From: Amoebophrya sp. A120
Taxonomy: Eukaryota > Protista > Dinoflagellata
DNA length: 64,000 nt
Reading direction: 5' to 3'
Assembly: GCA_905178155.1 (NCBI GenBank)
Contig: CAJINV010000005.1
Location: forward strand, 2,172,054 to 2,236,053
In this document: positions 1-64,000 of the stretch, piece by piece
Numbering within the stretch: the first letter of the stretch is position 1
Layout: every line of letters starts with the position of its first letter
Program-made: the position numbers and the translations under genes
Notes under the pieces: model-generated
Databases searched by the model: none
Told to the model about the DNA's origin: nothing
The model's input: only the letters and a program-made list of their open reading frames with translations

Positions 1-2767
1 GCTAAAGCCCGCGAATGGAACCAGTGCGGAAACCTCCTGTTCCGCAAATCCGCCGCAGATGTCCCCTTTGGACGCGGAGCAGATACGGGAGATTTTGCGC
101 GCAGATTTCGAAGAGCTCGCAGGGGCAAACTCCGCAAGCACCTCAACTTCGGCGCATGACAAACTAAATAACGCAGGATCATCAACATCTTCCCAACCTC
201 CAAATAGAATAGACCAGCAGTCCTTTCAGTCCGAGGATTTTTCCCAGCAGACCAGCGAGTTTTTGCAGCAGAACTTCGAGCTCTACGAAGATATGGATTG
301 CAAAAATGTCTGGGTCTGGAAACTTGTAATGCTGCGTTGGGAATAATGAATGCTCTGTAATGCACAGTCAAGCATGAGAAATGTCTGCGCTTCTTTGTGT
401 TGCGTTTTTCGCATGACAAACTGCGTTTTTGCATGACAGGCAACAGGGTCTCTTCTTGGACACGCATCGCAAACTTTTTGGTCATGCCAGACAAGCATGA
501 CAAACTTGCAATCTTCCAGACCCAGACATTTTTGCATTTGATAGAAGACGCCTTCGACCTCTTCGGGGCGGTGACTGTGGAAAAGGCCGTGAAGTTGGGA
601 CAGTGCGACACGCTGGAGGAAATTAGCGATTACGTCGAGAGGCACCAACACGAACCGGATTGGGCGCTTTCGATGGAAGCGATCGACTTCCGGCAGACAC
701 TGGACCTGCTGACCAAGGTGCACGATATCTACGCGGCGAAAACTACGACGGAAAGTGAGAGTTTTGGAGCCGCGATGGAACTTACGCCGAAAGCGGGTGT
801 GGACGAGAGTGTCGACGAAGGTAAAGAAATCTGAAGCTGCGTTTGGTCACACAACTGATTTCAGTTGTTTATTCGTTATTCCTTTTGCATTCGCATCTAG
901 TTCTAGATCTACCATCTACGTTCGCCGTGTTATGAAAGAGTGCCTTCTTCTACGTAAGTGCCATTGACGAGCAAGAAGTCAAAAAAGATTATACAAATCG
1001 TCACATCAAAATTTTCCTACAGACGAGCAGCGCAACCGGCGGTTGGAGCTTTTGCACAAGATTTTTTCGAAGATTGCCTACCACCCGTTCGATGACAAGG
1101 TGCGGAGTGTAAAAGCCAAAGTTATTTACGACAAGATGTCCGCCGACTTACTGCTCCAAGGGAAAGTCGCAGACTTGATGGTGACCTGCGGTTTTCAGAT
1201 AAAAGCAGAGTCCCCACGGGGCAACAACGACGCAAACAACACGACGAGCATCGCCGCGCAGGTGATGCGCGTGAAGCAGGAGAAGTTGAATTTGACGGTG
1301 CAAAATGCGAACAGCCAGGTTGTTTTTCATTTCCCGCACCAACTCGACACGGACCGGAAGGAGGTGGTGCGTTTCCATCGCGTTTTCAGCTTACTCGAGG
1401 ATCTGGTCTCCAGCTTGCAAGTGGAGGAGCTGCAGGCAGTGGAAGTTGACCTTGCGCCCGGTGGCGCGACTTCTGCAACAGAAGTGCTTTGCTCCACCCC
1501 GAACTTGTCTTCCTCCGCACAGAGCAGCAAGAACACGGTAGTGGCTAGTACGCCGTCGATACTAGAGCTGCAGCCCCCTGTAATATTAACGCCTAAGGTC
1601 GTACAACAAGGGACGACTTCTAAAGCTTCCTCCTCGTCGTCCGTCGGCAGTCCCACCCCAAACAGCAACCAGTCCTTCTCGCCGCCCGAGCGCGGAGTTC
1701 ATCCTGGCGGAGAGACCACGAGCCGGAGCAAACCGCCGCAGCAGCAGAACAGGCCCGGTAGCGGGAAAAAGGAGCCCTACATACCCGGGAAGAAACCGCC
1801 GATCTCCAAAGACGAAATGCGCCTGAAGCGGCTGGCAAAGTTGGAGGAAGGGACTTCTGCAGGGAGTAGCCTTGGATCGACTGCTGCCAAGGCGAAGTCT
1901 TCCGCCGCCCGGTCGCTGCAGGGGGCGCTGGACTACGGGACCATGAGGAGAAAAGTGGTGAAGGAGCAGGATCGGAGGGAGAAAGAGCAGGAACAGAGAA
2001 CCGGCGTGGTCAGGCGGAGAAACAAGCCAAAGGCGACGGGGTACTGGGGCAACGTGTGGAGTCTGATGGAACACAACAACACGGCGGAGAATTTCCAAAT
2101 CCGGTCGGTGCCCAACCGGAACAACCCGGTATGGCGGTCCGAAGATGATCCGATCAAAAGAGGCAATGATGGCTTTTCGACAGGTGGTCGTGGCACTCCC
2201 TCGTTGTCTGAGCTGACGGACCGAAAAGCGAAGTTCTTCAACCTGCAAGACGTGGAAAACCTCCGGTGGCGCGACGCGATCCGGGACACCCCGAAATACG
2301 CAGAGTCGTGGTGGAACAGCCAGCCGCAGTCGACAAATTACAGCGAGGTGGCGCGAAGGAGTTACGACCCGGCGTATTTGGGGCGGAAAGCGCTGGACTA
2401 CACGAATCGTTTTCGGGGCGAAAACGGCCTGCCACCTTTGAAATGGAATGAAGCTATGGCGCAGATCGCGAAAAAGCACGCGGAACAGATGGCGAAGGGG
2501 GAAATGCCCTTCAGTCACGACGGGTTCAACGAACGAGTTAGGCAATTCCCCTTCCACAGCTACAGTTCAGCGGAAAATCTGGCGTATAACCAGGGGCACG
2601 CGGACACGGCCGGCGTCGCGGTAAACGGCTGGATACACTCGCCGGGACACTGCAAAAATTTGTTGTCCCTGACAAATTTGTGCGGGATAGGCGTCGCGGG
2701 CCGTGCGGATGGGACTTTCTACTTCACCCAGCTGTTTGCGAAAACGGCCGGGGGGCTGGCGCCATGA
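1..2767 (+). CDS. PUB-like + C-terminal CAP/SCP domain protein (5'-truncated by window)
   Basis: Frame open from position 2; joined across introner 292-543 and GT-AG intron 821-1022 to ORF 1043-2767. PUB-like ELLHKIFSKIAYHPFDDKVRSVK; CAP motifs NRFRGENGLPPLKWN, FSHDG, AENLA, WIHSPGHCKNLL, FYFTQLF. Confidence 0.8.
292..543. mobile_element. Introner family A (TIR element acting as non-canonical intron)
   Basis: TIR core TGCAAAAATGTCTGGGTCTGGAA / TTCCAGACCCAGACATTTTTGCA; TSD GAAGA (287-291, 544-548); removal gives ELYEDAFDLF in frame. Confidence 0.92.
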
Positions 2768-5037
2768 ATCGTTCTCATTCCGTGGTATTCTTGTACGTAG
2801 TAGACCCACTTGATGGCCGCGGCTCTGAAATTGCAAACCGTCCGCAGATGAGTTTTGCTTGATTTGAGAAATGTTACTGACTCGCTTTCAGGAACCATTA
2901 ACTCATGATGCAAATTCCGATTTTTCCTCAAGGGAGCAACCGCGACCGGACAGGAGACGGAGACGCTTAAGGTGCGGAGCATTTTTTCTCTAAGCGATTA
3001 GGATTACACTGCGGCATTGCTGTTCGCTTCTCTTCTGGTAAGTGTTTGCCTCTTCGTTTTGGCCTGCTGCTGCAGGGAAGCCAATATACCGCAGCAACCA
3101 CATCACAGCACGCCAGTGCGATGGTTCCGACTGGTACCAGGCCAGGCGCTCCCTGGGATACCCATGGCGCGGCTAGCTGCGCCCCATTTTGATCGTGCGG
3201 GGCCGCCAGAGTTGCTAGCCACGCACCGCGGAGGCGGTAGGACGCAACGGGCCCGGCGGGGCCCAAGAACGCGCCGAAGGCCGTGCATGTGTCGATCAAC
3301 CTGCCGACTTGCGGAAAGTGATGAGCCCCAAAGGCAGCGAAGCGGCGCCCGAGAGGCACCCGCGCCGGGCCAACAAGAGGGGCGCCCCGTGCCGCTTCCG
3401 GGCCCTGGTCTCCTCTTCGGAGGATGGGCGCGAGGAATGGCGCCGGATTCCTGCCGAGGCGGGAGGGGCGCTCGCCGAGCAGCTCGAGCCCTCGGCGCCA
3501 GCCCGGACGCGGCGCGGCCGGTATCTATTTCCGGCGCGGGCGAGCTGGAGGAATTTCGTCGACGGCAAGTGGTACCTGGGCCACGTGATCGACACGAAGG
3601 CGGCGGCCCGCCAGGTCTACAACCCGGGCAAGGATGTCCCGGCGGCCAGGCGCCTCCTCGCTTGATGCCGGCCCTACTTCTGCGGTGCGCAGTAAGGTAA
3701 AAGCCAAAAGAACTGCGCTGACAAAACACAGCAGAGAGCTGGCCCCGGCCCCGTGCAATATGCAGAACGAAGGCTGCGCAAAGCACGGGCCCGCAAGGGG
3801 CGGGCCCCTTGCTGCGAGACACGAGAGAGGCCGGGGGCTGCTTGGCGGGCCCTAGGTGCAGCGCCGCCCTGCGGCAGCGATTGGGGCGGCGCGCGCCAGC
3901 TGCGCAATTTGGCCGGCGCGGGCAGCGGGCCCGCCCGGAGGAACGAAGGCGCCCCGGCGCCGTAGCGGCGCGCGCCCGCGTCGGCAGTCGGCGGGGACAT
4001 GCCGCCGGGGCCGCTGGGAAACAGAGCGGCGCGAGGGCCCCCGACCTACCCGCCATCTGCTTCGTCGACCAGCGCCGCCACTGTGAATTCGACCAAAAGC
4101 ATTCTCGACTACATGCGGTAGCTGTCGCCACGCACGGCAAAACACTGCGCGCGCCTTGCATGTTGACAACACAGCCACAGCTTCTGGCTCTGCCGGGGCC
4201 CGATCAAATTCGGGCCGGGCCGACCGAGGGAGCGAGGCCAGGCCGTGCGGCTACCTGGAACGCTCGGCGGGAAAGAAGCAGGGCGCGGCGTAAATTGCAA
4301 GCGGCCCCCAGCGGCGGGTCCCGCAGCGACATCTGTAGCGAGACCAGCCTCGGCCCTCCTGCAGGCTTGAAGGACTGCGCGCCCGTTGACCTTCTTGACA
4401 GGCTGGCACTTCCGGCCGGAGGCGCTTGGCGGTGCTTCCGTCTGGGGAGAGGCACGCCGCAGCAGCATCTCGGGCCCCGGCCCTCCCGCGATGCGCCTCC
4501 TGCCGCGGCCGGCCTACCTAGCGCCGCCCGGCGCCGGGCGCCGTTGCACGGGTGGGCGCCGTTGCGCATATCGGCCCGCGGCCGCCGGGGTTGGCCCGTG
4601 CGACCACTGGCATTGGTTTCGGAAATTGGCGCCGGGGCCTCCAGGCCGGGCGCAGATTGGGTAGTGAATCTGAAGGCGCGACGTCGCCGTCTGCTTGCGC
4701 GTGCCTATATTGCTAGCAGGCCGCCGTGGCCGCCGCTCTCGATGCGCAGTGCCTCACTTTTCCATCTTCCGTATACGTAAGCACACATTGATTGAAAATG
4801 TTGAGGATATCAGGATCATCAGAAAACTTCTGTTCGCGCCACGCTCAGTCACTTAGAACGATCCTAAAGCAAGCAACCTGATCCGGAGATCAAATGAGGA
4901 GCTAAAAGCAAAAATGAAAGAAATGCCGTGATCCTGACCGAGTATCTACTTTTTTGCCTCTTTCCGAGTCAAGTTTCGACCTTTCTATTTTCTGAATTTT
5001 TCCCTCAGTTGACTTGAAAAGATCAAGTATACAACCT

Positions 5038-5113
5038 CTAGTGGACGAGCAAAGATAGACTCCCCACGTACATACAAACTCCTAGTGGACGAGGTATATA
5101 CTCCCCACGTACA
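5038..5113. repeat. Short imperfect direct repeat (2 x ~44 bp)
   Basis: CTAGTGGACGAG...ACTCCCCACGTACA occurs twice in intergenic DNA. Confidence 0.6.
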
Positions 5114-5562
5114 CACTGAAGAGCACAACAAAATAGAAACACGAAGAGCGCTTGTTGTGAGTTGCAAGTTTACAGCGCGTACACAAGTAGTAGCAGAAAC
5201 TCACCGATTTGTAGCAATAAGATTTCTACATCTAAAAGTAGACTTCTGAAAGTCGATACAGTCGAAACTTCTTTTGATAATCCGCTTGAATTTGTTTACG
5301 ATAGAAAACCGAAGAAAACTCAAAGTTGTAATTGATACACAGAAGAGTAAAACAATACTGCGAATTCCGTCCAGAAACCGCTTTGCTTTTGACGGCTTTT
5401 ACATTTTTGATTTCATTTATTAAAAAACGCTTATCTCAAAGTCTATCAATTTGGATTTTTCGCATTCCATCAAACAAACTTTATTTGTACCCAGTACCAG
5501 ATAACCGTATCTAACCCTAGCACATCGATCTTACAAAAATTATACCCAAAAGTTGGTACAAA

Positions 5563-8500
5563 ATGACGACCACCCCGCTACTGCCCGAACCCGGGAGCAG
5601 TCCAGCGACGTCCTCCAAAACGCCGCTTGCCAACGGGGACGAGCCACCTAGCAGTAAAAGGGACAGTTCCAAAATCAGCCACGACGCAGATGGAGCATCC
5701 TCTTCTTCCGCCCACGAAAATAATGATCACACCCGTGACTCCAAGGAATCCACGCACAGCAGACGCAAGAATTCGAAGGAAAAGGAAAACTCCAAAGAAC
5801 CACACGGAAATAATGCACCTGCCGGTCCGTCGAAATACCGCAACAAGCGGGACAAAGGACAACATCAGCACCAGAGCAACAAAACCGACAAAACGAACAA
5901 CCACCCCTGGTGGCGGAAGCGGAAACGGAAGGAGTTGACCGAGGGGATCGTGAAACTGAAATACGACACGGAGGACAAGCAGTACGTGTTTATCACGAAT
6001 GAAGAAGTATCCGCCGAGTACGCGGACAGCCCCGACATCTTCGCGCTAAAACGCGACTTCAAGGACGGGGAATGGCCGCTGGTCAACCGCGGGGACAAGG
6101 TGAAATTCTACCTGAAACAGTCCGACGACGGCACGAAGCCGATCGCGAAACGGGTCCGGTACGGCGCGGACGCCGGCGCTCGGGCGGAGCGGAAGGAGCA
6201 GGTTGGAAGCAAGAAGGAGATTTTCCCGAATTACTACACCGTTGAGAAAGTCCGGGCCGGGTTGATGGACGGAAGTTTGCGGGAGGGGATTTTGCGGGTG
6301 AATCCGAAAAAACCGTCAACCGCGTACGTGGATTTGGGATCAGCCAAGGACACGGCGAACAACGAACGGGATTTGCTAATCCAGGGCCACTCAAACCGAA
6401 ATCGCGCGGTCCACGGTGACCGCGTGGTGGTCCGGATTTTGCCGGAAAGGGAGGAGGACGCGCGTAACGCAGAGCTGAAGGCGAAAAAGAAGATCGAGGA
6501 CAGGTCGGAAACTATGATGTTGAAAAACATGGCGAAAAAAGCAATCGACCTGCAGGACGAAGCACTAGGTGGTGACGCCAGTCCGAATAGACCGGCGACC
6601 GATCTGCAGGATGCGTTGGACGCCGCGCTGGCCGATTCCTTTGATAATTTGAATGTTTCTACGGGCGGTGACAAAAAAGCGGAGGAAAAATCCTCTGCTT
6701 CGAAACGAACCAACGGTGTTGATGCAGCGGATCTAGGATCCGACGAGGATGAGATTGAGTCCGACGCAGAAGCCGATGTGTTGGACGAATTAGCGGAGGA
6801 AGAGGAGGAGGATTGGAACGACGAGGAAGAAGACCGAAAAAGCAATTTCAACACGGCACAGGTCGTCTTCATTGCCGACTACTCCGGCCGAAATCGAAGC
6901 TTCGTTTGCACCCTGTGCCCGAACAATAGTGAAGGCACGGCGGGGAAGACGTCGATGGTGAAGGAGAACGAGAAGTTTGTGAAGGCTTGTCCGGTGGATA
7001 AAAAGTTCCCGTGGATTTTGATCTACTTGAGGGACGAAGTGAAGAAGAAGCTGAAAGTCCCGGGAAAACTGGACAAATTCATGTACTGGTCCGTGAAAAT
7101 CGACAAGTGGGACAGCACGAGCATATTGCCGCTCGGGAATTTGGCCGAGAAACCAATCGGCAAAGCGGGGGACGCCGAGGCGGAGGTGATGAAGGCATTG
7201 GAGGAAACGGAATTGGCGGAACACAACAAGGACTTTGACGACGACATTTTGGACGAGGTACTTACTTTTTTGATGCACAAATCTCAACTCTTCGTCATAG
7301 TCTAGAAGAATTGAGTTTATTCCTGTAGGTCTTGCTGTAGCTTACACCGCAAGAATTTTTGTGGGCAGTTGTAGAACCTCAAACTGCTGAAGTCGTGTAG
7401 GAGTAGCAGTTCCCTTTTGATTATATTTCGCACTAAAAATCCGTAGTTCGAATTCCTGCCACGACCTACTGTTTGCTTATAAAAATCCTCTTATCCCAGG
7501 TCGAAGAGATCGTCCAACGCACCACGGAAACCTTCGAAGAAATCGCGGAGAAGCGGATAGACCTCCGGAAAGAACTGAAAAACGGGGTCCGGATCATGAC
7601 GATCGACCCGAAAACCGCCCGTGATCTCGACGACGCCATCCACGTGAAGAAGATTAACAACGAAATAACCGAATTCGGGGTGCACATCGCCGACGTCGCG
7701 CACTTCGTGAAGCCGGGGTCACACGTGGACAAAATGGCGAAATTCAGATGCACCTCCGTCTACATGCCGGACCGCGTTCTGCCGATGTTGCCCCATGCCC
7801 TCTGCAACCACCTGTGCTCGCTCAATCCGAACGAGAACAAGTGCGCCTTCTCCGTGTTCTTCCGCATCGACAACAACGGCGAGTTGATGGTGGACGAGAA
7901 AAACGAGTATCAATTGCAAAAATGTCTGGGTCTGGAAGATTGCAACTTGTCATGCTGTCTCTGGATTCCAAAAAAATCTGTATTGCGTGACCAACAACAG
8001 GAGTCCAGTTTGTGTTACGAAGGGAGGGCATTTCTCATGCGGAATAGGCATCAGGAAGCCTTCTATCTAAAAATCTGTGATGCTAGATCATGCATCACGT
8101 GCACTATGGCTCATAAAAAATATACATCACAAATCCCGGAATCTTCCAGACCCAGACATTTTTACAGTTGATAACGAGCCCTGGATCGCGAAAACGGTGA
8201 TCAACACCTGTTGTCGCTTCAACTACGACCAGGTCCTATCAAATGTAAAAATGTCTGGGTCTGGAAACCTGTAATGCTAAAAATGAATGATATACGCACT
8301 GCAGTACACAGCTATGCATGACAAATTTTTTGGCTGCCATGTCTTACGTATTCCGCATGGCAAACTGCGTTTTTGCATGACAGATGAGAGGGCTTTTTCG
8401 TGCCTATGCAACACAGATTCTCGAGTCATGCCAGACAAGCATGACAAACTTGCATTCTTCCAGACCCAGACATTTTTGCATTTGATAGGTCCAGGAAATC

Positions 8501-11026
8501 TACGACTTCGGCGGCGCGCAGGCGTTGACCGGCGACGCGCGGCCGGAGGTCTACCACGGCGCGAGCTGGGAGGAGTGCGTGAAGGATCTGTTTCTGATCT
8601 ACAAGGTCTGCACCAAGATCCGCAACGCGAGGTTCGGAAACGGGGCGCTGTCGATGCACAAATCGAAGCTGATTTTCAAAACGACCGACGCCTCCGCCGG
8701 CATGCCGACGGGGTACGCGAAGGAGGTGCATTCCCCCTCGCACTGGGTCATCGAGGAGTTGATGCTGCTCGCGAACAAATCGGTCGCCCGCGTGCAGCAG
8801 AAGCACGACGTGTTTGACAGCTTAGCCGTTCTGCGGAACCACCCGCCGCCGGACGAGAAAAAGGCGAAACGGGTTTTGGAAACCATGCAGCTCTGCGGAA
8901 TTGAGTACAGCAACTCCACGGCGGGAGACCTACACAAGTGCCTCACCAAGATCCACAAGATCTACGGAGAGGAAGTCGCGGCAACAGCCAGCATGCTCAC
9001 CATGAAGTGCGGGATGCGGCCAGCGTCTTATTTCATCGGGGAGGACGAGCCCCCGCACCACTTCGCCCTGAACTTTGACCAGTATACGCACTTTACAAGT
9101 CCGATCCGAAGGTACGCAGACGTGATGGTGCACCGGGTTCTGAACGCCATCTTGGAGAAGAAAACGAAGGAGCAATTCATGATCGAAGATTTGGACGACG
9201 CGGACCGCGAGGCGGTGCCCGAGAAGGATGACAATCTGCTCGGGAAATTAGGCGGGGGAAGGGGCGGAAATAAGCACGCGGAATTGAACACCGACGGACT
9301 GAGCGACGATGACTTGAACGACCAAGCTGGCAGCTTGCGGGGAACGCACAGGTAGGGTGATTTTTGTAAGTAGAAGTACAAACAAAGTGAAATTTTTTTG
9401 AAGCAGTTTTGTGTGTAGGAGGATGCGGGGGATGCGAAGGTTCGGGTAGGTGGAAAAATACTTTCACACTCAAAATGCGTACTACACAAGTCAATTTTCT
9501 AGTTGTCTTAATGCCGAAGCCTAATGGTTGTACATGACAAGCATAAAACTCCAGGCGTGGTGGCGGTCCCAAGCAGAACTACCAGAAAAACCTGAAGAAC
9601 ATGATGGACGACTACAATTCCTCTGGCTTCGTTCAACAAGACACTCTTCGCCCGAAAAAGGAAGACTACCCAGAGGCAAAAACCGCCACCGCGGCAGCTG
9701 CTTCTGGTGATGCTAAACCCACAGACGGTAGCACAACTGGGCCGGAGTTGAATGAGGACGGCACATTGAAGGTGGATGATGACGACAACAACGAGGAATC
9801 CGACAAGAAGTGCCAGGCGAACATCGCGATGGGCAACCAGTGCAAGTCGTGCAACAAAAAGAAAAAGGCGTCGAAGGACTGCCAGGAGGAACTGGACCGC
9901 GCGTGGTTCTGCATGCTGCTCCGGGACCAGAAGAACTGGTGGTACCGGGTATCCTAAGTGAAAACGTCCCCACACCAGAGTCAAATTGGGAAATCTGCTA
10001 GACAAATCCACCAGCTTTGGTTGTTTCGCATGACAGGCTTGCCCTCGTAGTGTAATCCTGTTTAGCTTATTCAGCAGCATCACAGATCTGGCATATCTTG
10101 CTGATTCTAGCATCACAAAGCCCAAAACACGACTAGAAAATGCGTCTCATGGGTCTCGGCATGAGAAACATTCTCAGCATGCAGATTTGCATTACAGCTC
10201 TGGGGTGGGGACGTTTTTACAAATGATACCGGGCCGCGACGGTAACCGAGATCCAGCCGGACGGCATCACTGTGTTCGCGCACGAGATTGGGAAGGAGAA
10301 GAAAATTTTTGTGACTGACATCCGGACGCACCACGACATCCCGAACCTGTTCGTAAAGGAGGTGAACGACGAGGTGATGCTTCCGGAGGAATTTGAGTAC
10401 TGGAGCAAGTCCCACATGAAGGTCACCTGGAGCAACAAAAAAGTGGAAGACACGCAGTTCCTTTACGGAGACGAAAGACCAGACTTGGAGGAAACCGAGG
10501 GGCAAGTGCTTGGAAGTACTATACGTTTTTACTTTAGCTGTCTTGTTTCGTGATTGATAGAAGCCGCGTCGCTATAAAAAGTTTACTATCTTGAGGTCCT
10601 ACATGATTTCGTACACATGCAGAAAAATTCTCAATCGCCATTGCTATCCGAATAACTACCACAGGCGACGTCGCTCCCCCGCCGGGAATGGACGTGATAG
10701 ACATTGAACAGATGACGGTGGAGCAGGACATCCATCTCCTCTCCGTGGTCCCCATTGTACTGATCCCGACCAACACCGTCCCAATAGACTTTGTGATGCT
10801 GCTCGTTTCCCCCTACCATGCGCAGTGGCGAAAAGTGGAAATTACGGACAAGGAGAGGCGGGGGTTCAACAACGCACCGGTGGAGTCGTTCGATGAAGAC
10901 GGCGACTCGGATGACGACGACAACGAGGACTACGGAACGCAAAGACGACCGCCGAAGAACGCGAAGGGAAAAGGAAAAAAAGGCGGAAAGAAGGGCGGTG
11001 GCAAAGCGAGAGGGCGGGCGAGCTGA
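5563..11026 (+). CDS. DIS3L2: DIS3L2-like RNase II/RNB family 3'-5' exoribonuclease
   Basis: RNRAVHGDRVVV (CSD), TIDPKTARDLDDAIH, GVHIADVAHFV, TSVYMPDRVLPMLP, HWVIEELMLLAN, HFALNFDQYTHFTSPIRRYADVMVHR; no PIN domain seen. GT-AG introns 7258-7499, 9352-9554, 10516-10664 plus three introners. Confidence 0.88.
7908..8173. mobile_element. Introner family A
   Basis: Family A TIRs; TSD ACGAG; removal gives DEKNEPWIAKTVIN. Confidence 0.92.
8237..8487. mobile_element. Introner family A (also readable as GT-AG intron 8233-8488)
   Basis: Family A TIRs; TSD GGTCC; removal gives NYDQVQEIYDF. Confidence 0.92.
9950..10228. mobile_element. Introner family B
   Basis: TIR core AAAACGTCCCCAC / GTGGGGACGTTTT; TSD CCGGG; removal gives WWYRAATVTEIQPDG. 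Confidence 0.9.
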
Positions 11027-11784
11027 GGTCCCGGTGCTGTCTTCTTGTTCGGGGAAGAAACGAAGATCTATGTATAATTCCAAGAATAAGTACTACACGT
11101 TCGTTCACCTAAGAGTAATATCTAGCGACAACTTCTTTTGGGAAAAACAGTTTTAGTAAACACTTCAATGGACCAGTACGTAGTGACTTTCATACAAGCG
11201 ACATTGTTGGGACCTTTTTTCGAGAAGAACAGGACAAGCTCTACTTGATGAGAGTGTGGGAAACAGACTTTGCGCGAGAATGCAAGATACTTGCTGGGTG
11301 GAGGCAAGATTAATGGGACGAACTTGAGAGTGAAGATGATTTCTGTTCGTTATCGAAAAATGCGATCTTCCGGGGCTGATTGTCGAAACATGCGATCTGG
11401 GGATGAAGGGGCATAGAGTTTTGGAATTAAAGCTGATCAACCACGGCAAGATTGATGGTAAAAGAAAAATGCGGTCCCAGTTTTCTTGACTGTGCAGATT
11501 TTCTGCTTGGGTTTTTGTATTGGCTTTTGACTCCAACATGGTTTTCGTGGAAGTATCACTTGATTTGTTGCAATTCGCTAACGAGACAGGATCACCGGCA
11601 CCAGCTACGACTGGACGCAAGTAAATCAGCTAACGAGACCGTCCTGCGCAAGTAAATTGAAGCATTGACACCATGCTGATAAGTTTATGTATTATTTATG
11701 TTGAAAATGATGCGTTACAACAAGACCTGAGGTTCTAAAAGTTTCACCCGCACCAGTGACATTTTTTTTTCCGCGCTAGTAAAA

Positions 11785-13095
11785 ATGGACGACATACTGA
11801 ATTCCCTGTGGGAGTGGACGCAGGGAAACCTGAAGCTGTACAACCCAGAAGCGAACTTTTACGATGATCTCCAGGTCGTGGCGGTGCGAGTGGTCGTACT
11901 ACTCGTTGCAAGGTATCTACACTCTTTACAACTTGTTCCAAATGGTGTTTTGTGCATGACAGGACCGTTTTTATTATTTACATGCTGAGCACGACGCAGC
12001 GGGAGTTCTTTCATCTTGTGTGAAAATGAATACCAATACCTCGGTATCAACCCAAACCACAGGTTCTGCTTCGCCGGTGCGTACCACCGCGAGCTGCGGA
12101 AATGCCCCTGCCTCCTCGACTATGTCACGAAAACCGGCGACTACGCGGATTTGCAAAAGGCGAAGTTTTTCGAAAATTTATGGTACACCATGTGGCACAG
12201 CAGCATATCCGCGTGGACAATCTCTCTCTTTTTGAAAGAGCCCTGGCGAGAAAACATCTACAACTACGATTTATCCGTCATCTTCGGGAATTGGCTTTCG
12301 CAACGGGCCTCGCCGGAAGTCATCACCTGGTACCTCTGGCAGCTGGCGTTTTGGATAAGTAGTTTGATCTACCTGTTTCTCGAGAAGCGGAGAAAAGACT
12401 TCTACATGATGCTGACCCACCACTTGGCGACCTGCACTTTGGTGTTCTTCTCATACTGGTGGAACTACTGGCGCATTGGCTTACTCGTATTGCTCTTCCA
12501 CGATGCGGTGGACATTTTCCTCTACGCGACGAAGGCGGGGAAGGACAGCCTCCCGCGGAAGATCACAGAAATACTCTTCGTTTTCTTTTTACTGTCCTAT
12601 TTGGTGCTCCGCCTAATCCTCTACCCGTCAATATGCGTCTACACGGCGGTCCGAACGGGGTGGGGGGATATTGTCGATCCGGTGCTCAAGTACTTGTTCG
12701 ATTTGAAGCCGTTTCCAGTAGATCGGGAGATGAAAAGTTCGGGCGCCGGGTTCTACTCGATGCCGGCGCTGCTTTGTGTGTTACAAGTCCTGCACATTCT
12801 CTGGTTTCGAATGATACTGATCATCGCGGTGAAGGCAATAAAAGCCAGTCTGCACGACACGGGTGACATCCGGTCCGAATCGGACATAAGTCCCGCGAAC
12901 AGCCCTGTGCCGTCGAAAGCGTCGAACACGGAATTCTCCGCTGGTAAGGAATTTCAAGTATCAAATCCCCAGGACAAGGTCAGGGCGGCGGTAGCAGAAA
13001 AAGGATCACCAGCAGCAGCAGTGCCGGCCTTTGAACTAGAGGACAAAGGAGAGATGAACAATAAGCCGAAAACAAGAAAACGACTGCAGAAGTGA
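11785..13095 (+). CDS. Ceramide synthase (LAG1/LASS, TLC domain)
   Basis: Lag1 motif RRKDFYMMLTHHLAT...GLLVLLFHDAVDIFL, KFFENLW, HILWFRMI; one GT-AG intron ~11913-11999. Confidence 0.88.
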
Positions 13096-14300
13096 GCCTT
13101 GCGGTCGGCATTCCAATTAGAGCTGCACCACAGAGCCTCTGTAAGTACTTCTGGTGGCATGAGGCATAGTTCTTGGCCGTGTTTAGGGGCGTGTACTAGT
13201 TCTTGTTCGACCTGTCGTGCCCGCGATTCCTCCGCGACGCGCATTTGGGACCAACGACCCAGTGGAGAAATGGCCCGCCGAGCGACGACGAGTGTTTCTG
13301 GTTTTGAGATGAACTTCCACAGGAACGGAAAGTAGCCTTCTCTCGTCGCTTCTTCAGTGACGGGCTTTTTTCCCAAGGAAGAATAATGATTTTTTGAGCA
13401 GGGAAAGGATGATGTGCTGGGTGAGAATTTCAGTCGTCAAATCGAAAGCGCGCGACACAAAAGTAGTAACACGCAATGGCATGAGCGTAAAGAAGATCGC
13501 TTTCACGCGATGCAGCGGAGCAGGGTCGGCAGCTGATGCTACTGCCGGCGAGGTACTACTCTCTCTGGGGTTGTTCGGGGTTACTTAGGCAGCCTTAATT
13601 TCTGGCCCAAGAATAAGCAGCGATAGAATCAAAATCGAGTATGAAGTGAAATTCTGGTGCTTTTGCGAAGCCGAGATCATATTCCGCAATGCTTTCGTTC
13701 TAAATCTAAACTTGATGATCGGCGGCCACACTGAGAAACAAGCAAGCACACGTTTCTGAAGATCCAAGATCTGCGATATTCCAAATCTAAAGAATTCCCC
13801 CGCCATCGATCCTCATCCTTTGAAATCAATTTTCAAGAGCCCTTCAGTCACCGCGGCTGTCCGAAATCCAAATTTGGTTCTAAGTGGATCAAGACGGAAG
13901 CTACACCCAACGGGAGAATTTCTAAATCGCATCCGAATCGCTGGCACTTAGATCTCAGAAAGCACAACGTTCTGAGCTAGGAGTTTTATGCAGACATCAA
14001 GTGCATCATTTATCCGGCGGACGACCGAATTTAATTCCGTTTCCGAGAGTCATTTCCTTTTCCAAAACAATAAACTTCCGCCAAATAAACTACCACTCCA
14101 GGGTATAGTTGTGTCACTAGATCTATTCGTTTAGATTTAGTCCCATAGCTTCTGCAATAGATATCACAAGTCCAAACTTGTTGCATTCTTGCGGGTGATG
14201 TGCTAAGCTGAAAGCCATCACTTAACCACTAGATACCTCTTTGGGTAAGCAAAGCAAGCTTTTCACGTGCGGAATTTCCACCAAACCCTCTTCGCCCCGG

Positions 14301-17300
14301 ATGGCCCCGAAGAAGGAAGAGAAGGCCCCGAAAAAGGAGGCCAAGAAGGAGGAATCCAAGGAGGCCAAGGAGGTGGACCTCTCCGTGAAACCCCCGAAGC
14401 CGGATGACGCCGCCTTCAAGAAGCGCACGGACGAAGTGTCCGCGGAAATCGACGCCAAAAAGGCGGACATGAAAAAGCTCACCGACAAAATCTCCGGAAG
14501 GAATGAAGGTATACTAGAACGCTGACATGTTCATTTTTGAGAAGAAATTTATGCTCTACAGAAAAGTTGCTCTTGCTTCCTCCCCAGATTTAAATTTTGC
14601 TTTTTCATGATCATTTCTCGCGATTCCATTATCTTTATCTCCCAATCATTGATTCGATTGTGGCACTAGTAATTGCAAATTGTGCAACACAAAAAATCAT
14701 ACTATCCATCAGGTAAGGAGGCATACGATGAGCAGAAGCAGGCCCTCTACAACAGTATGAACAGCGTCAAATCCGAGCAGCAGGCTCTCATCGCACAGAA
14801 GAAGGCCCTGCAGGACCAGAAGCGCAACACAGAGAAGGAAGGTAGCACATCTGATGCTTTAGTTTTAAAAGAGGGAGTTTTTTAGAATTCTGTACACGTC
14901 CTGTTGCGGGACGGAATTTAAAGAGTGAGAGAGAGAAAAACGTCGATGTCCAGCAATGTCTTTCGAAAAAGAGAGTGTGAGAGCCATCTGATTGTCTGCC
15001 GAAAGGTGGAACCCCGGAAATTAGCCTTTAGATTTTATGACGCATGTTGATCATGCCCAGCAAACACTTTAAAAATTTGTTTGACCACGCCTCAATCCAT
15101 CGAAAAAACAGAGCGTGAGGCTAAGCGTCAGCTGTCCGCACTGGAGAAGGATGTTGCTCACTTGACGGAGGAGGGCATCGACAACGAAATCAAGAAAATC
15201 GAGTACACCATGGCCACCCGATCCATGTCGCTGAAGGAAGAGAAGGAATACATGCAGCAGATCAAGAAGTATTTTCATTTGATAATTTGTCTTTCTAGAC
15301 TTTGCTACTTGCAAATAGCTCGGTGTCGTGTCAAGCGATAGAAGTCATGCGATGGTTTTCATCTTTAGTGTGTAGTGACTTAGTTTTCGAATCGGTGCTG
15401 GCTATAACATGCATGGGAAGCTGCTGCTGCTGTAATACATCAACGCATATGCACACTTTCACTTTATCCTTATCAGGCTGAAGGCCCAGCGCCCCCAGGC
15501 TCAGAAGCAGCAGAAGGAGTACGAGGCCATGAAGGCGAAGGTGGATTCCGGCGCTCAGGTCGACCATAACGCTACTTTCGCTGGTATGCATTGCAAATGT
15601 GTCTGGGTCTGGAAACTTGTGATGCTGACTTGGGAACAGTGGACACAATGCAATACGCAGCCAAGCATGACAAGTTCTTAAGCTGCTATGTGTTGCAAGA
15701 GCTGCATGACAGGCAAAGTGCGCTTTTGCATGACAGGCAGGCGACTCTCATCTTGCTCATGCAGCACAGAGTTAGGAGTCATGAGAAACACGCATGACAA
15801 ACTTCCATTCTTCCAGACCCAGACATATTTGCATTTGATAGCTGACCAGCTGACCCAACTGGAAGCCGCCATCAAGGAGAAGAAGAGCTCGCATGAGGAC
15901 TTGTAAATACAGATTTTTGCTTTCGATTTGTTGTGGTGCGACCAGTGGTGCAACTCGAAACATTATAAGTAGTCGTATCGGTCTTGGCCTGATGGAAGTC
16001 GGAATGCAAATTCGAACACCAAATTTATCCTCGTCTAGCAGCACTTGTGGAACTCAGAGTTGCGGAAAGGGGATGTCAATATCTAAATCCCGCAATCTAT
16101 CCAAAAACACAGCTATGAGCAGATCCAGAAGCTGAAGCAGGATCGTGACTCCAAGATGTCCGGTGTGTCGGAACTCATCGCCAAAAAGAAGCAGCTGGCC
16201 GAAGACGTCCAGGAGTTGGTTGCCAACCGCAACGCCATCCACGAAGAGAAGCGCGCCATGCAGAAGACGTATTGGAAGATTTTGATGATTGTTTGTGTTG
16301 CAGATAACGAATACGGAATGCAGCATATTTACCTGCTCCGTGTGTGAATGACTTTGTGTTGCATGCTTTGCAATGTATGCTGTCCTCTGTTCCACTCTCA
16401 TGCAGGCGCCCTACAAGAACTAATGATTGGCAATAACACTATGACTATCCTATCAGATTCAACCAGTGGGAGCAGGCCGAGCGCAAGAAGCGTCAGCAGA
16501 AGATCGAGGCTGAGCGCAAGGAGTGGGAGGCCAAGGCCGAGGCGGAGCGCGCCAAGTGGGAGCTGGAGCAGCCGAACCCGTACTTGAATGAAACCACTTT
16601 GTTGGAACAGACTCTGGACTACTGCAAGAACTTGCTGCCGAAATCCGAGGAAGCCAAGGCTGAAGAGAAGAAGGAAGTCAACGCTCCGGTATTTTAAAAT
16701 CATCATAATGATGACACTGTGACTGATAAGTATCAATTGAACTGCATATAACTGTTCGCATAGTCAGTTGCCGTATTTTGTCATGCGGAGACTGAATCAT
16801 CTAACGAATTTGTCTAGCAAAATCGCATATGTCAACACTAAAAACAGGATGGCGTCCGAGTGCTGATGTCCAAGAAGGACCGTGACACGGAGATGTACTT
16901 CGAAGCCACCAAGAAGAAGAGCCTGAAGAAGAAGGGTATGGTCATTTTCTCATGCGTGCTTTTGGATTACAGCAGCATCTGTTCATCGTAATTGATTCTC
17001 CCAGAATGATGTTGTCAGTCGTTTCTCCTGCAGAACGAGGTTCTTTATTATCCAGAAATCACGACATTACGGACACGGAGCAATCAATACTACAGGTGGC
17101 GACAAGGCGAAGGCTACGGCCATCAAGCACACGGCGGAAACGTTCGCGATCTTTGACCAGCTGAAGGTGAAGGCCCCGATGACCACGGAACACATCCCGG
17201 CGCTCATGGACCAGCTGAACGGTCAGCTCGCGTCCTACATGGAGAAGGTCAAGGTCTGGGAGGCCGAGCGCGCCGCCAAGCTCGAGGCCGCCAAGAACGC

Positions 17301-17346
17301 CGAGGCCGATGCCCAGGCCACAACTTCAACCAACGCGGACGAGTAA
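14301..17346 (+). CDS. Coiled-coil protein, Bfr1/proton-pump-interactor-like
   Basis: Multi-exon K/E-rich coiled coil: KPDDAAFKKRTDEVSAEI, IDNEIKKIEYTMATRSMSLKEEKEYMQQI, QPNPYLNETTLLEQTLDYCK, IKHTAETFAIFDQLKVKAP; several GT-AG introns and one introner. Confidence 0.65.
15585..15840. mobile_element. Introner family A
   Basis: Family A TIRs; TSD GCTGG/GCTGA (1 mismatch); removal gives ATFA(D/G)QLTQLEAAI. Confidence 0.88.
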
Positions 17347-18995
17347 AAAACCGGTGTATCAGCAGTACACAAACTCGGATGTTGAAGACAACGTACAGGG
17401 AGAAGTGCGATGAAAGAGTTATCTTGTAGGACGACTGTGTCTGGTGGACGACAAACGATATTAGCCGCTGAAGAGGGGAAACCAGAGCAACTGTCCTACG
17501 TGGTCCTTCTGCGCTTATCCTCGAACACGATATAAATATCCAACGCCGGAAACGTGGGGGGCAAGTCGGGCAGTGGATTTCGTGTGGGTGCTGAAGATTT
17601 ACAGTTTTCACACTCTGCACTCTTCACGCGATATTTGTCATCCGGACGTCCGGTGAATGGGGTCGTTGGTGGAAGATAATTCGCAACAAGTTTTTAGAAA
17701 CACACCACAACATGCTGTAAAGTTTTACAGGATTTTCAATGTACTCGCTTTATTCATGACGATTGTAACATCAAAATTGGAGCACAAGTGGTTGTCGCAT
17801 CGCTGTTGAAAAATTTTATGGGCAAAATTATGAATGTGACACCTGTAGTTATCGAAAGAGATAAGCTGAGTATAAACTATTCATAGAACTTTTCGAAACT
17901 TTTCAAGTCTAAAGAGATTTTTTCATCATCGAATCGGACCATGATTTTCTTGTTTTACGGAAGTTCGCAAGATACTGGATGCGGTTGCAGCGCGCATGTG
18001 CTAGCGAGGGGACAAAAATACTAGGACAGATACATCAACCGCGCAAAAAGGACAAACAAAACCCCCAGCTGCTGAGTGTGGCACATGCAGTACAAATCCC
18101 GCAATTAATGATTACGTATGTTTTTGCACACCGGAACCGGATTGGGGTCACCATTCCGATAATACTTGTCGGGATGAATCGAGTCTTGGTATCCAAAGAA
18201 AGATAGAAGTAAAACACTACGCTTCAGTAGATCTGTGTCTCACCCGAAACAAAGTCTTTAGCAAAGGAAGATCAAATCGAAATGCAACTGGAATGCAAAC
18301 GCAACTATCGGCTACCGACTTTTACACGAATCTTGAAATGTGCTTTATGATAAGAACGCCGCCGTACAACCTGTCTGTACAACGCACGAGCAGGCTATCA
18401 TAGTTCTGTAAGCGACACGTGAGATTTTTCAGTAGAATGTAGCTGTTTTGCAGGTGATCAAAACAAAAGTTGAGGGGAAGATCATTTTTGCTATGAAGAC
18501 GAAATCAAGTACTTTGTTTCAACCAGAAGAGACCAGGTAACAAGCTGTTTTCTGAAGAAAGTTTTCGCGAAAGGAATTATCAGTATGAAACTTTTCAAGT
18601 GAAACACGCAGTGCGTTGTAACCGCCAATGCGGGGCTTTCTTCTCGCGTGGGGCGGCTTTTTGTTCCGTTTGAAGGTGTAGCAGGATCATGCGCCATCTC
18701 TCACCGCTATGCTAAACAGCATTCCAAAAAGAGCGTGCCTTTGCTGGGAAGAACGACGCTGGAGTGCGCAAAAATTTCCCGGAGCGAATGTGGGTACGTG
18801 TTTAGCAGAAGTCCAGCGGAGTGCGTGTGGTTTTGAGTGTTTGATAGAGTGAATGTCGAGTGCGTCAAGCCTGACGAGAGAACAAGTGCCTGAGTAGTAC
18901 GGTAATGCACATCCAGGGTGCGGCCTCTTTCTCTCGCGGCGAACGCACACTGCAATTCAAATCTCTTCGTCAAGTTTCGTCTTCTTCATAACACA

Positions 18996-21900
18996 ATGCC
19001 GCCGAAATCCAAGGCGGCGCCCAAGAAGGAGGCCGGGCCCGCGGCGCCGGCCGCGGGGGCCGCGCAAACCGGCGGAGGAGGGGGCACGACGAGGCTACAG
19101 ATCATGCTAGATAAGAAGATCGTCACACCGGCCGCGTTGCAAGTACCCGCGGTCAGCTCACCGAAGGTGTCGGATAAGACGCTAGAAAAAACGTACGATC
19201 CGCACGGCACGGTAAAGAGGCAAGGCTCGGAGTTCGGGTTAGCAGCGAAAGCAAAGGTCGGTTTGGTGTAGTTGTTGGTGCTAGAGCGAGATCGATGTTC
19301 AGAAGCCACAGCCATAGCTGCACATCATGACATGTAGATTGAAGATGGGGTGACACTACACCATTTTTTTTGCATGGCACATCAAAGAAAACCGCACCAC
19401 AGTCTATCGAAGGGCACGTAAATCTGGAGGAGATGGTCGAAAAGTACTTGACAGAAACGGAAACGCAGACCCTCTTCTATCAAAATGAAAAATCCCCACT
19501 CCTCACATAAAAACGAAATTTCTGATGCTGAATTTGCGTAAGTACACAGATGTCTTGCAGTAGAGGACTGCAGGCCCATATCATGCCAATATGGAGAGGC
19601 TTCTGCCTAGGCACCCAGCATGAGGAACGTCTGTGCTGTAGTCCCAACAGCATCACAAATCGCCTCCATAATGGGGCGGAGCCTATGCCGTTGCCTTCTT
19701 GCAAAACAGACGCGATTCGTGATCACAAATAAGCGTCGCAAATTCTCTGAGGTGTGCCGTTTCGATATGGGGAGGGGGGATTTTTCCTTTTGATATCTTC
19801 GCGGTCCCAAGTCTCTGTGTCGCCCTCGATGACACGCAATTGCACGGCGCAGTATTCCTTCGATAAAGTTCGTGTAGTTTCGGATGTCCCTAAAAATGCT
19901 GATTCTGGTGCCCTCTGTCTCTCCTGCATGAAAACGAGGCTTTTCGAGGTGAGAAGTAGCAATCGATCGGAGCAGCGCAAACCTGCAGATTTGCAGCACA
20001 GAAAGATGCTTTTAAAAAAATCAGATAAGCGCCAAAAACAAGAAGTACGAGGAGCTGTTACTCGCAAAACGCAACGCCGCGGACCAGTTCCGGGGGCAGC
20101 ACCAGCAAACCTTAAATCCGGTGATGAAAACGAAGGAAATACTCGCACTACCACCAAAAACCCACTCGATGGGGGTGGACGCAACCGAGTGGGACATACA
20201 CGACACGTTTGCCACGAAGGCGATTCCAAAGCACGAGCAGATCGAGGGGAAGATCGTGCATGACACAGAGGTATTATTTGTATGCAAAACCCACCGTCGG
20301 TATTAAAGCTTTTAGGCTGCTGAATAAATCTTGATCTTCTTCTTCTGACTCTGTTGAAACCACTTGTTCCACGAGAGAAGTGCGGCTTTTTTCATGGTGC
20401 TGGAATGCAAAGAGCCAACAGTACTTATGAATGTAGTTCTAGAGGACCATGATGCAGCCGCGCAGGTGATGTTGCTGTTGTGAAATAAAAGGACCACCCA
20501 ACAGGAAAATAAAAAAACAGCTCCTGGTCGAGTCCGCGCTGAAGAAGAAGGGTTGCCTTTTCCCGTTAGAGGAAGCCTCCACTTCAGCGGAGGAAGGAGG
20601 CGATGCCCCTACCGGGGCTGCAGTTTGGACGTTACAGGAGGACGCGGACTTGCTGTCGCTTACCCACTCTGCGGCAATCATGGAAAAATCTGTGGTACAA
20701 AACGTGTTCCACGGGCAGCAAATGACCTACAGGAATTACCCAACTCTGGAACAGCTCGCGAAGGACGACGAAAAATGGCGACAGCAGAGTACTTATGATT
20801 TGCAAATATGTCTGGGTCTGGAAGGATGCCAGTTTTGTCATGCACATTTTGCATGACTCCTGATGTCTGTGATGCATGCCCTAGCATCACAGACTTTATG
20901 AGGGCTCTCCGATGCCTATACCGCATCACAAATGCCCTCTCGCCGTGGCAAAAACTGGACCTCTTTTGCTGTTCATGCAATACAGATTTATTGTAGAATC
21001 CAAATCCAGCATCACAAGTTGCAACCTTCCAGACCCAGACACTTTTGCATTTGATAGTACCCAAGTAGACAGCGACGCGGAGCAGCGACTAGGGGATGTG
21101 GGCAGTGTATGCAAAGAAAAAAGTGTTACAGTTACACATTGTGTTGCAGGACCGACAAGGCAGACAGCCTTTGTCATGCAGGAAATGCTTTGGAGCCTCG
21201 ATTCCTTCGTGTTTTCCCTTCTGATGTTTGCATTACAAGTTTCCTCTGCCACACAGAGAAAATTTGTGATGCAGAAATTCCAACAAATGTGTAACTGTAA
21301 CACTTTTTTCCTGTGATACAGTGGCGCGGAGGGGGAGAAAAAGGAGGAGGGGAAAGAAGGTAGGGATGTTTGATTATTTTGCTAGAACTACAACATCACG
21401 AATGACATTTTCGTTTTGTTGCTATTCATGTAGTTTCTGTCCCAGCATGTCAAACAGGTACTCACAGAATGAAATGTTCTACTCCCAATGCTGGCCTCCG
21501 GCTGCGGCATAACAACGAATATGATCGCATCCGCTATGAATTTCACTTTTGGCTCATTTGAAAAATAAAACTCTATAAAGGTGAAGCACCTCCTGAGGGC
21601 GAATCCAAGCCGGCGGACGTACCTGTCCCCCCAGTCGACTCATCGCACCCGCACCTCGCAGATTTGTTTTCGTTTGACGCGCCGGAGCTCACAAAAGGGC
21701 TGGCGACCACGTGTGCGGAATGGAACTCGCACCAAAACGACCTGCTCGCGGTCGCATACGGAGACACAAGTGCAAGCATAGACGCGCTGTCTGCAAGAAG
21801 AGAAAAGGACGGAGCAGCAGGTAGGATTTTATGTGAATAGATAAATCCGAAGAACGCAAGTGTGGGGGTCTTTCATGGCATGCTCGATTATTGGTTATGT

Positions 21901-24900
21901 AACCTCCTATTGCCAGCTAGGGGAGCACCCATGCGGTGGTAGGATCCAGCGCCCCTAGGTCGGGGGCGCTCCTGCCTTCAGCCGTATGGGAATCCGTGGG
22001 CAGAAGTATCCACTCGCGCGCCGCGCCCGCTCTAGTTAGGGTCTATCTTCGCTTTTTCTTCTCTTCATCCCACATCGACAGAACAAGCATATTCACTCAC
22101 GCGGTTCGCTCCGGCTACAGTGATCTACTTAAGCTTCTCTTTTGATTTTACACTGCAATATATCGCAAGAACCACTCTTCTCGAAATTCAAATTCTATCA
22201 GGTTTGATCCTGTTCTGGTCCCTGAAAAATCCGTCCTACCCGGAGCGAATACTCAAGACCTCTTCCGGCGTTAGCTCCCTAGCCTTCTCGCAAACGCATC
22301 CGTCCATGATCGCAGCGGGTCTCGTGGACGGAACCGTATGGATTGCAAATATGGCTGGGTCTGGAAGATTGCCAGGCTTGTCATGCTTGTCTGGCATGAC
22401 TCGAGAATATGTGTTGCATAGGCACGAAAGAGCCCTCTTAACTGTCATGCGAAAAGGGAGTTTGCCATGCGGAATACATAAGACATGGCAGCCACAAAAT
22501 TTAGCTGCGTATTGGGGCGCGTCTATCATTCACTTTTAGCATTACAAGTTTCCAGACCCAGACATATTTGCAATCCATAAACCGTTGCGGTCTACGATAG
22601 CAGGAGAGCCACGTCAACCCCGGTGCTGGTGTCTGGGAGCTCGGTCTCCACGCAAAACGACAGGAAACACACAGACTGCGTGTGGGAAGTGAAGTGGGTA
22701 CTGGGGAACTAGAAATATTAAGCTGGTTGTTTTTTATTCATGATGCAGGGTGCTCCGAGATCTTTTATTGAGGAAGAAATGAAAGCACGAAATTTAAATT
22801 TTTCCAATGTGCAAGGCAAACGAAGGCGTGTTCTATACTTCATTTTTCGCTAGGTAAGTCAAAACCAAGGCGGGTCAAAGTCGGCGACAGAGTTGGAAAA
22901 TCTCATGTCCGTGTCCGGAGACGGAAAGATTTTCCAATGGACGATGCGAAATATCAAATGTAAAAATGTCTGGGTCTGGAAGATTGGTTTGTCATGCACA
23001 TTTTGCATGACTCCTGATGCCTGTGATGCATGCCCTGGCATCACAGATTTTGTGAGAGCTTCCTGATGCCTATACCGCATGACAAATGCTCTTTCCGTGT
23101 AGCAAAACTTGGCCTCTCTTTGCTGCCCATGCAATACAGATTTTTTTAGAATCCGAAATTAGCATGACAAGTTGCATTCTTCCAGACCCAGACATTTTTA
23201 CTTTTGATGCGAAAAGGCTTGGAACAAAAGCAGCTGATGAACCTGAAGAGACTACTATCCTGAGTAAAAACGTACCCACACCAGAGTTGTAATGCAAATC
23301 TGCATGCTGAAAATGTTTCTCATGCGGAGCCTCATGAGAAGCATTTTCTAGACGTGTTTTGCAATTTGTCATGCTCCAATCAGCATGGTGTGCTAGATCT
23401 GTGATGCTGCTGAGCTAGCTCAAACAGCACTACACTACGAATCCAAATTTGTCATGCAAAACCGCCAAAGCTTGTGGATTTGTCTAGCCGATTTCCCATC
23501 TTGACTATGGTGTGGGTACGTTTTTACTCAGGATAACTACCAAACGCGCATCTAGGTACTGGAATGCATTTTTGGTATTGAAAATTTGTCATGCAGTGGT
23601 TCCTTGATGATGATGCCGCCACTGTATCGTGGCGGATCGCTCGTGCTTGAATTTTCGGAATTACTACACGTCGACATTAAACAATCAAGGGTCCAACGTT
23701 TTCCGCCCGGTAGAGGGTGGCACCCCGTACCAAGGGGGCGCGTTCCGAAAGGCCGCGGGTATGGCGGTCGACGTTTTAGACGCGAGCAACTACTTGGTCG
23801 CAACGGACGATGGGTTTGTACACAGGTAATAAATATAGTCCTCCCAGGTTTGCGTAGCAGAGTTTCTACAGGAGCGCGTTGCTGTTTTTTTGTCATGCAA
23901 AAATAAGTACGAGTACATCATTACTGCTTTTCGTCATGCAAAAGAAACACAATAACCACTTCACAGGTGTTCCGTCTCCCACAATGAGCAATACCTGGAG
24001 TCCTTCTCCGGCCACTCTGGTTCCGTCTACCGCGTGAGGTGTAACCCCTTCTACCCCAACATTTTCCTCACCTGCTCCGTCGACTGGACGGTGCGGCTCT
24101 GGTCCTGCAAAACGTCCCTGAATCTGCAGAAATTCAAGCGAGACGTGATGATGGACCACAGCGAAACCGAGGCGGAGAACGACGATATCCCGCAAGCCGT
24201 AGCGAGCTCGCAGTCGCACCAGATTCACCTGCAGGCGCCGCAAGTGATGAACTTCCAGTCGACAGATTTGACTCAGGCGGTGCAGGATGTTGTCTGGTCG
24301 CCGGATAACAGCACCAGCTTCGCAGCCTGCATGAACGACGGCAGGGTAATGTGCTTGAAAATGTATCTGTCTTGCTGGGTGCGAGCTGTTTATCTTTATT
24401 TTCTGATGCATAAAAGCACTATTTTACCAATGTTTAGCTTGAAAGACGAGAAAAACAATTTTTTATCTACTAAATTGCATACCACAGGTCGAGCTGTGGG
24501 ACCTTTCTGTGAAGCCACACGACCCGCTGGTGGTCCACCACCCGAGTAGTTTGAAGGGCAAAGAGAGAACGTTTGTCCGGTTCGCGCGCAACTCCCCGGT
24601 GCTGGTGTGCGGCGACGGGCAGGGCACCGTGGCGGTGATGCGGGCACACAACATATCCTGAGTAAAAACGTCCCCACACCATAGTCAAGATGGGAGGTCT
24701 GCAACACACATCCTCACGTTTTGGGAGTTCTGCATGACAAGTCTCCATCTGCAGAGTGCTGGCTAGCAAGGAAAGCCGCAAGAGTAAGCCAATTATTTCT
24801 CATCCTGTTTACAGCATTACAAATGTTGCCAAAACACGACTGGAAATGCTTCTCGTGGAGATGCGCATGACAAATCGATTCCTGACATTGCGCATTTGCA

Positions 24901-25025
24901 TGACAACTCTGGGGCGGGGACGTTTTTACACGGGATACAACACGCAGGGACCGGCGAACCTGCAGCACCCCGAGCAGGTGGACAGGCTGCTATCCATGAT
25001 CGCCGCGAACGAGTCGAAGAAGTAG
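18996..25025 (+). CDS. WDR78: WD40 axonemal dynein intermediate chain, WDR78/DNAI4-like
   Basis: ETETQTLFAVPSLCV, EWNSHQNDLLAVAYG, LILFWSLKNPSYPERI, KHTDCVWEVKW, QWTMRKGLEQKQLMNLKR, YLVATDDGFVHRCSVSHNEQYLESFSGH, FLTCSVDWTVRLW; ~8 GT-AG introns plus 7 introners. Confidence 0.78.
19478..19795. mobile_element. Introner family C
   Basis: TIR TATCAAAA.GAAAAATCCCC / GGGGATTTTTCCTTTTGATA; TSD TCTTC; removal gives ETQTLFAVPSL. Confidence 0.9.
20794..21056. mobile_element. Introner family A
   Basis: Family A TIRs; TSD GTACT/GTACC; removal gives WRQQSTQVDSD. Confidence 0.88.
21108..21318. mobile_element. Introner family E
   Basis: TIR GAAAAAAGTGTTACAGTTACACATT / AATGTGTAACTGTAACACTTTTTTC with TAT..ATA ends; TSD CAGTG; removal gives DVGSGAEGEKK. 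Confidence 0.88.
22337..22579. mobile_element. Introner family A (opposite orientation to 8237-8487)
   Basis: Family A TIRs; TSD AACCG; removal gives GLVDGTVAVYD (WD40). Confidence 0.92.
22952..23209. mobile_element. Introner family A
   Basis: Family A TIRs (right end ...TTGATG); TSD CGAAA; removal gives QWTMRKGLEQ. Confidence 0.9.
23256..23535. mobile_element. Introner family B
   Basis: Perfect 28-bp TIR TATCCTGAGTAAAAACGTACCCACACCA; TSD ACTAC; removal gives NLKRLPNAHL. Confidence 0.93.
24654..24937. mobile_element. Introner family B
   Basis: Family B TIRs; TSD CAACA; removal gives VMRAHNTQGPANL. Confidence 0.92.
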
Positions 25026-26057
25026 AAGTAAGCTCCTGTAGGGGGCGCGAGGATTACAATAAACGAAGACGCACTCGCACCAGGGTGGACGACCTCTCGT
25101 CGCGTTTCTTGCGATCAAAATCCACTGCGAATATTAAAACTCAGGGTCGTTCGAAACTGATCATTCGATTGCGTTTTTGTATAATTGCGCATGAAACAAT
25201 ACTGCAATATTAAACGATCAACGTAGGAGAAGCTTGAATAATTACGATTAGCTGTCACTGAAGGATCCACTCTACCTGTGCGTCCGAGTACTATTCTGGA
25301 AGCACTGATGGACAAAAGTTTTTAGTTTAAATCAAACAAGCGCGGCTGCAAGTGCTGCGAGAGAAGAAATTTTTGTTAGATTGATAGGACTGGCACTGGC
25401 TGCAAACGAACTGAATAAAAATGCTTGTGGTCACTAAAGAGAGGATGAATATGATCTACTGTGTACGACACAAGTACAGGTTGTACCTTTTTTCAGATTC
25501 AGAATACTTTACATTTTGCTAGATGCGGCCACCAACTACCTTGTGTAGCTAGTGTAGTGCGCGGATTTGCTTCTAGGACTGCATCTCAGTCACACAACGG
25601 AAAAATAAAGCAGCGATAAATTTGACAACAACCACAAAAAAACTGCAGGGTTTTTGGCGACGCTTCTAGTAGATTGTAGTATCATGGATATGGTCGGTAG
25701 TTCTAGCATTCTCCTCACCTTTATTGTCCCCTCGTTTTGTAGTTGTATCACACGAGCCTACAAGAAAAGTTCACTTGTCATCACGTAAGACTCCTTGACT
25801 GGTTGTTTGGTCAAGCGTGATGTAGTGCTATCGCGACAGAAGGTTATTTTTTCCCTAAAGTATCACATTAACAGTATCGCTGTCACAGCTTCGAGCTTTT
25901 TAGTTTTACACTGACTAAGATTTTTGTGTTTCCATTATTTTGCAATACTATTTACGATGCCTACAGTGAGGTCTGTGGTACAGACCGACGGAGTAAGTAC
26001 TTCTTTTGTTCTCCGCAAAAGTACGATAGCAAAACTCCAGTTTAACAAAATCTCTTT

Positions 26058-26121
26058 AACCTAGGAAAATACAAGACGCAATCCTTTCCCATGACAGAAT
26101 ACGTATGTTCCAGTATCTGGC
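26058..26121. repeat. ~64-bp local duplication (second copy split by TA element)
   Basis: AACCTAGGAAAATACAAGACGCAATCCTTTCCC...TATCTGGC recurs as 26146-26159 + 27305-27354. Confidence 0.85.
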
Positions 26122-26159
26122 ATCAGGTTCACTTGCTACCACTTCAACCTAGGAAAATA

Positions 26160-27302
26160 CTCCAATAACCGGAATAAGCGTCCCAGTTCGAAATAAGCAT
26201 TGCGGTTATGCTATGAAACAGGTTAGGGGGTGGCAAAGCAGGCGAGTCTGGCAGGCTTTTTTTTTGTTTTCAGTGTGTGTCTTTTGCTGCTCTAAGTAGG
26301 AATGCGAATGAGGAATGCGGGTGATGAACTCAAATGATGAATGCGAATGATGAATGAGAATAACAAGCCAACTGGTTTCGGCTTTCAAGAAGGGGGCGGG
26401 GCGCGACTACTCCTCACCCGATGCAAAAACATGCTTTATGTTTATCGTTTTGTATTTGTATGGATGCAGCTGCAGTAAGTGTATAAAGATAAAGAGGCGT
26501 TTAGTTTTTTCGTCGCATAGGAAAACTCGCACTCTACAAGGGCGTATGGGTGGGCCCTCGTAGTGTTCGGCAAAGACTACGTGGGACCCCCGGGGTTTTT
26601 GGGAGCAAGTGAACCGCGGGATGGGGCCGCGGTCGCGGCGCGGGGCCCTTGGCGGGGTTTTTTTTTGTTGAGGGCGTAGGATTTGGGGATTCGGGTTTTG
26701 GGTTTGGACTGAGGGAGGGGAGGTTTTTTCCGCCACCCCCCGGCAGCTCTGCAGGGTTTGGGGATTTGGGGCGGCCTGTTGCCAAATCTTGCATGCCCGC
26801 CCCCCGACCGTGTTTGAAAAAATAAAACGGCCGGAGCGCGCGGGGCGCGGATCTTCGCCCCGCGAGATCCCGCCCCCGCGCCTTGCGCCCCGCGGCGGGC
26901 CCCTGCTCGCCCGGCCGATGCATCCTGGCCGGGCGGTGGTGGCCCCCCTTCGTTTTTTCGTTTTCAGGGGAAGTGGCGTTTTTTCTGTTCTCGAAAGGAC
27001 CGACGTTGCGGGCACCCTTCGGGCGCGATTGCGGTATACGGCAGCACACGGCGCGGGAAGGGTGCCAAGATAGAGCTTCCCCGGTCGCGTCGCCTTTTCA
27101 CCGCGTAAATTAATGCGTAGGCCCCGTTTCCCCACTGGCCTGCGTTAATATATAAAACCAACAAGGCTCCCGCTGCCTATCCTGTTGCCTGAACGAAAAG
27201 AAAAAAGTTCAAAAATTCGTCGAGTTTTTAGAACGCATGGGCATAACCTTGGCCGCTTAAATCTGTTATTTCGAACTGGGACGCTTAATCCGGTATATCG
27301 AG
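26160..27302. mobile_element. Non-autonomous TIR DNA transposon relic with TA TSD (Tc1/mariner/pogo-like)
   Basis: Inverted ends ACCGGAATAAGCGTCCCAGTTCGAAATAA / TTATTTCGAACTGGGACGCTTAATCCGGT; TA at 26158-9 and 27303-4; G-tract/GC-rich interior, no credible ORF. Confidence 0.8.
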
Positions 27303-27323
27303 TACAATACGCAATCCTTTCCC

Positions 27324-30300
27324 ATGACAGAATACGTATGTTCCAGTATCTGGCCCGGTGTTTTTTGTTACCGTAGCAGCACAGAAGGGACAGAACACAG
27401 TTCGGAAAAATCAAAAAAAGCAGCAGCAGCCGCAGTTGCACTCTCGTCGTCGACAAGGAATAACAAGCTGGTTGTAACCTCTTCTGCACGACAACATCCT
27501 GAAGGCACTAGTCCTGCTTGTCCCTCATCCCACCAAGCGAAGCTTGTCGGGACGAAGGACAAAGGAAAGCAAGGAAGTGATAAAATCAACAGGATACAAA
27601 GCAATAAAGACGTTTTTGAGGTACGAAGAGTCGAACTGCCTCGCCAAGAAAATTACATTAGCGAAGACGAGATGCAATACACGACTTCGTACACGGCCAG
27701 CACGAGGAGCTCCCGCTTGCAGGCGGATGCCGTTGCGGCCGGGGGCGCGTGCTCGCGTGCCGGCGCAGCAGCGACTGGCGCTAGTTTTTCTCAGCTTCAT
27801 CAGGGGAAGAAGTTGAATGACAAAGAGCTTGCTGCCAACAAAATTCTGAAGCAGGAGAAAATATTAAATGGCGCTAGTGGAGGTCCACTTCAAAATGGTC
27901 AGCAACAGAGGGAAGTTGTAGCACAGTCAAATCTCATTTATTCCACGACCACCACGAGAAGCCGAGGGAAAACGGATCCTGCAATAAGTTGTCTTACGAC
28001 AACAAATAAGGCCACTTCATCGTCCACTGTGAAAGTAAGAGAGAGAATATCCAGCACGACTACAGCACCTACGCACACGACCTCCTGCTCCCAAGGAACA
28101 TCAACTACGAGCGTGGCAGCAGCCGGATCAGCAGCAGCCTCCTCGAAGCACAAAAGCTTGACCTCTAGTCCTTGCCCCAGTCGGAGAAGTAGAGCTGGGA
28201 CTACAGGTGAAACTGGCTCTGTAAGTGCGAAGAAGGGCGTGGCCGCAGGTGGATCGTCGGGCGGAGAAGTAGCGAATGGTGTGAACGACCCCGTTCCTGT
28301 AGTGACAGCGATCGCTTCGAATAGAAGTACTACGACGAGCAGAGGAGCTCGGACCAAGTCCGCATCTGGTGCTGTCGGAGTCGTAGGATCTTCCGACGTC
28401 GTGCCTGCTCCTGGAGAACGGAAGGAAGAAGCCGCAGCGTGTAGTCCTTCTCAAGGAGAGGAAGTCTTCGACGTGAAGCGGGGCCCTACAGCTTCTACTT
28501 CAGCCGATACGAAAGTCCCAGGCGAAGCAGGAGCAGGAGTAGCTCCTCAACAGCATCCGTCCACATCATTCGCTTCCGGAGCTGCAGATAAAAATGCTAC
28601 AGCTATTCTGGCCACGACAGTTCAGGAGTTAGACGACCAACTGGCGCGACTGAAAAAGGAAGAAGCTTTGCTGCTTCGTTCTTGCCTCTCCCGCGGTCTC
28701 CCGAAGTTGCAGGAAGTATCCGCGACCCGACTCGAGCAAAGCAGACACGAACGCGAGAGGCTGAAGCAGCGGCGGGAGACATTAACCGGCGAGCCCGCGA
28801 GTCCCGGCGGGGGGTATAATTACAACAGTAAAAAGAACCACGATCATCCGAGTACGCCGGTAAAAAATACCACGAAAACATCAAGTAAGGATTCACAAGA
28901 ACAAGTACTACACCTCAACGGAGGGCAGTCCGGTCAGTATCCACAGCCAAAATCTCCGCAGACTGTCGTGCACAGTAGGACCAAACGGGCGGAACAAAAC
29001 TTCGAGTCGTGTTCTGTTTCATCATCTTCCCAACCTACTGCTCAGAAGTACAACAACCACCCCTACCAGACAAACCAGGAGCGGCTGGTGGCGCGGCACC
29101 ACGCGAATGTAGCGCAGCAGAGTCAACGTAGCACAGGAACAACTTCAGAGCACAACACAGCACGAAAACTCCTCCCGTTCGGGCACGAGCCGGTCGCAGT
29201 GACCCCAACATCCAATCGGGGCGGCGCGAATAAACAAGCGAATTACATCAACAATCGGGCAGCTGGTACAACAGCTGCACACGAGAGTTCTAGCGCTACT
29301 TTCGCGAACCAGGCACAGCAGCTACTCAGCGGCGCTTGCTTAGAACTGCAGTCCGCGGCGCGAGCGGTCGCGGGTACGAGTCATTCTCAACATTCGCCTA
29401 GTGCAACAACTTCTAGCCGCAACGGGGTTAATAAAACGCCGACAAATAATAGTAGTAATTGTGCTACTACACCACCGGGTCATCATCTTTCGACGTCTAC
29501 CCGAACGCCAACGAACGGCAGTAGGAATTATTTTCCATCCTCTTCGCTCGCTCAATATCAACTGTAAAAATGTCTGGGTCTGGAAGATTCTAACACTTGT
29601 CATGCACGTTTTGCATGAGCCATGATGTCTGTGATGCATACCCTAGCAATACAGATTTTTTGAGGGCTTCTTGATGCGCATTCCGCATGACAAATGCCTT
29701 CTCAGCGTAGCAAAAATTGCATCCCCTTTGGTACTCATGCAATACAGATTTTTTTGGAATCCAAACGCAGCATCACAGGTTGCATTCTTCCAGACCCAGA
29801 CACTTTTCCATTTGATACTCAACAAGCTCACCCAAAAACTACCCCAAGCACGACTTCTAAATCTCTCCGGACCAACCGCCTGATGTTTCCGCCGATCAAC
29901 CCGCAGAGCGACAAGAATGTCGCGAAACCGCCGCTGTTTCCGGTTTTGAACGCGGAAACCCTGGGGAAGCGGAAAGTGACGGACCTGAAACCCGGGACCA
30001 AGAACGACTACTGCCTGAAATGCACCTCCGGCGCGTTCCGGGGCCGGTATCTCTACCCGTCGCCCGAGGGGGAACTGTTTGGGGGCGACGCGGAGAACCC
30101 GCACCTGACCATGCTTATCAAATGTAAAAATGTCTGGGTCTGGAAGATTCTGACACTTGTCATGCACGTTTTGCATGAGCCCTGATGTCTGTGATGCATG
30201 CCCTAGCATCACAGATTTTTTGAGAGCTTCTTGATGCCTATTCCGCATGACAAATGTCCTCGCCGCGTAGCAAGAATGACACTCCCTGTGGTACTCATGC

Positions 30301-33300
30301 AATACATTTTTTTTTGGAATCCAAATGCAGCATCACAAGTTGCATTCTTCCAGACCCAGACATTTTTACATTTGATAATGCTGATCGAGAACGCGGGTTT
30401 GGCAAACGTGCACGCCCGGATCGAAACCGGTTCGGCGGGAGGAGCGGGTTCAAGTGCTGGCGTCGTCGGGGGAGCAGTGGTTTCCGGATCGGAACAGGAA
30501 GGTGGGTCGAGCTCGAGTACTTCAGGAAGACCGCAGCTGTTCTTGGAGGCCGAACAGGGCGATACCTGGACGGCGGTGCGGTGGAACAGAAGTTTGCCGG
30601 TATGATTGTTTGGAATGCTATATTTGTCATGTCAGATCGCCTGCTTTATTCCAAAAGTGTGCCGGTCTGTGGGCGGTAAGGACAGCGAACATGACTTCTT
30701 TGCAGCATTCTAAATGAATGTTGCGCATAATCGATCCTGTTCTTGATATTGTATGTGACAACTACAACTACTCGAAAAACCGTAATTAGCGGCTAAGTTG
30801 GTACGGCCCACAGAACAAGAGCAAGCGAATGAAACTTTTTCCGCACGACTGCTAGCTCCTGCATTCTCCGACTTCCCGAGCTAAGTGCTGCAGGATTTCT
30901 CTCCTTCTGCTTTTTCCCTGGGGAAAAAACCGCGCGCGTCCGTACTTGAGATTTTGCGTTTTATTCACTCGATGACGATGATGCGCAAATGCAAAAACTG
31001 TGAGGCATAAGTTCCCTAATGGCGCGTGCCATTAGGGAACTTATGTTTTTGCATTTTCGAAAAACATAAGTTCCCTATTGGCACGTGCAACTAGGGAACT
31101 TATGGCTCGAGATTTTGGGTTTTTCTTTTTTTTCACTCCATCCTGCGAAAAGAAAACGCAAAAACTCTGAGGCATAAGTTCCCCAATGGCACGTGCCATT
31201 AGGGAACTTATGTTTTTGCATTTTCGAAAAACATAAGTTCCCTATTGGCACGTGCAACTAGGGAACTTATGGCTCGAGATTTTGGGTTTTTTTCACTCGA
31301 TGATGCGCAAGTGGAAATGCAAAAACTCTGAAGCATAAGTTCCCTAATGGCGCGGGCCTTTAGGGAGCTTATGTTTTTGCATTTTCGAAAAGCATAGAAA
31401 TAGATATCCTATTTGAGTGCGTAAATAGGAAGCTAGTCCTTTGATGAAGCTTTGGTTTTTTTCCGCAAAGGGAGCGCTTTGAAGCTTTGGCTTTTTTCCG
31501 CAAGAATAGAAAGGGAGCGCCTCGCCCTGGTGCAAGGGTTTTCATTTCTGCTCGTGTCATGGGGACCACGCACGGCGCGACGCAATAGCTTTCTTGTTTT
31601 GTGGCTCGGAAAGAGTTACCACTTTAGCCGCTTATTACGGTATGCCGAGTACTACAAACTGCTCCAAGAAAATAAATCGCGCAGTTTTTGTAAGTAGACA
31701 AAGCATCTTCAAAATAAACAGCTCCAGCCCGGGCAGGACGTGGAGTTCACCTCTCCGAACCTGACCCTCCGGCTGAAAGTCCAGGAAGGCGAGGTGGTGG
31801 ACGACGAGATTTTGGAGTGGTTGCGGCTGTACAGCAGCGAGGCAAGTCGCGAAGCGGTGAACCCGTCCTGCAAATCGCTGGAGGATCTCCGGGACAAAAC
31901 GCCCGAGCAGGTGATCACGGGAGATCCGGAGAAGATCACCGCCGGAATCCGGACCGGCTTGGAGGAACTGGGGAGACAGTAAGACTGGCTATAGTTTTGC
32001 GATGAATTCATAGTTGTGACGAGGAGTATAACCATCTAGAAGCAAGCTCCTCGGTTGATGGATCTTTCGCTTTTTGGAAAGCAGGAGCAGAACTTCAGCA
32101 AATAGTAAAGCTTTTTTCGTATAGATGAAAATCACGCATCAATTTTGCTTTTTCCCCCCATCTGCTACTGCGGCCATCAACCAGGTTTCCGCCCAACGTG
32201 CCGTACCCAAAGACGCGGTTGAAAATCGTCGACGAAGCTAGCGGCAAGGAGTACGCGAACGTCGGCTGGAGCGGTGGGCACGTGCTGTTGGAAAACCCCA
32301 ATTCTCCCGCGAAGAGCCTGGACACGTCGCAGTTGGACTTGTCTTCGGGCCGGGGCAGTTTGTCGCCGAGTCAGCGACGCATCGGCTCAAAAAGCTTGAT
32401 GGGTATAAAGATACAATTGATTCAAGAAGGCTTGTTTTTCGGTTTTTGATTTTGAAGGGTTGTTTACAGTGACCTTGTGTCATCAAATCTATTCATGTAG
32501 TTGAGAAAAATCTAGACTTGTGATCGTTCACCTATAAAAACGACAAATAACTGCCAACAGCCGCTGCCATCGAGCAGATGAACGGCATACGTGTCGCTTC
32601 CTCCGAACTCGAGCGCTCCGAGGCCTTCAGGATATGTTACTGCAGCAATGGAAAGTGGTACTGCCACTTCGAGCAGGAGTGCAACACGGGCAGCAAGCAC
32701 TGGCTGCGGCTTTTGCCGGGGCAGAAGCACAATCTGCAGCCGGGGGATGTCTTCAGGATAGGAGAGCTGGAGTTCGCAGTGTTGAGGTATACAAACTGAT
32801 CATTTTGGGTTTCTGTGATTGAATACAATACAACTACACGGTCAAATGTTGTGGAAAAAGGCAGAAAGTGCTAAGAATTTTCGCAGGAACTACAACCATT
32901 TTTCGCCGCGCAACAATTCTCCAGGTACAATTACGGCACGGCCTGCGACAAGGGGTTTCGAGCCAGCATGGAAGACGCCGAGCTGGTCGAGCAGGACCTG
33001 TGCGTGTCCTCGCACCGGCTCTGTTCCATGTTCAGCATCTACGACGGACACTGCAAGCGCGACTGCGTCGATTTCATCCGCGCGCGCCTGCATCTGGATT
33101 TGGCCTACAACCTGCAGCAGAACATCGACGAGACAGAAGACGTATATAGTGTTTTAGGATTTTGCATCAGAAGTAGATGGGTCATCTTGATGTTCACCAG
33201 AGTCGATAGAGCATAAAACAAAATGCATGTCACACAACTTTTTTGTAGCAAGACAAAGCCAACATTTTTTCACTGCATGTAAATCTAAATACAGGTCCAT

Positions 33301-34764
33301 TCCCTGGTCGGTCGCGCCATTTGGGATTCCTGTCTCGCGGTCGACGAGGCGTTCCGGCAGGTGACGCGGCCCAACCTGGGCTACGACCTGCGCGGCCCGG
33401 ACCCGGGGCCCAAGGAGGAAACCGACGCGGAACGCGAGGTCCGGGAGATGAATCCCGCCGGTGGGAACCAAATGAACCAACCGGCGAGTTCCGGGTGCGC
33501 GGCGGTGTTCGCCGTACTGCTCGGCACCAGTCTGTACGTGGCCTGCATCGGCGACAGTCGCGCGGTGCTCGCGCGGTCCGGAACGGCGTACGAGCTTTCC
33601 TGGGACCAGCGCCCCGAGCGCGACGACGAGCGCGAGCGGATTCTCGCCCGCGGCGGCTTTGTCTCCTTCAACCGCGTTTTGGGGCGCCTCGCGGTCTCCC
33701 GCGCGTTTGGCGACTACGAATACAAGTTTTTGAACCTGAAAGAGGTCTCCGGACCGCTAGTCATCGCGGAGCCGGAAGTCCGGTACTGCGAACTCGAGGT
33801 ATCAAGAGTAAAAATGTCTGGGTCTGGAAGAATGCAACTTCTGATGCTGAATTTGGATTCCAAAAAAATCTGTATTGCATGAGCAGCAAAGGGAGTGTAA
33901 TTTTTGCTACGCGGAGAGGGCATTTGTCATGCGGAATAGGCATCGCGAAGCCAAATCTGTATTGCTAGGGCATGCATCACAGACATCATGGCGCAGGCAA
34001 AACGTGCATGACAAGTGTCAGAATCTTCCAGACCCAGACATTTTTACATTTGATACGAGGAAGAGAAGGACGAATTTCTGGTGCTCGCCTGCGACGGCCT
34101 GTGGGACGTGATTCGCTCGCAGGAGGCGGTTATCAAACGCAAAAATGTCTGAGCCTGGAAGATTGCAACTTGTGATGCTGCATTTGGATTCCAAAAAAAT
34201 CTGTATTGCATGAGTACCGAAGGGAATGCAATTTTTGCTACGCTGAGAAGGCATTCGTCATGCGGAATAGGCATCAAGAAGCCCTCAAAAAAATTGTATT
34301 GCTAGGGTATGCATCACAGACATCATGGCTCATGCAAAACGTGCCTGACAAGTGTCAGAATCTTCCAGACACTTTTACAGTTGATAGCGGTGGACTTCGT
34401 GCACGAAAAATTGGCGGAGCAGCGGGCGGCGGCGAGTGGGTCTTCTATGAAGGAAACCAGCCCGACCCAAGAACATCAAGTATCCGCAAACAACGCGGAC
34501 GCAACAACCTCGCCGATGTCGGCAATCGGCACCGCAGAGCCGGTGATGATTGACCCGGACGCGATTGCCAAGGCACTAGTGTACGAGGCGATTCACGTGC
34601 GCAAATCCCGGGACAACGTCTCTTGCGTCGTCGTGTTGTTACAGAAGGAGTACAAGCCAAAACCCGCCACGAGCCCGGCGTCGAGTGAGGGAATGGTGCC
34701 AGCGGCCGGAGGAGCAGCGGAGGATACCAGTGGCTTGCCGGAAGGCGTGGAGGCCGTCGACTGA
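27324..34764 (+). CDS. PP2C (PPM) protein phosphatase with long low-complexity N-terminus and FHA-like domains
   Basis: GFRASMEDA, FSIYDGHC, LYVACIGDSRAVL, RVLGRLAVSRAFGDYEYK, FLVLACDGLWDV, SRDNVSCVVV; FHA-like LQPGDVFRIGELEF. True start may be ATG 27672. Four introners plus GT-AG introns. Confidence 0.82.
29556..29817. mobile_element. Introner family A
   Basis: Family A TIRs; TSD CTCAA; removal gives SLAQQAHPKTT. Confidence 0.92.
30116..30377. mobile_element. Introner family A (close sister of 29556-29817)
   Basis: Family A TIRs; TSD ATGCT; removal gives PHLTMLIENAGL. Confidence 0.92.
30771..31649. mobile_element. Non-autonomous TIR element with TA TSD, inside GT-AG intron 30600-31720
   Basis: Ends CTCGAAAAACCGTAATTAGCGGCTAAGTTGGTA / TACCACTTTAGCCGCTTATTACGGTATGCCGAG; TA at 30769-70 and 31650-1; TIR related to 26160-27302. 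Confidence 0.78.
31006..31373. repeat. Tandem array of five 40-bp palindromes (~165-bp dimeric period)
   Basis: CATAAGTTCCCTAATGGC-N4-GCCATTAGGGAACTTATG variants at 31006, 31065, 31173, 31232, 31334 with alternating repeated linkers. Confidence 0.9.
33800..34055. mobile_element. Introner family A (also readable as GT-AG intron 33799-34059)
   Basis: Family A TIRs; TSD CGAGG; removal gives CELEEEKDEFLVLACDG. Confidence 0.92.
34131..34386. mobile_element. Introner family A
   Basis: Family A TIRs (6-bp deletion in right TIR); TSD GCGGT; removal gives SQEAVDFVHEKL. Confidence 0.9.
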
Positions 34765-35869
34765 GCTTTTGCAGCGACTAAGCCAACATGATACGCATCG
34801 GTTTGTTGCGCTTGGAAAAGAAGATTTTTTTGCGACCACCCGAACAAGAGAAAGTCAGAGTAGCCTTATGAGAAGATAGGAGTAGGATCCCTTCGCCTTC
34901 TGAGCAGCTTATATACAATCTGTTAAAGTTTATGATTTTTACAACGACCCCTGTTGTTCCATCACGTCGACGCGACGCGATGGAGAATGTTTTAAGATGG
35001 TAGATTGTTGTTCAGAGACTAAAAGTAAATGATGGACTATCTTCACGAGCGATTCGGGCTAATGCTCTGATGCGCGAGTTATTTTTCGGGATGAGACAAA
35101 CACATATAGTGATGCAGTTTTGCTTTTGGCAGAATCGATGCGAGTTGCGTCAGGTTCTGTTCATGACAAAACCGCAGGAGAAAAGATGAATGGGGTGGAG
35201 GGACGTACAACTTATACAATTTACTACCCCGAAGACCAGCCTTACGGCGAGGACACAAGTTGTGTCAAAAAAGGGCCTCATGATTATTTCATAACGAAGG
35301 CGCATTTTATTAATAGAGACCACGGCTGCGCCGGTCCCGGTCTTGCTCTTCCCCTCATCTTCACGTCTTCCTGGAAGAAGGCGCATGATCGATCTTCGTG
35401 TTCATCTGGACCACTGTCACGTTTTCCGCTCGTCGCCTACATTTTCACACCGGTATAAGTCGCCTTTGTTGATGTTGCAGAAGAATCGTAAAAGAAAGCA
35501 GCCAGCACGAAACCAATCAGTGTCTTTGGTATCGCGGCGCTTGATTTACTACAGCTTGCCCAATTTCGTATGTTCGTGGGAACATGTCGTGCAGGGAGTT
35601 TGTGTCCCGTTGGTCGCATTTTTCACAAAGCGTTCGCTGTCGTGTCTTGCCGTGCCCCGGGTCCACCGTCTCGTGGGTCAGTGTTGCACTGAAGATCGGA
35701 TCCAATCCAATTGCTATTACGATGAGTGGTATGTGTCTTACGAAGTAGCTTTAAGCCTTGCAGCAATTTTGAAGTTTCCAATCGTCAATTTTTTCACTAC
35801 CATCCCACGTTCTTTCGTCAAGAAACCGCTTAACTGCTAGAGATCTGAGACAGAACGTTCTTTCCAAAA

Positions 35870-36787
35870 ATGGCGGAAGAGTTGTCCTTCGACTCCGCCC
35901 AGCAGCAGCACCACGCCGTGCTGCGCCAAAGGATCCCAGGCCCGGCTCTGGCGTCTTTCCGGGCTGCGAGCAGCGGTCAACTACAACAAGGGTCTCCGCT
36001 GGACTCGCCCCTGGATTGCGTGCAGTTGTTTCCAGACTTGATGTTGAAGAGGGATGCAGACCGCACGGGGAGCGCCCGTCGTACTGACGATGCTACAACG
36101 CCGACAGATAACGATTCTGTTGATGACACCGAGATGAGTTTTTCCACCGATGATCTCTTCGCTACCGGCCAAACGCTCGGGGAATTGGAGACGCTGCTTG
36201 CCGGAGTTGCGTTCACTTTCGCCGGTGTCCTGTGGTGGCTGTTCTACAAGAAAGGCAGCACGCCCGGGTTCTCTACTGGGAGCAACGAATCGCTCAAGAA
36301 CAGTACAGCCTCTCCTGCAATCGACAGTACAACTAACATGACGAGCCTGATCTCCTCCTTCTCGGACGCGAATAGGAACTCTTGGATCTTCGCGCCTACA
36401 ATCCTGCTCGTCGTTTTACTCTTCGCCACCGTGAAACTCGGTGTTCACTATTGGAGAAAGTTCTTCCCGCAGTACGTGTGCCTGCTGGACGAGAACTTGA
36501 AGAGGAGAATCGCGGACAAACTCGGGCGCTTCACCCCGGAGCGCTGGACGCCGAAACGGCGGGACGACTTCTCGGGCATGAAGTCGGCTCCTTCCGAGGT
36601 TGAACTGCTCGCAGAAGGTGGATCTTCGTCGCTTTCGCAGTTCGGTACGATGACGCCGTCTTCCGCAGGTCAGTCTTCGCCTTCGGGGTCCGATCAGTTT
36701 GGCTACGACGTCACGGATTCGGAGGACGGGTATTCTTCCGGTGGGTATTCGCCCTCTGCCGCCGGATCGCCGAATGACGGATACTGA
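35870..36787 (+). CDS. Hypothetical membrane protein (2 hydrophobic segments)
   Basis: 305-aa single ORF with host-like codon usage; LLAGVAFTFAGVLWWLFY and WIFAPTILLVVLLFATV. Confidence 0.6.
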   Translation: MAEELSFDSAQQQHHAVLRQRIPGPALASFRAASSGQLQQGSPLDSPLDCVQLFPDLMLKRDADRTGSARRTDDATTPTDNDSVDDTEMSFSTDDLFATGQTLGELETLLAGVAFTFAGVLWWLFYKKGSTPGFSTGSNESLKNSTASPAIDSTTNMTSLISSFSDANRNSWIFAPTILLVVLLFATVKLGVHYWRKFFPQYVCLLDENLKRRIADKLGRFTPERWTPKRRDDFSGMKSAPSEVELLAEGGSSSLSQFGTMTPSSAGQSSPSGSDQFGYDVTDSEDGYSSGGYSPSAAGSPNDGY

Positions 36788-39360
36788 TGTTGACCGAAGA
36801 ATACTGTTGTTGTCTGAAGAGGAGTGCGAGTCGAAGTGACAGCTTTGAGACTTGCAAGGAGGAAGGTGACAAACGGACGGGAAAATGAAATATTTCTTTC
36901 CTTCTGGTAGCGCTCGATGCTATTTCGTTTTTGTTTTCAAAAAAAATTTAAGCTATAGTTTCTGAAACTTGATAATAAATGCTCATTGTATTCTCTTTCT
37001 TGTAGTATCGGAAGAATTTGGATTTGTTTCATGGTGGCATAGCACTGTGCACTGCCGATGCAGGCCTCAGCTCCTTTCGACAATGCTATGATGTTACATT
37101 AGGAATGGTAATGTACCAGGCGATTGAAAATTTGATTTGTTTTCGGGTTGACCGGAAAAAAAGAATCACGGTGGCCCTGCCCCTTGGCGCTGGATGTGAT
37201 GCGCGTTGCCCTTCATCGGGAATTTGAGTGTTCTAGGTCGGCCGATGGGCCCTGTCGCGGTGTCGCTCTGCGGTACGAAGAAGCTTCCTTAACTGTCTGA
37301 GAGGATTTTCGAGGCTGGCCGCCATGGCGTACTGTGCCCACATAGCTGGGCGAAAGCGCTTGGAAGGCCGAGGGGGGGGGTTGGGCGCGGACGGGTGGGG
37401 CGCCTGGGCAGCAGCCAGGGCGAGGGGACTGCGCCGCCCGCTTCGTCTGCCGCCGCTTTGCGGAAGTTGCGGCGCACCGGGGTCGTGAGGTGCCGCAGCG
37501 GCTCGGCAGCGCAACCCGACGCCCGTAAGACACGCACGCAGCTGCCGCCTGCCGGCGGGACCTCGTTGGCCGCGGCGCCTCGACCTGCCTGGCACACGCC
37601 CAGCACCCCCGCCGCGGCGGCAAGCGGGGACGCGGGGCACCCCGCGCCGCGCGCTGCCGGCCCCTTCGCGAGATGTCTCCGATATGAGCCGGGGCCGGGG
37701 CGTCAAAATCGCCACCGGCATGAACCGAAAGAGAAAGTGGAAGTTCAGAATATCCATCCTGAAGGCGGCGCGCTTCCCCGATGGCCTGGCGGCCGGGGAG
37801 CATGTGGCGGAGAAGTTTCCGCCGAAGCCCAAGCAGGACGCCGGGGCCGGCGTGGCCCGGGGAAAGAAGCGGCAGTGCCCGGGGCTGGCGGATTCGATGG
37901 GGAGAGGGCTCGGCGGGAGAGAATAAGCTGCGCAGGGGCGCCCTGGTGCGCCTGGGCGGCCCCGCTGCACAGGACCACCGACGACCATGCCTTCGCCTAA
38001 TCTGGCGCAGATGCGGGCGGAGCGTGCCGGCGCGGGTGGACGGCCCGGCTATGCCGAGCGAGCGTTTCCGCAGGCCCGGCCTGGCAGCATCTGGCTTATG
38101 TTGCCTTGCCTACTCTGCAAGACAGGCGCTGGCACTGCCTGCGCGTCGTCTGTGTCGTGATCTTGTGGCAGACCCTGCCGGGCATCGCTTTCGCAACTGC
38201 GCGCAGCTTTTGCGTGCGCAGACATGGTCGGCAGCGCGCCGAGATGAATGCAATATACTGCATCTGCGAGCCGGGCCTGTTGCGCTGGCACTTGGAGCCG
38301 TCTACGGACCGGCTCACTACTCGGAATGACGCTGCGAATCATCATGACAGCCGGCCGGGAACGAGTTCGGGAGCGTCCTCACCAGGCCACCGGAATCAAT
38401 GCGGCCGATTTCTGAATTCGTGAACGGCCCGCGGCGGCTCGGGGATATTTCTGCACGTCAAGGAAATGCGGCCGCTGGGCGAAATGGTTCGCGATGAACC
38501 TAGCCCAGCTCGCAAGTGTGGCCGCCCCGCATAGAATTTGCGAAGGGGCCACGCGGGGGAGAAATGTATCGCGCTTGGGACTTGCTTGCCATGGTTCGGG
38601 CAAAGGCCTCCGCCTGTTTTTGCCTACAGGCTACACCCCGAAAGGGCCCGGGACTCACCGCAAGCACCTCACTGCGCGCCCGGCGCCCTGCTCTTCAGGA
38701 AATGGCTGCAGAAGTTGGCTCGGCCGGCAAACGGCCCCGGGGGGCGCGACATCTGGAGGGCCTTGCGCGTTTGCAAGGCCTTCGGAAAGCCCAGCGCAAA
38801 AAACACGCCGCCCGTGTCTCGGGCCAGAGCCAACACCGGCGGACAGCACAGCCCCCCCGGCCGCCCGCTGCCACCAAGGTGCCGGCCGGGGGGGCGCTGC
38901 GCCTGATTTGCGCGCCGCCCGCGGCCGGTCGCCCCGCCAGGCCTCCCGCCGCGGTCTTGCTTGTGCCGTAAGGGCGCAGCGCGCGGGCCTTGCTTTCTCG
39001 CCTGGCCCGATTTGCCTGTCTCTGCCTGCGCGCCGCCTTACCGGCCTGGCGCAGGCACACAGTGCTTGCCGGCTGCGGCCCCGGCGGGAGAGGCGGCGCA
39101 GCTTCTTGGAAGAGGGCCCGCTGCTGTTTCTGGAGGATGGCCCGTGGGGCTCGGGCCTGCAGTCCGCGCGGCCATAGACACAGGCGATCCGGTATCTTCG
39201 CAGCCTCCCCCGCCTTTCCGCTCTTTGGGCGAATCTACAAACAAATACCCAGGCTCGGGCCTCTTCAGCAGTGGCGTCTCTGAGTTACGGCCACAAAGCT
39301 TTGAGGTCGAGTTGGTATCCGTGTTCTTTGATCCTTAAATCCGAACGAAGGCACTTCTAT

Positions 39361-41211
39361 ATGTGGATCATGGATCGCGCAAACAGCGAGACCGATGACG
39401 TGACATTTTGCTATTTCGACCGCGATCCGAATGCGCCTTGTTTTTTTCTTGGTCATCCTCCGTGTCGACATCTTTTGACTTTGGAATACTGTATGACTTC
39501 GCCCTTTCCTTGTCTCCCGAAGCACAAGCGTGAAGTAAAAATGTCTTTGCGATCGCAGTTCGTTCACCTGCAATCCTTCGCGATCGCACAATGCCGGATG
39601 GCAGTCGTTGTTTTGATTGCAAAAACTTGCAACGAGTGGGAATCCAGCTTCTCAAGGGAGAAAAATGCGAGTCCCGTGCTCTTTTGGTCAGCGTGCTGCT
39701 TCCTCGGAACACTCGTCATCGCGGACAAGGTCTTCTGGTCGAAAAGACAAGCGAAAAGTGCGCTGCCAGCAACCGACGACAAAGCTGCTTCCGAATATCC
39801 AGGCGGGGCCCCGGCGGGAACCAAAGAAACTCCGCCTTCCCAGTCCCCGAGATCAGCTTCTATTCCACAGCTGCAGCTACACCTTTCCCGGGCGGAGTGC
39901 GAAGAGTGGAAGGGCTGGATGCAGTACGTGTTCGTTTTTTACCACTACTACCGCGCCAGATTTCTCTACAACCCCATTCGCGTGATGGTGTCCAGCTACG
40001 TGTGGCTCTCCGGGTACGGAAACTACCTGGCACTTGCAGAAACAAAAACCGGAACTAAAACTAGCGGAAGAAGTTCAACAACATGTGACAAGCGCGACCG
40101 GTTTTCCGCTGTCAAAGTTTTCTCCGCTTTGATCAGGCTGAACTGGTTCGCGCTTTGGCTTGTCGCGGTCATACCAGGCACGTCCCTGGAACTCTACTAC
40201 GTGGTGCCGCTGCACACCGTGGCTTACTTGGTCACGTATCTGTTCTGCTGGATGCGGGTGCAAGTCCTGCAGAGTTGGAGGATCGATGATGGCACAGGTA
40301 CAGGAACGAAAGTAAAACCGGTTCCAGATTGGCTCGTCGACGTGGTTCTACTCGGTCTGTTCTTTCTTTTCCACGTCTTATTTTTCGAAACCGCGGTTGC
40401 CGAGCGGATTTTGTCGAAGGAGCTTAACTTCCGGTTTCAGGCGGACCGGTACTCCGCTTTGCAGGGCGTTCTGGCCGCTGTGGTCGTGACGCATGTTGGA
40501 AAGCGTGGGAGGATAGAAAATATCAGCACAGACACGTGTTCGACAGTTCCATCGTACGGCTGTAGTTTCGCAACAACTACAACAGTATTATCCCGCGTCC
40601 TTTCCTCAAACTCTCTCGCTGCCGGCTTCGGATTAGCACTCGCAACTCTCTGGTACTGCATTTGGGGGTGGAATCCGGATAAATTTACCTACAACCCCTC
40701 CCACCCGCTGATCTTTTCCCTCCCACTCATCGCGTACTGTGTCCTGCGGAGGGTCCTCTGGCCAATAAAAAATGAACAAAGTGCTTCGAAAATTTTGCGG
40801 AGCCTGGGGGCGCACTCGCTGGAGATCTACCTGTTGCAGTTTCACGTCTTTATGTGCCGGAACGTGCAGCACGTGCTGGTTTTGGTGTTTCCCGAACAGA
40901 TAATCTTTCCCGGCGGCGAAGCGAGCGGCGGTCCATCCATTCCAGGCCCGTTACCCGCTGCTGTTTTCAACACTCTTCTCGTCGGGAGTCTTTTCGCCGT
41001 TCTAGTGTACCAAGCGCGCCTAGCCACCGTGGAGACGCAGCAGAGCTTGCAGGCCATGCTGGTCGCTAGCTTGAGGAAGGGGAGGCGAGAGGTTGCGGTA
41101 GATAAAGAAGAGAATGAGAACCTGAAGAATCGTGATACTGCAGCAACATCATCAAATGAAAAGGCCTCGATCTCGGAGTCCGACACAAGTACAAAACGCA
41201 AAGAACAGTGA
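39361..41211 (+). CDS. CASD1/Cas1p/RWA-like multi-TM O-acetyltransferase
   Basis: LSRAECEEWKGWMQ..F.FYHY, YNPIRVMVSSYVWLSGYGN, YYVVPLHT, FRFQADRYS, LGAHSLEIYLLQFH. Start uncertain. Confidence 0.82.
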   Translation: MWIMDRANSETDDVTFCYFDRDPNAPCFFLGHPPCRHLLTLEYCMTSPFPCLPKHKREVKMSLRSQFVHLQSFAIAQCRMAVVVLIAKTCNEWESSFSREKNASPVLFWSACCFLGTLVIADKVFWSKRQAKSALPATDDKAASEYPGGAPAGTKETPPSQSPRSASIPQLQLHLSRAECEEWKGWMQYVFVFYHYYRARFLYNPIRVMVSSYVWLSGYGNYLALAETKTGTKTSGRSSTTCDKRDRFSAVKVFSALIRLNWFALWLVAVIPGTSLELYYVVPLHTVAYLVTYLFCWMRVQVLQSWRIDDGTGTGTKVKPVPDWLVDVVLLGLFFLFHVLFFETAVAERILSKELNFRFQADRYSALQGVLAAVVVTHVGKRGRIENISTDTCSTVPSYGCSFATTTTVLSRVLSSNSLAAGFGLALATLWYCIWGWNPDKFTYNPSHPLIFSLPLIAYCVLRRVLWPIKNEQSASKILRSLGAHSLEIYLLQFHVFMCRNVQHVLVLVFPEQIIFPGGEASGGPSIPGPLPAAVFNTLLVGSLFAVLVYQARLATVETQQSLQAMLVASLRKGRREVAVDKEENENLKNRDTAATSSNEKASISESDTSTKRKEQ

Positions 41212-42037
41212 CTAAGCAAGCGAAGCGCACGCCGAAAGATGAACTTTTGCAAATATAATGACAGGCGGCCACTTCCACTTGCACATCTTAATTCCCTTCC
41301 CCTATCCTTGACCGTATCCGTATCAGAACGGGCAAGCAGAGCAAGTTATCAAAACAACAAGTCTAGTACTGCATCGTACCATGACACAGCCAAAACGCGC
41401 ACCGGTGTTCGCTGCCAATTCGATCGATTGTAAAGAAGGATCACTGCTCCATCCTCGAAAAGATCAGTAGCTGCTGGTGGACTTTTATGCATAACGAAGG
41501 CCGCCTAGGCCCACGCATCATGCGTATCCGTATGTGATTTCTATCTGCCGACTTTGGCTTTGCGCACAGGAAGATCGATTGTAGAGAAACGTAACAGCAT
41601 TTCTTCGTAAAATTTACCTTTGAATAACACCATGTAGGGCATTTCTAGATTGAATGAATTTATTTCCAATCGCTTTTTATTCCAACACCATGCCGTAGCA
41701 CGGGACAACCGGATAATTGACAGGAGTTCGTAAGGCTCCGCCCGCTTTCCTGCTGACATCCCTTGCTTATCGCGGGAGCAGTTGCGCGCGCTAAGAAGAG
41801 CCGACTCTTCGCACTACGGAGGTCTTCTTCTACGCGCAAAAAAAAGCCGCGGGGCTGCCAGCGGCACCGCGGAGCGGGAGAGAAATACCAGACGGCGGCA
41901 GCCCGGGTTTATCGTGGAACAAAGAAACACGCTAAAGTCTGTGGTTTACCTCGCTATCTACGTTTCGACGACAACACAACAAGCGACAAAAACGAACCCT
42001 CCCCCCCAGCAAGAAGCCAGAGCAGCGACAAAAAAAG

Positions 42038-44431
42038 ATGTCGGGCGCCTCCGCGGTCTTTCTCCTCGACCTGAAGGGGAAGGTGATTATTTCCCGGAAC
42101 TACCGGGGTGAGGTCCCGATGACGATAACCGAACGATTTGTCCGCTTAGTAATAGACGAGGAGTCCAGTCAAGTGAAGCCTGTGTTTTGCGAGGACGGGG
42201 TGAATTTTGTGTGGATAAGATACAACAACCTCTACTTCTTGGCTACCTCGCAACGAAACGCCAACGCACTCATGCTGCTGAGGTAATCACGGGTTTTTCT
42301 TTTTTCTTTTTGTGTACTGGACTGATCGATTGGGCTTGCTGCGCTTGAACAAGTACTATGATGATCATGATGTTTCTTCTAGGAGGTTCGTCTAATCAGA
42401 TTCAAGTCACTATGAATAAAAAACAGCTACCTCTACAAGCTCGCGGAAGTGCTGAAGGATTATTTTCGGGAGCTGGAGGAAGAGTCGATTCGGGACAATT
42501 TCGTAATAACGTACGAATTGTTGGACGAACTCATGGACAACGGCTACCCGCAAACGACAGAAGTGAAAATCCTCCGAGAATACATCAAGACAAAATCACA
42601 CCAACTCACCAGCAGCAGCACACAGGTATAAATCTTTCAGTACTAGAACAGATCAAATATTTTGTCGTATCATGCCAAATGATATATGCATGGTTTAGCC
42701 CGCTTATCGCGCAGATGCAGCTTCAAAAGATTGGATGTACACCAAGAAATAATTGTCCATCCAGCTTGACGTAGTGAATTACGAGAAAAGAAAACATCTT
42801 CACAAAATCGTTGTTCGCAGGTGAAGCCCATCGCCGCCATTACCAATGCGGTTTCATGGCGACCCGAGGGCATCGTGCACAAGAAGAACGAGATTTTCCT
42901 CGATGTGGTCGAAAGGCTGAACCTCCTCGTCTCCGCAAACGGCTCCGTTTTGCGGTCGGAGATTCTCGGCTCCCTGAAGATGAAGTCTTTCCTCTCGGGT
43001 ATGCCGGAGCTAAAGCTCGGGTTGAACGACAAGCTTCTTTTCGAGCAAACCGGGCGGCAAGTAACCAAGGGCAAATCCGTGGAGATGGAGGACATCAAAT
43101 TCCACCAGTGCGTCCGCCTAGCGCGGTTCGAGAACGACAGGTATAGTTAGATGGTATGGGCGAAGTTCGTGTGTTGCATCTTCATCAAAAGAAACAAAGG
43201 AACATGAACGCGTTGTCGGTTTCTTTTGTCACCGAATTTTTCAAAAAAATTTCTTGGGCAATCAATATCCTCGCAGGACCATATCCTTCATTCCCCCGGA
43301 CGGCGAGTTTGAGCTGATGAGCTACCGGCTCAACACGCACGTGAAGCCGCTCATCTGGATAGAGTCGGCTATTGACCTCGGCCAGAGCAAGTCACGGATC
43401 GAATACATGATAAGAGCGAAGTCGCAGTTCAAGAGCAGGTACTGGTTAGAATTACAGACCAAAACTAAAGCGACCTTGCTGGCGGACAGCTGGTCGTGCT
43501 GTTTTCACTGCTTGCTTATTTTTATGCATCGATCAGTGGCCTCCGGCTCCGCCTCGCCCTGCTTTGCATCATGCCATCAATATTCTTTGAACTACGTCGA
43601 TTTCATTACAAACCTGACCTGCAGGTCCGTCGCGAATAATGTGGAAGTGATAGTTCCAGTACCCAGCGACGTGGACACGCCAAGCTTCATATCCTTTGTA
43701 AAAACGTCCCCACCTCCCCGCTGTCAAGTTGGGAAATCTGCAAGACAAATCAACAAGCTTTGGCTGCTACGCATGACAAGTCTGGCCTCCTAGTGTAGTC
43801 CTGTTTAGCTAGTTCAGCAGCATCACAGAGCTAGCATATCACTCTGGTCGGAGCATGACAAATTCCGAACCACGACTAGGCAATGCTTCTCATGGGGCTC
43901 CGCATGAGAGACATTTTCACCATGCAGATTTGCATGACAAAGACAATTATGGGGTGGGGACGTTTTTACACAGGACACTTCAAAACTTCAATCGGCACGG
44001 TGAAATACTGCCCGGACCAAGACTCGATTGTCTGGAGTACTTACTGCAATAAATTTTCACCTCTTCTACCTTTTGTTGTAAAAATTTGTTTTCTGCATGA
44101 GCGCGTCCTTGTGAACGAATATTGTTGCTGTTGTTCAGCATGAAAGCGCAAACAAATTACCCTCCTCGCAAACAAAAAACAAGGTATCAAGCAGTTTCAG
44201 GGCCAGAAGGACTTTATTATGACCGCGAATTTCGGTCTTCCGTCCATCGGCAGCGACAATCGTGAAGAGTACGCGAAAAAGCCGATCAATGTCAAGTTCG
44301 AAATACCCTACTTCACGGTGTCTGGTGTCACCGTCCGGTATTTGAAAATTCTAGAAAAGTCGGGCTATCAAGCCTTACCCTGGGTACGGTACATCACCCA
44401 AAACGGCGACTACCAGTTGAGAATGGGGTAA
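42038..44431 (+). CDS. AP1M1: AP-1 adaptor complex mu subunit
   Basis: SAVFLLDLKGKVIISRNYRG, LEEESIRDNFVITYELLDELMDNGYPQTTE, VSWRPEGIVHKKNEIFLDV, LSGMPELKLGLNDK, FIPPDGEFELMSYRL, GYQALPWVRYITQNGDYQLR. Confidence 0.95.
43690..43977. mobile_element. Introner family B
   Basis: Family B TIRs (right end ...GGACA); TSD CTTCA; removal gives DTPSFKTSIGTVKY. Confidence 0.9.
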
Positions 44432-45336
44432 GGGTCTGCTGTCCAACACGACTCGGGTGAGCCAACCGTGACGCAGAAATTATTTCATATACAACACAGA
44501 TTCACAACATGAACATATTCTGTACCCCCAATATCTCTGCAGTGTACCACTTGACAAAATACGTCAGTGTATCACTCTTAGCTCCCCGCCAACGCGCTTT
44601 AAAACCTAAAGCGGTTTGAACTATTTTTTCTACAGCGACAACGGCAACAAACAGCGTTCTGGACGATGAGACCTTTTTGGTTGAGGCATGTCATAAAACT
44701 TCGACATGCGATTCAGGCAAAAGATTTCAAAGAAACAAAGCGCATCAAATTTCCTTATTGCCAGGGCAGGGTATCGACACTTCGGTCTCGATTCTCTGAC
44801 CACGACCAGTAGGTAGACCTTTTTCGGCGACAATCGCTTTGTTCGCTGTTCGTTTTCCTTGTCTCTATCGTACAGTGCACGCGAGCACCTGCACCTGCTG
44901 GAAGACGACTCGAAGAAAGAGAAAATTCAACTTTTCAACCGCTCTTTGAGAGGACGACGGCGCTGAGGGCTTTAATGTCTTGAGGTTCGTTATATGGACG
45001 GAGTCTTCGTCTTTTTGTCCATTTTCTCTACTGAGTTGGAGCGATTTTGTTGTCATGTCGTTGAGACTAATGGACTCTTCTCGTCGTTTGACCATTCGCA
45101 GAAGCCAAAATGAATTTAAGTAAGTACGAAGAAGTAGAGGAAGGTAGGTATAGACTATCTAAAGAATAGGAATAAACACTGCTTGTGCTTGAGCCGAAGA
45201 TTCATGGCTTTGTCGTGTTGATAGAGCCTGCTACCACAAATAAGAATTGATGTTCTCCACGCCCGGGGAGGATTATTTCATTCCCCGAATTTCTGTGAAC
45301 TGTTCATCTTATCAAACGAGGACCACATAACCGACT

Positions 45337-48300
45337 ATGCGTCGTACTACTTCTATTCGCGTGCTGCGCAACTACAGTTCGCAGCTCCTCTCAAGGCGAG
45401 TGCTACTTCCTCTCCTGGTTTTCTTCTTCCACCACGCGGCAACTCATGTGACCGAGATTTGCGCGCGACAAAAGCTCCTCCGGCGGGAACAGAAGCTGCT
45501 CGAGCTAGACCAGGACGAAAAAAAGGACGAGGACGACGATGAGAAAAGTGACAAAGAAAAAGAGAAAACAGAAAATCCAGATAAAAAAGACCTGGAAGAG
45601 GAGCAAGATCAAGCGAATGAGAAAGCCTCGAAGCGGAACCCCCTGGAAGAGAAGTCGGAAGAAGGCGATGCGAGTGACGTGCCGGAGGTGCTGGACTACA
45701 GCGCCATGGTGGAGCACCTAACTGGATTGGTAGAAGAGGCACTGCCATCAGCACAAGCGGATAAGGAAGAGGGGGAGGAGAAAACGGAAGGGAAAAAAGA
45801 GAAGAAAGGTAAGCCAGATAAAGACGATGGTGCAGAGGGGGACGCTGATGAAAAGGATAACGCGGACGACAAGAAAGAAGGAAAGAAATCAAAAAAAGAA
45901 AAGCCTTCGGACGAAGCAGCAGACAACCCGCAGTTCGACGGCGAGGACGCAGACGCGGAGAAAAAGGAAGAGAAGCGTGATGACGACGATAAAAAGGAGG
46001 ACAAGGAACCGAAAGATGAAAAATCCTCCGGCGCCGGTGAGGACGACGGCGATGACAAGAAGGACCAGAAAAAGAATAGTGACGCGCCCGGCGGTGAGAC
46101 GGACGACGCTGGAGAAAAGGAACAAGGGGATAAAGGCGATGATGGAAAAAAACCGGGCGGTGGAGAAGCGAGTAAAGATGACGCCGACGGTAAAGGCGGC
46201 GCAGAGGGAGATGGAGACGAAGCTGACGAGGAGGACCACGACGACGAAAAAGACGCCTTCGCAGCCATACAGCTGCACGGGGACGGAAAGATGAAATTTG
46301 ACGGCGAAGACGAAAAGGAAAAAAAGAGAAAAACCGACGACGACGATGATGATAGCAGTAAAAAAGACGACGACAAAGACGAGAACGGAGCACTGAGTGA
46401 TGAAAAGGGTGAGAGTGATAAGGAAAAAGACACACCAGCATCAGGAGGAGGTAAAAAGGATAAGAAAGATTCCGACAAGAAGAATTCCAAGCGCGAACAA
46501 CCAAAGCCGATCGAGAAAAAAGATCCGTTAACGGCGTTCAAGGAAAGTCTAGAAAAGCCGCCCGTCCTAGGCGAGTCCTATCCTGTGCAAAAGTATCGTA
46601 CTCGTACTAATTGCAATCATGCATGACAAATCTAATTGCAATCATGCATGACAAATCTCTCGTACTAATGCATTTTGTTGCCCCATTCTCCACTCTATGT
46701 CTATGTCTGTGTACCCGCGAGTGGTTTTATCTTTCTCTGAATTTGCGGAAGATGAAGATATGTAGCAAATTTGTAGACCAAGCAGAAGAGAAAGATAAAA
46801 AAGAAGTAAGAATGAATAGTCTCAGCCATACTTCAGCGCTTTTCAGTGCCACTTGTAGACCCGGAATATGCTCAAGTGCCAACAGGGCGAGAGCCCTGCA
46901 AGATCGGGCGACGTGAGTAAGTGCAGACGGGAAAAACGCCAAAGATACCCGCGCCTTCTGCTTAACTGTGTGAAATATTGTGTCGGCCCGGTTCTGCTCA
47001 GACAGGCTGGATCCCGTAGATCAGATTTCACATGTTAAGTAACGCACACCGGCCTCCTAGCAAAAAATTAATGATGAATTTATATGAGAAAGAGGGGCCT
47101 AATCAAAAAAAAAAATCATGCATGACAAATCTTGTTTCTTAGCGAAATCAGCATTACAAGTTCCATTTTTTCTTCTGGAAAAATTTGCATTGCGATTTAT
47201 ACTAATACGATACTTTTGCAATGCATAAATCCCGCGTGTACACGATAGACCCCGGGAAGTTCAACGGGTATAATTGCGTCGAGAAGCGCAAGGGGATGGA
47301 TCCGGTCACGTTCTTGACCACTGAAAAGATAATCGCGTACAAAGAGACGCCGTGTGTGGAGGTATAGTAACAGCTAAATGTTTGCTGCTTCTGTCGTGAT
47401 GAACTGTAGCACTAGCAAATACGCTATTGTATTCGATTTGTTTTTTGCATTTGCCCCAGAACTTGAAATTCAGATAGTGACTTTTCTTTTTGTGGCAAAA
47501 AAATCCAATCACAATAAACCCAGGAATACACTTCCTTCAAGCCGGAAAAGGGTTGGCTTTGGCCGGCGGTCTCCACCTATCTCGCCACCCAGCACTTTCT
47601 ACCCGGCACCTTTGACAGCAAGGAGCAGCAGGCGGACATTTTGAAAATTCTGAAGTCCTTACCCGTCGAAAAACTGGACGGGATCCGCGCGCCGAAGGTG
47701 TACGGCAACGTGCTGTTCGACGGAAAAACGCCACTGGAGTACTTCGACGTTACCCTGGGCGTATGGATTGCGAATATGTCTGGGTCTGGAAGATTGCCAG
47801 ATTTGTCATGCAGGTTTTCCATGACCCATGAGGTCTGGTATGTAGGACATAGCATGACAGATTCTGTGAGAGTTCTATCCTGCCTATCCTGCATGAGAAA
47901 CTGCCTCCCGATTAGGTAAAAAGTGGGCGACAGCTTCTGGTAATCAGAATCACGCAACACAGATTTTTACATGGTCCAGATTTAGCATGACAAGTTGCTT
48001 TGTTCCAGACCCAGACATTTTTACATTTGATAGGGCGTGGCCATGCGGAAAACGAGCTGGGATGAATTATTGGAACCCACGGAGTATCAACTGCAAAAAT
48101 GTCTGGGTCTGGAAGATTGCAACTTGTCATGCTGTTTTTGGACTCTAAAAAAATTTGTATTGCATGACCAGCAAGAGGGGTGCGCTTTGTGCTACTTACA
48201 CGGACAGGGCATTTCTCATGCGGAAGGTGCATCAGGGAGCCCTCTAAAAGTCTGCGATGCTAGGTCATGCATTACAGGCGTCACGGGTCATGAGAAATAT

Positions 48301-49724
48301 GCATGACAAATCTTCTTGCATTCTTCCAGACCCAGACATTTTTGCACTTGATACGGAGGGGGAAGACCCACAGTTGGGCGGCCAGCTAAAGGCGGAGGTG
48401 GAGCGGCAGGACAAAAAGTACTATTTGACTTGTTCATTTTTGTGTACATGATGTAGTAGTTTTTTCGCTTCCTCCTATAGTAATGCTAATGCCTTAGTCC
48501 AGCAAACGAAAATCTAAATCAACAACATGAAACACCACCAGCTACGCCCTCCTGAACGACGTGCCGGAAGAAAGTGCAGACCAGGAAGAGCCGACGCCTG
48601 ACAAGGGGCTGTCCGCGAAAGCAGAGGCGAAGGAGGAGAAGAAGGAGGAGGGCGAGAAAAAGCCATCCGAGGAAGAGGACGAGACACTATACGTATAAGA
48701 AAAGTTTGTTGCTTGTCATGCTGAACAGGTGGTTGTACTGTATCGAATGAAGTTGCAGGCAGCTGCGCATGCACTTTGATTGTGAGAAACGAGCTCGAAA
48801 AATTTCGTTGCGAACACGAGTGACTTATTCATGCCCTGTTCGGTAAAACAAAAACCGAAAAACTACAGTACGGCATCGGTTTCGGCTGTGTCCTCATCAT
48901 TATTGGCATCGGCGGCGCGCTAGCGCAACAGAAGACGGAAGAGAAGGTTCCGCAGCCTGACATTGAACAGCCAGAGGACAAGAATGAAGAGGAAATTAAC
49001 GATATCACAGGAAAAAGTGTTAACGTTGACGGAATTTGTGACGCAGCAATGCATCACAAAACGTGTAAGAATTTGTCATGCATAGCATGCATATTGGGCT
49101 ACGTTTGTGATGCATGACTGCGATCTGTGAAAACCGCTAACGTTAACACTTTTTCTTGTGATAAACGAAGAGGATCTGAAGGCTGACCACCAGGCGCTAG
49201 ACAAGGAATTACCGCCGCAGACCCGGGACGAATTGATGAAGCGGGTGAACGACGAAATGAACGATAATTTGCACAAAGCTGCTGCGGTAGACGACGCAGA
49301 TGCTAACGCTGCTGCGGCTGCTGTTCCCCCGCCAGCCCAGCCACCTTCCTCCATCACAGAAGAGCTACCCAAATTGACTCCCTTGCCGAAGCTGAAAGCG
49401 CCTGCGAGGCGACAAAGCACCAGTCAGAATAAAGACGTAAGGGGGGCTGCTGCACCTACTACTGCGTCAGGAGCAGCCTCGCTACAACAAACCGCGAGCA
49501 AGTCGAAGCCGGCTGCGGTACCGACAGCACAAACGAAAGCAGGCAGCGGCAGCGCCGGGCCAGCTTCGCCCAGTTCCCCAGCTTTGGCGTCAAAAGGCGC
49601 GTCGCCCGGACTGGCTTCGAAGGCTGGGTCCAAGGCGGGTTCGATGGCGGCGCCAGCGAGTTCACCGGGACAGTCTTCCCCGGCGGGGAAAGCGACTTCG
49701 CCGGGGAGCTCGAGAAGAGCATGA
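45337..49724 (+). CDS. Hypothetical D/E/K-rich type-I membrane-like protein
   Basis: N-terminal hydrophobic segment, long acidic tract, TM YGIGFGCVLIIIGIGGALA; continuous frame after removing four introners and three GT-AG introns. Confidence 0.62.
46579..47227. mobile_element. Introner family D (long, 649 bp)
   Basis: TIR TATCCTGTGCAAAAGTATCGTA / TACGATACTTTTGCAATGCATA; TSD AGTCC/AATCC; removal gives PVLGESRVYTIDPGK. Confidence 0.82.
47762..48032. mobile_element. Introner family A
   Basis: Family A TIRs; TSD GGGCG; removal gives DVTLGVAMRKTSW. Confidence 0.92.
48085..48353. mobile_element. Introner family A
   Basis: Family A TIRs; TSD CGGAG; removal gives LEPTEGEDPQL. Confidence 0.92.
49003..49163. 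mobile_element. Introner family E (short, 161 bp)
   Basis: TIR TATCACAGGAAAAAGTGTTAACGTT / AACGTTAACACTTTTTCTTGTGATA; TSD AACGA; removal gives EEINEEDLKAD. Confidence 0.9.
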
Positions 49725-50364
49725 GGGCGTCTCGTTTAGAAGTTCTTTCAGTTGTGAGTTGATATGCTCTTGTAGTACCCTGAACTGCGAAATGTATCAA
49801 AGCCGGCTAAGTATTGTACAAGGAAAATGTTAAGCGCAAGCCAAATTTTACTGAACTTTTGCAAATCAAATTTTAATAATTGATGACTCATTTTTATGTT
49901 GACAATTGTGACTTGACACCTGTATGATCTTCGCTCTCCAGAGTGGAAAAGAAAATTTATTCCGAGAAGAACTCTTGATGAACTTTTGCACCACTAGGTG
50001 GTCTAGGACCTCTAATTGATGAAAAAACCTTGTACCAAAGAGAAAATCACGTGCGGCTCGAAGTTTGCATTTTCAGCAAGGTCATGAAAAATTCCTCCTG
50101 GACCGGCCTGAAGCGAAAAGTTTTAAGTAATACTGTGACGCGATCGCGAGGTTTTGTTTGCTTCTACATACAGAAACAATAAAACCATACTACGGCAAGT
50201 GCAAGATTGGTAAATGAAGCATACAGATAAAGAAGCCTGGTGACCAACACACAGAAGTAGATCAGTGTCTACAAATAGTCGGAGTCCCTACAAGAGTTTC
50301 ATTTTGAAGGTCGAAGCAAATCTAAAGCAAACAAGCCTTCTCGAAAAAGAATCTAAAAATCATA

Positions 50365-52191
50365 ATGTCGCCCCCAACCGCGTCCTCCTCTTCCTCCTCG
50401 CGGATTCAGTTTCACCACTTTCCCGAAATCGACAGCACGCACACCTTCGTCGAGCGGACCTATGGCTCGTTCGACCCGAGCATCCTTACCTGCGTGTCTG
50501 CGGACTACCATATTGTGAGGAAAAATCCCCCCTCCCCATGTCAAAACGGCATTTCTGATGCTGGATTTGTGTACACAAATCAGCTTTGTATTGCAGAGAG
50601 ACATTGCGGCCAGATCCCCAGGCTAGGTAGGGGCGAATGGGTCTAGTTGTTCAGCATGGCAAACGGCTGCCCATTAGGCCCAACAGCATGACAAACCGCT
50701 TCCATAATGGGGCGGAAGCTTCTGCCCTTCTCTCCTTGCAAGACAGACGGGATTTGTGGCCTCAAATCAGCAAGACAAATTTTCGAAAGCATACCTTTTC
50801 AATATGGGGAGGGGGAGTTTTTCCTTACGATATACCAGACCGCGGGGAGAGGGACGAACAAACGCGTGTGGTCCGCGCCGAAGGGAAAAAATCTGCTCAC
50901 GACGTTTTACTTCACCCTGCCGGACCGGTGTAAGGCGCAGGCGGCGTCGTTTTTGCAGGTACAGGTTTCTTTGTTGTTCAGCATCGATCTCTTGGTCGAA
51001 GCCGGTTCCTTGATCGTGCATTTCATGTTTACGAAGTAGGCCACTCTACTGCACAAAACTTCAACTTGACCATACGTGAAGATGTTTTTGACGAGGCTTG
51101 TTGTACTTCGTTCACAAAATAACTGCACGGAAAAAAACTAGGTCGCCGCCGTCTCTTTTCTCGACACGGTTCGGAGAAAAGCCTGTCGCGGCGTGGACAT
51201 CAGCCGCTTGCAGTTTCGACTGAAGTGGCCGAATGACGTCATGTGCAACGAGAAGAAAATGGGCGGGATTCTATCCCGCATGGTCGCGGATCCAGTCCGA
51301 CACAGCTCGAGTTCACGGGACGTCAGCAGATTGATCCAGGGGACGAAGCCATCAGCGGGAGGTGGTATGCCAGTGGTTTTATCTTCCAGTAGTAGCACCA
51401 GCGCCGTGAACAACGCGACATCCAATACCTCCGCCGTTGAACTCTCCCCCATAATCGGCACAAACGTAAACACGTCTTTCGTGCAGTCCCCGAACAAAGC
51501 CGAACACTCCGTCGTCCTCGCAGATTTGACCCCTCCGAGTCTGACGCACGCCGCGGCGGCGACGGCAGGGAGCAGTGTGGGCGGCGCAGTTGATGGTGTC
51601 CACCAGCTGAGCTCCCCGACGTTTGCGGAGAAATTAAGTAAGGAGATCCCCGGGACGCAGTCCTATTCCCTTCCGATCGAGAATTACACAAGGGATTTCT
51701 ACTACAGCGGAAGCAGCAGCAGTGAGAGTGGTACTATCGAAAGCAAGAAAGAGAAGCGGATCGGGATGATACTGTCCCTCGGGTTGAACGTGAATTTGAC
51801 GCAAGACGACTTAGATTTGGTCATCGCCAGCAACAACGGGATCAAAAATTTCGCCTGGCCGCCGACCAGCTTGCGGCAAGAGATCGGGAACCCCGTGCTG
51901 CAGTTTGAAGTCGACCGAGTCAAGGAGTTAATCGCTTTCGACCTGTACGATATCATCCTCAAATTCGAGCAAGTCGGGTACCTGCAGTTTCTGCGCGCGA
52001 TCAACGACAATTTGCTGTACGAAAACGAGAAAATCGTGTTTGCCCCGCGGGGCCGGGAGCACACCGACCGGGTGGAGGGGATCTTCCGCGGGCTGGACGA
52101 CGAGGGGTGGCTAATTTTGGAGTCCCTAGTCACCGGCGGGACGGAAAAATACTGCAGTGGCGAGCTGTGTCCACCGGTGAAAGTCAGGTGA
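50365..52191 (+). CDS. Biotin protein ligase (BirA/holocarboxylase synthetase family)
   Basis: EIDSTH, ADYQTAGRGTNKRVWSAPKG, LKWPNDVMCNEKKMGGIL, LGLNVN, GIFRGLDDEGWLIL; one introner and GT-AG intron ~50959-51141. Confidence 0.9.
50511..50832. mobile_element. Introner family C
   Basis: TIR GGAAAAATCCCCCTCCCCAT / ATGGGGAGGGGGAGTTTTTCC; TSD TACCA; removal gives SADYQTAGRG. Confidence 0.9.
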
Positions 52192-52937
52192 GGGCCGAAG
52201 GTTTTGCTGTGTCACTGAAGAGCACGGGGGTGAATTACTCATGTACCGGCCGTGACACGTAGTACGAGACGACCACGACACTGGAATTGTAATCTAAGAA
52301 GCGACAAGAAAGACAACAAACTACGAGCAAAATGAAGACTATGAAAAGAACCAACACCGGCGTCCATCTACAATGCGATGGCACTTTCCTTCCACCTTTG
52401 GGTAATCGTTACTGTTCGTGTCTATGCCTTGCTTCCGATCGTTGCAAATGAAAGTGTGTGATCTTCAAACGCGCAACCAATTTTTGCTCGAGTTACTGAT
52501 TTTGTATGGAGAAGGAAGTAATTTTTGCAAAACGGGATCCATGTTTTCCTTTCCCTCCACTCTTTCTTTTAAACTCGCTTTAACAGTAATGCAAAACTGC
52601 GAGCAGTTGAATGCGAACTCAATCACGCGACCCCTTGTCATTTCATCTACCAGGACCACATTTTAATTTTATTCTCCACAACAACATTATTCGAGCCCCA
52701 CCAACCTAACGAGATCACACCCCGAGACCTCGACCAACAACAGAAAGAACCCCGCAACAAAGTAGAACCCTAAATAACAAACTTTCTGCGAATACCAGTA
52801 CTATGAAGCATATGGCGATGATCCGCAAAGGGCCTAGTTTTTTGTGAGTAAGGTCGTATTACAACAGTTTTTTTCATGAAGTTGTAACAAGTTGAAACTT
52901 CATATAGACACCGCACGACCGCGACTCCCAACACACC

Positions 52938-54398
52938 ATGTCGTACGGGTGGCTGACCGAGGCGGCAATCCTTCCGAAGGACAAGCCGGAGATCATTGAG
53001 TCGCAAAACAAGTCCGCGCTGAACGACTTCAAAAAGCTGGTGAATGCCCGGAAGGAGGAGGAGCAGCTGACCACCGACCGGGCGCCGAAAACCAAACGGC
53101 AGCGGATTCTGGAGAAAAACGGGATCGACCCGGAGGACGAGGGGGCGGACGGGGGTTTCGATCCGAATCTAAAGAAATCGTTTAAGGAGACGGAAGAGGA
53201 ACGGGAGAAAAGGATTGCGAAAGAAAAAGCAAAACAGGCAAAGAAAAATGCGGGAGAGGAGAAAAAAACCGCATCCGGAGGTTTAGGAGCGTCCACGGCG
53301 GAGCAGGACAAGCTTCGGAAGCAGAAACTGGCGGAGAAAGCGGCGTACTACGAGCGGTTGCGGCGACAGGGCACGGAAATGGAGCACGAGGAGGCGTTGC
53401 TGGCGCCGAAGAAGGAGGAGGAGAAAGCTGTATTAACAGAGGAGAAAAACGACATTGATGACAAGGACGCCGCTTTCGAGGAATCCAATTTGGTTGCGCA
53501 GTTGGAGTTCGACGAGAGTTTCAACGAGTTGCAGCAGTTTTTGGACGGCAGTGACGGAAGACCTCCGGGAAATAAAGGAGGACAACAACCTCCAACTGGT
53601 ACTGCTTCTACTGCGTCAAGTTCCTTTGGTGCTGGAAAAGGTAGTTCTTTCAAGGGCAACGCGAAGAATAATCCTAACATGGTCCCACTTGGAGGTGCTC
53701 CCAGCCAGACGTTATCCCGCCCCTCCCCGAGTAGTTCCTTCTCCTCCTCCGCATTGCCGAAAGCGGCCGGCCACGGGATGTTTTCGAAAGCCGCGCCGAT
53801 GCGAAAACCTCCAGATAGCCAGATGTGGTCGATGCCCGAACTACAGCAGCAAAATAATGATCTGCCACCTGTGAACCCGATGCTGCAGCTCCAAATGGAC
53901 AACATGCTCCCCTCCGGTCTTCCCCAGCTCCCCGAAGTCCCGCAGATCCGGCCGGGGATGAGCGATCTGGAAAGGCAACAGTTAATGGTGCAGCAGCAAC
54001 TCCTGATGGTGCAGCAGCAGCAGGAATTGTTAAAACTCTCGCAAGCGACCGGAATCCCCGTCCCCGCTTTCCCCCAGATGCCAGCACCGCAGATCAGCAA
54101 TGGAATCGTGCTAGGGAACGTCGCGACGGTGTTTGCGAGTAAAGGCACCGGGAAGAAGGGCAAGAAGGGAACAAAGGGGGAACAAATTATGCCCGCAGAG
54201 GAGTTAGAGGAACTGGCGAAGCAAGTCGTGCGGCATTCCGATGAAGACGCGGGGCCGCAGCCGACGGCCAGTCACGCCGTGCAGACGGTGCCGGGAGTGG
54301 GGTTCGTGTTAACGGCGGATGTGGAAGCAGATGCGGAGAAAGTGATGGGCGCGAAGGCGAGATTCGCGAAGAAGGCGGCGCAGAAGGAAAGTGGCTGA
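52938..54398 (+). CDS. Hypothetical coiled-coil protein, possibly CCDC174-like
   Basis: 486-aa single ORF; GWLTEAAILPK and KLAEKAAYYERL resemble, from memory, CCDC174-type proteins. Confidence 0.6.
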   Translation: MSYGWLTEAAILPKDKPEIIESQNKSALNDFKKLVNARKEEEQLTTDRAPKTKRQRILEKNGIDPEDEGADGGFDPNLKKSFKETEEEREKRIAKEKAKQAKKNAGEEKKTASGGLGASTAEQDKLRKQKLAEKAAYYERLRRQGTEMEHEEALLAPKKEEEKAVLTEEKNDIDDKDAAFEESNLVAQLEFDESFNELQQFLDGSDGRPPGNKGGQQPPTGTASTASSSFGAGKGSSFKGNAKNNPNMVPLGGAPSQTLSRPSPSSSFSSSALPKAAGHGMFSKAAPMRKPPDSQMWSMPELQQQNNDLPPVNPMLQLQMDNMLPSGLPQLPEVPQIRPGMSDLERQQLMVQQQLLMVQQQQELLKLSQATGIPVPAFPQMPAPQISNGIVLGNVATVFASKGTGKKGKKGTKGEQIMPAEELEELAKQVVRHSDEDAGPQPTASHAVQTVPGVGFVLTADVEADAEKVMGAKARFAKKAAQKESG

Positions 54399-55308
54399 GT
54401 TTTTGTGAATGTCCGGCTGGCGGAGCCAGAGGCAGACACAACACAGGCTCTACGCGGCAGCACTTTCTTTGGAGAAGATGAATCTCTTTGCGATAAAGAA
54501 TTTTGGGTCTGTGAGCAGTAAGTATCCAACAATTGAAACGACGGCAGCACTGAGGTCATTCATTATCTATGAGATGAGACTGAAAAACGACTGAAAAGCG
54601 AGAGAGTAAAGTCATTTGCTACTCATTCAATGTTGTTTGTTGTGTTTAAGAGAAGCAAAAGCACGATTTTGATTTCCAAGTGGCAGGGGGCTGTGACTTC
54701 TTTGTGGTACACCGGAACACATTTTGTTCGCTGAGAGGCTGCTTCCAAAGTGGTCGCTTTATCGGTCGAAGGTGTTGTGAAGTTCATAGGTTTTTCGATC
54801 TAAAGTTTTGATTGTAGGTCAGTACCTGCAAACGTCGATTGGAAAATACGGGGCAAAACGCAGAAAAACGCATGACAGGCCCTCTCCCGGAAAAGTAAGC
54901 GCTTCTTCTGAAACTGATCTTTTCCCCCGAGAAAGATCTTTCTCGACCATTTCTTTAGTGCTGTGTTACTTGTAACGCTATTCGCCGCGGCCGGTTACGG
55001 TTTGGTGCCATTTTTGTTACCTTTTCATCAGGCACTGTCATTCGGGTGAGGACAAATAGGGCCGGCAGAGGAGCAATTTTTGAGGGAAAATTGACTGTAC
55101 CCCGAATAGAACAACCTGTATTCTATCACCTTCGTCAAGATTGTCACTTCTGTAGCTGCCTCGCAGCAGGAAGTGAGCCCGGCTTTTCCTCCCCCAACTA
55201 GTTTTTCACACCAGTAAAAATTTGATGATGTTGTACACAAGAACGTTGCCCCTAATCGAAGAAGCTTAAGCTTTCCCCCCCCCCAAAGCCAAACAATTCA
55301 AGCACAAA

Positions 55309-57806
55309 ATGTCGTACTCGCTCTCCTTCAAGACCAAGGAGGGCGAGAGCTTCACGCTCGATGTGGAGAGCTCCGCCGAAAAGATAGAGGATTTGAAGGT
55401 GCGGCTGATCTCGATGGACGAAAGCTTCGAAGAGTGCACGCTGCTGTTTAAAGGCAAGATCTGCAAGGACGACAAAACGCTGGAAGACTGCGGCATGGTA
55501 TCGGGCGCTGCGGGCAACGTGGTCGTCATGCGGAAAAAGGGGAAAGTGCCAGCCAGCAAAGCCGCGGAGCAAGCTGCAACAGCGGCGAGTGCTGCCGTAG
55601 TGCCGCCAGGAACAGCACCCGCAGGTGGAGCTTCCGCAGCGCCACCCGCAGGGGGACCCTCCGCACCACCACAGGCTCCTGCGGCGGAGAAGGTCACAAT
55701 AGACCCGGCGGTGGTAGAGACGATAATGGCGATGGGGATCTGCGCCGATCGGGCGTACGTCGAGCAGATGCTGCAGAAGACTAAGGGAAATGCGGATCTC
55801 GCGATGGCGTGGATTCTGGAGCCGGAGCAAATGCTGCAAGAGGAACAGCAGCACAGACAAGCGCGCCGGCAGGCACGCGCGCAGCAGCAACAACAGAGCG
55901 TGAGCGTGCAGCCCATGCGGGTCGGGGTGGAGAAGTGGAGCGACATGATTCAGGACGGGGTTCTGGTACATGACACTTAGGGAGTTTTTTAAGCTGAAAA
56001 GTCGAATGTTTGTGATGCATTGGATTCTGACGTAGGTGCAGAAGCGAAGCAGGCATGAAAAGCAAGTGGAAGATTTATGCAACAGAGGACGACGTCGATT
56101 TACAACAACAGATAAACGGCGCCACCTCCGTCCAAGACGCAGCAGCGTATTTGGATAACAACAGCAAAGAATGCATTCTCCTGCTCCTGGGCGGCGCGAC
56201 GGAAAGGAATAGTCGCGGCATGGTGCAGCACCTGCAGATGATCTACGCCATGGCCGAGCCACAGCTGTGCATCCTGTACGTGCCCTTCATGGATCAGGAT
56301 GAAGCGAAGTTTGGCGATTTCATCCGAGTATAGAAGTTGCCTCTAAATGGTGTCGTGATTTTGCCAGTTCCAGGCACAGTTAAGTGTGAAAAAGCACAGC
56401 TTTTGAAAAATATAGACTTTCGTTCTCGTTGCATGATGATGGCGTGCGTGGTACTAGATAGCACCAGCGTCGAACCTCGCGCCAAAGGCCGCGTGCACAC
56501 AAAATACACAAACAAAACAGACCATGCCGTGGGGCTCTCTCAAATTCAACTCGCCGTCGATGAAGCTTTTAGACGCGCGCTTCTCCCTTCGCTACAGCCA
56601 CGGTTCCGTTTTGATCCAGAAATCCACCGGGCACGTCCTGTCCTACGGTGCGGTCAATGACATGCTGCTGCACAACTTTGACTACAACACGGCAAAACAG
56701 CACTGGCTCGCCAGGGGGCACATCGTCAGGCCAGCGCCGTTCACGAAAGAGAATCCAACGGGGAAGGGCACTGGCGCGGTCTCGTCAACGGGCGCGGGGG
56801 CAGGCGGAGGTACTTACTTGCGGACTGTCTTTTGATACGTGTGATGAGGATGTCGTGAGAACAAGCTGGGATTTTCTTGCATAATCGGACTCTCGTCATT
56901 GAAAACTCTAGTATTGAGGGTCGTATGAATCTCCGCTAACTTCTACAGGCCAACCCGCGGTCGCGCCCCCGGTTGTTCCGCAGCCCGTCGCGGCACCACA
57001 GGCTGCCGTGGCCGCCGCGGCGAAACCTACCCCCGCGACGTCATCTTCCGGTCCCGCTGCAACCGCGGTTTTACCGGGTGGGAATCCCGCACTGGAGTTG
57101 GTAAAAGTCCAGGACGCGGTCAACGAATTCTGCGAAGTCGGAGACTATACGCAGCAAGAAGAATTCTTCGCAACACTCTTGAAAGTGCTAAACAACATCG
57201 CCGCTACGCCAACCGAGCAGAAGTTCCAGGCGATAAAAAACACGAACGCGAAGCTGTTCGGACCGTTTGTGGCGAGAGTAGAGGATCCGAATGCGATGGT
57301 GGATGTAAATCCAGCGCCGGTTGGAGGTAAGGTTTTGGATTTTACAAGGGTGTTTCTCAGATTGTGGTTTCTTTGCATGACAGATAGTTGTAGAGCAAAA
57401 GTTCCTACAGCTCGCCGCAATAATTTAAAGATTCCGCGACGGACCAAAAAATATGCATATGGTCGCCGGACCAGGTCCAGGATCTCCGATTCTCAATTTC
57501 CGCTTTTGACAACTAACAGACCGCCCCGGAATCGCGGTGCTATCCATCGCGCACTTCGCGCCCGATGGCGACTTCGTGCGCTGGAACGCCAGTGCGCCGA
57601 ATGCGCTCCCGGATTTGATCGCGTTGCGAAACCATTTGGTCACCATCGCGAAGAAATCTAGTGAGCGGAAATTTAGATTCGAGCGGGACCAAAAGATCGC
57701 GGTCGAGATGGAAAAGGACAAAGGGAGACAAACGAAATATGGCGGAGCGGAAGGCAGCGGAAAGATGACCCTTGGGCAGGACAGGAGGAAGCGCGGTGGC
57801 GGCTGA
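55309..57806 (+). CDS. Ubiquitin-like + UBA + thioredoxin-like + PUB domain protein
   Basis: UBL (LLFKGKICKDDKTLEDCGM), UBA (VETIMAMGI...GNADLAMAWIL), nucleoredoxin-like (DQDEAKF...MPWGSLKF), PUB (TLLKVLNNIAATPTEQKFQAIKNTN); 4 introns, first boundary uncertain. Confidence 0.68.
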
Positions 57807-58177
57807 GGCTAGGCACACGGTCGCTACTTTTCAACTTGGAGCGAACGTGTGCTTTTGAAACAGATGTAGAACTTTTTTAGCTGATCAGATTGATTCTGAG
57901 ATCAGCGGCTGAACTACGCAAAAGTGCTGAGTGTTTGAGATCGTCGTGTAGCGCCAGTCCACCTCCGTCGTTTTGTTGGGGGCTGAGCGACGTTGTGCTG
58001 CACAAGAACCGAGAGAGAGTCTTTCTATCAGGGCTTTTAAAGCTTTTGATGTTCTTCTCGTGACGAAGTGGAAGATGAGTTCCTCTTTTGTGAGGCCTCT
58101 TTCGCTTCTGATTTAGAATCACTGGATAGAAGGATGTAATTACTACGGTCTTCTTTTTTTAGGTTTCTGATTCATTA

Positions 58178-58217
58178 TCGCTGAAAATCCAATATCTCGC
58201 TGAAAATCCAATATGCT
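58178..58217. repeat. 19-bp tandem duplication
   Basis: TCGCTGAAAATCCAATAT twice, upstream of RPL35A. Confidence 0.6.
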
Positions 58218-58838
58218 AAAGAAGCGACAAACTCAAAATCTCCAATCCAAATCGAAAACTTGCTTTCCTGCAGGTGGGTCGGGAAGAATTAAGTTCGAGT
58301 ATCTGAGTGCGCGTCGCATTCAAGGCGAAATCTAAACTCTCGACTTTGTCTGTGTTTGTCCTAACCTGTCGGTCTCTTTCTAAATCGTGACTTCCTGCCG
58401 GTGACGAGCAAAGCTGTGAAAAGACATGATCCTACACTCCAAAATCGTGCCAAACTATTCGTTCCTGAAATGCCCAATAGACCGATCGCACGCTATAGAT
58501 TATGGTCAAGATTTAGATCTGGAATAGCTGTTCCCTGACATGACATCGAGGACTGGATCCAAATTGATCGTGCCCTTCAGTGGTGATGATCTCAGATTTC
58601 CACCGATCTAAAGAATCGTGATGAGTGATCTGTAAAAGATTAGTGGCCGTGGATTAGATCAAAGTCAAATGCTAGCCTAGATGGAAGCTGTGCCACACTG
58701 GAAAAGATGAACGAAGCCAACTGCGAAAAGCATATCATGATCATCTGAAAAGGGATTTTCATCAACTTTTTCTCTTTTATCTCACAGGGACAGTAGTGGT
58801 AGGACACACTTACTAGGACCACTTCCTCGAAACCAAAA

Positions 58839-59481
58839 ATGGTGAAATCCACCCCGACCCGGCTCTACCAGAAGGGCGTCATCACGTCCTACAAGCGGGC
58901 CCGCAAGGACCTCACCCCTCGTCAGTGCCTGGTCAAGATCGAAGGTAAAAGAAAGAAGACTTATGTCAAAGTGCAATTTTCGCATGACAGCATCTACTTC
59001 GCTTATTTCATGAAATCTAAATTCCGCATGACGAAAGTTTTTGATACCAATGTGAATTTTCCCCAACACAAACAAAACACTCAGGTGTCAACACCCAAGA
59101 GCAGACCAACTTTTACAAGGGAAAAAAGGTGGCTTTCGTCTACAAGTGCAAGAAGGAGAAGAAGAACTCCAAGTTCCGGTATTGATAGATTTAGATTTTG
59201 ATTTTTTCGCATTACAGGTGTCTTTTCTCAAGTTCAGCATGCATGGAAATAAGTCGGTTTCTCACTGTCAAATTGTCATGCGAAGGAACGAGAGAAGTTT
59301 GATTTGGTATTTATTCAAAAACCACACGATCATCTCGAAAAAACAAAACAGCGTCATCTGGGGCAAGGTTCGCCGCGCTCACGGACACAACGGTATGGTG
59401 CGTGCTGCTTTCTCCACCAACTTGCCGTGCACCGCTTTCGGCGCCCCGTGCCGCATCATGATGTACCCCTCCAACATCTAA
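58839..59481 (+). CDS. RPL35A: 60S ribosomal protein L35a (eL33)
   Basis: RLYQKGVITSYKR, LVKIEGV, FYKGKKVAFVYK, VIWGKVRRAHGHNGMVRAAF, RIMMYPSNI; two GT-AG introns. Confidence 0.95.
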
Positions 59482-60167
59482 ATGGTTCGGGAGTCCAAGG
59501 ATGCGAACTTGTGATCCGGGATTTTTTCTGCATCACAAACGGAACAATTTCACATGCGAGAACGTACTAGAAAAATGCGGAGAAATGCTCTCGAATGACG
59601 ATGTGTGAACAGAAGGAGAAGTCCTAGTGTCTGTGGTGTCTATGTGGTCCTACTCTGTAAAAGCGAAGAAGTGCAACTTTTGGAGTTGCTGTGCGTCGAC
59701 GGGAGCGTATGACTAAAGAGATTGCGCTAATATTGTTCATTGTGCGACATGTCAGCCTGTGAAGACGTTGATTTCCGAGAGTTTGTTTTCGGTTCACCTT
59801 TTGGTTAATATCGGTTTTGGCTCGTTTTGGAGCTTTCACGCACAGATATGATGCATACCGGACCGTCCGCTTGTCACGCACAAACGTATTTTTTGAAACG
59901 AGATCAGTTTTTTGCTTTTGCGGATCAAATGTATTTACTTAATCTAGTCACCGCCGTATCGGAAATTTTTCGGCGGATAAGCCAATGGATATTATCGGTC
60001 GTGCGTCTTCTTCACTTTCTGATTTTGCATGCAGGCGCCAGAAGTTGGAGCCTTGCGGCAATAGGCGCGAAACCTGCTGCGTCATTGCCTGCGGCTGGTT
60101 TGTGTTTTTTTGAGAAAACTTTCTTCACCGGTAGTTCGCGTCTGAGTGAAAACATACAAAAAAGAAG

Positions 60168-63100
60168 ATGGAGGCAGCCCTGAGTGCTTTGACTTCCACC
60201 GGCGCTACTAGCAGCTCGTCGTCGTCAGTGTCGCGGAAGATTGACGTGCAAAAATCTAGAAATGCGGCTGCTCATCCACGCAATTCCACCCACGGTCCAG
60301 CAGCACTGCTGCGGAAAAGCTGGGAAGTGCGAGGTCTTCAGGAGCGAGCGAGGAGATATAACTTTCGGTCTACATTCTCTCCCGCAAAGCGCATCGCTCG
60401 ACTTTTTGGGACAATACTAGCACCTCGGACCGCAAAACAAGCGCAAACACAACTCGAGCCGGTCTCTGCGCCAGCCTCTATCGCGCGGAAGACACGTAAT
60501 CGTAGGAAGCGTCGAGTACGAAAGAAGATTATGAGTGACACGAGTAACAGAAGAATTATCAGGAGTCTCACAGCTGCTGCCACATTTTGTATCTTCACGA
60601 TTCTCAATACGACCCATCCAACTCTCGCTGGCGACTACGATGTGTCTGCGTGGACAAACTGGCCCGCACTTGCCGGTCTTCGCTGCGAAGAAATGGTTGA
60701 TTTTTACCCGGTTGGCGCAGAAGGTATGGATTGGCACGATGATATCGGTAGGGACGCGGTCAGACTCTGCGCCCATGTCGAGGAATGCGCGGGGATTATG
60801 CAGTACGTAGGGGAGCAAGAAACCGGGACGTTTTTCTGGAAGGGTAGGCCGCAATTCTGCAAAGCGGGCGACGGAGAGGGAAACAAGTTCCCGATTGTAA
60901 AGAAAAACCACGACTGGGTGACAATCTACAAACCGGAGTACCTCTTCCGCGGCTGCCCCGAAAAGTACCCGACGTGCAAAATCGGCGCGGATCCGTGGCT
61001 GTTGGGCGGTGGGGAGCAAGAGCTTGCAGCTGCAACCGGTGCTGAAAGGAAAGCTGCGTCAGCAGCCGCTCCTGGTCCATCTAGCACACAGCTGGATCCG
61101 ACCGCAAACTATGACTACGTCTTCACGTCGTCCCTCGACATGCCGTTTTTCGCGAAGAAGGGAAAGTACATCCACCTGGACATGCGGGAGTTCACGGGGA
61201 AGGGGCTTGGCGCGTCAGAAGCGAAAGCAGGCTTCATGTCGGTTTTCTTTGACCACTACGATGCGGTATGTCCGGGCGGGATCGACATTCACATGGCGAT
61301 TGAGGAGATGGGGTTGGACGACGTGTACATAGACGACGGCACGCCGAAGGAGAGGAAGAAGGCTTTCGGGCCGTATCAGTTTACGTTTTTCTGCGGGAAC
61401 TTCCACAACGAGACGAGCTATCCGCCACAGGCTTTGGTGGATACGTTTGTGCTCGGGAGTTTGCCTCTCGTTCCGTATGAATTGTATCGAGATTTGGCGA
61501 AATTCCACTTTCACCTACCGGACGCGGGGCAGGGGGTGAGGCGCCTACGATTGAAGTCCGCCGAGGATTACTTGAGTGACTTGGCGGGGAATCCGAAGAA
61601 AGAGGAATTGATGGCTTACAAGCAAACATTTTTACTCGTCATGCAGAACTTGCTTGCCTACCGGTACCGAATAACGGCGCCAGAGCGGATTGCGAACGGG
61701 ATGTGTCAGTTGTGCAAGATCAAGGAAAACGACAAGGACGGAGGTACAGTGAGTTTCAGGATAAGAGTGGTGATCTCCAAGGAAATTTTCGAGTGATGGG
61801 TTTGGAGATAATTTCTGCATGAGAAAGCCGCCTGCGGATGAATGAACGCGTAACACAAATTCAAATCATGACAGACAACATCAAATACGGGTTCGCGATC
61901 ATGAGCCGGCGCAACCAGAAAGAAGTTCGCGCGGGCGTCCGCCGCACCTGGGCAAGTTGGATCCGCCGGAGTGGGCACTTTTTCGAAAAGTGGACGTCGC
62001 TGAAAATGAGCCAGGTAATGAGGAAGAAAATTTGTTTTGCTACCGCCCGCGTCAAAGCAAAAAATTCATTTTGCATGCACCGTAGAAAGGAAAATACTCT
62101 CGTCATAAGTATCTATCTTCAGGTTGACTACCGCTTCTTCGTGGGACACCGGGGTCCGGACAATCCAAACGACATTGACGACGAGCCAGATGTGGAAGAA
62201 GTTGGGGTTGTCGAGTCCTACCGCACCATCAACGTGAAGGCGCTCTCGATGGTTGCGCGGGCGAACGAGTTGTGGCCGAAACTGACGTTTCTCCTCCGCT
62301 GCGACGACGACATTTACTTGCGTGTTTTCCCACTTTTGTACCACTTGGAGCGCCGCACGCCCGTCATGTACTGGTGGGGCAATTTCGACCACGGCAGCAA
62401 CGTGGTGCGGAATGAAACCCATCCGCACTACAACACCTTCACGCAATTACCGGAACAAGCGCACCCGATGTGGGGCGATGTCTTCCCGTTGTACGCGCGG
62501 GGGTCGCTTTGGATCATGAGCAGTGATTTACTCGAAAAGGTGGTCGAGGCGTTTCGGGAGGAGGAAAACGCTTACAAGAAGGGGGGCGACGCAAATTTGG
62601 CGGAACTCGCGAGAACCATTCCGCACCCGGACGACCCCATGATGGGGATTTTTGTGGAGAATCTGGTGGATCGAGGGACGAACATCAATGTGGACGATAG
62701 AGATTGGAATTTGTTCTCGTTGAACCCCTCGTGTGATGCGAAATTCTCCATGCTGCACGAACGGACCTGGATTATCCACCACGTCAACGCGGAAACCATG
62801 GACTGCTTCTTCGACATTGACATGAAGAACTTCACCGCGTTCCCGACCCCGTTTCCGTTACAAAGGGACTTGCCGTCGCTCTGCACCTGCGCGATGAATG
62901 TGACGGAGGAAGACAACGGAGACTGGGACGAATTGGAAGATCTGGCGCCCGGGCAGGACCACTGGTACCCGAGGAAAAGATTCAACCCAGAACTAGAATT
63001 CGTGGACGAACGGGATCAGGAGGAGGACGTTGCCACGTTGGACGCGCCGTCTTCTAGAAGTAGTGCTGGGAAAAGCACCAGCAGCAGTGGTTCATCTACT

Positions 63101-63553
63101 GAGGAAGGTCGTGCAAGAACAGATTCAGACAGCCCAACCGCTGCGTCGGAAGAGGATCAAGAATCGTCTGACGGTGCGCCATATCAAGTGTAAAAATGGC
63201 TGGGTCTGGAAGAGTGCGCGACTTGTTATGCAGCTTTTCCATGACCCATGAGGTCTGGAATGCAGGACCTAGCGTGACAGATTCTGTGCGATCTCTTTCA
63301 TGCCTATCCTGCGTGAGAAACTCCCTTGCGACTTGGTCAAAACTGGGCGACTTTTGGCAATCATGCAACACAGATTTTTGCATTCTTCAGATTTAGCATG
63401 ACAAGTTGCATTCTTCCAGACCCAGACATTTTTACATTTGATACGCCATCCGCTGCGGAATCTTCGGCGGGGTCTGAGGGAGCGGTAGAGGAACCGGTGG
63501 CTACTGAAGATGCTATTGGAGTGGGAGAGCCAACTTTGGTGGAGGAAATGTGA
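60168..63553 (+). CDS. GT31 (beta-1,3-galactosyltransferase-like) glycosyltransferase with long N-terminal extension
   Basis: FAIMSRRNQKEVRAGVRRTW, ESYRTINVK, FLLRCDDDIYL, FPLYARGSLWIMSSDL, PDDPMMG; two GT-AG introns and one introner; start may be ATG 60531. Confidence 0.78.
63182..63443. mobile_element. Introner family A
   Basis: Family A TIRs; TSD CGCCA; removal gives SDGAPSAAESS and extends the CDS to the stop at 63553. Confidence 0.92.
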
Positions 63554-64000
63554 TGGTGAAGACGTTTCTTCTACCGGCGAGCGGCTTTCCTGAAACCTTT
63601 TTTTGGGTCGGAAAATTATGCGTCGAACAGGCAACCATTTAGAATTAGATCCAACATTCATACCTAGTGACAACCAAATGTACTTACTACATCTACAGTC
63701 AATTTGAATGAATTTGCAATCGCACGCCTTCGAAAATTTTCTAGTGATTTTCTTGTCGTTGTACTTAAATGGTAAGCTAAGGCATTCAAGAATGCCAATG
63801 CCTACCCTGTAGGAGCTTTTCTTTGTCGTAAAACAGTGTGTCTTTGCTGCTTGAAGTTTGGCTTCAAGCACGAGCATGAAGAAGTGAAAAAGTGGGTTTT
63901 CTGCTCGGAAGTGCGATTTCTTTGTGTTCAAGGCGTTTGGGTCGAAAATAATAAATCGGTCCTCAGTAGAAGAAGAAGTATTTTCATAATCATCGTTCCT

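Follow-up and report, generated by a model that had tools for sequence, protein, structure and literature searches.

Evidence that inverted-repeat transposon insertions with 5-bp target duplications behave as non-canonical introns in nine genes of Amoebophrya sp. A120

Introner elements of Amoebophrya sp. A120 are described in the text of Farhat et al. (2021; PMC7789003) as bounded by inverted repeats of 8–20 nt motifs (TAT, seven looser bases and at least three A) and by direct repeats of 3–5 nt, with variable splice positions and a mean length of about 240 nt. They are supported by RNA and intermixed with GT-AG introns, a supplementary legend gives a 5-bp example, and the mechanism of excision was left open there, as the first-pass annotation of the present DNA had stated. 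For the A120 families of Gozashti et al. (2025; PMC12130899), the accessible text reports TIR DNA-type elements of about 150–320 bp with mostly non-canonical ends, automated duplication lengths of 2–5, and a family 38 with integrase-like ORFs.

The window, i.e., the whole 64-kb stretch of DNA analyzed here, holds 23 inverted-repeat elements with TAT…ATA ends (14 of family A, four of B, two of C, one of D, and two of E) that interrupt nine genes, the same number and split that the first-pass annotation had given (Table 1). Termini are TAT…ATA in 21 of the 23, the exceptions being the elements at 22952 (ending in ATG) and 43690 (ending in ACA), and 17 to 25 of the terminal 25 bases are complementary in every one. 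All have the 5-bp direct repeat that had been claimed, although it is perfect in only 20 and carries one mismatch in three (15585, 20794, and 46579). The insertions range from 161 to 649 bp, have a GC content of 40–49%, contain stops in all three forward frames (23/23), and, lying in coding exons, take up 10% of the window. In anatomy they are short, non-coding insertions into coding exons, bounded by inverted repeats and flanked by 5-base target duplications. Families are repeated, with identities between elements inside the window of up to 91%, and all 23 have BLAST relatives in the retrieved loci (best matches 77–97% identical, those of families E and D being partial or shorter). A lax inverted-repeat scan of the window returned 29 matches, the 23 elements plus six extras; because three shuffled windows gave 4, 7, and 10 matches, the extras are at chance level.

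Table 1. Positions of the host genes and of the elements that interrupt them in the window.
Feature	Positions	Strand	Duplication	Description	Evidence
Host gene 1	2..2767	+		CAP domain, 5' end beyond window; 1 element, 1 GT-AG intron	
Element, family A	292..543	.	GAAGA	in CAP-domain gene	element scan, gene model
Host gene 2	5563..11026	+		DIS3L2-like RNB exoribonuclease; 3 elements, 3 GT-AG introns	
Element, family A	7908..8173	.	ACGAG	RNB domain of DIS3L2-like gene	offset summed with 8237, X1 contig
Element, family A	8237..8487	.	GGTCC	one register GT-AG (8233-8488)	offset 527 = 271+256
Element, family B	9950..10228	.	CCGGG	DIS3L2-like gene	offset 636 summed with two GT-AG introns
Host gene 3	14301..17346	+		461-aa coiled-coil protein; 1 element, 7 GT-AG introns	
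Element, family A	15585..15840	.	GCTGG/GCTGA	mismatched duplication, right copy kept	joint 15579>15841, 261 nt, X1 + X2
Host gene 4	18996..25025	+		WD40 protein, presumably a WDR78-like dynein intermediate chain; 7 elements, 9 GT-AG introns	
Element, family C	19478..19795	.	TCTTC	WD40 gene	joint skips 323 nt, X1 + X2
Element, family A	20794..21056	.	GTACT/GTACC	mismatched duplication, right copy apparently kept	X1 piece stops 20787; summed offset 705
Element, family E	21108..21318	.	CAGTG		summed offset 705 = 268+216+221
Element, family A	22337..22579	.	AACCG		joint skips 248 nt, X1 + X2
Element, family A	22952..23209	.	CGAAA	ATG end in place of ATA	joint skips 263 nt, X1 + X2
Element, family B	23256..23535	.	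ACTAC	followed by 15-nt exon and GT-AG intron	joint 23255>23684, 9 exon letters between
Element, family B	24654..24937	.	CAACA		joint skips 289 nt, X1 + X2
Host gene 5	27321..34764	+		PP2C phosphatase, long low-complexity N-terminus, start uncertain; 4 elements, 5 GT-AG introns	
Element, family A	29556..29817	.	CTCAA	low-complexity part of PP2C gene	element scan, gene model
Element, family A	30116..30377	.	ATGCT	PP2C gene	element scan, gene model
Element, family A	33800..34055	.	CGAGG	PP2C domain; one register GT-AG (33799-34059)	element scan, gene model
Element, family A	34131..34386	.	GCGGT	PP2C domain	element scan, gene model
Host gene 6	42038..44431	+		AP-1 adaptor mu subunit; 1 element, 5 GT-AG introns	
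Element, family B	43690..43977	.	CTTCA	ACA end; AP-1 mu gene	each flank encodes F325 of AP-1 mu-1
Host gene 7	45337..49724	+		unknown acidic protein; 4 elements, 3 GT-AG introns	
Element, family D	46579..47227	.	AGTCC/AATCC	649 bp, unique interior, mismatched duplication	element scan, gene model
Element, family A	47762..48032	.	GGGCG	in-frame GT-AG alternative shorter by 3 nt	element scan, gene model
Element, family A	48085..48353	.	CGGAG		element scan, gene model
Element, family E	49003..49163	.	AACGA		element scan, gene model
Host gene 8	50365..52191	+		biotin-protein ligase; 1 element, 1 GT-AG intron	
Element, family C	50511..50832	.	TACCA	biotin-ligase domain	element scan, gene model
Host gene 9	60168..63553	+		galactosyltransferase; 1 element, 2 GT-AG introns	
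Element, family A	63182..63443	.	CGCCA	low-complexity tail of galactosyltransferase gene	element scan, gene model

These elements are introner elements of A120, a class published for this organism in 2021, and the suspicion in the first-pass annotation that the class was not new proved right: the ends carry the published motif, and host gene 3 matches the annotated A120 protein P0001 (100% over a 69-aa query), so that the host is A120 or a nearly identical strain. Against the text of Farhat et al. (2021) we find no class-level difference; the inverted repeats are longer here than the published motifs, and the duplication, at 5 bp, falls within the published range. What the present set adds is the 5-bp duplication, the blindness to orientation and target, a subterminal motif, and a bound on the 5' cut; neither that motif nor the donor-mimicking register considered below is described in the accessible text of that article (PMC7789003). 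The TIR DNA type and mostly non-canonical ends are shared with the families of Gozashti et al. (PMC12130899, as accessible), and no family-38-like element with integrase-like ORFs was found in the present material. With MITEs the elements share short length, lack of coding capacity, TIRs, a fixed-length target duplication, and many copies. Nonconventional introns of euglenids, as described in the accessible parts of PMC12501133 and PMC11282704, are alike in that their ends pair (predicted folds here), direct repeats flank them, the junction dinucleotides vary, GT-AG introns occur alongside, and a MITE origin is probable, but their CAG at +4 to +6 and CTG at −8 to −6 are absent from our end profiles, and the stems here are longer (25–30 bp). 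The accessible accounts of Fritillaria borealis (PMC11282704, PMC13326754) likewise present transposon-derived, non-GT-AG introns for which a modified U2 spliceosome is invoked; AG-AC and AG-AT ends dominate there, whereas junction bases are unconstrained in Amoebophrya, and U1 is kept there and reported undetected in A120. Among integrase-type transposons, IS3EU/GingerRoot are alike in their TA..TA termini and short inverted repeats, but usually make 6-bp duplications (PMC10045372, in part); Ginger2 and some IS3 subgroups make 5-bp duplications like those found here.

All nine gene models have a single terminal stop once the elements, each with one copy of its repeat, and 36 hand-placed GT-AG introns are taken out. 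Retention of any single element truncates the host protein (23/23), and shifting the removal by 1–2 nt does so in 91 of 92 trials, the lone exception lying near a C-terminus. The model of host gene 3 reads the same as the annotated A120 protein, with FADQ across the element at 15585. The earlier claim that deletion restores both frame and conserved motifs every time therefore holds for the frame in 9/9 models, but not for the motifs, since six elements (292, 15585, 21108, 29556, 49003, and 63182) lie in low-complexity or unannotated surroundings where the frame is restored and no conserved motif is present. A Pfam search with two exons of host gene 7 returned no match, and "essential genes" as a label for the hosts is overstated.

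In assembled contigs from one study, whose runs X1 and X2 are probably RNA, the element plus one duplication copy was missing at all 11 covered sites (11 of the 23 elements). Six elements (15585, 19478, 22337, 22952, 23256, and 24654) had direct joints in the two runs, and five were covered by summed offsets (527, 636, and 705), each equal to the prediction exactly. The element at 22952, despite having lost its last A, was still removed exactly (X1 + X2 joint), and GT-AG introns were skipped in the same contigs, in agreement with the first-pass claim of a precise, GT-AG-independent removal operating alongside ordinary splicing in the same genes. Sliding the junction through the repeat gave GT-AG for only two of the 23 elements (8237 and 33800) and GC-AG for none, as had been noted earlier; at 15585, where an in-frame GT..AG pair removing 258 nt is on offer, the contigs skip 261 nt instead. 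Removal is independent of GT-AG, though not thereby of the spliceosome, and the data support the elements behaving as non-canonical introns. That removal genuinely takes place at the RNA level we consider very likely.

Orientation to the gene could be assigned for 213 of 260 elements in a wider set, with 47 dropped as unresolved; strand calls were model-based (51/56 correct in cross-validation), and three were made by eye. Repeat length was 5 in 192 of 236 nearest pairs and 6 in none, which, together with the encoding of F325 of AP-1 mu-1 by the left and right flanks of element 43690 alike, identifies a true target duplication. Duplication bases were flat in the 213 gene-oriented elements (G at position 5 in 68, in flanks with 30% G), and the standard U2 GT/GC…AG register was available in 13 of them, so the junction sequence is irrelevant to removal. 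Family A elements lay in the same orientation as the gene in 42 cases and opposite in 44; insertion shows no preference for orientation or for the sequence of the target. The subterminal motif GCATNACA is common to all element families. Within the 407 kb of loci, elements with perfect duplications reached a maximum of only about 1 kb, and no transposase for them was found.

Normal donors of this genome are GTA in 39 of 40 cases, with position +4 free (T15 C11 A9 G5). Among 259 elements we found 16 terminal variants (16/1554 sites), not clearly rarer than mismatches within the duplications (32/1295). The outer two end positions held two variants at the 5' end vs. eight at the 3' end, a count not significant by itself (p = 0.11), and the third position five (T to C) at the 5' end vs. 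one at the 3' end; the combined strand skew gave a Fisher p of 0.035, computed post hoc on the 16 variants. Both outer exceptions at the 5' end are preceded by G and would become GT and GC donors if cut 1 nt upstream. The 5' cut falls outside the inverted repeat, upstream of it by at least 1 nt. In one orthologue comparison (element L142, with a mismatch at position 4 of the left duplication), the A120 orthologue matches the right copy (K, not R); barring a tolerated change from K to R, this leans towards a cut at least 2 nt upstream over one at 1 nt. No enrichment of G was seen at the first intron base, and AG was not enriched at the predicted 3' end (19 cases vs. 14.7 expected).

Two elements that were folded gave hairpin z-scores of about −6, and symmetric pairing averaged over 206 elements was 0.83–0.96 at positions 11–28 and 0.43–0.88 at positions 1–10, with predicted TAT:ATA pairing of 0.70–0.79. 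The sense hairpin had no G·U excess (123 G·U vs. 135 A·C) and sense-strand folding no advantage (p = 0.40), so these comparisons give no sign of selection acting on the stem in RNA.

On balance, we lean towards a U2-type spliceosome with relaxed requirements, which would remove the elements from pre-mRNA and find their ends by the hairpin rather than by GT and AG; the strand-skewed end mutations, which mimic G|TA donors, suggest such hairpin guidance. A DDE transposase supplied in trans would mobilize the elements, acting at the TAT-N7-AAA ends and the shared subterminal GCATNACA motif. In the transcript, the inverted repeats would pair and bring the two ends together. Our preferred but tentative register places the cut 1 nt before TAT, so that N|TAY would take the place of the normal G|TAN donor, for which the TAT:ATA pairing would need to open; the A three bases from the 3' end of the element would serve as branch point, with distance setting the 3' cut 4 nt into the right duplication. 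With palindromic ends, both signals would be present in either orientation. For A120, the text of Farhat et al. (PMC7789003) reports U2, U4, U5, and U6 as present and U1 and snRNP27 as undetected. The full reading of the palindromic transposon end as an orientation-proof splice code, with an N|TAY donor, a mirror-image branch A, and a distance-measured 3' cut used by a U1-less spliceosome, is more doubtful.

A spliceosome-independent endonuclease with an RNA ligase, or a transposase-derived protein, might instead cut the paired ends at fixed distances, a mode of removal proposed for the nonconventional introns of euglenids. We judge this unlikely, though it would fit the lack of junction-base preference, the complete orientation symmetry, and the neglect of the GT-AG pair at 15585; the paired ends, fixed spacers, and circular release described for euglenid introns (PMC12501133, PMC11282704, in part) offer a precedent, and L142 leans away from a donor-mimicking register. 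However, the euglenid CAG/CTG motif is missing here, the skew of the end variants follows the positions that matter in spliceosomal donors, core spliceosome components are reported for A120, and its ordinary donors have already shrunk to GTA.

Precise excision from the transcribed DNA, programmed or somatic, so that RNA never holds the elements, appears very improbable. Transposon ends are present, and precise excision leaving one duplication would yield identical cDNA, but it would not predict the strand skew in end variants, and single-copy contigs of run X5 enter the elements from unique flanks at every site shown. Since X5 has flat depth (42–48) and retains GT-AG introns, it is probably DNA; the window itself may derive from this run. 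Element-free genomic alleles, which the first-pass annotation had proposed to look for, did not appear at the X5 sites shown, although a rare empty form may exist. Also very improbable are cDNA artefacts, in which reverse transcriptase jumps between direct repeats across a hairpin while true transcripts retain the elements (as pseudogenes or with translational rescue): direct repeats with stable structure are a known source of false non-canonical junctions (PMC4176328, in part), template switching would likewise keep the right repeat copy, as at 15585 and 20794, and the RNA evidence consists solely of assembled contigs, yet retention truncates every protein while frames stay intact across 23 insertions, including those in the biotin ligase and AP-1 mu genes, one series of WD40 contigs was assembled in the skipped form across seven elements at a depth of 384, skipping also runs through mismatched repeats, and the GC content is only modest.

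Mismatched duplications locate the cut through the copy kept by the mRNA and make the question of removal testable with existing data, and the rare end mutations indicate which transcribed-strand bases matter. If hairpin-guided splicing at a donor mimic is true, it would explain how a transposon fills coding exons at little cost and would show the limit to which a spliceosome relaxes the GT-AG rule. Should the orientation-proof splice code also be true, any such insertion, with exactly one duplication, would be removed from any coding site; one lineage of transposons could then insert into exons at no cost, and some GT-AG introns with the same subterminal motif would be domesticated descendants of these elements.

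Self-comparison of the window and two inverted-repeat scans recovered the 23 elements in five families listed by the first-pass annotation. These insertions range from 161 to 649 bp, with TAT…ATA termini in 21 of them and ATG or ACA as the 3′ end in the other two; their ends are complementary at 17–25 of 25 bases, and the flanking direct repeat is 5 bp long (with one mismatch in three of the repeats). A lax inverted-repeat scan returned six further hits vs. 4–10 in shuffled sequences, which is chance level. All 23 elements carry stops in all three forward frames. Deleting the elements with one repeat copy each, plus 36 GT-AG introns placed by hand, gave nine stop-free gene models, and any single element left in truncates the protein. 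Pfam domains in the host genes were CAP, RNB (DIS3L2-like), WD40, PP2C, adaptor mu, biotin ligase, and galactosyltransferase. The annotation's claim of frame restoration was thus upheld, but not its claim that conserved motifs are restored every time, as several insertions lie within low-complexity stretches. At element 43690 (elements are named by inner start) the phenylalanine F325 of AP-1 mu-1 is encoded on either side of the insertion; the repeat thus duplicates coding sequence that was already there. Sliding the junctions through the repeats allowed a GT-AG register only at 8233–8488 and 33799–34059 and GC-AG at none, also as first described.

Selected features of the window (exons between neighboring elements are 41–70 nt; GCATNACA introns are examples)
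Feature	Position	Strand
TLC-domain protein, element-free	about 11785–13095	+
Cas1p-like acyltransferase, element-free	39178–41211	+
Ubiquitin/UBA/PUB protein, element-free	55309–57806	+
Ribosomal L35Ae, element-free	58840–59481	+
Short exon between neighboring elements	8179–8236	
Short exon between neighboring elements	21062–21107	
Short exon between neighboring elements	23215–23255	
Short exon between neighboring elements	34061–34130	
Short exon between neighboring elements	48038–48084	
15-nt exon between element and GT-AG intron	23541–23555	
GT-AG intron carrying GCATNACA	9352–9554	
GT-AG intron carrying GCATNACA	23826–23966	
GT-AG intron carrying GCATNACA	58945–59084	
GT-AG intron carrying GCATNACA	59179–59351	

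Every gene model built in the window lies on the + strand, like reported Amoebophrya gene clusters. The PP2C gene, whose start is uncertain, has a GT-AG intron of 1122 nt that contains a tandem array (30948–31396; 2.8 copies of a 167-bp unit with short palindromes), and at its 5′ end a 52-bp direct duplication (26070–26121 and 27303–27354) and a 29-bp inverted duplication (26168–26196 and 27266–27294), both surrounding a GC-rich 1.2-kb stretch. GC-rich stretches at about 3000–4780, 26500–27100, and 37200–39300 have long ORFs on both strands, 11 of which gave no Pfam match; these stretches are possibly another repeat class. The window had no Rfam match.

The first exon of gene 3, a coiled-coil gene, matched an annotated Amoebophrya sp. 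A120 protein with 100% identity over 69 aa. According to the sections of Farhat et al. (2021, PMC7789003) consulted, more than 60% of A120 introns are non-canonical, 29,850 of them repeated, with direct repeats of 3–5 nt and inverted repeats consisting of TAT, seven looser bases, and at least three A; U2, U4, U5, and U6 snRNAs were found, U1 was not, and snRNP27 went undetected. The window elements share every feature testable against those sections, and the class is therefore already known, as the annotation had supposed, and known in this very strain.

A pattern scan added 148 loci (407 kb) from JACKZZ01 contigs, which come from a relative rather than the same strain, as one exon is 89% identical to its A120 orthologue. 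All five families occur there, with identities reaching 97%. The 148 loci gave no empty orthologous site, nor any unique sequence common to loci and window. Pattern scans gave no matches in viral contigs, and a single isolated match in bacterial genomes, which had no partner end, was taken as chance. Repeat length was 5 in 192 of 236 nearest pairs from window and loci and 6 in none; repeats of 7–8 bp instead appear to flank the elements at L062:3329–3608 and L147:76–330. Anchoring a search on the inner repeat gave 286 elements, 27 of which were left aside because their duplications were shifted or poor. Of 260 carried forward, 213 could be oriented to their gene because two models agreed; the other 47 were dropped. 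Among the 213, target bases are flat and any canonical register is possible in only 13; family A is equally common in both orientations. Some copies (46579–47227 in the window; L022:3314–3770, L043:571–1051, L044:3315–3945, and L069:4024–4995) hold 200–700 bp of unrelated interior sequence, yet their ends are intact and their duplications perfect or nearly so; the interior thus seems dispensable. Across window and loci, identical terminal decamers (e.g., TATGCATTGC and TATCCTGTGC) recur in different families and the two ends of one element are often unlike, which suggests end exchange between copies.

The motif GCATNACA is present in 210 of the 213 elements, peaking near both ends as mirror images, and may be a transposase-binding site common to all families. 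Outside the window it is free of strand bias; a sense-strand excess in the window (50 vs. 29) was absent from 190 other elements (287 vs. 328). Normal GT-AG introns carry it as well: 9 of 39 have it, with 10 copies in 6.6 kb vs. 0.5 expected, and exons have 0.16 per kb. Either a part of the normal introns could be decayed elements, or the motif could be a mark of introns. The TA..TA ends resemble those of IS3EU/GingerRoot transposons, whose duplications, in the portion of PMC10045372 consulted, are usually 6 bp rather than the 5 bp seen here. No transposase was found in the window or the 148 loci.

Of ten sequencing runs available, X1, X2, X5, X8, and X9 were compared with the window; none of those covering 5500–11100 is recorded as RNA. 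X1–X4 are guessed to be RNA. X1 and X2 are two samples of one study, and their contigs skip GT-AG introns. The comparison spanned two stretches holding 11 of the 23 elements (the other 12, 46579 among them, lie outside both), and all 11 were absent from these probable-RNA contigs together with one repeat copy. Six are joints listed in both runs (261, 323, 248, 263, and 289 nt, and 285 nt combined with a neighboring intron); five are absent by contig offsets of 527, 636, and 705, matching prediction exactly. At 15585, GT at −1 and AG at +1 offer an in-frame canonical intron of 258 nt, which was passed over in X1 and X2: at depth 384 their contigs lack 261 nt and retain the right copy of a mismatched repeat. 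The annotated A120 protein agrees with this joint, although it was possibly built on the same data. Removal is independent of GT-AG, as first proposed. The right copy also appears to be kept at 20794, judging by a contig piece boundary. The 5′ cut must therefore fall one or more bases upstream of TAT. Raw RNA reads (X8, n = 51; X9, n = 6) fell nearly all on repeats with foreign flanks. X8 reads at 7924–7956 and 23159–23201 match the family A repeat and then run into other sequence, so that library contains family A copies of other sites or another strain.

Arbitrary junction bases and irrelevant orientation imply that the cut is set by the symmetrical ends, in which predicted pairing is strong along the inner repeat and weaker over the outer ten bases. 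Given the reported non-detection of U1 and snRNP27, we lean toward a relaxed, hairpin-guided U2-type spliceosome as the agent of removal. Of 40 normal donors in the window, 39 read GTA; the fourth base is free and there is no GTAAGT consensus beyond +3. The 3′ ends of these introns are rich in A and C and have neither a pyrimidine tract nor an obvious branch motif, a profile consistent with the reported absence of U1. With donors of this kind, cutting one base ahead of TAT would place TA(T) at +2 to +4; the 3′ A(−3) would be a candidate branch point. Sixteen end variants fit this register: the outer two positions vary twice at the 5′ end vs. eight times at the 3′ end, and the third five times (giving TAC) vs. 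once, a skew that is post hoc and includes three strand calls by eye (p = 0.035). G precedes both 5′ exceptions, which would make them GT and GC donors. We propose this exact register only tentatively. An orthologue of locus L142 agrees with the right copy at duplication position 4, which favors a cut at least two bases upstream of TAT, counter to the one-base register. Nor is the frequency of end variants clearly below neutral; tests of G·U wobble and folding energy gave no signature of selection on an RNA stem, and predicted ends show no drift to G or AG. A 3′-end GATA bias of window elements was lost in 173 oriented elements. AT bias was used to polarize 26 duplication mismatches by eye, but the directions came out mixed at every position and conflicted with one case known from RNA and one known from an orthologue, so this approach was dropped; orthologue searches for the position-3 mismatches of L036 and L048 found none, with only weak repeat-like hits for L048.

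An endonuclease-ligase route, by analogy with that proposed for euglenids in the parts of PMC12501133 and PMC11282704 consulted, is a possible but less likely alternative. Excision from the DNA is very improbable: in X5, probably DNA, single-copy contigs pass from the flanks into elements at the sites shown, although the element-free alleles that the annotation proposed to look for could still exist as rare variants. Reverse-transcriptase switching would likewise keep the right repeat copy (PMC4176328, in part), but is very unlikely as the whole explanation, since all nine genes would be disrupted if the elements stayed in.

Our literature search, limited to freely accessible papers and, for Farhat et al. 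(2021), to the text, found no paper resolving the removal mechanism in Amoebophrya. The phenomenon is real, RNA-supported, and strange, but previously described for A120; what the present analysis adds is a set of constraints on how Amoebophrya elements get removed.

Follow-up and report, generated by a model that had tools for sequence, protein, structure and literature searches.

Introners of Amoebophrya sp. A120 share TAT…ATA ends, 5-bp target duplications and an inner repeated box, suggesting a common transposase lineage

Analysis of a 64,000-nt window of the Amoebophrya sp. A120 genome (contig CAJINV010000005.1, positions 2,172,054 to 2,236,053) uncovered 23 introners in five families, all with TAT…ATA ends and a 5-bp target-site duplication (TSD). 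These introners are probably non-autonomous transposons of the MITE type, bounded by terminal inverted repeats (TIRs), and their shared end code probably serves recognition by one transposase lineage and not splicing. The findings bear on a larger question, namely by what means Amoebophrya, in which no U1 snRNA is detected, splices out its non-GT-AG introns, which number in the tens of thousands, and what mobilises them.

A motif-free search of the window for TIRs with an exact 5-bp direct repeat returned 28 matches, comprising 20 TAT…ATA elements, one shifted duplicate and seven unrelated weak matches. A looser search added three elements with a 4/5 TSD, for a total of 23 (14 in family A, four in B, two in C, one in D and two in E). 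The direct repeat at the element boundaries is 5 bp long, exact in 20/23 elements and matching at 4/5 positions in 3/23 (15585..15840, 20794..21056 and 46579..47227). The elements are given here as unstranded intervals. Family A includes 292..543 (252 nt; removal of the element plus 5 nt mends the plus-strand frame), 15585..15840 (the last base of the upstream TSD copy changed from A to G, giving G|TATG), 20794..21056 (the TSD difference is synonymous), 22337..22579, 22952..23209 (T1 altered at the right end), 29556..29817, 30116..30377, 47762..48032 and 48085..48353. Further A copies lie in a PP2C gene (33800..34055, in opposite orientation to the element at 30116, and 34131..34386, whose right TIR has a 6-nt deletion) and in a galactosyltransferase gene (63182..63443). 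Family B is found at 23256..23535, at 24654..24937 and after an AP mu-subunit exon at 43690..43977 (A2 altered at the right end). The remaining families are C (19478..19795, with T9 at its left end, and 50511..50832), D (46579..47227, 649 nt) and E (21108..21318 and 49003..49163, the latter 161 nt). The host Dis3L2-like (Dis3L2/RNB) gene (5563..11023, plus strand), which served as test locus, contains three canonical GT-AG introns and three introners: two of family A at 7908..8173 and 8237..8487, the transcript of the second having a closing stem (z -8.5), and one of family B at 9950..10228. A host coiled-coil gene (14301..17343, plus strand) contains one introner and seven canonical introns, five of which start with GTAT.

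The original prediction held that five families with different TIRs share one terminal code, TATS-N4-G-N-AAAA, and the window bears this out. It contains each of the five termini as quoted, along with the T9 exception at 19478, and the 46 ends carry T1 in 45, A2 in 45, T3 in 46, S4 in 45, G9 in 45, A11 in 44, A12 and A13 in 46 each and A14 in 40, counts that are weighted towards family A (28/46 ends) and include family D as one copy. The strict motif is found in 35/46 ends and the looser TAT-N7-AAA in 42/46; outside the elements the motif occurs twice in 57,581 nt (expectation 0.87±0.81). As predicted, the ends of a single copy do differ, with left and right agreeing at position 7 in just 9/23 copies and at positions 4 and 8 in 16/23, compared with 21–23/23 at positions 1–3, 9 and 11–14. 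The family-specific positions 15–30, which match between left and right, are unexplained by a single binding specificity.

In a larger set of 377 elements (754 ends), drawn from the window and a related metagenome assembly, nearly all ends have TAT and S4. When ends were located via positions 9–30 only, T1, A2 and T3 were intact in 631, 637 and 630 of 640. G9 is present in 609/754 ends, A11–14 in 546/754, A11–13 in 642/754 and the strict motif in 452/754, and both G9 and the A-run are missing from whole families; for three families with 10, 15 and 19 copies, G9 occurs in 0/20, 13/30 and 2/38 ends. The proposed conservation of G9 and A11–14 across families, whose loss would count against the prediction, was thus observed throughout the window and only partly in the larger set. 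The core end motif is already published for A120 introners: in the sections available, Farhat et al. 2021 (PMC7789003) describe inverted repeats with TAT, seven less-conserved bases and at least three A.

Beyond the window, TAT…ATA ends with a 5-bp TSD were found in 272/290 motif-free matches across 130 related loci. Within the window, a search for 6-bp TSDs gave three matches, none with a TAT start. Paralogous sites lacking the element carry a single copy of the 5-mer (paralog pairs L003/L004), so the TSD is made at insertion. Introners are repeated across many unrelated genes in the window and related loci, lie in exons in both orientations (21 vs 31), and have family median lengths of 110–375 nt. 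Short, TIR-bounded and with long members lacking a transposase Pfam match, they resemble MITEs. The masked window matched none of the related loci, leaving no orthologous insertions to compare.

The elements also share an inner box, GCAT(G/C/T)ACAA, at about five copies per element, with PWM sites in 370/371 elements; no earlier report of it was found in the literature searched. In the window, GCATGACAA is present in 20/23 elements from all five families, with 37 copies vs 6 in the 57.6 kb outside. A total of 468 box PWM sites lie 30–49 nt from an end and are oriented toward that end. Private changes affect 2.3% of box positions (45/1920) vs 4.5% of the rest of the interior (617/13681). When aligned with the termini, the box PWM fits best at starts 4–5 (mean -0.7 and -1.0; other starts -2.9 to -9.1), and positions 4/5–13/14 (S-N4-G-N-AAA) probably represent an outermost box copy in degenerate form, which would explain why this part of the code is common yet missing from some families. 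Transposase binding to subterminal repeated motifs has a precedent among MITEs, as described in the accessible portion of PMC1636448. An improbable alternative is that GCATGACAA serves as the host branch point on both strands: the box contains U-N-A-C and peaks 30–49 nt before each end, and a near-match lies ~20 nt upstream of the AG in one canonical intron. However, 132 predicted canonical introns contain seven sense boxes, all of them more than 40 nt away from the acceptor, and 20 antisense ones, on which basis the box was rejected as the host's canonical branch motif, and exonic elements have slightly fewer boxes in sense than in antisense (504 vs 589, p 0.011).

Searches for the enzyme itself covered 32 window ORFs, 75 ORFs of long elements and GC-rich islands, and 136 long ORFs of related loci (~0.5 Mb), and yielded no transposase. 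The two longest inner ORFs of the family D element (46579..47227) had no Pfam match, three viral-contig scans gave no matches, and long members (448–2940 nt), where the original prediction proposed to look for an ORF between the same ends, contained no recognisable transposase. Farhat et al. 2021 likewise report none in A120 and argue against transposase-mediated mobilisation, as far as the sections available of PMC7789003 go. The part of PMC12130899 consulted lists an A120 family with 5-bp TSDs, TA/TA termini and Copia/Gypsy-like ORFs. The absence of a transposase here and in Farhat et al. 2021 is what favours a further reading, in which the shared ends reflect only descent from one ancestor, the motif is now functionless and copying is RNA-based (reverse splicing). 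We regard this reading as unlikely given the fixed 5-bp TSDs, the presence of both orientations in exons and the box change rate of half that of the interior. In addition, interiors have diverged past cross-family alignment (at most 65 nt), with tip and box retained; the families are therefore not trivially recent derivatives of one element, in agreement with the prediction. The idea of a shared transposase is supported indirectly, by the common TAT…ATA ends, the 5-bp TSD and the inner box.

The prediction had also offered G9 and the A-run as splicing signals, with UUUU-N-C-N4-SAUA as a built-in 3′ pyrimidine tract in either orientation. Their near-invariance in the window (G9 45/46, A12–13 46/46) agrees with this, as do old copies, which mismatch less at positions 11–14 (13/386) than at 15–20 (33/482). 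Against it, a U-tract is absent from host canonical acceptors (T 0.26 and A 0.34 at -20..-5), TTTT occurs within the final 25 nt of 11/80 host introns vs ~25% of mid-intron windows, and families without the A-run exist and are located in exons, so the tract is unsupported. The 5′ ends could not be told apart from the 3′ ends: a paired test of positions 1–16 in 346 elements, at the loosest strand margin, showed no difference, and a G4 excess at 5′ ends (76/205 vs 47/199 unpaired) disappeared on pairing (57/57). No selection for RNA pairing was seen (G·U 189 vs A·C 175), nor any difference in folding energy between sense and antisense strands (p 0.26–0.54). Decay per copy (TAT 1.1%, G9 1.9%, A11–13 1.4%) is near half of the 3.0% TSD pair mismatch, the rate of the TSD clock; this clock is noisy, and a moderate host constraint on TAT (1.14%, CI 0.73–1.71) may still be compatible with it. 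Comparison of exonic and non-exonic copies was uninformative, the 49 'non-exonic' copies being no more decayed and perhaps misclassified. Symmetry is also compatible with splicing use, because a splicing signal that functions at either end and in both orientations would show it too. Together, the absence of 5′/3′ asymmetry and of G·U bias, decay at TSD-clock rate and acceptors without a U-tract indicate that the code is likely a transposase signal, and a splicing role for G9 and the A-run has a low probability.

The putative removal of the elements by the host was examined at two loci, using as reference published A120 proteins 100% identical to two window proteins. Removal of the element plus 5 nt gives the exact protein at 4/4 published junctions, which are gene models rather than reads; at 7908..8173 it yields published protein P0001. 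In the larger set it restores the frame in 229/377 elements, compared with 9 and 6 for the other frames. Exact restoration makes six cut registers equivalent. At the three Dis3L2 junctions, removal of element+2 nt (an NT…AN intron with one added codon), element-1 or element+8 is excluded. GT-AG boundaries are not the rule, their placement being possible in just 18/225 exonic elements (null 8.6±2.9). The sections available of PMC7789003 describe direct repeats of 3–5 nt and highly variable splice sites for A120 introners, in contrast to the 5-bp TSD here; a simulation of sliding junctions reproduces the published variability (r 0.98/0.95), and the published NT/AN dinucleotide excess was rejected as evidence for a register. 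No earlier report of the exact element+5 restoration, the six equivalent registers or the sliding explanation was found in the literature searched.

Among the six registers, one would let a relaxed, U1-less spliceosome also read the TAT tip as +2..+4 of a GUAU donor, with the intron starting at the last TSD base and ending four bases past ATA. This proposal, which falls somewhat short of an even chance, concerns TAT only and is compatible with the transposase reading of the end code. Host donors prefer GTAT, which makes up 39/66 GTA starts of predicted donors vs 43/206 cases of GTA followed by T inside the same introns, and opens 5/10 introns fixed by published proteins; no earlier report of this preference, which N|TAT could mimic, was found in the literature searched. 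In neither strain was snRNP27 detected (PMC7789003 Table S6, as available), a protein whose loss has been linked to +4 U donors in the portion seen of PMC10581693. The changed base in G|TATG at 15585 is absent from the published protein, and at L055 a paralog gives the direction of another A-to-G change of this kind. TSD mismatches by position (11, 8, 9, 4, 5) are fewest at 4 and 5, and the six T3 changes at 5′ ends are without exception to C, which ranks second in frequency among host donors in the predicted set of 132. For A25, in which the inverted repeats begin with TTA and two purines, donor mimicry would predict GTARR-like canonical donors. On the other hand, 5′ ends show no deficit of broken TAT (7 vs 9, p 0.80), T1 alone being broken in 1 vs 6 (5′ vs 3′) in a post hoc comparison, and host +5 is A/T where that of the elements is C/G. 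A -4 register, with ATA+N mimicking YAG, suits the 15585 case equally, and the published splice dinucleotides do not discriminate. A G excess at TSD position 4 (z 3.2) was set aside as a donor signal, as a symmetric target preference fits it too (p 0.68–0.89).

In the explanation we favour for the end code, the transposase would cut at the TAT/ATA tips and bind the GCATGACAA-type box copies inside each element; its probable identity is an integrase-type DDE protein, similar to those of IS3EU/GingerRoot or Ginger. The host appears to remove the element and one TSD copy from the transcript, to the exact protein of the published gene models; the likeliest cut may lie a single base beyond the 5′ tip (N|TAT), in a context like that of host GTAT donors, and a closing hairpin may bring the element ends together. 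A more ambitious version is put forward tentatively: the TAT-ended A120 families, thousands in number, would form one clan, mobilised by a single integrase-type transposase reading TAT and the repeated boxes, their tip co-opted as a GUAU donor mimic for a U1-less spliceosome that uses one fixed register (N|TAT … ATA-NNNN|) without a conserved acceptor. If true, the 5-bp duplication would have produced, as an artefact of alignment, the 'unprecedented variety' described for Amoebophrya splice sites. RNA-seq across imperfect TSDs can reveal which of the six candidate registers is used, the GTAT resemblance yields a specific prediction for lariat sequencing, and the inner box, usable irrespective of family, can serve both to probe for the autonomous element still missing and as a ready substrate for binding.

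Introns of Fritillaria (PMC11282704) and euglenids (bioRxiv 10.1101/2025.08.15.670264) are, in the text examined, also MITE-like, with TIRs and TSDs, and removed despite non-GT-AG ends; they have other termini, in other lineages with no shared origin shown, and F. borealis has lost U6 m6A according to the same excerpts. The 5-bp TSD is common to hAT5 (PMC12730594), although no hAT protein was seen here, and neither hAT5 nor subterminal-repeat MITEs (PMC1636448) are reported as introns in the text examined. TA..TA termini are shared with IS3EU/GingerRoot (PMC10045372, PMC12730594, in the parts available), and fungal IS3EU elements have TAY ends (PMC12730594). The TSD of IS3EU/GingerRoot is usually 6 bp, compared with 5 bp in A120 introners, in the descriptions available. 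Ginger2/TDD elements, as there described, have TSDs of 4–5 bp, compatible with the 5 bp here. Their termini are TG-type, unlike the TAT…ATA ends of the introners. Within A120, introner family 38 (Gozashti et al. 2025, PMC12130899, with 56 of 58 A120 rows of supplementary file 8 covered) has the 5-bp TSD, TA/TA termini and TIRs in common with the window elements. It is ~810 bp long with ORF remnants, which the window elements lack; its ORFs are similar to Copia/Gypsy elements and it is called Ginger-like. According to PMC12130899, the A120 element is without Ginger termini. The A120 introners of Farhat et al. 2021 (PMC7789003), in whose available text G9, S4, the inner box and GTAT donors go unmentioned and whose Fig. 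3/S25 logos may show G9 and S4, are likewise repeated introns with inverted-repeat ends and direct repeats, under the same organism label.

A search of the window for inverted ends bordered by perfect 5-bp direct repeats, performed without reference to any motif, returned 28 matches: 20 TAT…ATA elements, one shifted duplicate, and seven weak, unrelated pairs. A looser search added three elements flanked by 4/5 repeats, and repeat lengths other than 5 bp gave zero TAT-starting matches in the window. Two window exons (8489-9352 and 17098-17343) match proteins labelled Amoebophrya sp. A120 at 100% identity, and the nearest named ortholog of the protein from the first comes from strain A25 (75%). 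Across the 46 element ends, 28 of which come from family A, G9 is present in 45, A12 and A13 in 46, and A14 in 40 (positions counted inward from the element end). The strict motif, TATS-N4-G-N-AAAA, occupies 35/46 ends and occurs twice outside the elements (0.87±0.81 expected), so the end code was accurately described in the original prediction. The core motif is already in print: Farhat 2021 (PMC7789003) gives A120 inverted-repeat family motifs as an initial TAT, seven less-conserved bases, and at least three A; G9 and S4 do not appear in the portions of its text available to us, and its logos (Fig. 3, S25) may show both. The shared end code is confirmed as an observation, and its interpretation is supported in part.

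Scanning metagenome sequence with a family A terminus as query yielded at least 130 partly overlapping loci (536,247 nt), in which the window families recur; 22 of the 23 window elements are matched in the loci listed, at up to 96% identity, and TAT stands at one or both ends in 272/290 motif-free matches among these loci. Merging window and metagenome elements gave at least 377 elements in 21 clusters, with family A contributing 171 by design of the query. Among the matches listed (n=754 ends), TAT is found in 739, S4 in 720, G9 in 609, A11-13 in 642, A11-14 in 546, and the strict motif in 452. When ends were located by positions 9-30 alone, retaining 320 of 367 pairs with a target site duplication (TSD) of at least 4/5, T1, A2 and T3 were intact in 631, 637 and 630 of 640 ends, respectively, among the matches listed. 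What is universal in the code is TAT(S) together with the 5-bp TSD, whereas G9 and the A-run, though frequent, are optional. Their predicted conservation across families holds in the window but not in three larger-set families (10-19 copies each among the matches listed), in which G9 or the A-run is mostly or entirely missing.

The code had been proposed as a signal for a shared transposase, the splicing machinery, or both. If G9 and the A-run formed a splicing signal with a built-in pyrimidine tract, the lower mismatch rate at positions 11-14 (13/386) than at 15-20 (33/482) among the oldest copies in the loci listed would fit, but we consider this improbable: no U-tract was found at host acceptors, and 5′ and 3′ ends are alike in host orientation. 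Zero positions differ at p<0.01 across 225 listed exonic elements, mismatch totals are 56 vs 55 among the loci listed, and paired tests on 126-346 listed elements gave isolated p<0.05 cells only. G4 seemed enriched at 5′ ends, but the enrichment vanished in the paired test. Mismatches of G·U and A·C type number 189 and 175 (among the loci listed). When the TSD is used as a clock running since insertion, its two copies differ by 3.0% per site (306 listed elements), against per-copy mismatches of 1.1% for TAT, 1.9% for G9, and 1.4% for A11-13 (among the loci listed). These values can be explained by neutral decay of initially perfect ends, and moderate constraint is also compatible with them. 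Most likely, judging from sequence, the code is read on DNA by a candidate transposase, although none was found among window ORFs, long elements and GC-rich islands, locus ORFs, or viral-contig scans.

Excision of the element plus 5 nt gives the best coding continuity in 229 of 377 elements among the matches listed, the other two frames being best in 9 and 6, with 133 undecided. In the Dis3L2 gene (5563..11023, plus strand), this excision reproduces the published protein at 3/3 junctions, gapless against the A25 ortholog; offsets of -1, +2, and +8 fail there. The published protein is likewise reproduced at a family A element in a coiled-coil gene (15585..15840). Gene models and reading frame thus point indirectly to putative host removal of element plus 5 nt. 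Length is apparently not limiting, since removal of a family A element expanded to 972 nt (L026 5001-5972), plus 5 nt, leaves a continuous frame in the gene for the largest RNA polymerase II subunit, Rpb1. Paralogous empty sites carry a single 5-mer. Because the TSD is duplicated, at least six junction placements per element yield identical mRNA. A simulation sliding each of 195 junctions to its best partial GT-AG/CT-AC match, an assumed aligner rule, correlates at r 0.98 and 0.95 with the dinucleotide spectrum published for a 1,322-copy A120 family, whose TAT ends are assumed; the diversity of published splice sites is therefore probably a poor guide to the true cuts.

One placement is tentatively attractive, though we rate it at somewhat below an even chance: the intron would start at the last TSD base, so that the TAT tip would supply donor positions +2 to +4, mimicking GTAT. 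GTAT opens 39 of the top 80 predicted canonical introns (GT[AG] imposed), 39/66 GTA starts vs 43/206 internally, and 5/10 introns fixed by published proteins. In the parts of the sources available, snRNP27 (PMC7789003) and U1 are undetected in this organism, and SNRNP27K loss accompanies +4 U donors in yeasts (PMC10581693). At 15585, the last base of the upstream TSD has changed from A to G; an Asp is kept in two homologs and the model, excluding offset 0 and leaving -5 to -1. A paralog polarises one further A-to-G change of this base. The remaining three changes that could be polarised are either neutral or point in the opposite direction: those in L069 and L053 are synonymous, and at L004 8204 the changed base is the fourth of the upstream TSD. 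Broken TATs number 7 at 5′ vs 9 at 3′ ends (among the loci listed).

A second motif, the inner box GCATGACAA, has 37 copies in 20/23 window elements, covering all five families, and six in the other 57.6 kb; apart from it, alignments between window families extend over no more than 65 nt. A PWM derived from element interiors finds sites in 370/371 elements, about five per element, with 468 sites lying 30-49 nt from an element end and oriented toward it (among the matches listed). The box changes at 2.3% vs 4.5% for other interior sites (102 listed elements with close relatives), a rate that does not tell which machinery constrains it, since terminal branches take in pre-insertion history. At the terminus the PWM fits best from start position 4 or 5, the fit being close for some families and poor for others, and the end code is thus likely a worn outermost copy of the box. 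A 25-bp tandem duplication in a family D element (window 46607-46658) copies the box exactly. On the host sense strand the box is slightly less frequent than on the antisense strand (504 vs 589, exonic elements among the loci listed), and canonical introns hold 7 sense vs 20 antisense copies, perhaps because a CAG-ending variant would make a cryptic acceptor. As a host branch motif the box was rejected by 132 ab initio introns, some of them certainly mispredicted; no host branch motif was identified in window canonical introns. Host canonical acceptors (including 14509-14712, 15269-15476, and 16269-16456) are A/C-rich and G-poor, several ending in TATCAG or ACAG.

Other repeats were also recovered. 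A ~1.14-kb window element (26161-27301) has ~35-bp imperfect TIRs and a TA next to each end, presumably a Tc1/mariner-like pattern, and a GC-rich interior with zero Pfam matches; it is unrelated to the TAT families. It adjoins a ~90-bp local duplication (26060-26160), with a 52-nt repeat at 26070-26121 and 27303-27354. A tandem array (30948-31396; 167-bp period, 2.8 copies) contains two near-perfect ~40-bp palindromes per unit. GC-rich islands (59-62% in 2-kb bins) at 3000-4750 and 37000-39200 carry long overlapping ORFs with zero Pfam matches. In the metagenome loci, a 2,940-nt element (L058 6264-9203) with perfect 20-bp TAT-type TIRs and an exact 5-bp TSD belongs to a family usually ~110 nt long; its interior has repeated motifs and zero Pfam matches, and it may have arisen by deletion from an autonomous element. 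A 323-nt element (L016 1958-2280), whose perfect 20-bp TIR starts TTGG within a 5-bp repeat, may belong to a family without TAT ends, or its boundary may be shifted. Paralogous gene copies (L003/L004 and L055/L069, ~89-96% alike) carry different introner insertions, one insertion being common to L055 and L069, and are of use for dating insertions.

The window elements are A120 introners and MITEs. In the parts of Gozashti 2025 (PMC12130899) available, one A120 family has a 5-bp TSD, TA/TA termini, and Copia/Gypsy-like ORFs, and most A120 TIR families are 'Unknown' (56/58 A120 rows). IS3EU/GingerRoot termini are similar, but its 6-bp TSD differs from the 5 bp seen here; Ginger2 and hAT5 agree in TSD length only. 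The inner box was not found in the main text of PMC7789003 or a wider literature search, figure content apart. Interest beyond the published end motif lies in the inner box, the equivalence of junction placements, and the predicted resemblance to GTAT donors.

Follow-up and report, generated by a model that had tools for sequence, protein, structure and literature searches.

The motif GCAT(G/C)ACA recurs in both the introner elements and the ordinary GT-AG introns of a 64,000-nt stretch of Amoebophrya sp. A120 DNA (the window, from which all statistics on the motif come). New here is that all 23 introners carry the motif as a head-to-tail pair 30–33 bp apart, at sites conserved almost like the TIRs. 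Our leading reading, held tentatively and at slightly less than an even chance, is that the fuller motif GCATSACAR(R) is the predicted site of one sequence-specific double-stranded-DNA protein, selected in both intron classes, and that introners present it in phased arrays.

The 23 introners have a TIR and a 5-bp TSD, and removal of all of them restores ORFs. All start with TAT and 21 end with ATA, the TIR having the form TAT-N7-AAA with a visible A-run; the TSD is perfect in 20 and matches at four of five positions in the other three. They leave RNA with non-canonical ends, 15585–15840 and 19478–19795 being skipped together with one TSD among the joints listed, and they are repeated genome-wide, with a summed contig depth of 4 × 10³–4 × 10⁵ on introner bins versus ~45 elsewhere (run X1). 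The elements match the published introners of the Amoebophrya A120 type. Copies differ from one another mainly by C>T and G>A changes. No transposase gene lies within the window, and Rfam gave no match at the gathering threshold and nothing credible in 21821–22201. The elements are given below without strand; family letters were assigned anew and may differ from the families A–E of an earlier note on this DNA.

292–543: introner A, TIR TAT..ATA, TSD GAAGA, exact sites at 411, 431 and 495
7908–8173: introner A, RNB-domain gene
8237–8487: introner A
9950–10228: introner B, six same-strand sites forming three 30–33 bp pairs
15585–15840: introner A, 261 nt skipped in RNA, one TSD length included
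19478–19795: introner E, 323 nt skipped in RNA
20794–21056: introner A
21108–21318: introner C, type 1
22337–22579: introner A
22952–23209: introner A
23256–23535: introner B in reverse orientation, all sites on the − strand
24654–24937: introner B
29556–29817: introner A
30116–30377: introner A
33800–34055: introner A, PP2C gene
34131–34386: introner A
43690–43977: introner B, adaptor-complex medium-subunit gene
46579–47227: introner F, 649 nt
47762–48032: introner A
48085–48353: introner A
49003–49163: introner C, type 2, without alignment to type 1
50511–50832: introner E
63182–63443: introner A

The exact motif was counted on both strands, by sequence class, against dinucleotide-preserving shuffles. 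Introners hold 68 copies in 6,419 nt (shuffle mean 1.5; none of 1,000 shuffles had as many). Nine copies lie in the 8,411 nt of GT-AG introns, one each in 9 of 42 introns, where 0.82 are expected and 0 of 1,000 shuffles reach nine. The motif is near background in coding exons (four copies in 30,180 nt, 1.44 expected, count reached by 17 of 300 shuffles) and in UTR and intergenic DNA (three in 18,990 nt, 1.0 expected, reached by 79 of 1,000). The nine intron positions named in the earlier note all carry the exact motif and lie in GT-AG introns that give ORFs; the intron at 56011, whose boundary had been called uncertain, is set to 55966–56111 by the ORF. The same note had described the motif as rare in long exons with one exception near 154, and had placed the pattern at 372–59281. 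Exons are indeed near background, but they hold four copies rather than one; the motif is present across that range, but the pattern extends to 63396. Among the joints listed, RNA-like contigs skip at least four of the nine motif introns, and a fifth is supported by a 5c row. The introns, all on the + strand, are listed with the strand of the motif in brackets, followed by a probable further intron and the exact copies found elsewhere.

11913–12062, +: GT-AG intron of a TLC-domain gene, exact motif at 11954 (+); ORF, RNA-like contig joint
16689–16847, +: GT-AG intron, exact motif at 16779 (−); ORF, RNA-like contig joint
23556–23689, +: GT-AG intron of a WD40 gene, exact motif at 23587 (−); ORF, 5c row
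23826–23966, +: GT-AG intron, exact motif at 23891 (−) and a variant 41 nt further; ORF
48693–48868, +: GT-AG intron, exact motif at 48714 (−); ORF
55966–56111, +: GT-AG intron, exact motif at 56011 (−); boundary by ORF
57327–57519, +: GT-AG intron, exact motif at 57375 (+); ORF
58945–59084, +: RPL35A intron 1, exact motif at 58982 (+); ORF, RNA-like contig joint
59179–59351, +: RPL35A intron 2, exact motif at 59274 (−); ORF, RNA-like contig joint
61744–61874, +: probable further GT-AG intron that links two ORFs in frame; its strong variant site at 61817 entered the statistics as intergenic
154: exact motif in coding exon
10792: exact motif in coding exon
20258: exact motif in coding exon
62732: exact motif in coding exon
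37195: exact motif outside genes or in UTR
54870–54877, +: exact motif upstream of a gene, strong site
59530–59537, +: exact motif in the probable 3′ UTR of RPL35A, strong site

Either strand can carry the motif, and its GCA is nearly invariant. The base after the core is a purine in 68 of 68 introner copies and 9 of 9 canonical-intron copies, compared with 4 of 7 elsewhere. The excess of one-mismatch variants in canonical introns is limited, as in introners, to those with GCA intact (28 versus 8.65 expected; GCA-broken, 9 versus 6.1), so that both classes have a common degeneracy, with GCA fixed and a purine after the core.

A scoring matrix trained on introners was then applied to 41 canonical introns at thresholds of 8 and 12 bits. 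It returned 38 matches versus 6.7 expected at 8 bits and 20 strong matches versus 1.3 at 12 bits. UTR and intergenic DNA gave 13 versus 13.3, and exons a mild excess (26 versus 17.7 at 8 bits); RNA-supported UTRs hold no strong site in 4,949 nt. Strong sites outside annotated introns were found at 59530, 54870 and 38117. The earlier note had suggested such a class-wise comparison, with equality to background as the outcome that would speak against its observation. Run on the window, the comparison places canonical introns ~11-fold above shuffles (exact motif) and 7–15-fold above AT-matched UTR/intergenic DNA (P = 4 × 10⁻⁶ at 12 bits). Chance or base composition as the source of the canonical-intron copies is largely refuted by this P value and by the shuffles, and we give it next to no credence, even though there are only nine exact copies from one window and exons and intergenic DNA likewise exceed their low expected counts ~3-fold. 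The motif having been derived from introners, its test in canonical introns involved no search over words.

Matches in canonical introns are strand-symmetric (18 sense, 20 antisense), evenly spread (8, 8, 9, 9 and 4 per fifth along the intron, without a 3′ peak) and Poisson-distributed (variance/mean 0.99), and exact copies lie 61–147 nt from the 3′ end. A spliceosomal branch point, expected on the sense strand about 15–45 nt ahead of the 3′ splice site, was rejected on the strand counts, the even spread and these distances, and a sense-only RNA motif on the strand counts. Since 17 of the 41 introns lack any match even at 8 bits, not every intron needs the site. Sites in ordinary introns are single, strong and unphased: no helical periodicity was detected in them (Rayleigh p>0.5), same-orientation clustering within introns (12 versus 5 pairs, P=0.068) was dropped as an idea, and 30–33 bp pairs are absent by a weak test (P 0.03–0.7). 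Strand symmetry together with a position-specific degeneracy profile, both seen in the motif, is expected for the site of a host DNA-binding protein. The motif may also resemble bZIP composite or POU sites, a likeness on which no conclusion here draws.

The introners are organized differently from the single, unphased sites of ordinary introns. The same-strand pair 30–33 bp apart occurs in 23 of 23 elements, from five families without mutual alignment, and a matrix built from family A only recovers it in five of five non-A types (P about 6 × 10⁻⁵). Spacer identity between families is 0.33 versus 0.29 when shuffled. Within families, motif columns have identities of 0.83–0.89 versus 0.64–0.71 for other internal columns, in a test with some ascertainment bias. 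In most introners an outward site pair ends 32–45 nt from an element end; beyond the 30–33 peak, no general 10.5-bp periodicity was seen. The earlier note's description of several copies on both strands of each element does not hold generally: in family B every site is on the same strand, and elements of family E have a single exact copy each, along with variants.

This geometry bears on two further explanations. Under the first, which we consider improbable, the motif acts in RNA: it would either set the register of the introner hairpin or serve, with TNAY read on both strands, as a branch-like or protein-bound word that is independent of orientation. The left (−) and right (+) pairs of family A do mirror each other and extend the TIR stem, an outward site lies 33–45 nt ahead of the 3′ end in 13 of the 14 elements of this family, and shuffling the flanks of strong canonical-intron sites lowers their pairing slightly (from 0.67 to 0.59, n=20). 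However, the one-strand sites of family B have no pairing partner, 39 canonical introns show no more folding than shuffled sequences (mean z −0.02), sites in canonical introns spread evenly without the 3′ peak, and an RNA-binding protein would have to read two different strand sequences. Under the second, the word, rich in CA/TG, has no binding function and owes its presence in introns to a bias in mutation, repair or base modification that generates or preserves it. Introners are depleted in CpG and enriched in CA (O/E 0.55 and 1.51), and the prevalence of C>T and G>A between copies fits such a bias. We nevertheless regard it as very improbable: dinucleotide-preserving shuffles fail to reproduce the word, transcribed UTRs lack it, and a bias would not fix a 30–33 bp spacing across unrelated families.

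A protein site could also be a relic. The motif may be the subterminal transposase site of all TAT..ATA introners, with most ordinary introns being remnants of introners from extinct families, their ends remodelled into GT-AG signals and the motif in them without a role; we hold this, the main rival, to be possible, but rather unlikely. The motif stands at a fixed orientation and distance inside the introner TIR, as do transposase subterminal repeats, and a MITE is known with paired subterminal motifs to which a transposase binds cooperatively (PMC1636448). Decay of fungal introner-like elements into regular introns is proposed in the available text of PMC3609843. Canonical introns are shorter than introners (median 167.5 versus 262), and their CpG O/E (0.94) is between those of introners (0.55) and intergenic DNA (1.10). 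In the adaptor medium-subunit gene, none of five GT-AG intron positions is common with 80 auto-called introns from other eukaryote loci (one gene, no close relatives, its introns without the exact motif), which would fit lineage-specific gain and hence descent from elements.

Sequence traces of such descent were sought in the canonical introns. Against the families present in the window, their best local scores average 30 versus 29 for shuffles (maximum 39), while same-family introners score 239–426 and copies decayed to d=0.25 are expected at 100 or more. Similarity among canonical introns is at background (30.2 versus 29.9), and their bins are at single-copy read depth. The residual TIR score is 13.3 versus 13.0 shuffled (introners, 51.9), and the TSD is perfect in 8 of 42 introns, compared with 13% of mismatched pairs, and in 1 of the 9 motif introns; neither of these remnants, for which the earlier note had advised a search, is in excess. 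Simulated neutral decay with d≤0.3 predicts a TIR score above the 13.3 observed (P≤0.003), and with d≥0.3 it falls short of twenty strong sites (P≤0.003), so that no single simulated level fits both the erased TIRs and the 20 strong sites. The exact and GCA-intact densities observed (1.23 and 3.84 per kb) are close to those simulated for decay to d=0.25 (1.39 and 3.78 per kb), but GCA-broken variants are fewer than such decay predicts (P about 0.03) and the share of strong sites is above prediction (P 0.01–0.03 for d 0.2–0.3). The Poisson spread would moreover require nearly all introns to be element-derived at a similar age, and, according to the available text of PMC7789003, about a fifth of A120 introns are canonical and share positions with a strain having other TIRs.

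Plain decay, the earlier note's proposal that many canonical introns are old introners, is disfavoured. The TIR-based comparison loses its force if intron ends were reshaped into splice signals, and decay from extinct donor families with such ends may still have taken place. The other proposal of that note, a strand-symmetric protein-binding site, is the one favoured by the strand counts, the invariant GCA, the 30–33 bp pairs and the within-family conservation. Descent from introners and later retention of the motif can combine.

Searches beyond the window covered several collections. A metagenome scan with the adaptor medium-subunit exon gave 79 loci, none of which could be recognised as coming from the genome of a close relative, and the 80 auto-called introns in metagenome loci (8,585 nt; redundant, partly spurious calls) held no exact motif. 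In the viral scan, a TIR 19-mer matched two loci, both without the motif, the pair-plus-TIR pattern and the protein query matched nothing, and ten matches to a three-copy pattern were unrelated tandem repeats. Four matches in prokaryote genomes resemble tandem repeats or chance hits. Coverage of the region was low in raw-read runs X10 and X11 and in the low-share run X9, and none of them yielded orthologous introns.

The 30–33 bp spacing corresponds to three helical turns. If the motif is indeed a site selected in both intron classes, two protein units would lie on one helix face just inside the element end. On the single sites of ordinary introns, the putative protein, a host factor or a domesticated transposase, would serve as a host intron mark linking chromatin or transcription to splicing. 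Introners would gain from dense phased arrays in their removal from RNA and possibly in transposition-complex assembly, and ordinary introns may descend from older element waves, the motif having been retained, not merely left over. A stronger version, which we think unlikely, is that this lineage, in which U1 snRNA was reportedly undetected, marks introns at the DNA level: a GCATSACAR-bound protein would signal intron location to the transcription-splicing machinery irrespective of strand, and phased arrays would let introners spread and be removed without normal splice sites in either orientation. Common to unrelated element families, in a fixed geometry, and to ordinary introns, the motif is a concrete bait for pull-down of the missing protein and a genome-wide marker for asking whether ordinary introns are old introners. 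A DNA-level intron mark, if true, would be a new splicing principle; a fossil transposase site, if true, would date and quantify element-derived canonical introns.

The motif was not found in the literature searched. The introners resemble the A120 elements of Farhat et al. 2021 (PMC7789003), as far as the available text describes them, in their TAT-start inverted repeats with seven looser bases and an A-run, short direct repeats, non-canonical splice ends, length of ~240–260 nt and co-oriented genes; the direct repeat here differs in being a uniform 5-bp TSD, perfect in 20 of 23. That text reports that neither a transposase nor U1 snRNA was found in A120 and describes no internal motif common to families or canonical introns, and two motif strings had no match in the supplement text. 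In fungal introner-like elements, as presented in the available text of PMC3609843, regular introns are likewise shorter and less structured than the repeats, and descent is proposed; those elements, however, have canonical splice signals from the start, unlike the introners here, and no internal motif outliving the rest of the element is described in that text. Close inside its TIR, the Emigrant/Lemi1 MITE (PMC1636448) similarly has two short motif repeats with a set orientation and spacing, but these copy half of the TIR, whereas the word here is distinct from the TIR, common to non-aligning families and also present in single-copy GT-AG introns. The apicomplexan TGCATGCA promoter motif (TRP-2 / ApiAP2-linked; available text of PMC13734140), from a related lineage, has a (T)GCATG core and acts on double-stranded DNA, a resemblance only: it is a palindromic promoter element, whereas the motif described here is non-palindromic, intron-restricted and tolerant of GCATCACA, GCATTACA and GCAACACA.

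The window was annotated by hand into 16 ORFs, every one on the + strand, with 42 ordinary (canonical) GT-AG introns totalling 8,411 nt and 23 inserted elements, or introners, totalling 6,419 nt. Once both were taken out, the frame of every gene was open, and both were skipped in RNA-like contigs among the best-supported joints listed. Pfam domain names were obtained for 10 of 13 tested exons, including CAP, RNB, TLC, WD40, PP2C, adaptor medium subunit, BPL, PUB, L35Ae and galactosyltransferase. In the 41 GT-AG introns shorter than 400 nt, the donor is GTA in 40 (GTAT 17, GTAC 10, GTAA 9, GTAG 4) and the acceptors are A/C-rich, not pyrimidine-rich. A single RNA-like contig covers two neighbouring genes (45138-52347; sequencing-read runs X4 and X6), reflecting either overlapping UTRs or read-through. 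Direct reading of the sequence also revealed intergenic, non-coding blocks that are rich in GC and do not resemble introners, at ~3000-4760, 26550-27050 and 37300-39300.

The elements start with TAT in 23 of 23 cases, end with ATA in 21 and are flanked by a perfect 5-nt target duplication in 20. All 23 sit in coding sequence (P = 3.5 × 10^-7 under random placement), with none in the 19 kb of UTR and intergenic DNA or within GT-AG introns of the window, which indicates either strong targeting or selection. Grouping by TIR gave families A (14 elements), B (4), C (2), E (2) and F (1). Best local alignment scores were 36-53 between families and 239-426 inside A, B and E; the two family C elements do not align with each other. 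In run X1, summed depth was 4 × 10^3 to 4 × 10^5 for element bins versus ~45-70 for canonical-intron bins. CpG O/E is 0.55 in introners against 1.1 in exons and intergenic DNA, and changes among introner copies are mostly C>T/G>A, a combination possibly due to methylation-linked decay.

The motif GCAT(G/C)ACA occurs 84 times in the window. Elements contain 68 of these exact copies (shuffle mean 1.5), canonical introns 9, never more than one per intron (0.82), exons 4 (1.44) and UTR/intergenic DNA 3 (1.0). The nine canonical-intron sites listed in the earlier note are all correct by this count, whereas the single exon exception it had reported is one of four. A 12-position matrix, trained on element sites alone, was scored at 8 (weaker) and 12 (strong) bits. 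In 41 canonical introns it found 38 hits versus 6.7 at 8 bits and 20 versus 1.3 at 12 bits, with hits in 24 of the 41; a family A-only matrix gave 34 and 19. Elsewhere, hits numbered 13 versus 13.3 in UTR plus intergenic DNA and 26 versus 17.7 in exons. That the canonical-intron copies arose by chance is scarcely credible at these counts, and an origin in mutational bias is highly improbable. The hit rate in canonical introns is 7-15 times that of AT-matched non-intron windows. RNA-supported UTRs (4,949 nt, RPL35A 3' region omitted) hold three weak sites and no strong one; a strong site at 59530 lies in the RPL35A 3' region, outside that set. Another strong site, at 61817, was counted as intergenic and lies inside a probable intron found post hoc from the ORFs:

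61744-61874, probable GT-AG intron, in frame

With this probable intron removed, two ORFs would become continuous and encode a single protein of 960 aa with a galactosyltransferase domain. The scan left out the 1,122-nt intron 30600-31721 (0 hits), which carries an array of five ~40-nt palindromic repeats at 30987-31396, likewise with zero motif hits. The long, GC-rich intron 21821-22201 is also without the motif; an Rfam search of it gave no match. Within it, the 56-nt stretch 22104-22159 is flanked on either side by ~500 partial reads from run X10, has variant contigs in runs X3 and X5, and is possibly a repeat or RNA fragment.

Elements and canonical introns share the degeneracy of the motif. 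A purine directly follows the core in 68/68 element copies, 9/9 canonical copies and 4/7 elsewhere. The excess of one-mismatch variants is confined to those with GCA intact (51 versus 13 in elements, 28 versus 8.65 in canonical introns), GCA-broken variants numbering 5 versus 7 and 9 versus 6.1. Inside families, identity is 0.83-0.89 in motif columns, 0.64-0.71 at other internal positions and 0.78-0.89 at the termini, G, C and A being the most conserved motif positions, figures that carry some ascertainment bias. Every element (23/23) has a same-strand pair of sites spaced 30-33 bp, and the family A matrix recovers the pair in all five non-A types (P ~ 6 × 10^-5 under random placement); the 22-25 nt between paired sites are not alike across families (identity 0.33 versus 0.29 shuffled). 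Most elements have an outward-pointing pair whose end lies 32-45 nt from one element end; pairs are mirrored at both ends in family A and polar in family B. In canonical introns no such pair was found (0/12 at 8 bits, a weak test), and hits are distributed evenly along the intron and over strands (18 sense, 20 antisense). The enrichment is restricted to introns, the sites are strand-symmetric and degenerate in the same way in both intron classes, the spacing of pairs is fixed, and motif columns are conserved inside families. Taken together, strand symmetry and a three-turn spacing suggest a protein that would bind duplex DNA, with two of its units on one helix face at paired sites; action of the motif in RNA is very unlikely.

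The earlier note had also proposed that many canonical introns are decayed introners, which would make their motifs neutral relics of a transposase site. The strongest point in favour of this proposal is that neutral decay simulated at a divergence (d) of 0.25 reproduces the exact and GCA-intact densities. However, canonical introns do not align with elements (30 versus 29) or resemble each other (30.2 versus 29.9), show no TIR (13.3 versus 13.0) or TSD excess, and, in the 39 of 42 that were folded, fold as shuffles do. At d = 0.25, decay predicts visible TIRs, double the GCA-broken variants (P ~ 0.03) and a smaller share of strong sites (0.35 versus 0.53 seen, P = 0.01); over the tested d values of 0.2-0.4, erased TIRs and 20 strong sites were never reproduced together. 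Extinct donor families, with ends rebuilt under splicing selection, would offer an escape. Hits per canonical intron are Poisson, so that nearly all canonical introns would need to be relics, which clashes with the available text of PMC7789003, according to which a large share of the canonical introns of A120 occupies the same positions in a strain with other TIRs on its elements. In the adaptor medium-subunit gene (42039-44432), none of five GT-AG positions is common to the other eukaryote loci found; several positions common among those loci are all absent from the window gene. This points to intron turnover in the lineage, compatible with descent from elements. Another word that is strand-symmetric, CTACA/TGTAG (ACTACA), shows ~3-fold enrichment in canonical introns, 2-fold enrichment in intergenic DNA and no overall excess in introners; the excess common to the first two suggests that canonical introns are old. 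Overall, we regard neutral relics as somewhat unlikely. Strong single sites kept in otherwise unalignable introns argue for selection there, and hence for a host role on introns. We therefore favour, tentatively and from sequence, a putative duplex-DNA protein site kept by selection; that it might serve as a DNA-level intron mark is a less secure step, which we consider unlikely.

Among the listed results of literature searches there was no earlier description of the motif, its pairs or its canonical-intron presence, and none of the three was found in the available text and supplement text of PMC7789003, whose supplementary figures may bear on the point, or in the available text of PMC12130899, PMC12005148, PMC11282704 and PMC13734140. 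The cis-element common to introners and ordinary introns is real and, as far as the literature was searched, unreported, and it offers a testable geometry. Transposase-bound subterminal repeats (PMC1636448) and introner decay into regular introns (PMC3609843) are ideas already known from the portions of those papers available. The TAT-N7-AAA ends of the window elements resemble those of the Amoebophrya A120 introners, as described in the accessible part of PMC7789003, and this likeness places them in a known introner class.

Follow-up and report, generated by a model that had tools for sequence, protein, structure and literature searches.

Introner elements of Amoebophrya sp. A120 are missing from likely transcripts and annotated proteins in either orientation

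Introner elements have been described in Amoebophrya sp. A120 as 1,954 families (Farhat 2021, PMC7789003); they carry an inverted repeat of TAT, seven bases and AAA, direct repeats of 3–5 nt and RNA-supported non-canonical ends, have a mean length of ~240 nt, and a hairpin was already proposed for them (Fig. 4 of that paper). The same paper reports U2, U4, U5, U6 and most spliceosome proteins in A120 while U1 was not found (section 10), leaves the cut position open, with cut positions called variable or unknown in the legend to Fig. 3, and does not discuss element orientation, the four matches to "orientation" in its main text concerning genes. It has been a question since 2021 how more than 60% of the introns of A120 and A25 are removed although they lack GT-AG and no U1 has been detected, and we found no published account of element orientation and cut register in A120.

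TIR/TSD transposons that give introns in either orientation are known from Polarella glacialis (ILE classes 1, 2, 3, 6, 7, 8 and 10; 10.1101/2020.10.14.339549) and, as summarised in the same source, from Aureococcus (Huff 2016). The elements studied here belong to the introner elements of Farhat 2021 (PMC7789003). With the elements, the hairpin idea and two-way introners elsewhere already published, what is gained is a limit on possible mechanisms and not a new system.

Elements of the window and their host genes

The window, a stretch of 64,000 nt, derives from Amoebophrya sp. A120, the proteins P0001, P0057 and P0062 bearing that name at 100% identity. One TIR family, with TAT…ATA ends and TSDs of 5 nt, is present in it 14 times, nine copies having one orientation and five the other, all located in exons of the + strand. 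The TIR starts with TAT, followed by ~7 variable bases and at least three A, and the element boundaries given in the initial annotation are exact. Subfamily A is represented by forward copies (+ strand) at 292..543 (TSD GAAGA), 8237..8487 (GGTCC) and 15585..15840 (GCTGG/GCTGA) and by a reverse copy (- strand) at 22337..22579 (AACCG). Forward copies of subfamily B are situated at 20794..21056 (GTACT/GTACC), 22952..23209 (CGAAA; terminal A replaced by G), 29556..29817 (CTCAA), 30116..30377 (ATGCT), 47762..48032 (GGGCG) and 63182..63443 (CGCCA), and reverse copies at 7908..8173 (ACGAG), 33800..34055 (CGAGG), 34131..34386 (GCGGT; 3' TIR shortened by a 6-nt deletion) and 48085..48353 (CGGAG).

A DIS3L2/RNB gene harbours the copies at 7908 and 8237, and a WD40 gene, which we take to be dynein-IC-like, those at 20794, 22337 and 22952. 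Four copies are found in a PP2C gene, 29556 and 30116 in the long N-terminal part of a 1556-aa ORF that includes the PP2C domain, 33800 in the domain, and 34131; 47762 and 48085 share one gene and 63182 lies in a galactosyltransferase gene. Three other TIR families are present. Family C, also TAT...ATA, has forward copies at 9950..10228 (+; CCGGG; DIS3L2 gene), 24654..24937 (+; CAACA; WD40 gene) and 43690..43977 (+; CTTCA; adaptor mu gene) and a reverse copy at 23256..23535 (-; ACTAC; WD40 gene) with 81–82% identity to the reverse complement of 9950 and 43690, while families D (19478..19795, TCTTC) and E (21108..21318, CAGTG), both in the WD40 gene, are given no strand. When 169 related loci were compared, overlap with the window was confined to the elements, and viral contigs searched for window matches gave none.

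The TSD is exact in 12 of the 14 window copies and in 120 of 144 copies on related contigs; among the 14, a mismatch at the fifth base occurs at 15585 and 20794 only. The initial annotation had placed all host genes on the + strand with their frames restored, and both points were upheld: annotated A120 proteins or Pfam domains give the + strand for 11 copies and a coding model for the remaining three (292, 47762 and 48085), deletion of the element with one TSD copy opens a + frame in 14 of 14 cases, and every retained element brings stops in all three + frames. Pairwise alignment of the interiors (35 nt of TIR stripped from each side; shuffled background 53±2%, maximum 58%) likewise agreed with the description of 8237..8487 and 22337..22579 as reverse-complement relatives, their identity being 85% on opposite strands and 52% on the same strand. 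The PP2C copies 29556/30116 had been assigned one orientation and 33800/34131 the other; same-strand identity is 88% and 87% within these pairs, while between them it is 55–61% on the same and 85–91% on opposite strands.

Absence of the elements from likely transcripts

Likely-RNA contigs and annotated proteins of A120 lack elements of either orientation, and with each element exactly one copy of the 5-nt TSD, which supports the removal regardless of orientation claimed earlier. The four PP2C copies, two per orientation, are missing from single RNA-like contigs in X4 and X6, two samples of one study whose RNA status is presumed only from the skipping of GT-AG introns, and are kept in DNA-like contigs. 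In both samples position 29550 is joined straight to 29818 (267 nt, the element plus 5), for 30116 the 1140 letters predicted without the element equal the 1140 present, and for 33800 the predicted length of 70 is the one observed. For the WD40 gene the size of an RNA-like contig matches the loss of all seven elements, and at 24654 161 letters were predicted after removal and 161 were seen; these contig data show presence or absence of elements and not removal efficiency. Junctions at read level covered the copies within 19000–36000, and in the raw RNA run X9 six partial reads matched.

Exact removal is also demanded by annotated proteins at 7908, 8237, 15585 and 22337. P0001, P0057 and P0062 are reproduced by exact element removal, P0062, of the DIS3L2/RNB gene, in 441 of 441 aa across both 7908 and 8237 with 11 homologs aligning through, and 13 orthologs are colinear across the insertion site of 22337. 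Joins produced by assembly or annotation, with one orientation in fact retained, are regarded as the least probable explanation: a direct join is shown for 29556 only, the other removals being taken from record coordinates or gene models, but 31-mers are not bridgeable by a 5-nt repeat, the lengths are base-exact in two samples and orthologs from elsewhere align without a break through sites of both orientations.

Excision at the DNA level, as for ciliate IES, would cut the elements from expressed DNA and make orientation irrelevant. Precise transposon excision resembles TA-ended TIR elements leaving with one TSD copy, and rare empty sites may exist, 530 joints lying beyond the matches listed. 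However, DNA-like X1 contigs pass from unique exons into the TIRs unbroken at a depth of 25–27, equal to that of unique sequence, the elements stand at full depth in DNA-like contigs, and a cut within the TSD by which the base of the right copy is retained suits splicing equally, leaving this explanation very improbable.

Cut position and signal for removal

With related contigs included, 57 forward and 71 reverse copies were counted (p=0.25), and a stricter set showed a skew within subfamily B (17:33, p=0.03 uncorrected). Before counting, 8 of 144 copies were dropped because their TSDs differed at over two positions, then 15 of 136 whose strand was not confident or consistent and 7 of 121 with unclear orientation; a strand caller using junctions only missed 2 of the 14 window copies at a margin of 1.3. 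Only 13 of the 128 oriented copies offer G[TC]-AG at any cut, and AG is absent from all six cut positions within the TSD in 60 of them; since 29556 and 30116 are among these 60 and yet are removed, a canonical 3' AG is not required, in line with the initial annotation. Expressed as register k, the number of bases between the closing ATA and the 3' cut, GT-AG can be read in 8237 at register 1 and in 33800 at register 4, while 29556 lacks both AG and GT in every register and 34131 has no register with G[TC]-AG. Sites compatible with G[TC]-AG numbered 10 of 82 against 5.1±2.2 expected, and the TSD composition is close to the exon background.

At 15585 Asp201 of the protein carries the fifth base of the right TSD copy, showing a cut inside the TSD before that base; the register estimate is based on this one copy, which bounds it only to k≤4, and the candidate ends are CT-AG at k=1 and GT-TG at k=4. 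Copies with TSD mismatches are register markers usable with existing reads. Polarising the mismatches by AT-biased mutation was rejected, TIR sites being unbiased (W>S 60/4005, S>W 24/2403), and polarising them by coding score gave no signal in 16 cases. TIR positions 1–2 never vary at the sense 5' end among the 135 copies and show three variants at the 3' end (one 3'-TIR-variant copy of an earlier consensus count is absent from this one), an asymmetry of 0 versus 3 that is not significant.

On the sense strand the outermost ~34 nt at either end do not differ between the orientations, with one 34-nt consensus for the four family/orientation groups. Removal either way is probably due to these mirror-image ends being identical on the sense strand both ways; on this view the indifference to orientation simply follows from the symmetry of the TIR and by itself tells nothing of the chemistry. 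Of the forward copies 48 of 57, and of the reverse copies 58 of 71 (106 of 128 in all), carry a motif GCAT[GCT]AC[AG][AG] at a distance of 30–60 nt from the 3' end. The initial annotation had inferred a signal that is symmetric and not stranded: orientation does not decide this contrast, and a hairpin in place of a stranded signal does not follow, since ends and subterminal motif are alike on the sense strand. Of the counter-evidence it had named, a branch point and a 3' AG belonging to each orientation, half is found: the motif is present both ways, and the AG is not needed.

Such a motif could serve a spliceosome reading from the 3' side, with a stranded branch signal GCAT[GCT]ACAA 36–48 nt from the end in each orientation and a cut one base past ATA (T-A-N, a YAG minus G; register 1). 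In this register 8237 has GT-AG ends and 15585 an AG acceptor, and it fits the AN acceptor listed, under the junction placement of that paper, for eight of the nine commonest non-canonical classes of A120 (Table S4, PMC7789003). Against this, none of 21 canonical introns has the motif in the same zone, and within the elements it is repeated on both strands, as expected of a subterminal repeat of a transposon; moreover 23256 (family C) is removed without the strict sense motif, and the closing ATA may vary, 22952 ending in ATG. Generic YTRAY is not enriched near canonical acceptors (4/21), and no branch motif common to elements and the 21 canonical introns was found. The 3'-side reading is on balance quite unlikely.

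The explanation we prefer, at about an even chance, is that a relaxed spliceosome reads only the TIR ends of non-autonomous TIR transposons in exons, in either orientation. The 5' cut would fall one base before the TIR, giving an intron that begins N-TAT, the commonest donor GTAT minus its fixed G, and the 3' cut would fall four bases past the closing ATA, presumably set by distance from the TIR end (through a sequence motif, a paired stem or both) with no dinucleotide. At register 4 N-TAT would match positions +2 to +4 of the GTAT donor; the 21 canonical introns have GTA in 20 cases and GTAT in 11, and the nine commonest non-canonical classes all have an NT donor (Table S4, PMC7789003).

Folding predicts a paired stem whichever way the element lies (z = -6.1 for 29556 and -2.2 for 34131), the terminal ten pairs having a mean pairing probability of at least 0.58 in 13 of 14 copies and 0.29 in 15585. 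It could point to a Euglena-like route, equal to the earlier hairpin proposal, in which the stem joins the ends and the cuts are made at set distances from it by a non-spliceosomal or separate machinery that frees circles. This route needs no dinucleotide, agrees with the hairpin of Farhat Fig. 4 and with a U1 not found in A120 (PMC7789003), and its geometry at register 4, N1-stem-N4, resembles the Euglena code N3CDG...CH'GN5-6 (PMC12501133). However, any TIR element folds thus by origin, 34131 with its TIR deletion and the weakly paired 15585 are removed nonetheless, and inverted repeats are found in only ~30% (first screen) or 68% (HMM) of RNA-supported non-canonical introns of A120 (PMC7789003). 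Mismatches in the sense-strand stem are not in excess as G.U over A.C (64 versus 58, p=0.65, low power), and the difference within TSD pairs is 2.5% per position, that of the TIR 1.8% per site, so that by these two tests neither RNA pairing nor identity of the TSDs shows signs of being selected for. The hairpin juxtaposing the two TSDs thereby received no positive support, and the other branch of the original proposal, the TIR motif itself, stays the better one; the Euglena-like route is judged rather unlikely.

Near-equal orientation, unconstrained target sites and the register markers leave the TIR ends as the place of the signal, as the preferred explanation has it. Tentatively, and at less than an even chance, A120 may possess a universal rescue of every TAT...ATA insertion flanked by a 5-nt TSD, at any exon position and in either orientation, in a fixed register set by the TIR without AG or U1, by a U1-less spliceosome ruler or a second machinery convergent with that of Euglena. 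A TIR-end signal would explain how tens of thousands of exon insertions could spread cheaply.

Comparison with known systems

As described for A120 introners, the window copies are repeated, missing from likely-RNA contigs and mostly non-canonical in their ends. In Polarella and Aureococcus (10.1101/2020.10.14.339549), G[TCA] donors and the acceptors come from the element or a constrained TSD and one orientation is favoured, whereas in A120 the TSD is near background and only the 13 of 128 copies mentioned supply G[TC]-AG in any register. Fritillaria borealis also has MITE-derived non-GT/AG introns, there removed by a modified U2 spliceosome (PMC11282704, PMC13326754), but with preferred AG-AC/AG-AT ends and U1 retained, while A120 shows no preferred acceptor and its U1 was not found. 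The nonconventional introns of euglenids (PMC12501133, PMC11282704) resemble the A120 elements in their MITE-like origin, in having inverted motifs at the ends and direct repeats at the junctions, in lacking GT-AG and probably in a fixed spacing from the inverted motif. The A120 ends, TAT...ATA, differ from the euglenid code N3CDG...CH'GN5-6|R, and where Euglena has a CAG/CTG code and circular products, A120 has TAT/ATA and TIRs of ~30 nt.

Copies in both orientations

When the window was scanned for the TIR core, 14 complete copies of 243–271 nt were found, with 5' TAT and 3' ATA ends (ATG in the copy starting at 22952) and TIRs some 30 nt long. Each is flanked by a 5-nt TSD whose two copies agree exactly in 12 of the 14; at 15585 and 20794 they disagree in the fifth base. 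Subfamilies were assigned after the TIRs had been stripped: A consists of forward copies at 292, 8237 and 15585 and a reverse copy at 22337, and B of forward copies at 20794, 22952, 29556, 30116, 47762 and 63182 and reverse copies at 7908, 33800, 34131 and 48085. The initial annotation described 8237 and 22337 as reverse-complement relatives and the copies in the PP2C gene as lying in two orientations; pairwise alignment without TIRs bears this out, the former pair being 85% identical on opposite strands against 52% on the same strand and two PP2C pairs 85–91% identical across strands (shuffle background 53 ± 2%). Its statement that frames are restored on the + strand also held, as deleting the element and one TSD copy opened that frame at 14 of 14 sites. 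The second TIR family, C, likewise occurs in both orientations, its copies 23256 and 24654 lying within one gene, the WD40 gene, which we take to be dynein-IC-like.

At least two further TIR families, with other TIR cores and the same TAT...ATA ends and 5-nt TSD, were seen at 19478, 21108, 49003 and 50511; 21108 and 49003 have TIR words in common and hint at opposite orientations. A TAT...ATA element of ~650 nt with decayed TIRs (46579–47227; TSD AGTCC/AATCC, the difference being synonymous) is possibly an older or expanded copy.

A scan of metagenome contigs gave at least 169 loci, the 80 rows listed being JACKZZ01 contigs, which need not be A120; copies outside the window were judged by sequence alone, not by RNA. 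The 169 loci contain 144 complete copies, of which 120 carry a perfect 5-nt TSD, and removal of the length plus five nucleotides gave the best coding score for 88 of 136. Strand was called from the flanks, a procedure that assigned 22 of 22 window elements correctly with flanks of 800 nt and 19 of 22 with 70/300 nt, gave zero wrong calls at the threshold used and oriented 121 of the 136 copies listed. Together with the window, the 128 clearly oriented copies divide into 57 forward and 71 reverse (p = 0.25), with 18:17 in subfamily A and 39:54 in B (p = 0.15); an earlier, stricter set gave 17:33 for B (p = 0.03).

Removal in contigs and annotated proteins

Contigs from four of the 11 listed sequencing runs were compared with 19000–36000. 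Runs X4 and X6, two samples of one study, are putatively RNA by automatic guess, and GT-AG introns are skipped in both. In one contig of each, 29550 is joined directly to 29818, the gap equalling the forward element 29556 plus 5. By contig record coordinates, 30110 to 33295 spans 1140 letters and 33794 to 34387 spans 70, exactly as predicted with 30116 and with 33800 and 34131 removed, respectively; the removal of these three copies is thus inferred by length. For removal of 24654 from the WD40 gene the prediction is 161 letters, which is the number present in X4 record 9; upstream, the record counts 1754 letters against an expectation of 1757 (from 19000, without six elements), and the depths of two bins agree (12.6 and 12.2). 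Among the joints listed, contigs of run X1 run on from unique exons into TIRs at a depth of 25–27, so the elements stay in the DNA. Excision at the DNA level (IES-like) and artefact are, taken together, highly improbable.

The X4 and X6 contigs also skip 1233 nt at 26076–27308, joining the 3' region of the WD40 gene to the 5' part of the PP2C gene. This region has 39-nt inverted arms (26158–26196/27266–27304) and at its ends a direct repeat of ~45 nt, long enough that the skip could be an assembly short-cut; a real removal is possible. Nested palindromic repeats, multi-copy by depth, lie at 30987–31396 in the PP2C gene, within a canonical intron of 1122 nt.

Searching with an exon brought up a protein of 797 aa, recorded as Amoebophrya sp. 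A120 and identical to the spliced model of 18996–25040 with seven TIR elements taken out, and 13 orthologs are gapless across 22337 (reverse) and 22952 (forward). In the DIS3L2 gene, removing 7908 (reverse) and 8237 (forward) gave a model that agrees with the annotated protein P0062 at 441 of 441 residues; the two copies enclose an exon of 19 residues, which is conserved in the 11 homologs aligned. Since A120 gene models were derived from transcript alignments, according to the text of Farhat 2021 (PMC7789003), such proteins are indirect RNA evidence. Absence of forward and reverse copies from both the contigs and the annotated proteins bears out the initial proposal that removal ignores orientation. 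The annotated protein retains a 15-nt exon (23541–23555) that is bounded by the reverse-oriented family C element 23256 on one side and by a GT-AG intron on the other.

Splice signals, stem and cut position

TSD composition is close to the exon background. G[TC]-AG is available at any cut within the TSD in 7/57 forward and 6/71 reverse copies, and 60 of the 128 have no AG at any such cut (window and loci listed), which bears out the initial view that a 3' AG is not needed. An 82-copy set showed a mild excess of compatible sites (10 versus 5.1 ± 2.2 expected); a GT-AG register exists for just one of the four PP2C copies with RNA support, 33800. The two TSDs of a copy differ by 2.5% per position, spread over all five, and TIR sites by 1.8% each, both figures being subject to ascertainment; perfect TSD identity is therefore not required.

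On the sense strand the first and last 34 nt are alike by consensus in all four subfamily/orientation groups, and a motif, GCAT[GCT]AC[AG][AG], lies 30–60 nt from the 3' end in 48/57 forward and 58/71 reverse copies (window and loci listed). A stranded reader of the ends thus sees the same thing either way, so orientation does not decide the mechanism. The motif was found near the acceptor in 0/21 supported canonical introns and recurs internally in the elements, and it may therefore be a transposon subterminal repeat; removal at register 1 (3' cut one base past ATA) with its own branch motif is considered unlikely. The initial annotation favoured a symmetric signal (a TIR hairpin or the TIR motif itself) over a stranded branch-point signal. 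A TIR stem is indeed predicted for both orientations; the step to a hairpin in place of a stranded signal is unproven, given the shared ends and motif and equal G.U and A.C mismatches in sense-strand TIR pairing (64 vs 58). The copy 34131 is removed exactly despite a 6-nt TIR deletion. Stem-guided removal as in Euglena is rather doubtful.

At 15585, the annotated protein P0057 is reproduced only with the fifth base of the right TSD copy kept (Asp201, an Asp also in P0058 and P0059). The cut therefore precedes that base, making the left copy's G intronic and giving G-TAT; this fits register 4 (four left-TSD bases kept, 3' cut four bases past ATA) or a lower one. Canonical donors read GTA in 20/21 cases and GTAT in 11/21. 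TIR positions 1–2 show zero variants at the sense 5' end and three at the 3' end, a non-significant difference (135 copies, window and loci listed). All nine predominant A120 classes in Table S4 of Farhat 2021 (PMC7789003) have NT donors, which fit register 4, and eight have AN acceptors, which fit register 1. A relaxed spliceosome that would cut at register 4, with the 3' cut placed by distance, is the favoured reading, held at about even chances. In the 21 canonical introns, the acceptor region is A/C-rich in most cases and lacks a distinct pyrimidine tract, and position +5 shows no conservation (T 9, G 6, A 5, C 1); canonical introns too thus have weak standard signals.

Relation to described systems

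The elements are real and part of an already described system: the text of Farhat 2021 (PMC7789003) covers the A120 elements, the RNA data supporting them and the hairpin. For A120 elements, neither orientation nor a fixed register was found in literature searches whose scope left out most subscription journals (e.g. Current Biology 2019, 2023), or in searches within PMC7789003, the review PMC11282704, the Euglena paper PMC12501133, PMC13326754, PMC12005148, the Roy preprint, and Gozashti 2022 and 2025 (PMC9860276, PMC12130899), whose datasets may list A120 families or orientation. In Polarella, classes occurring in either orientation are reported in the text of the Roy preprint (10.1101/2020.10.14.339549), which also cites Aureococcus.
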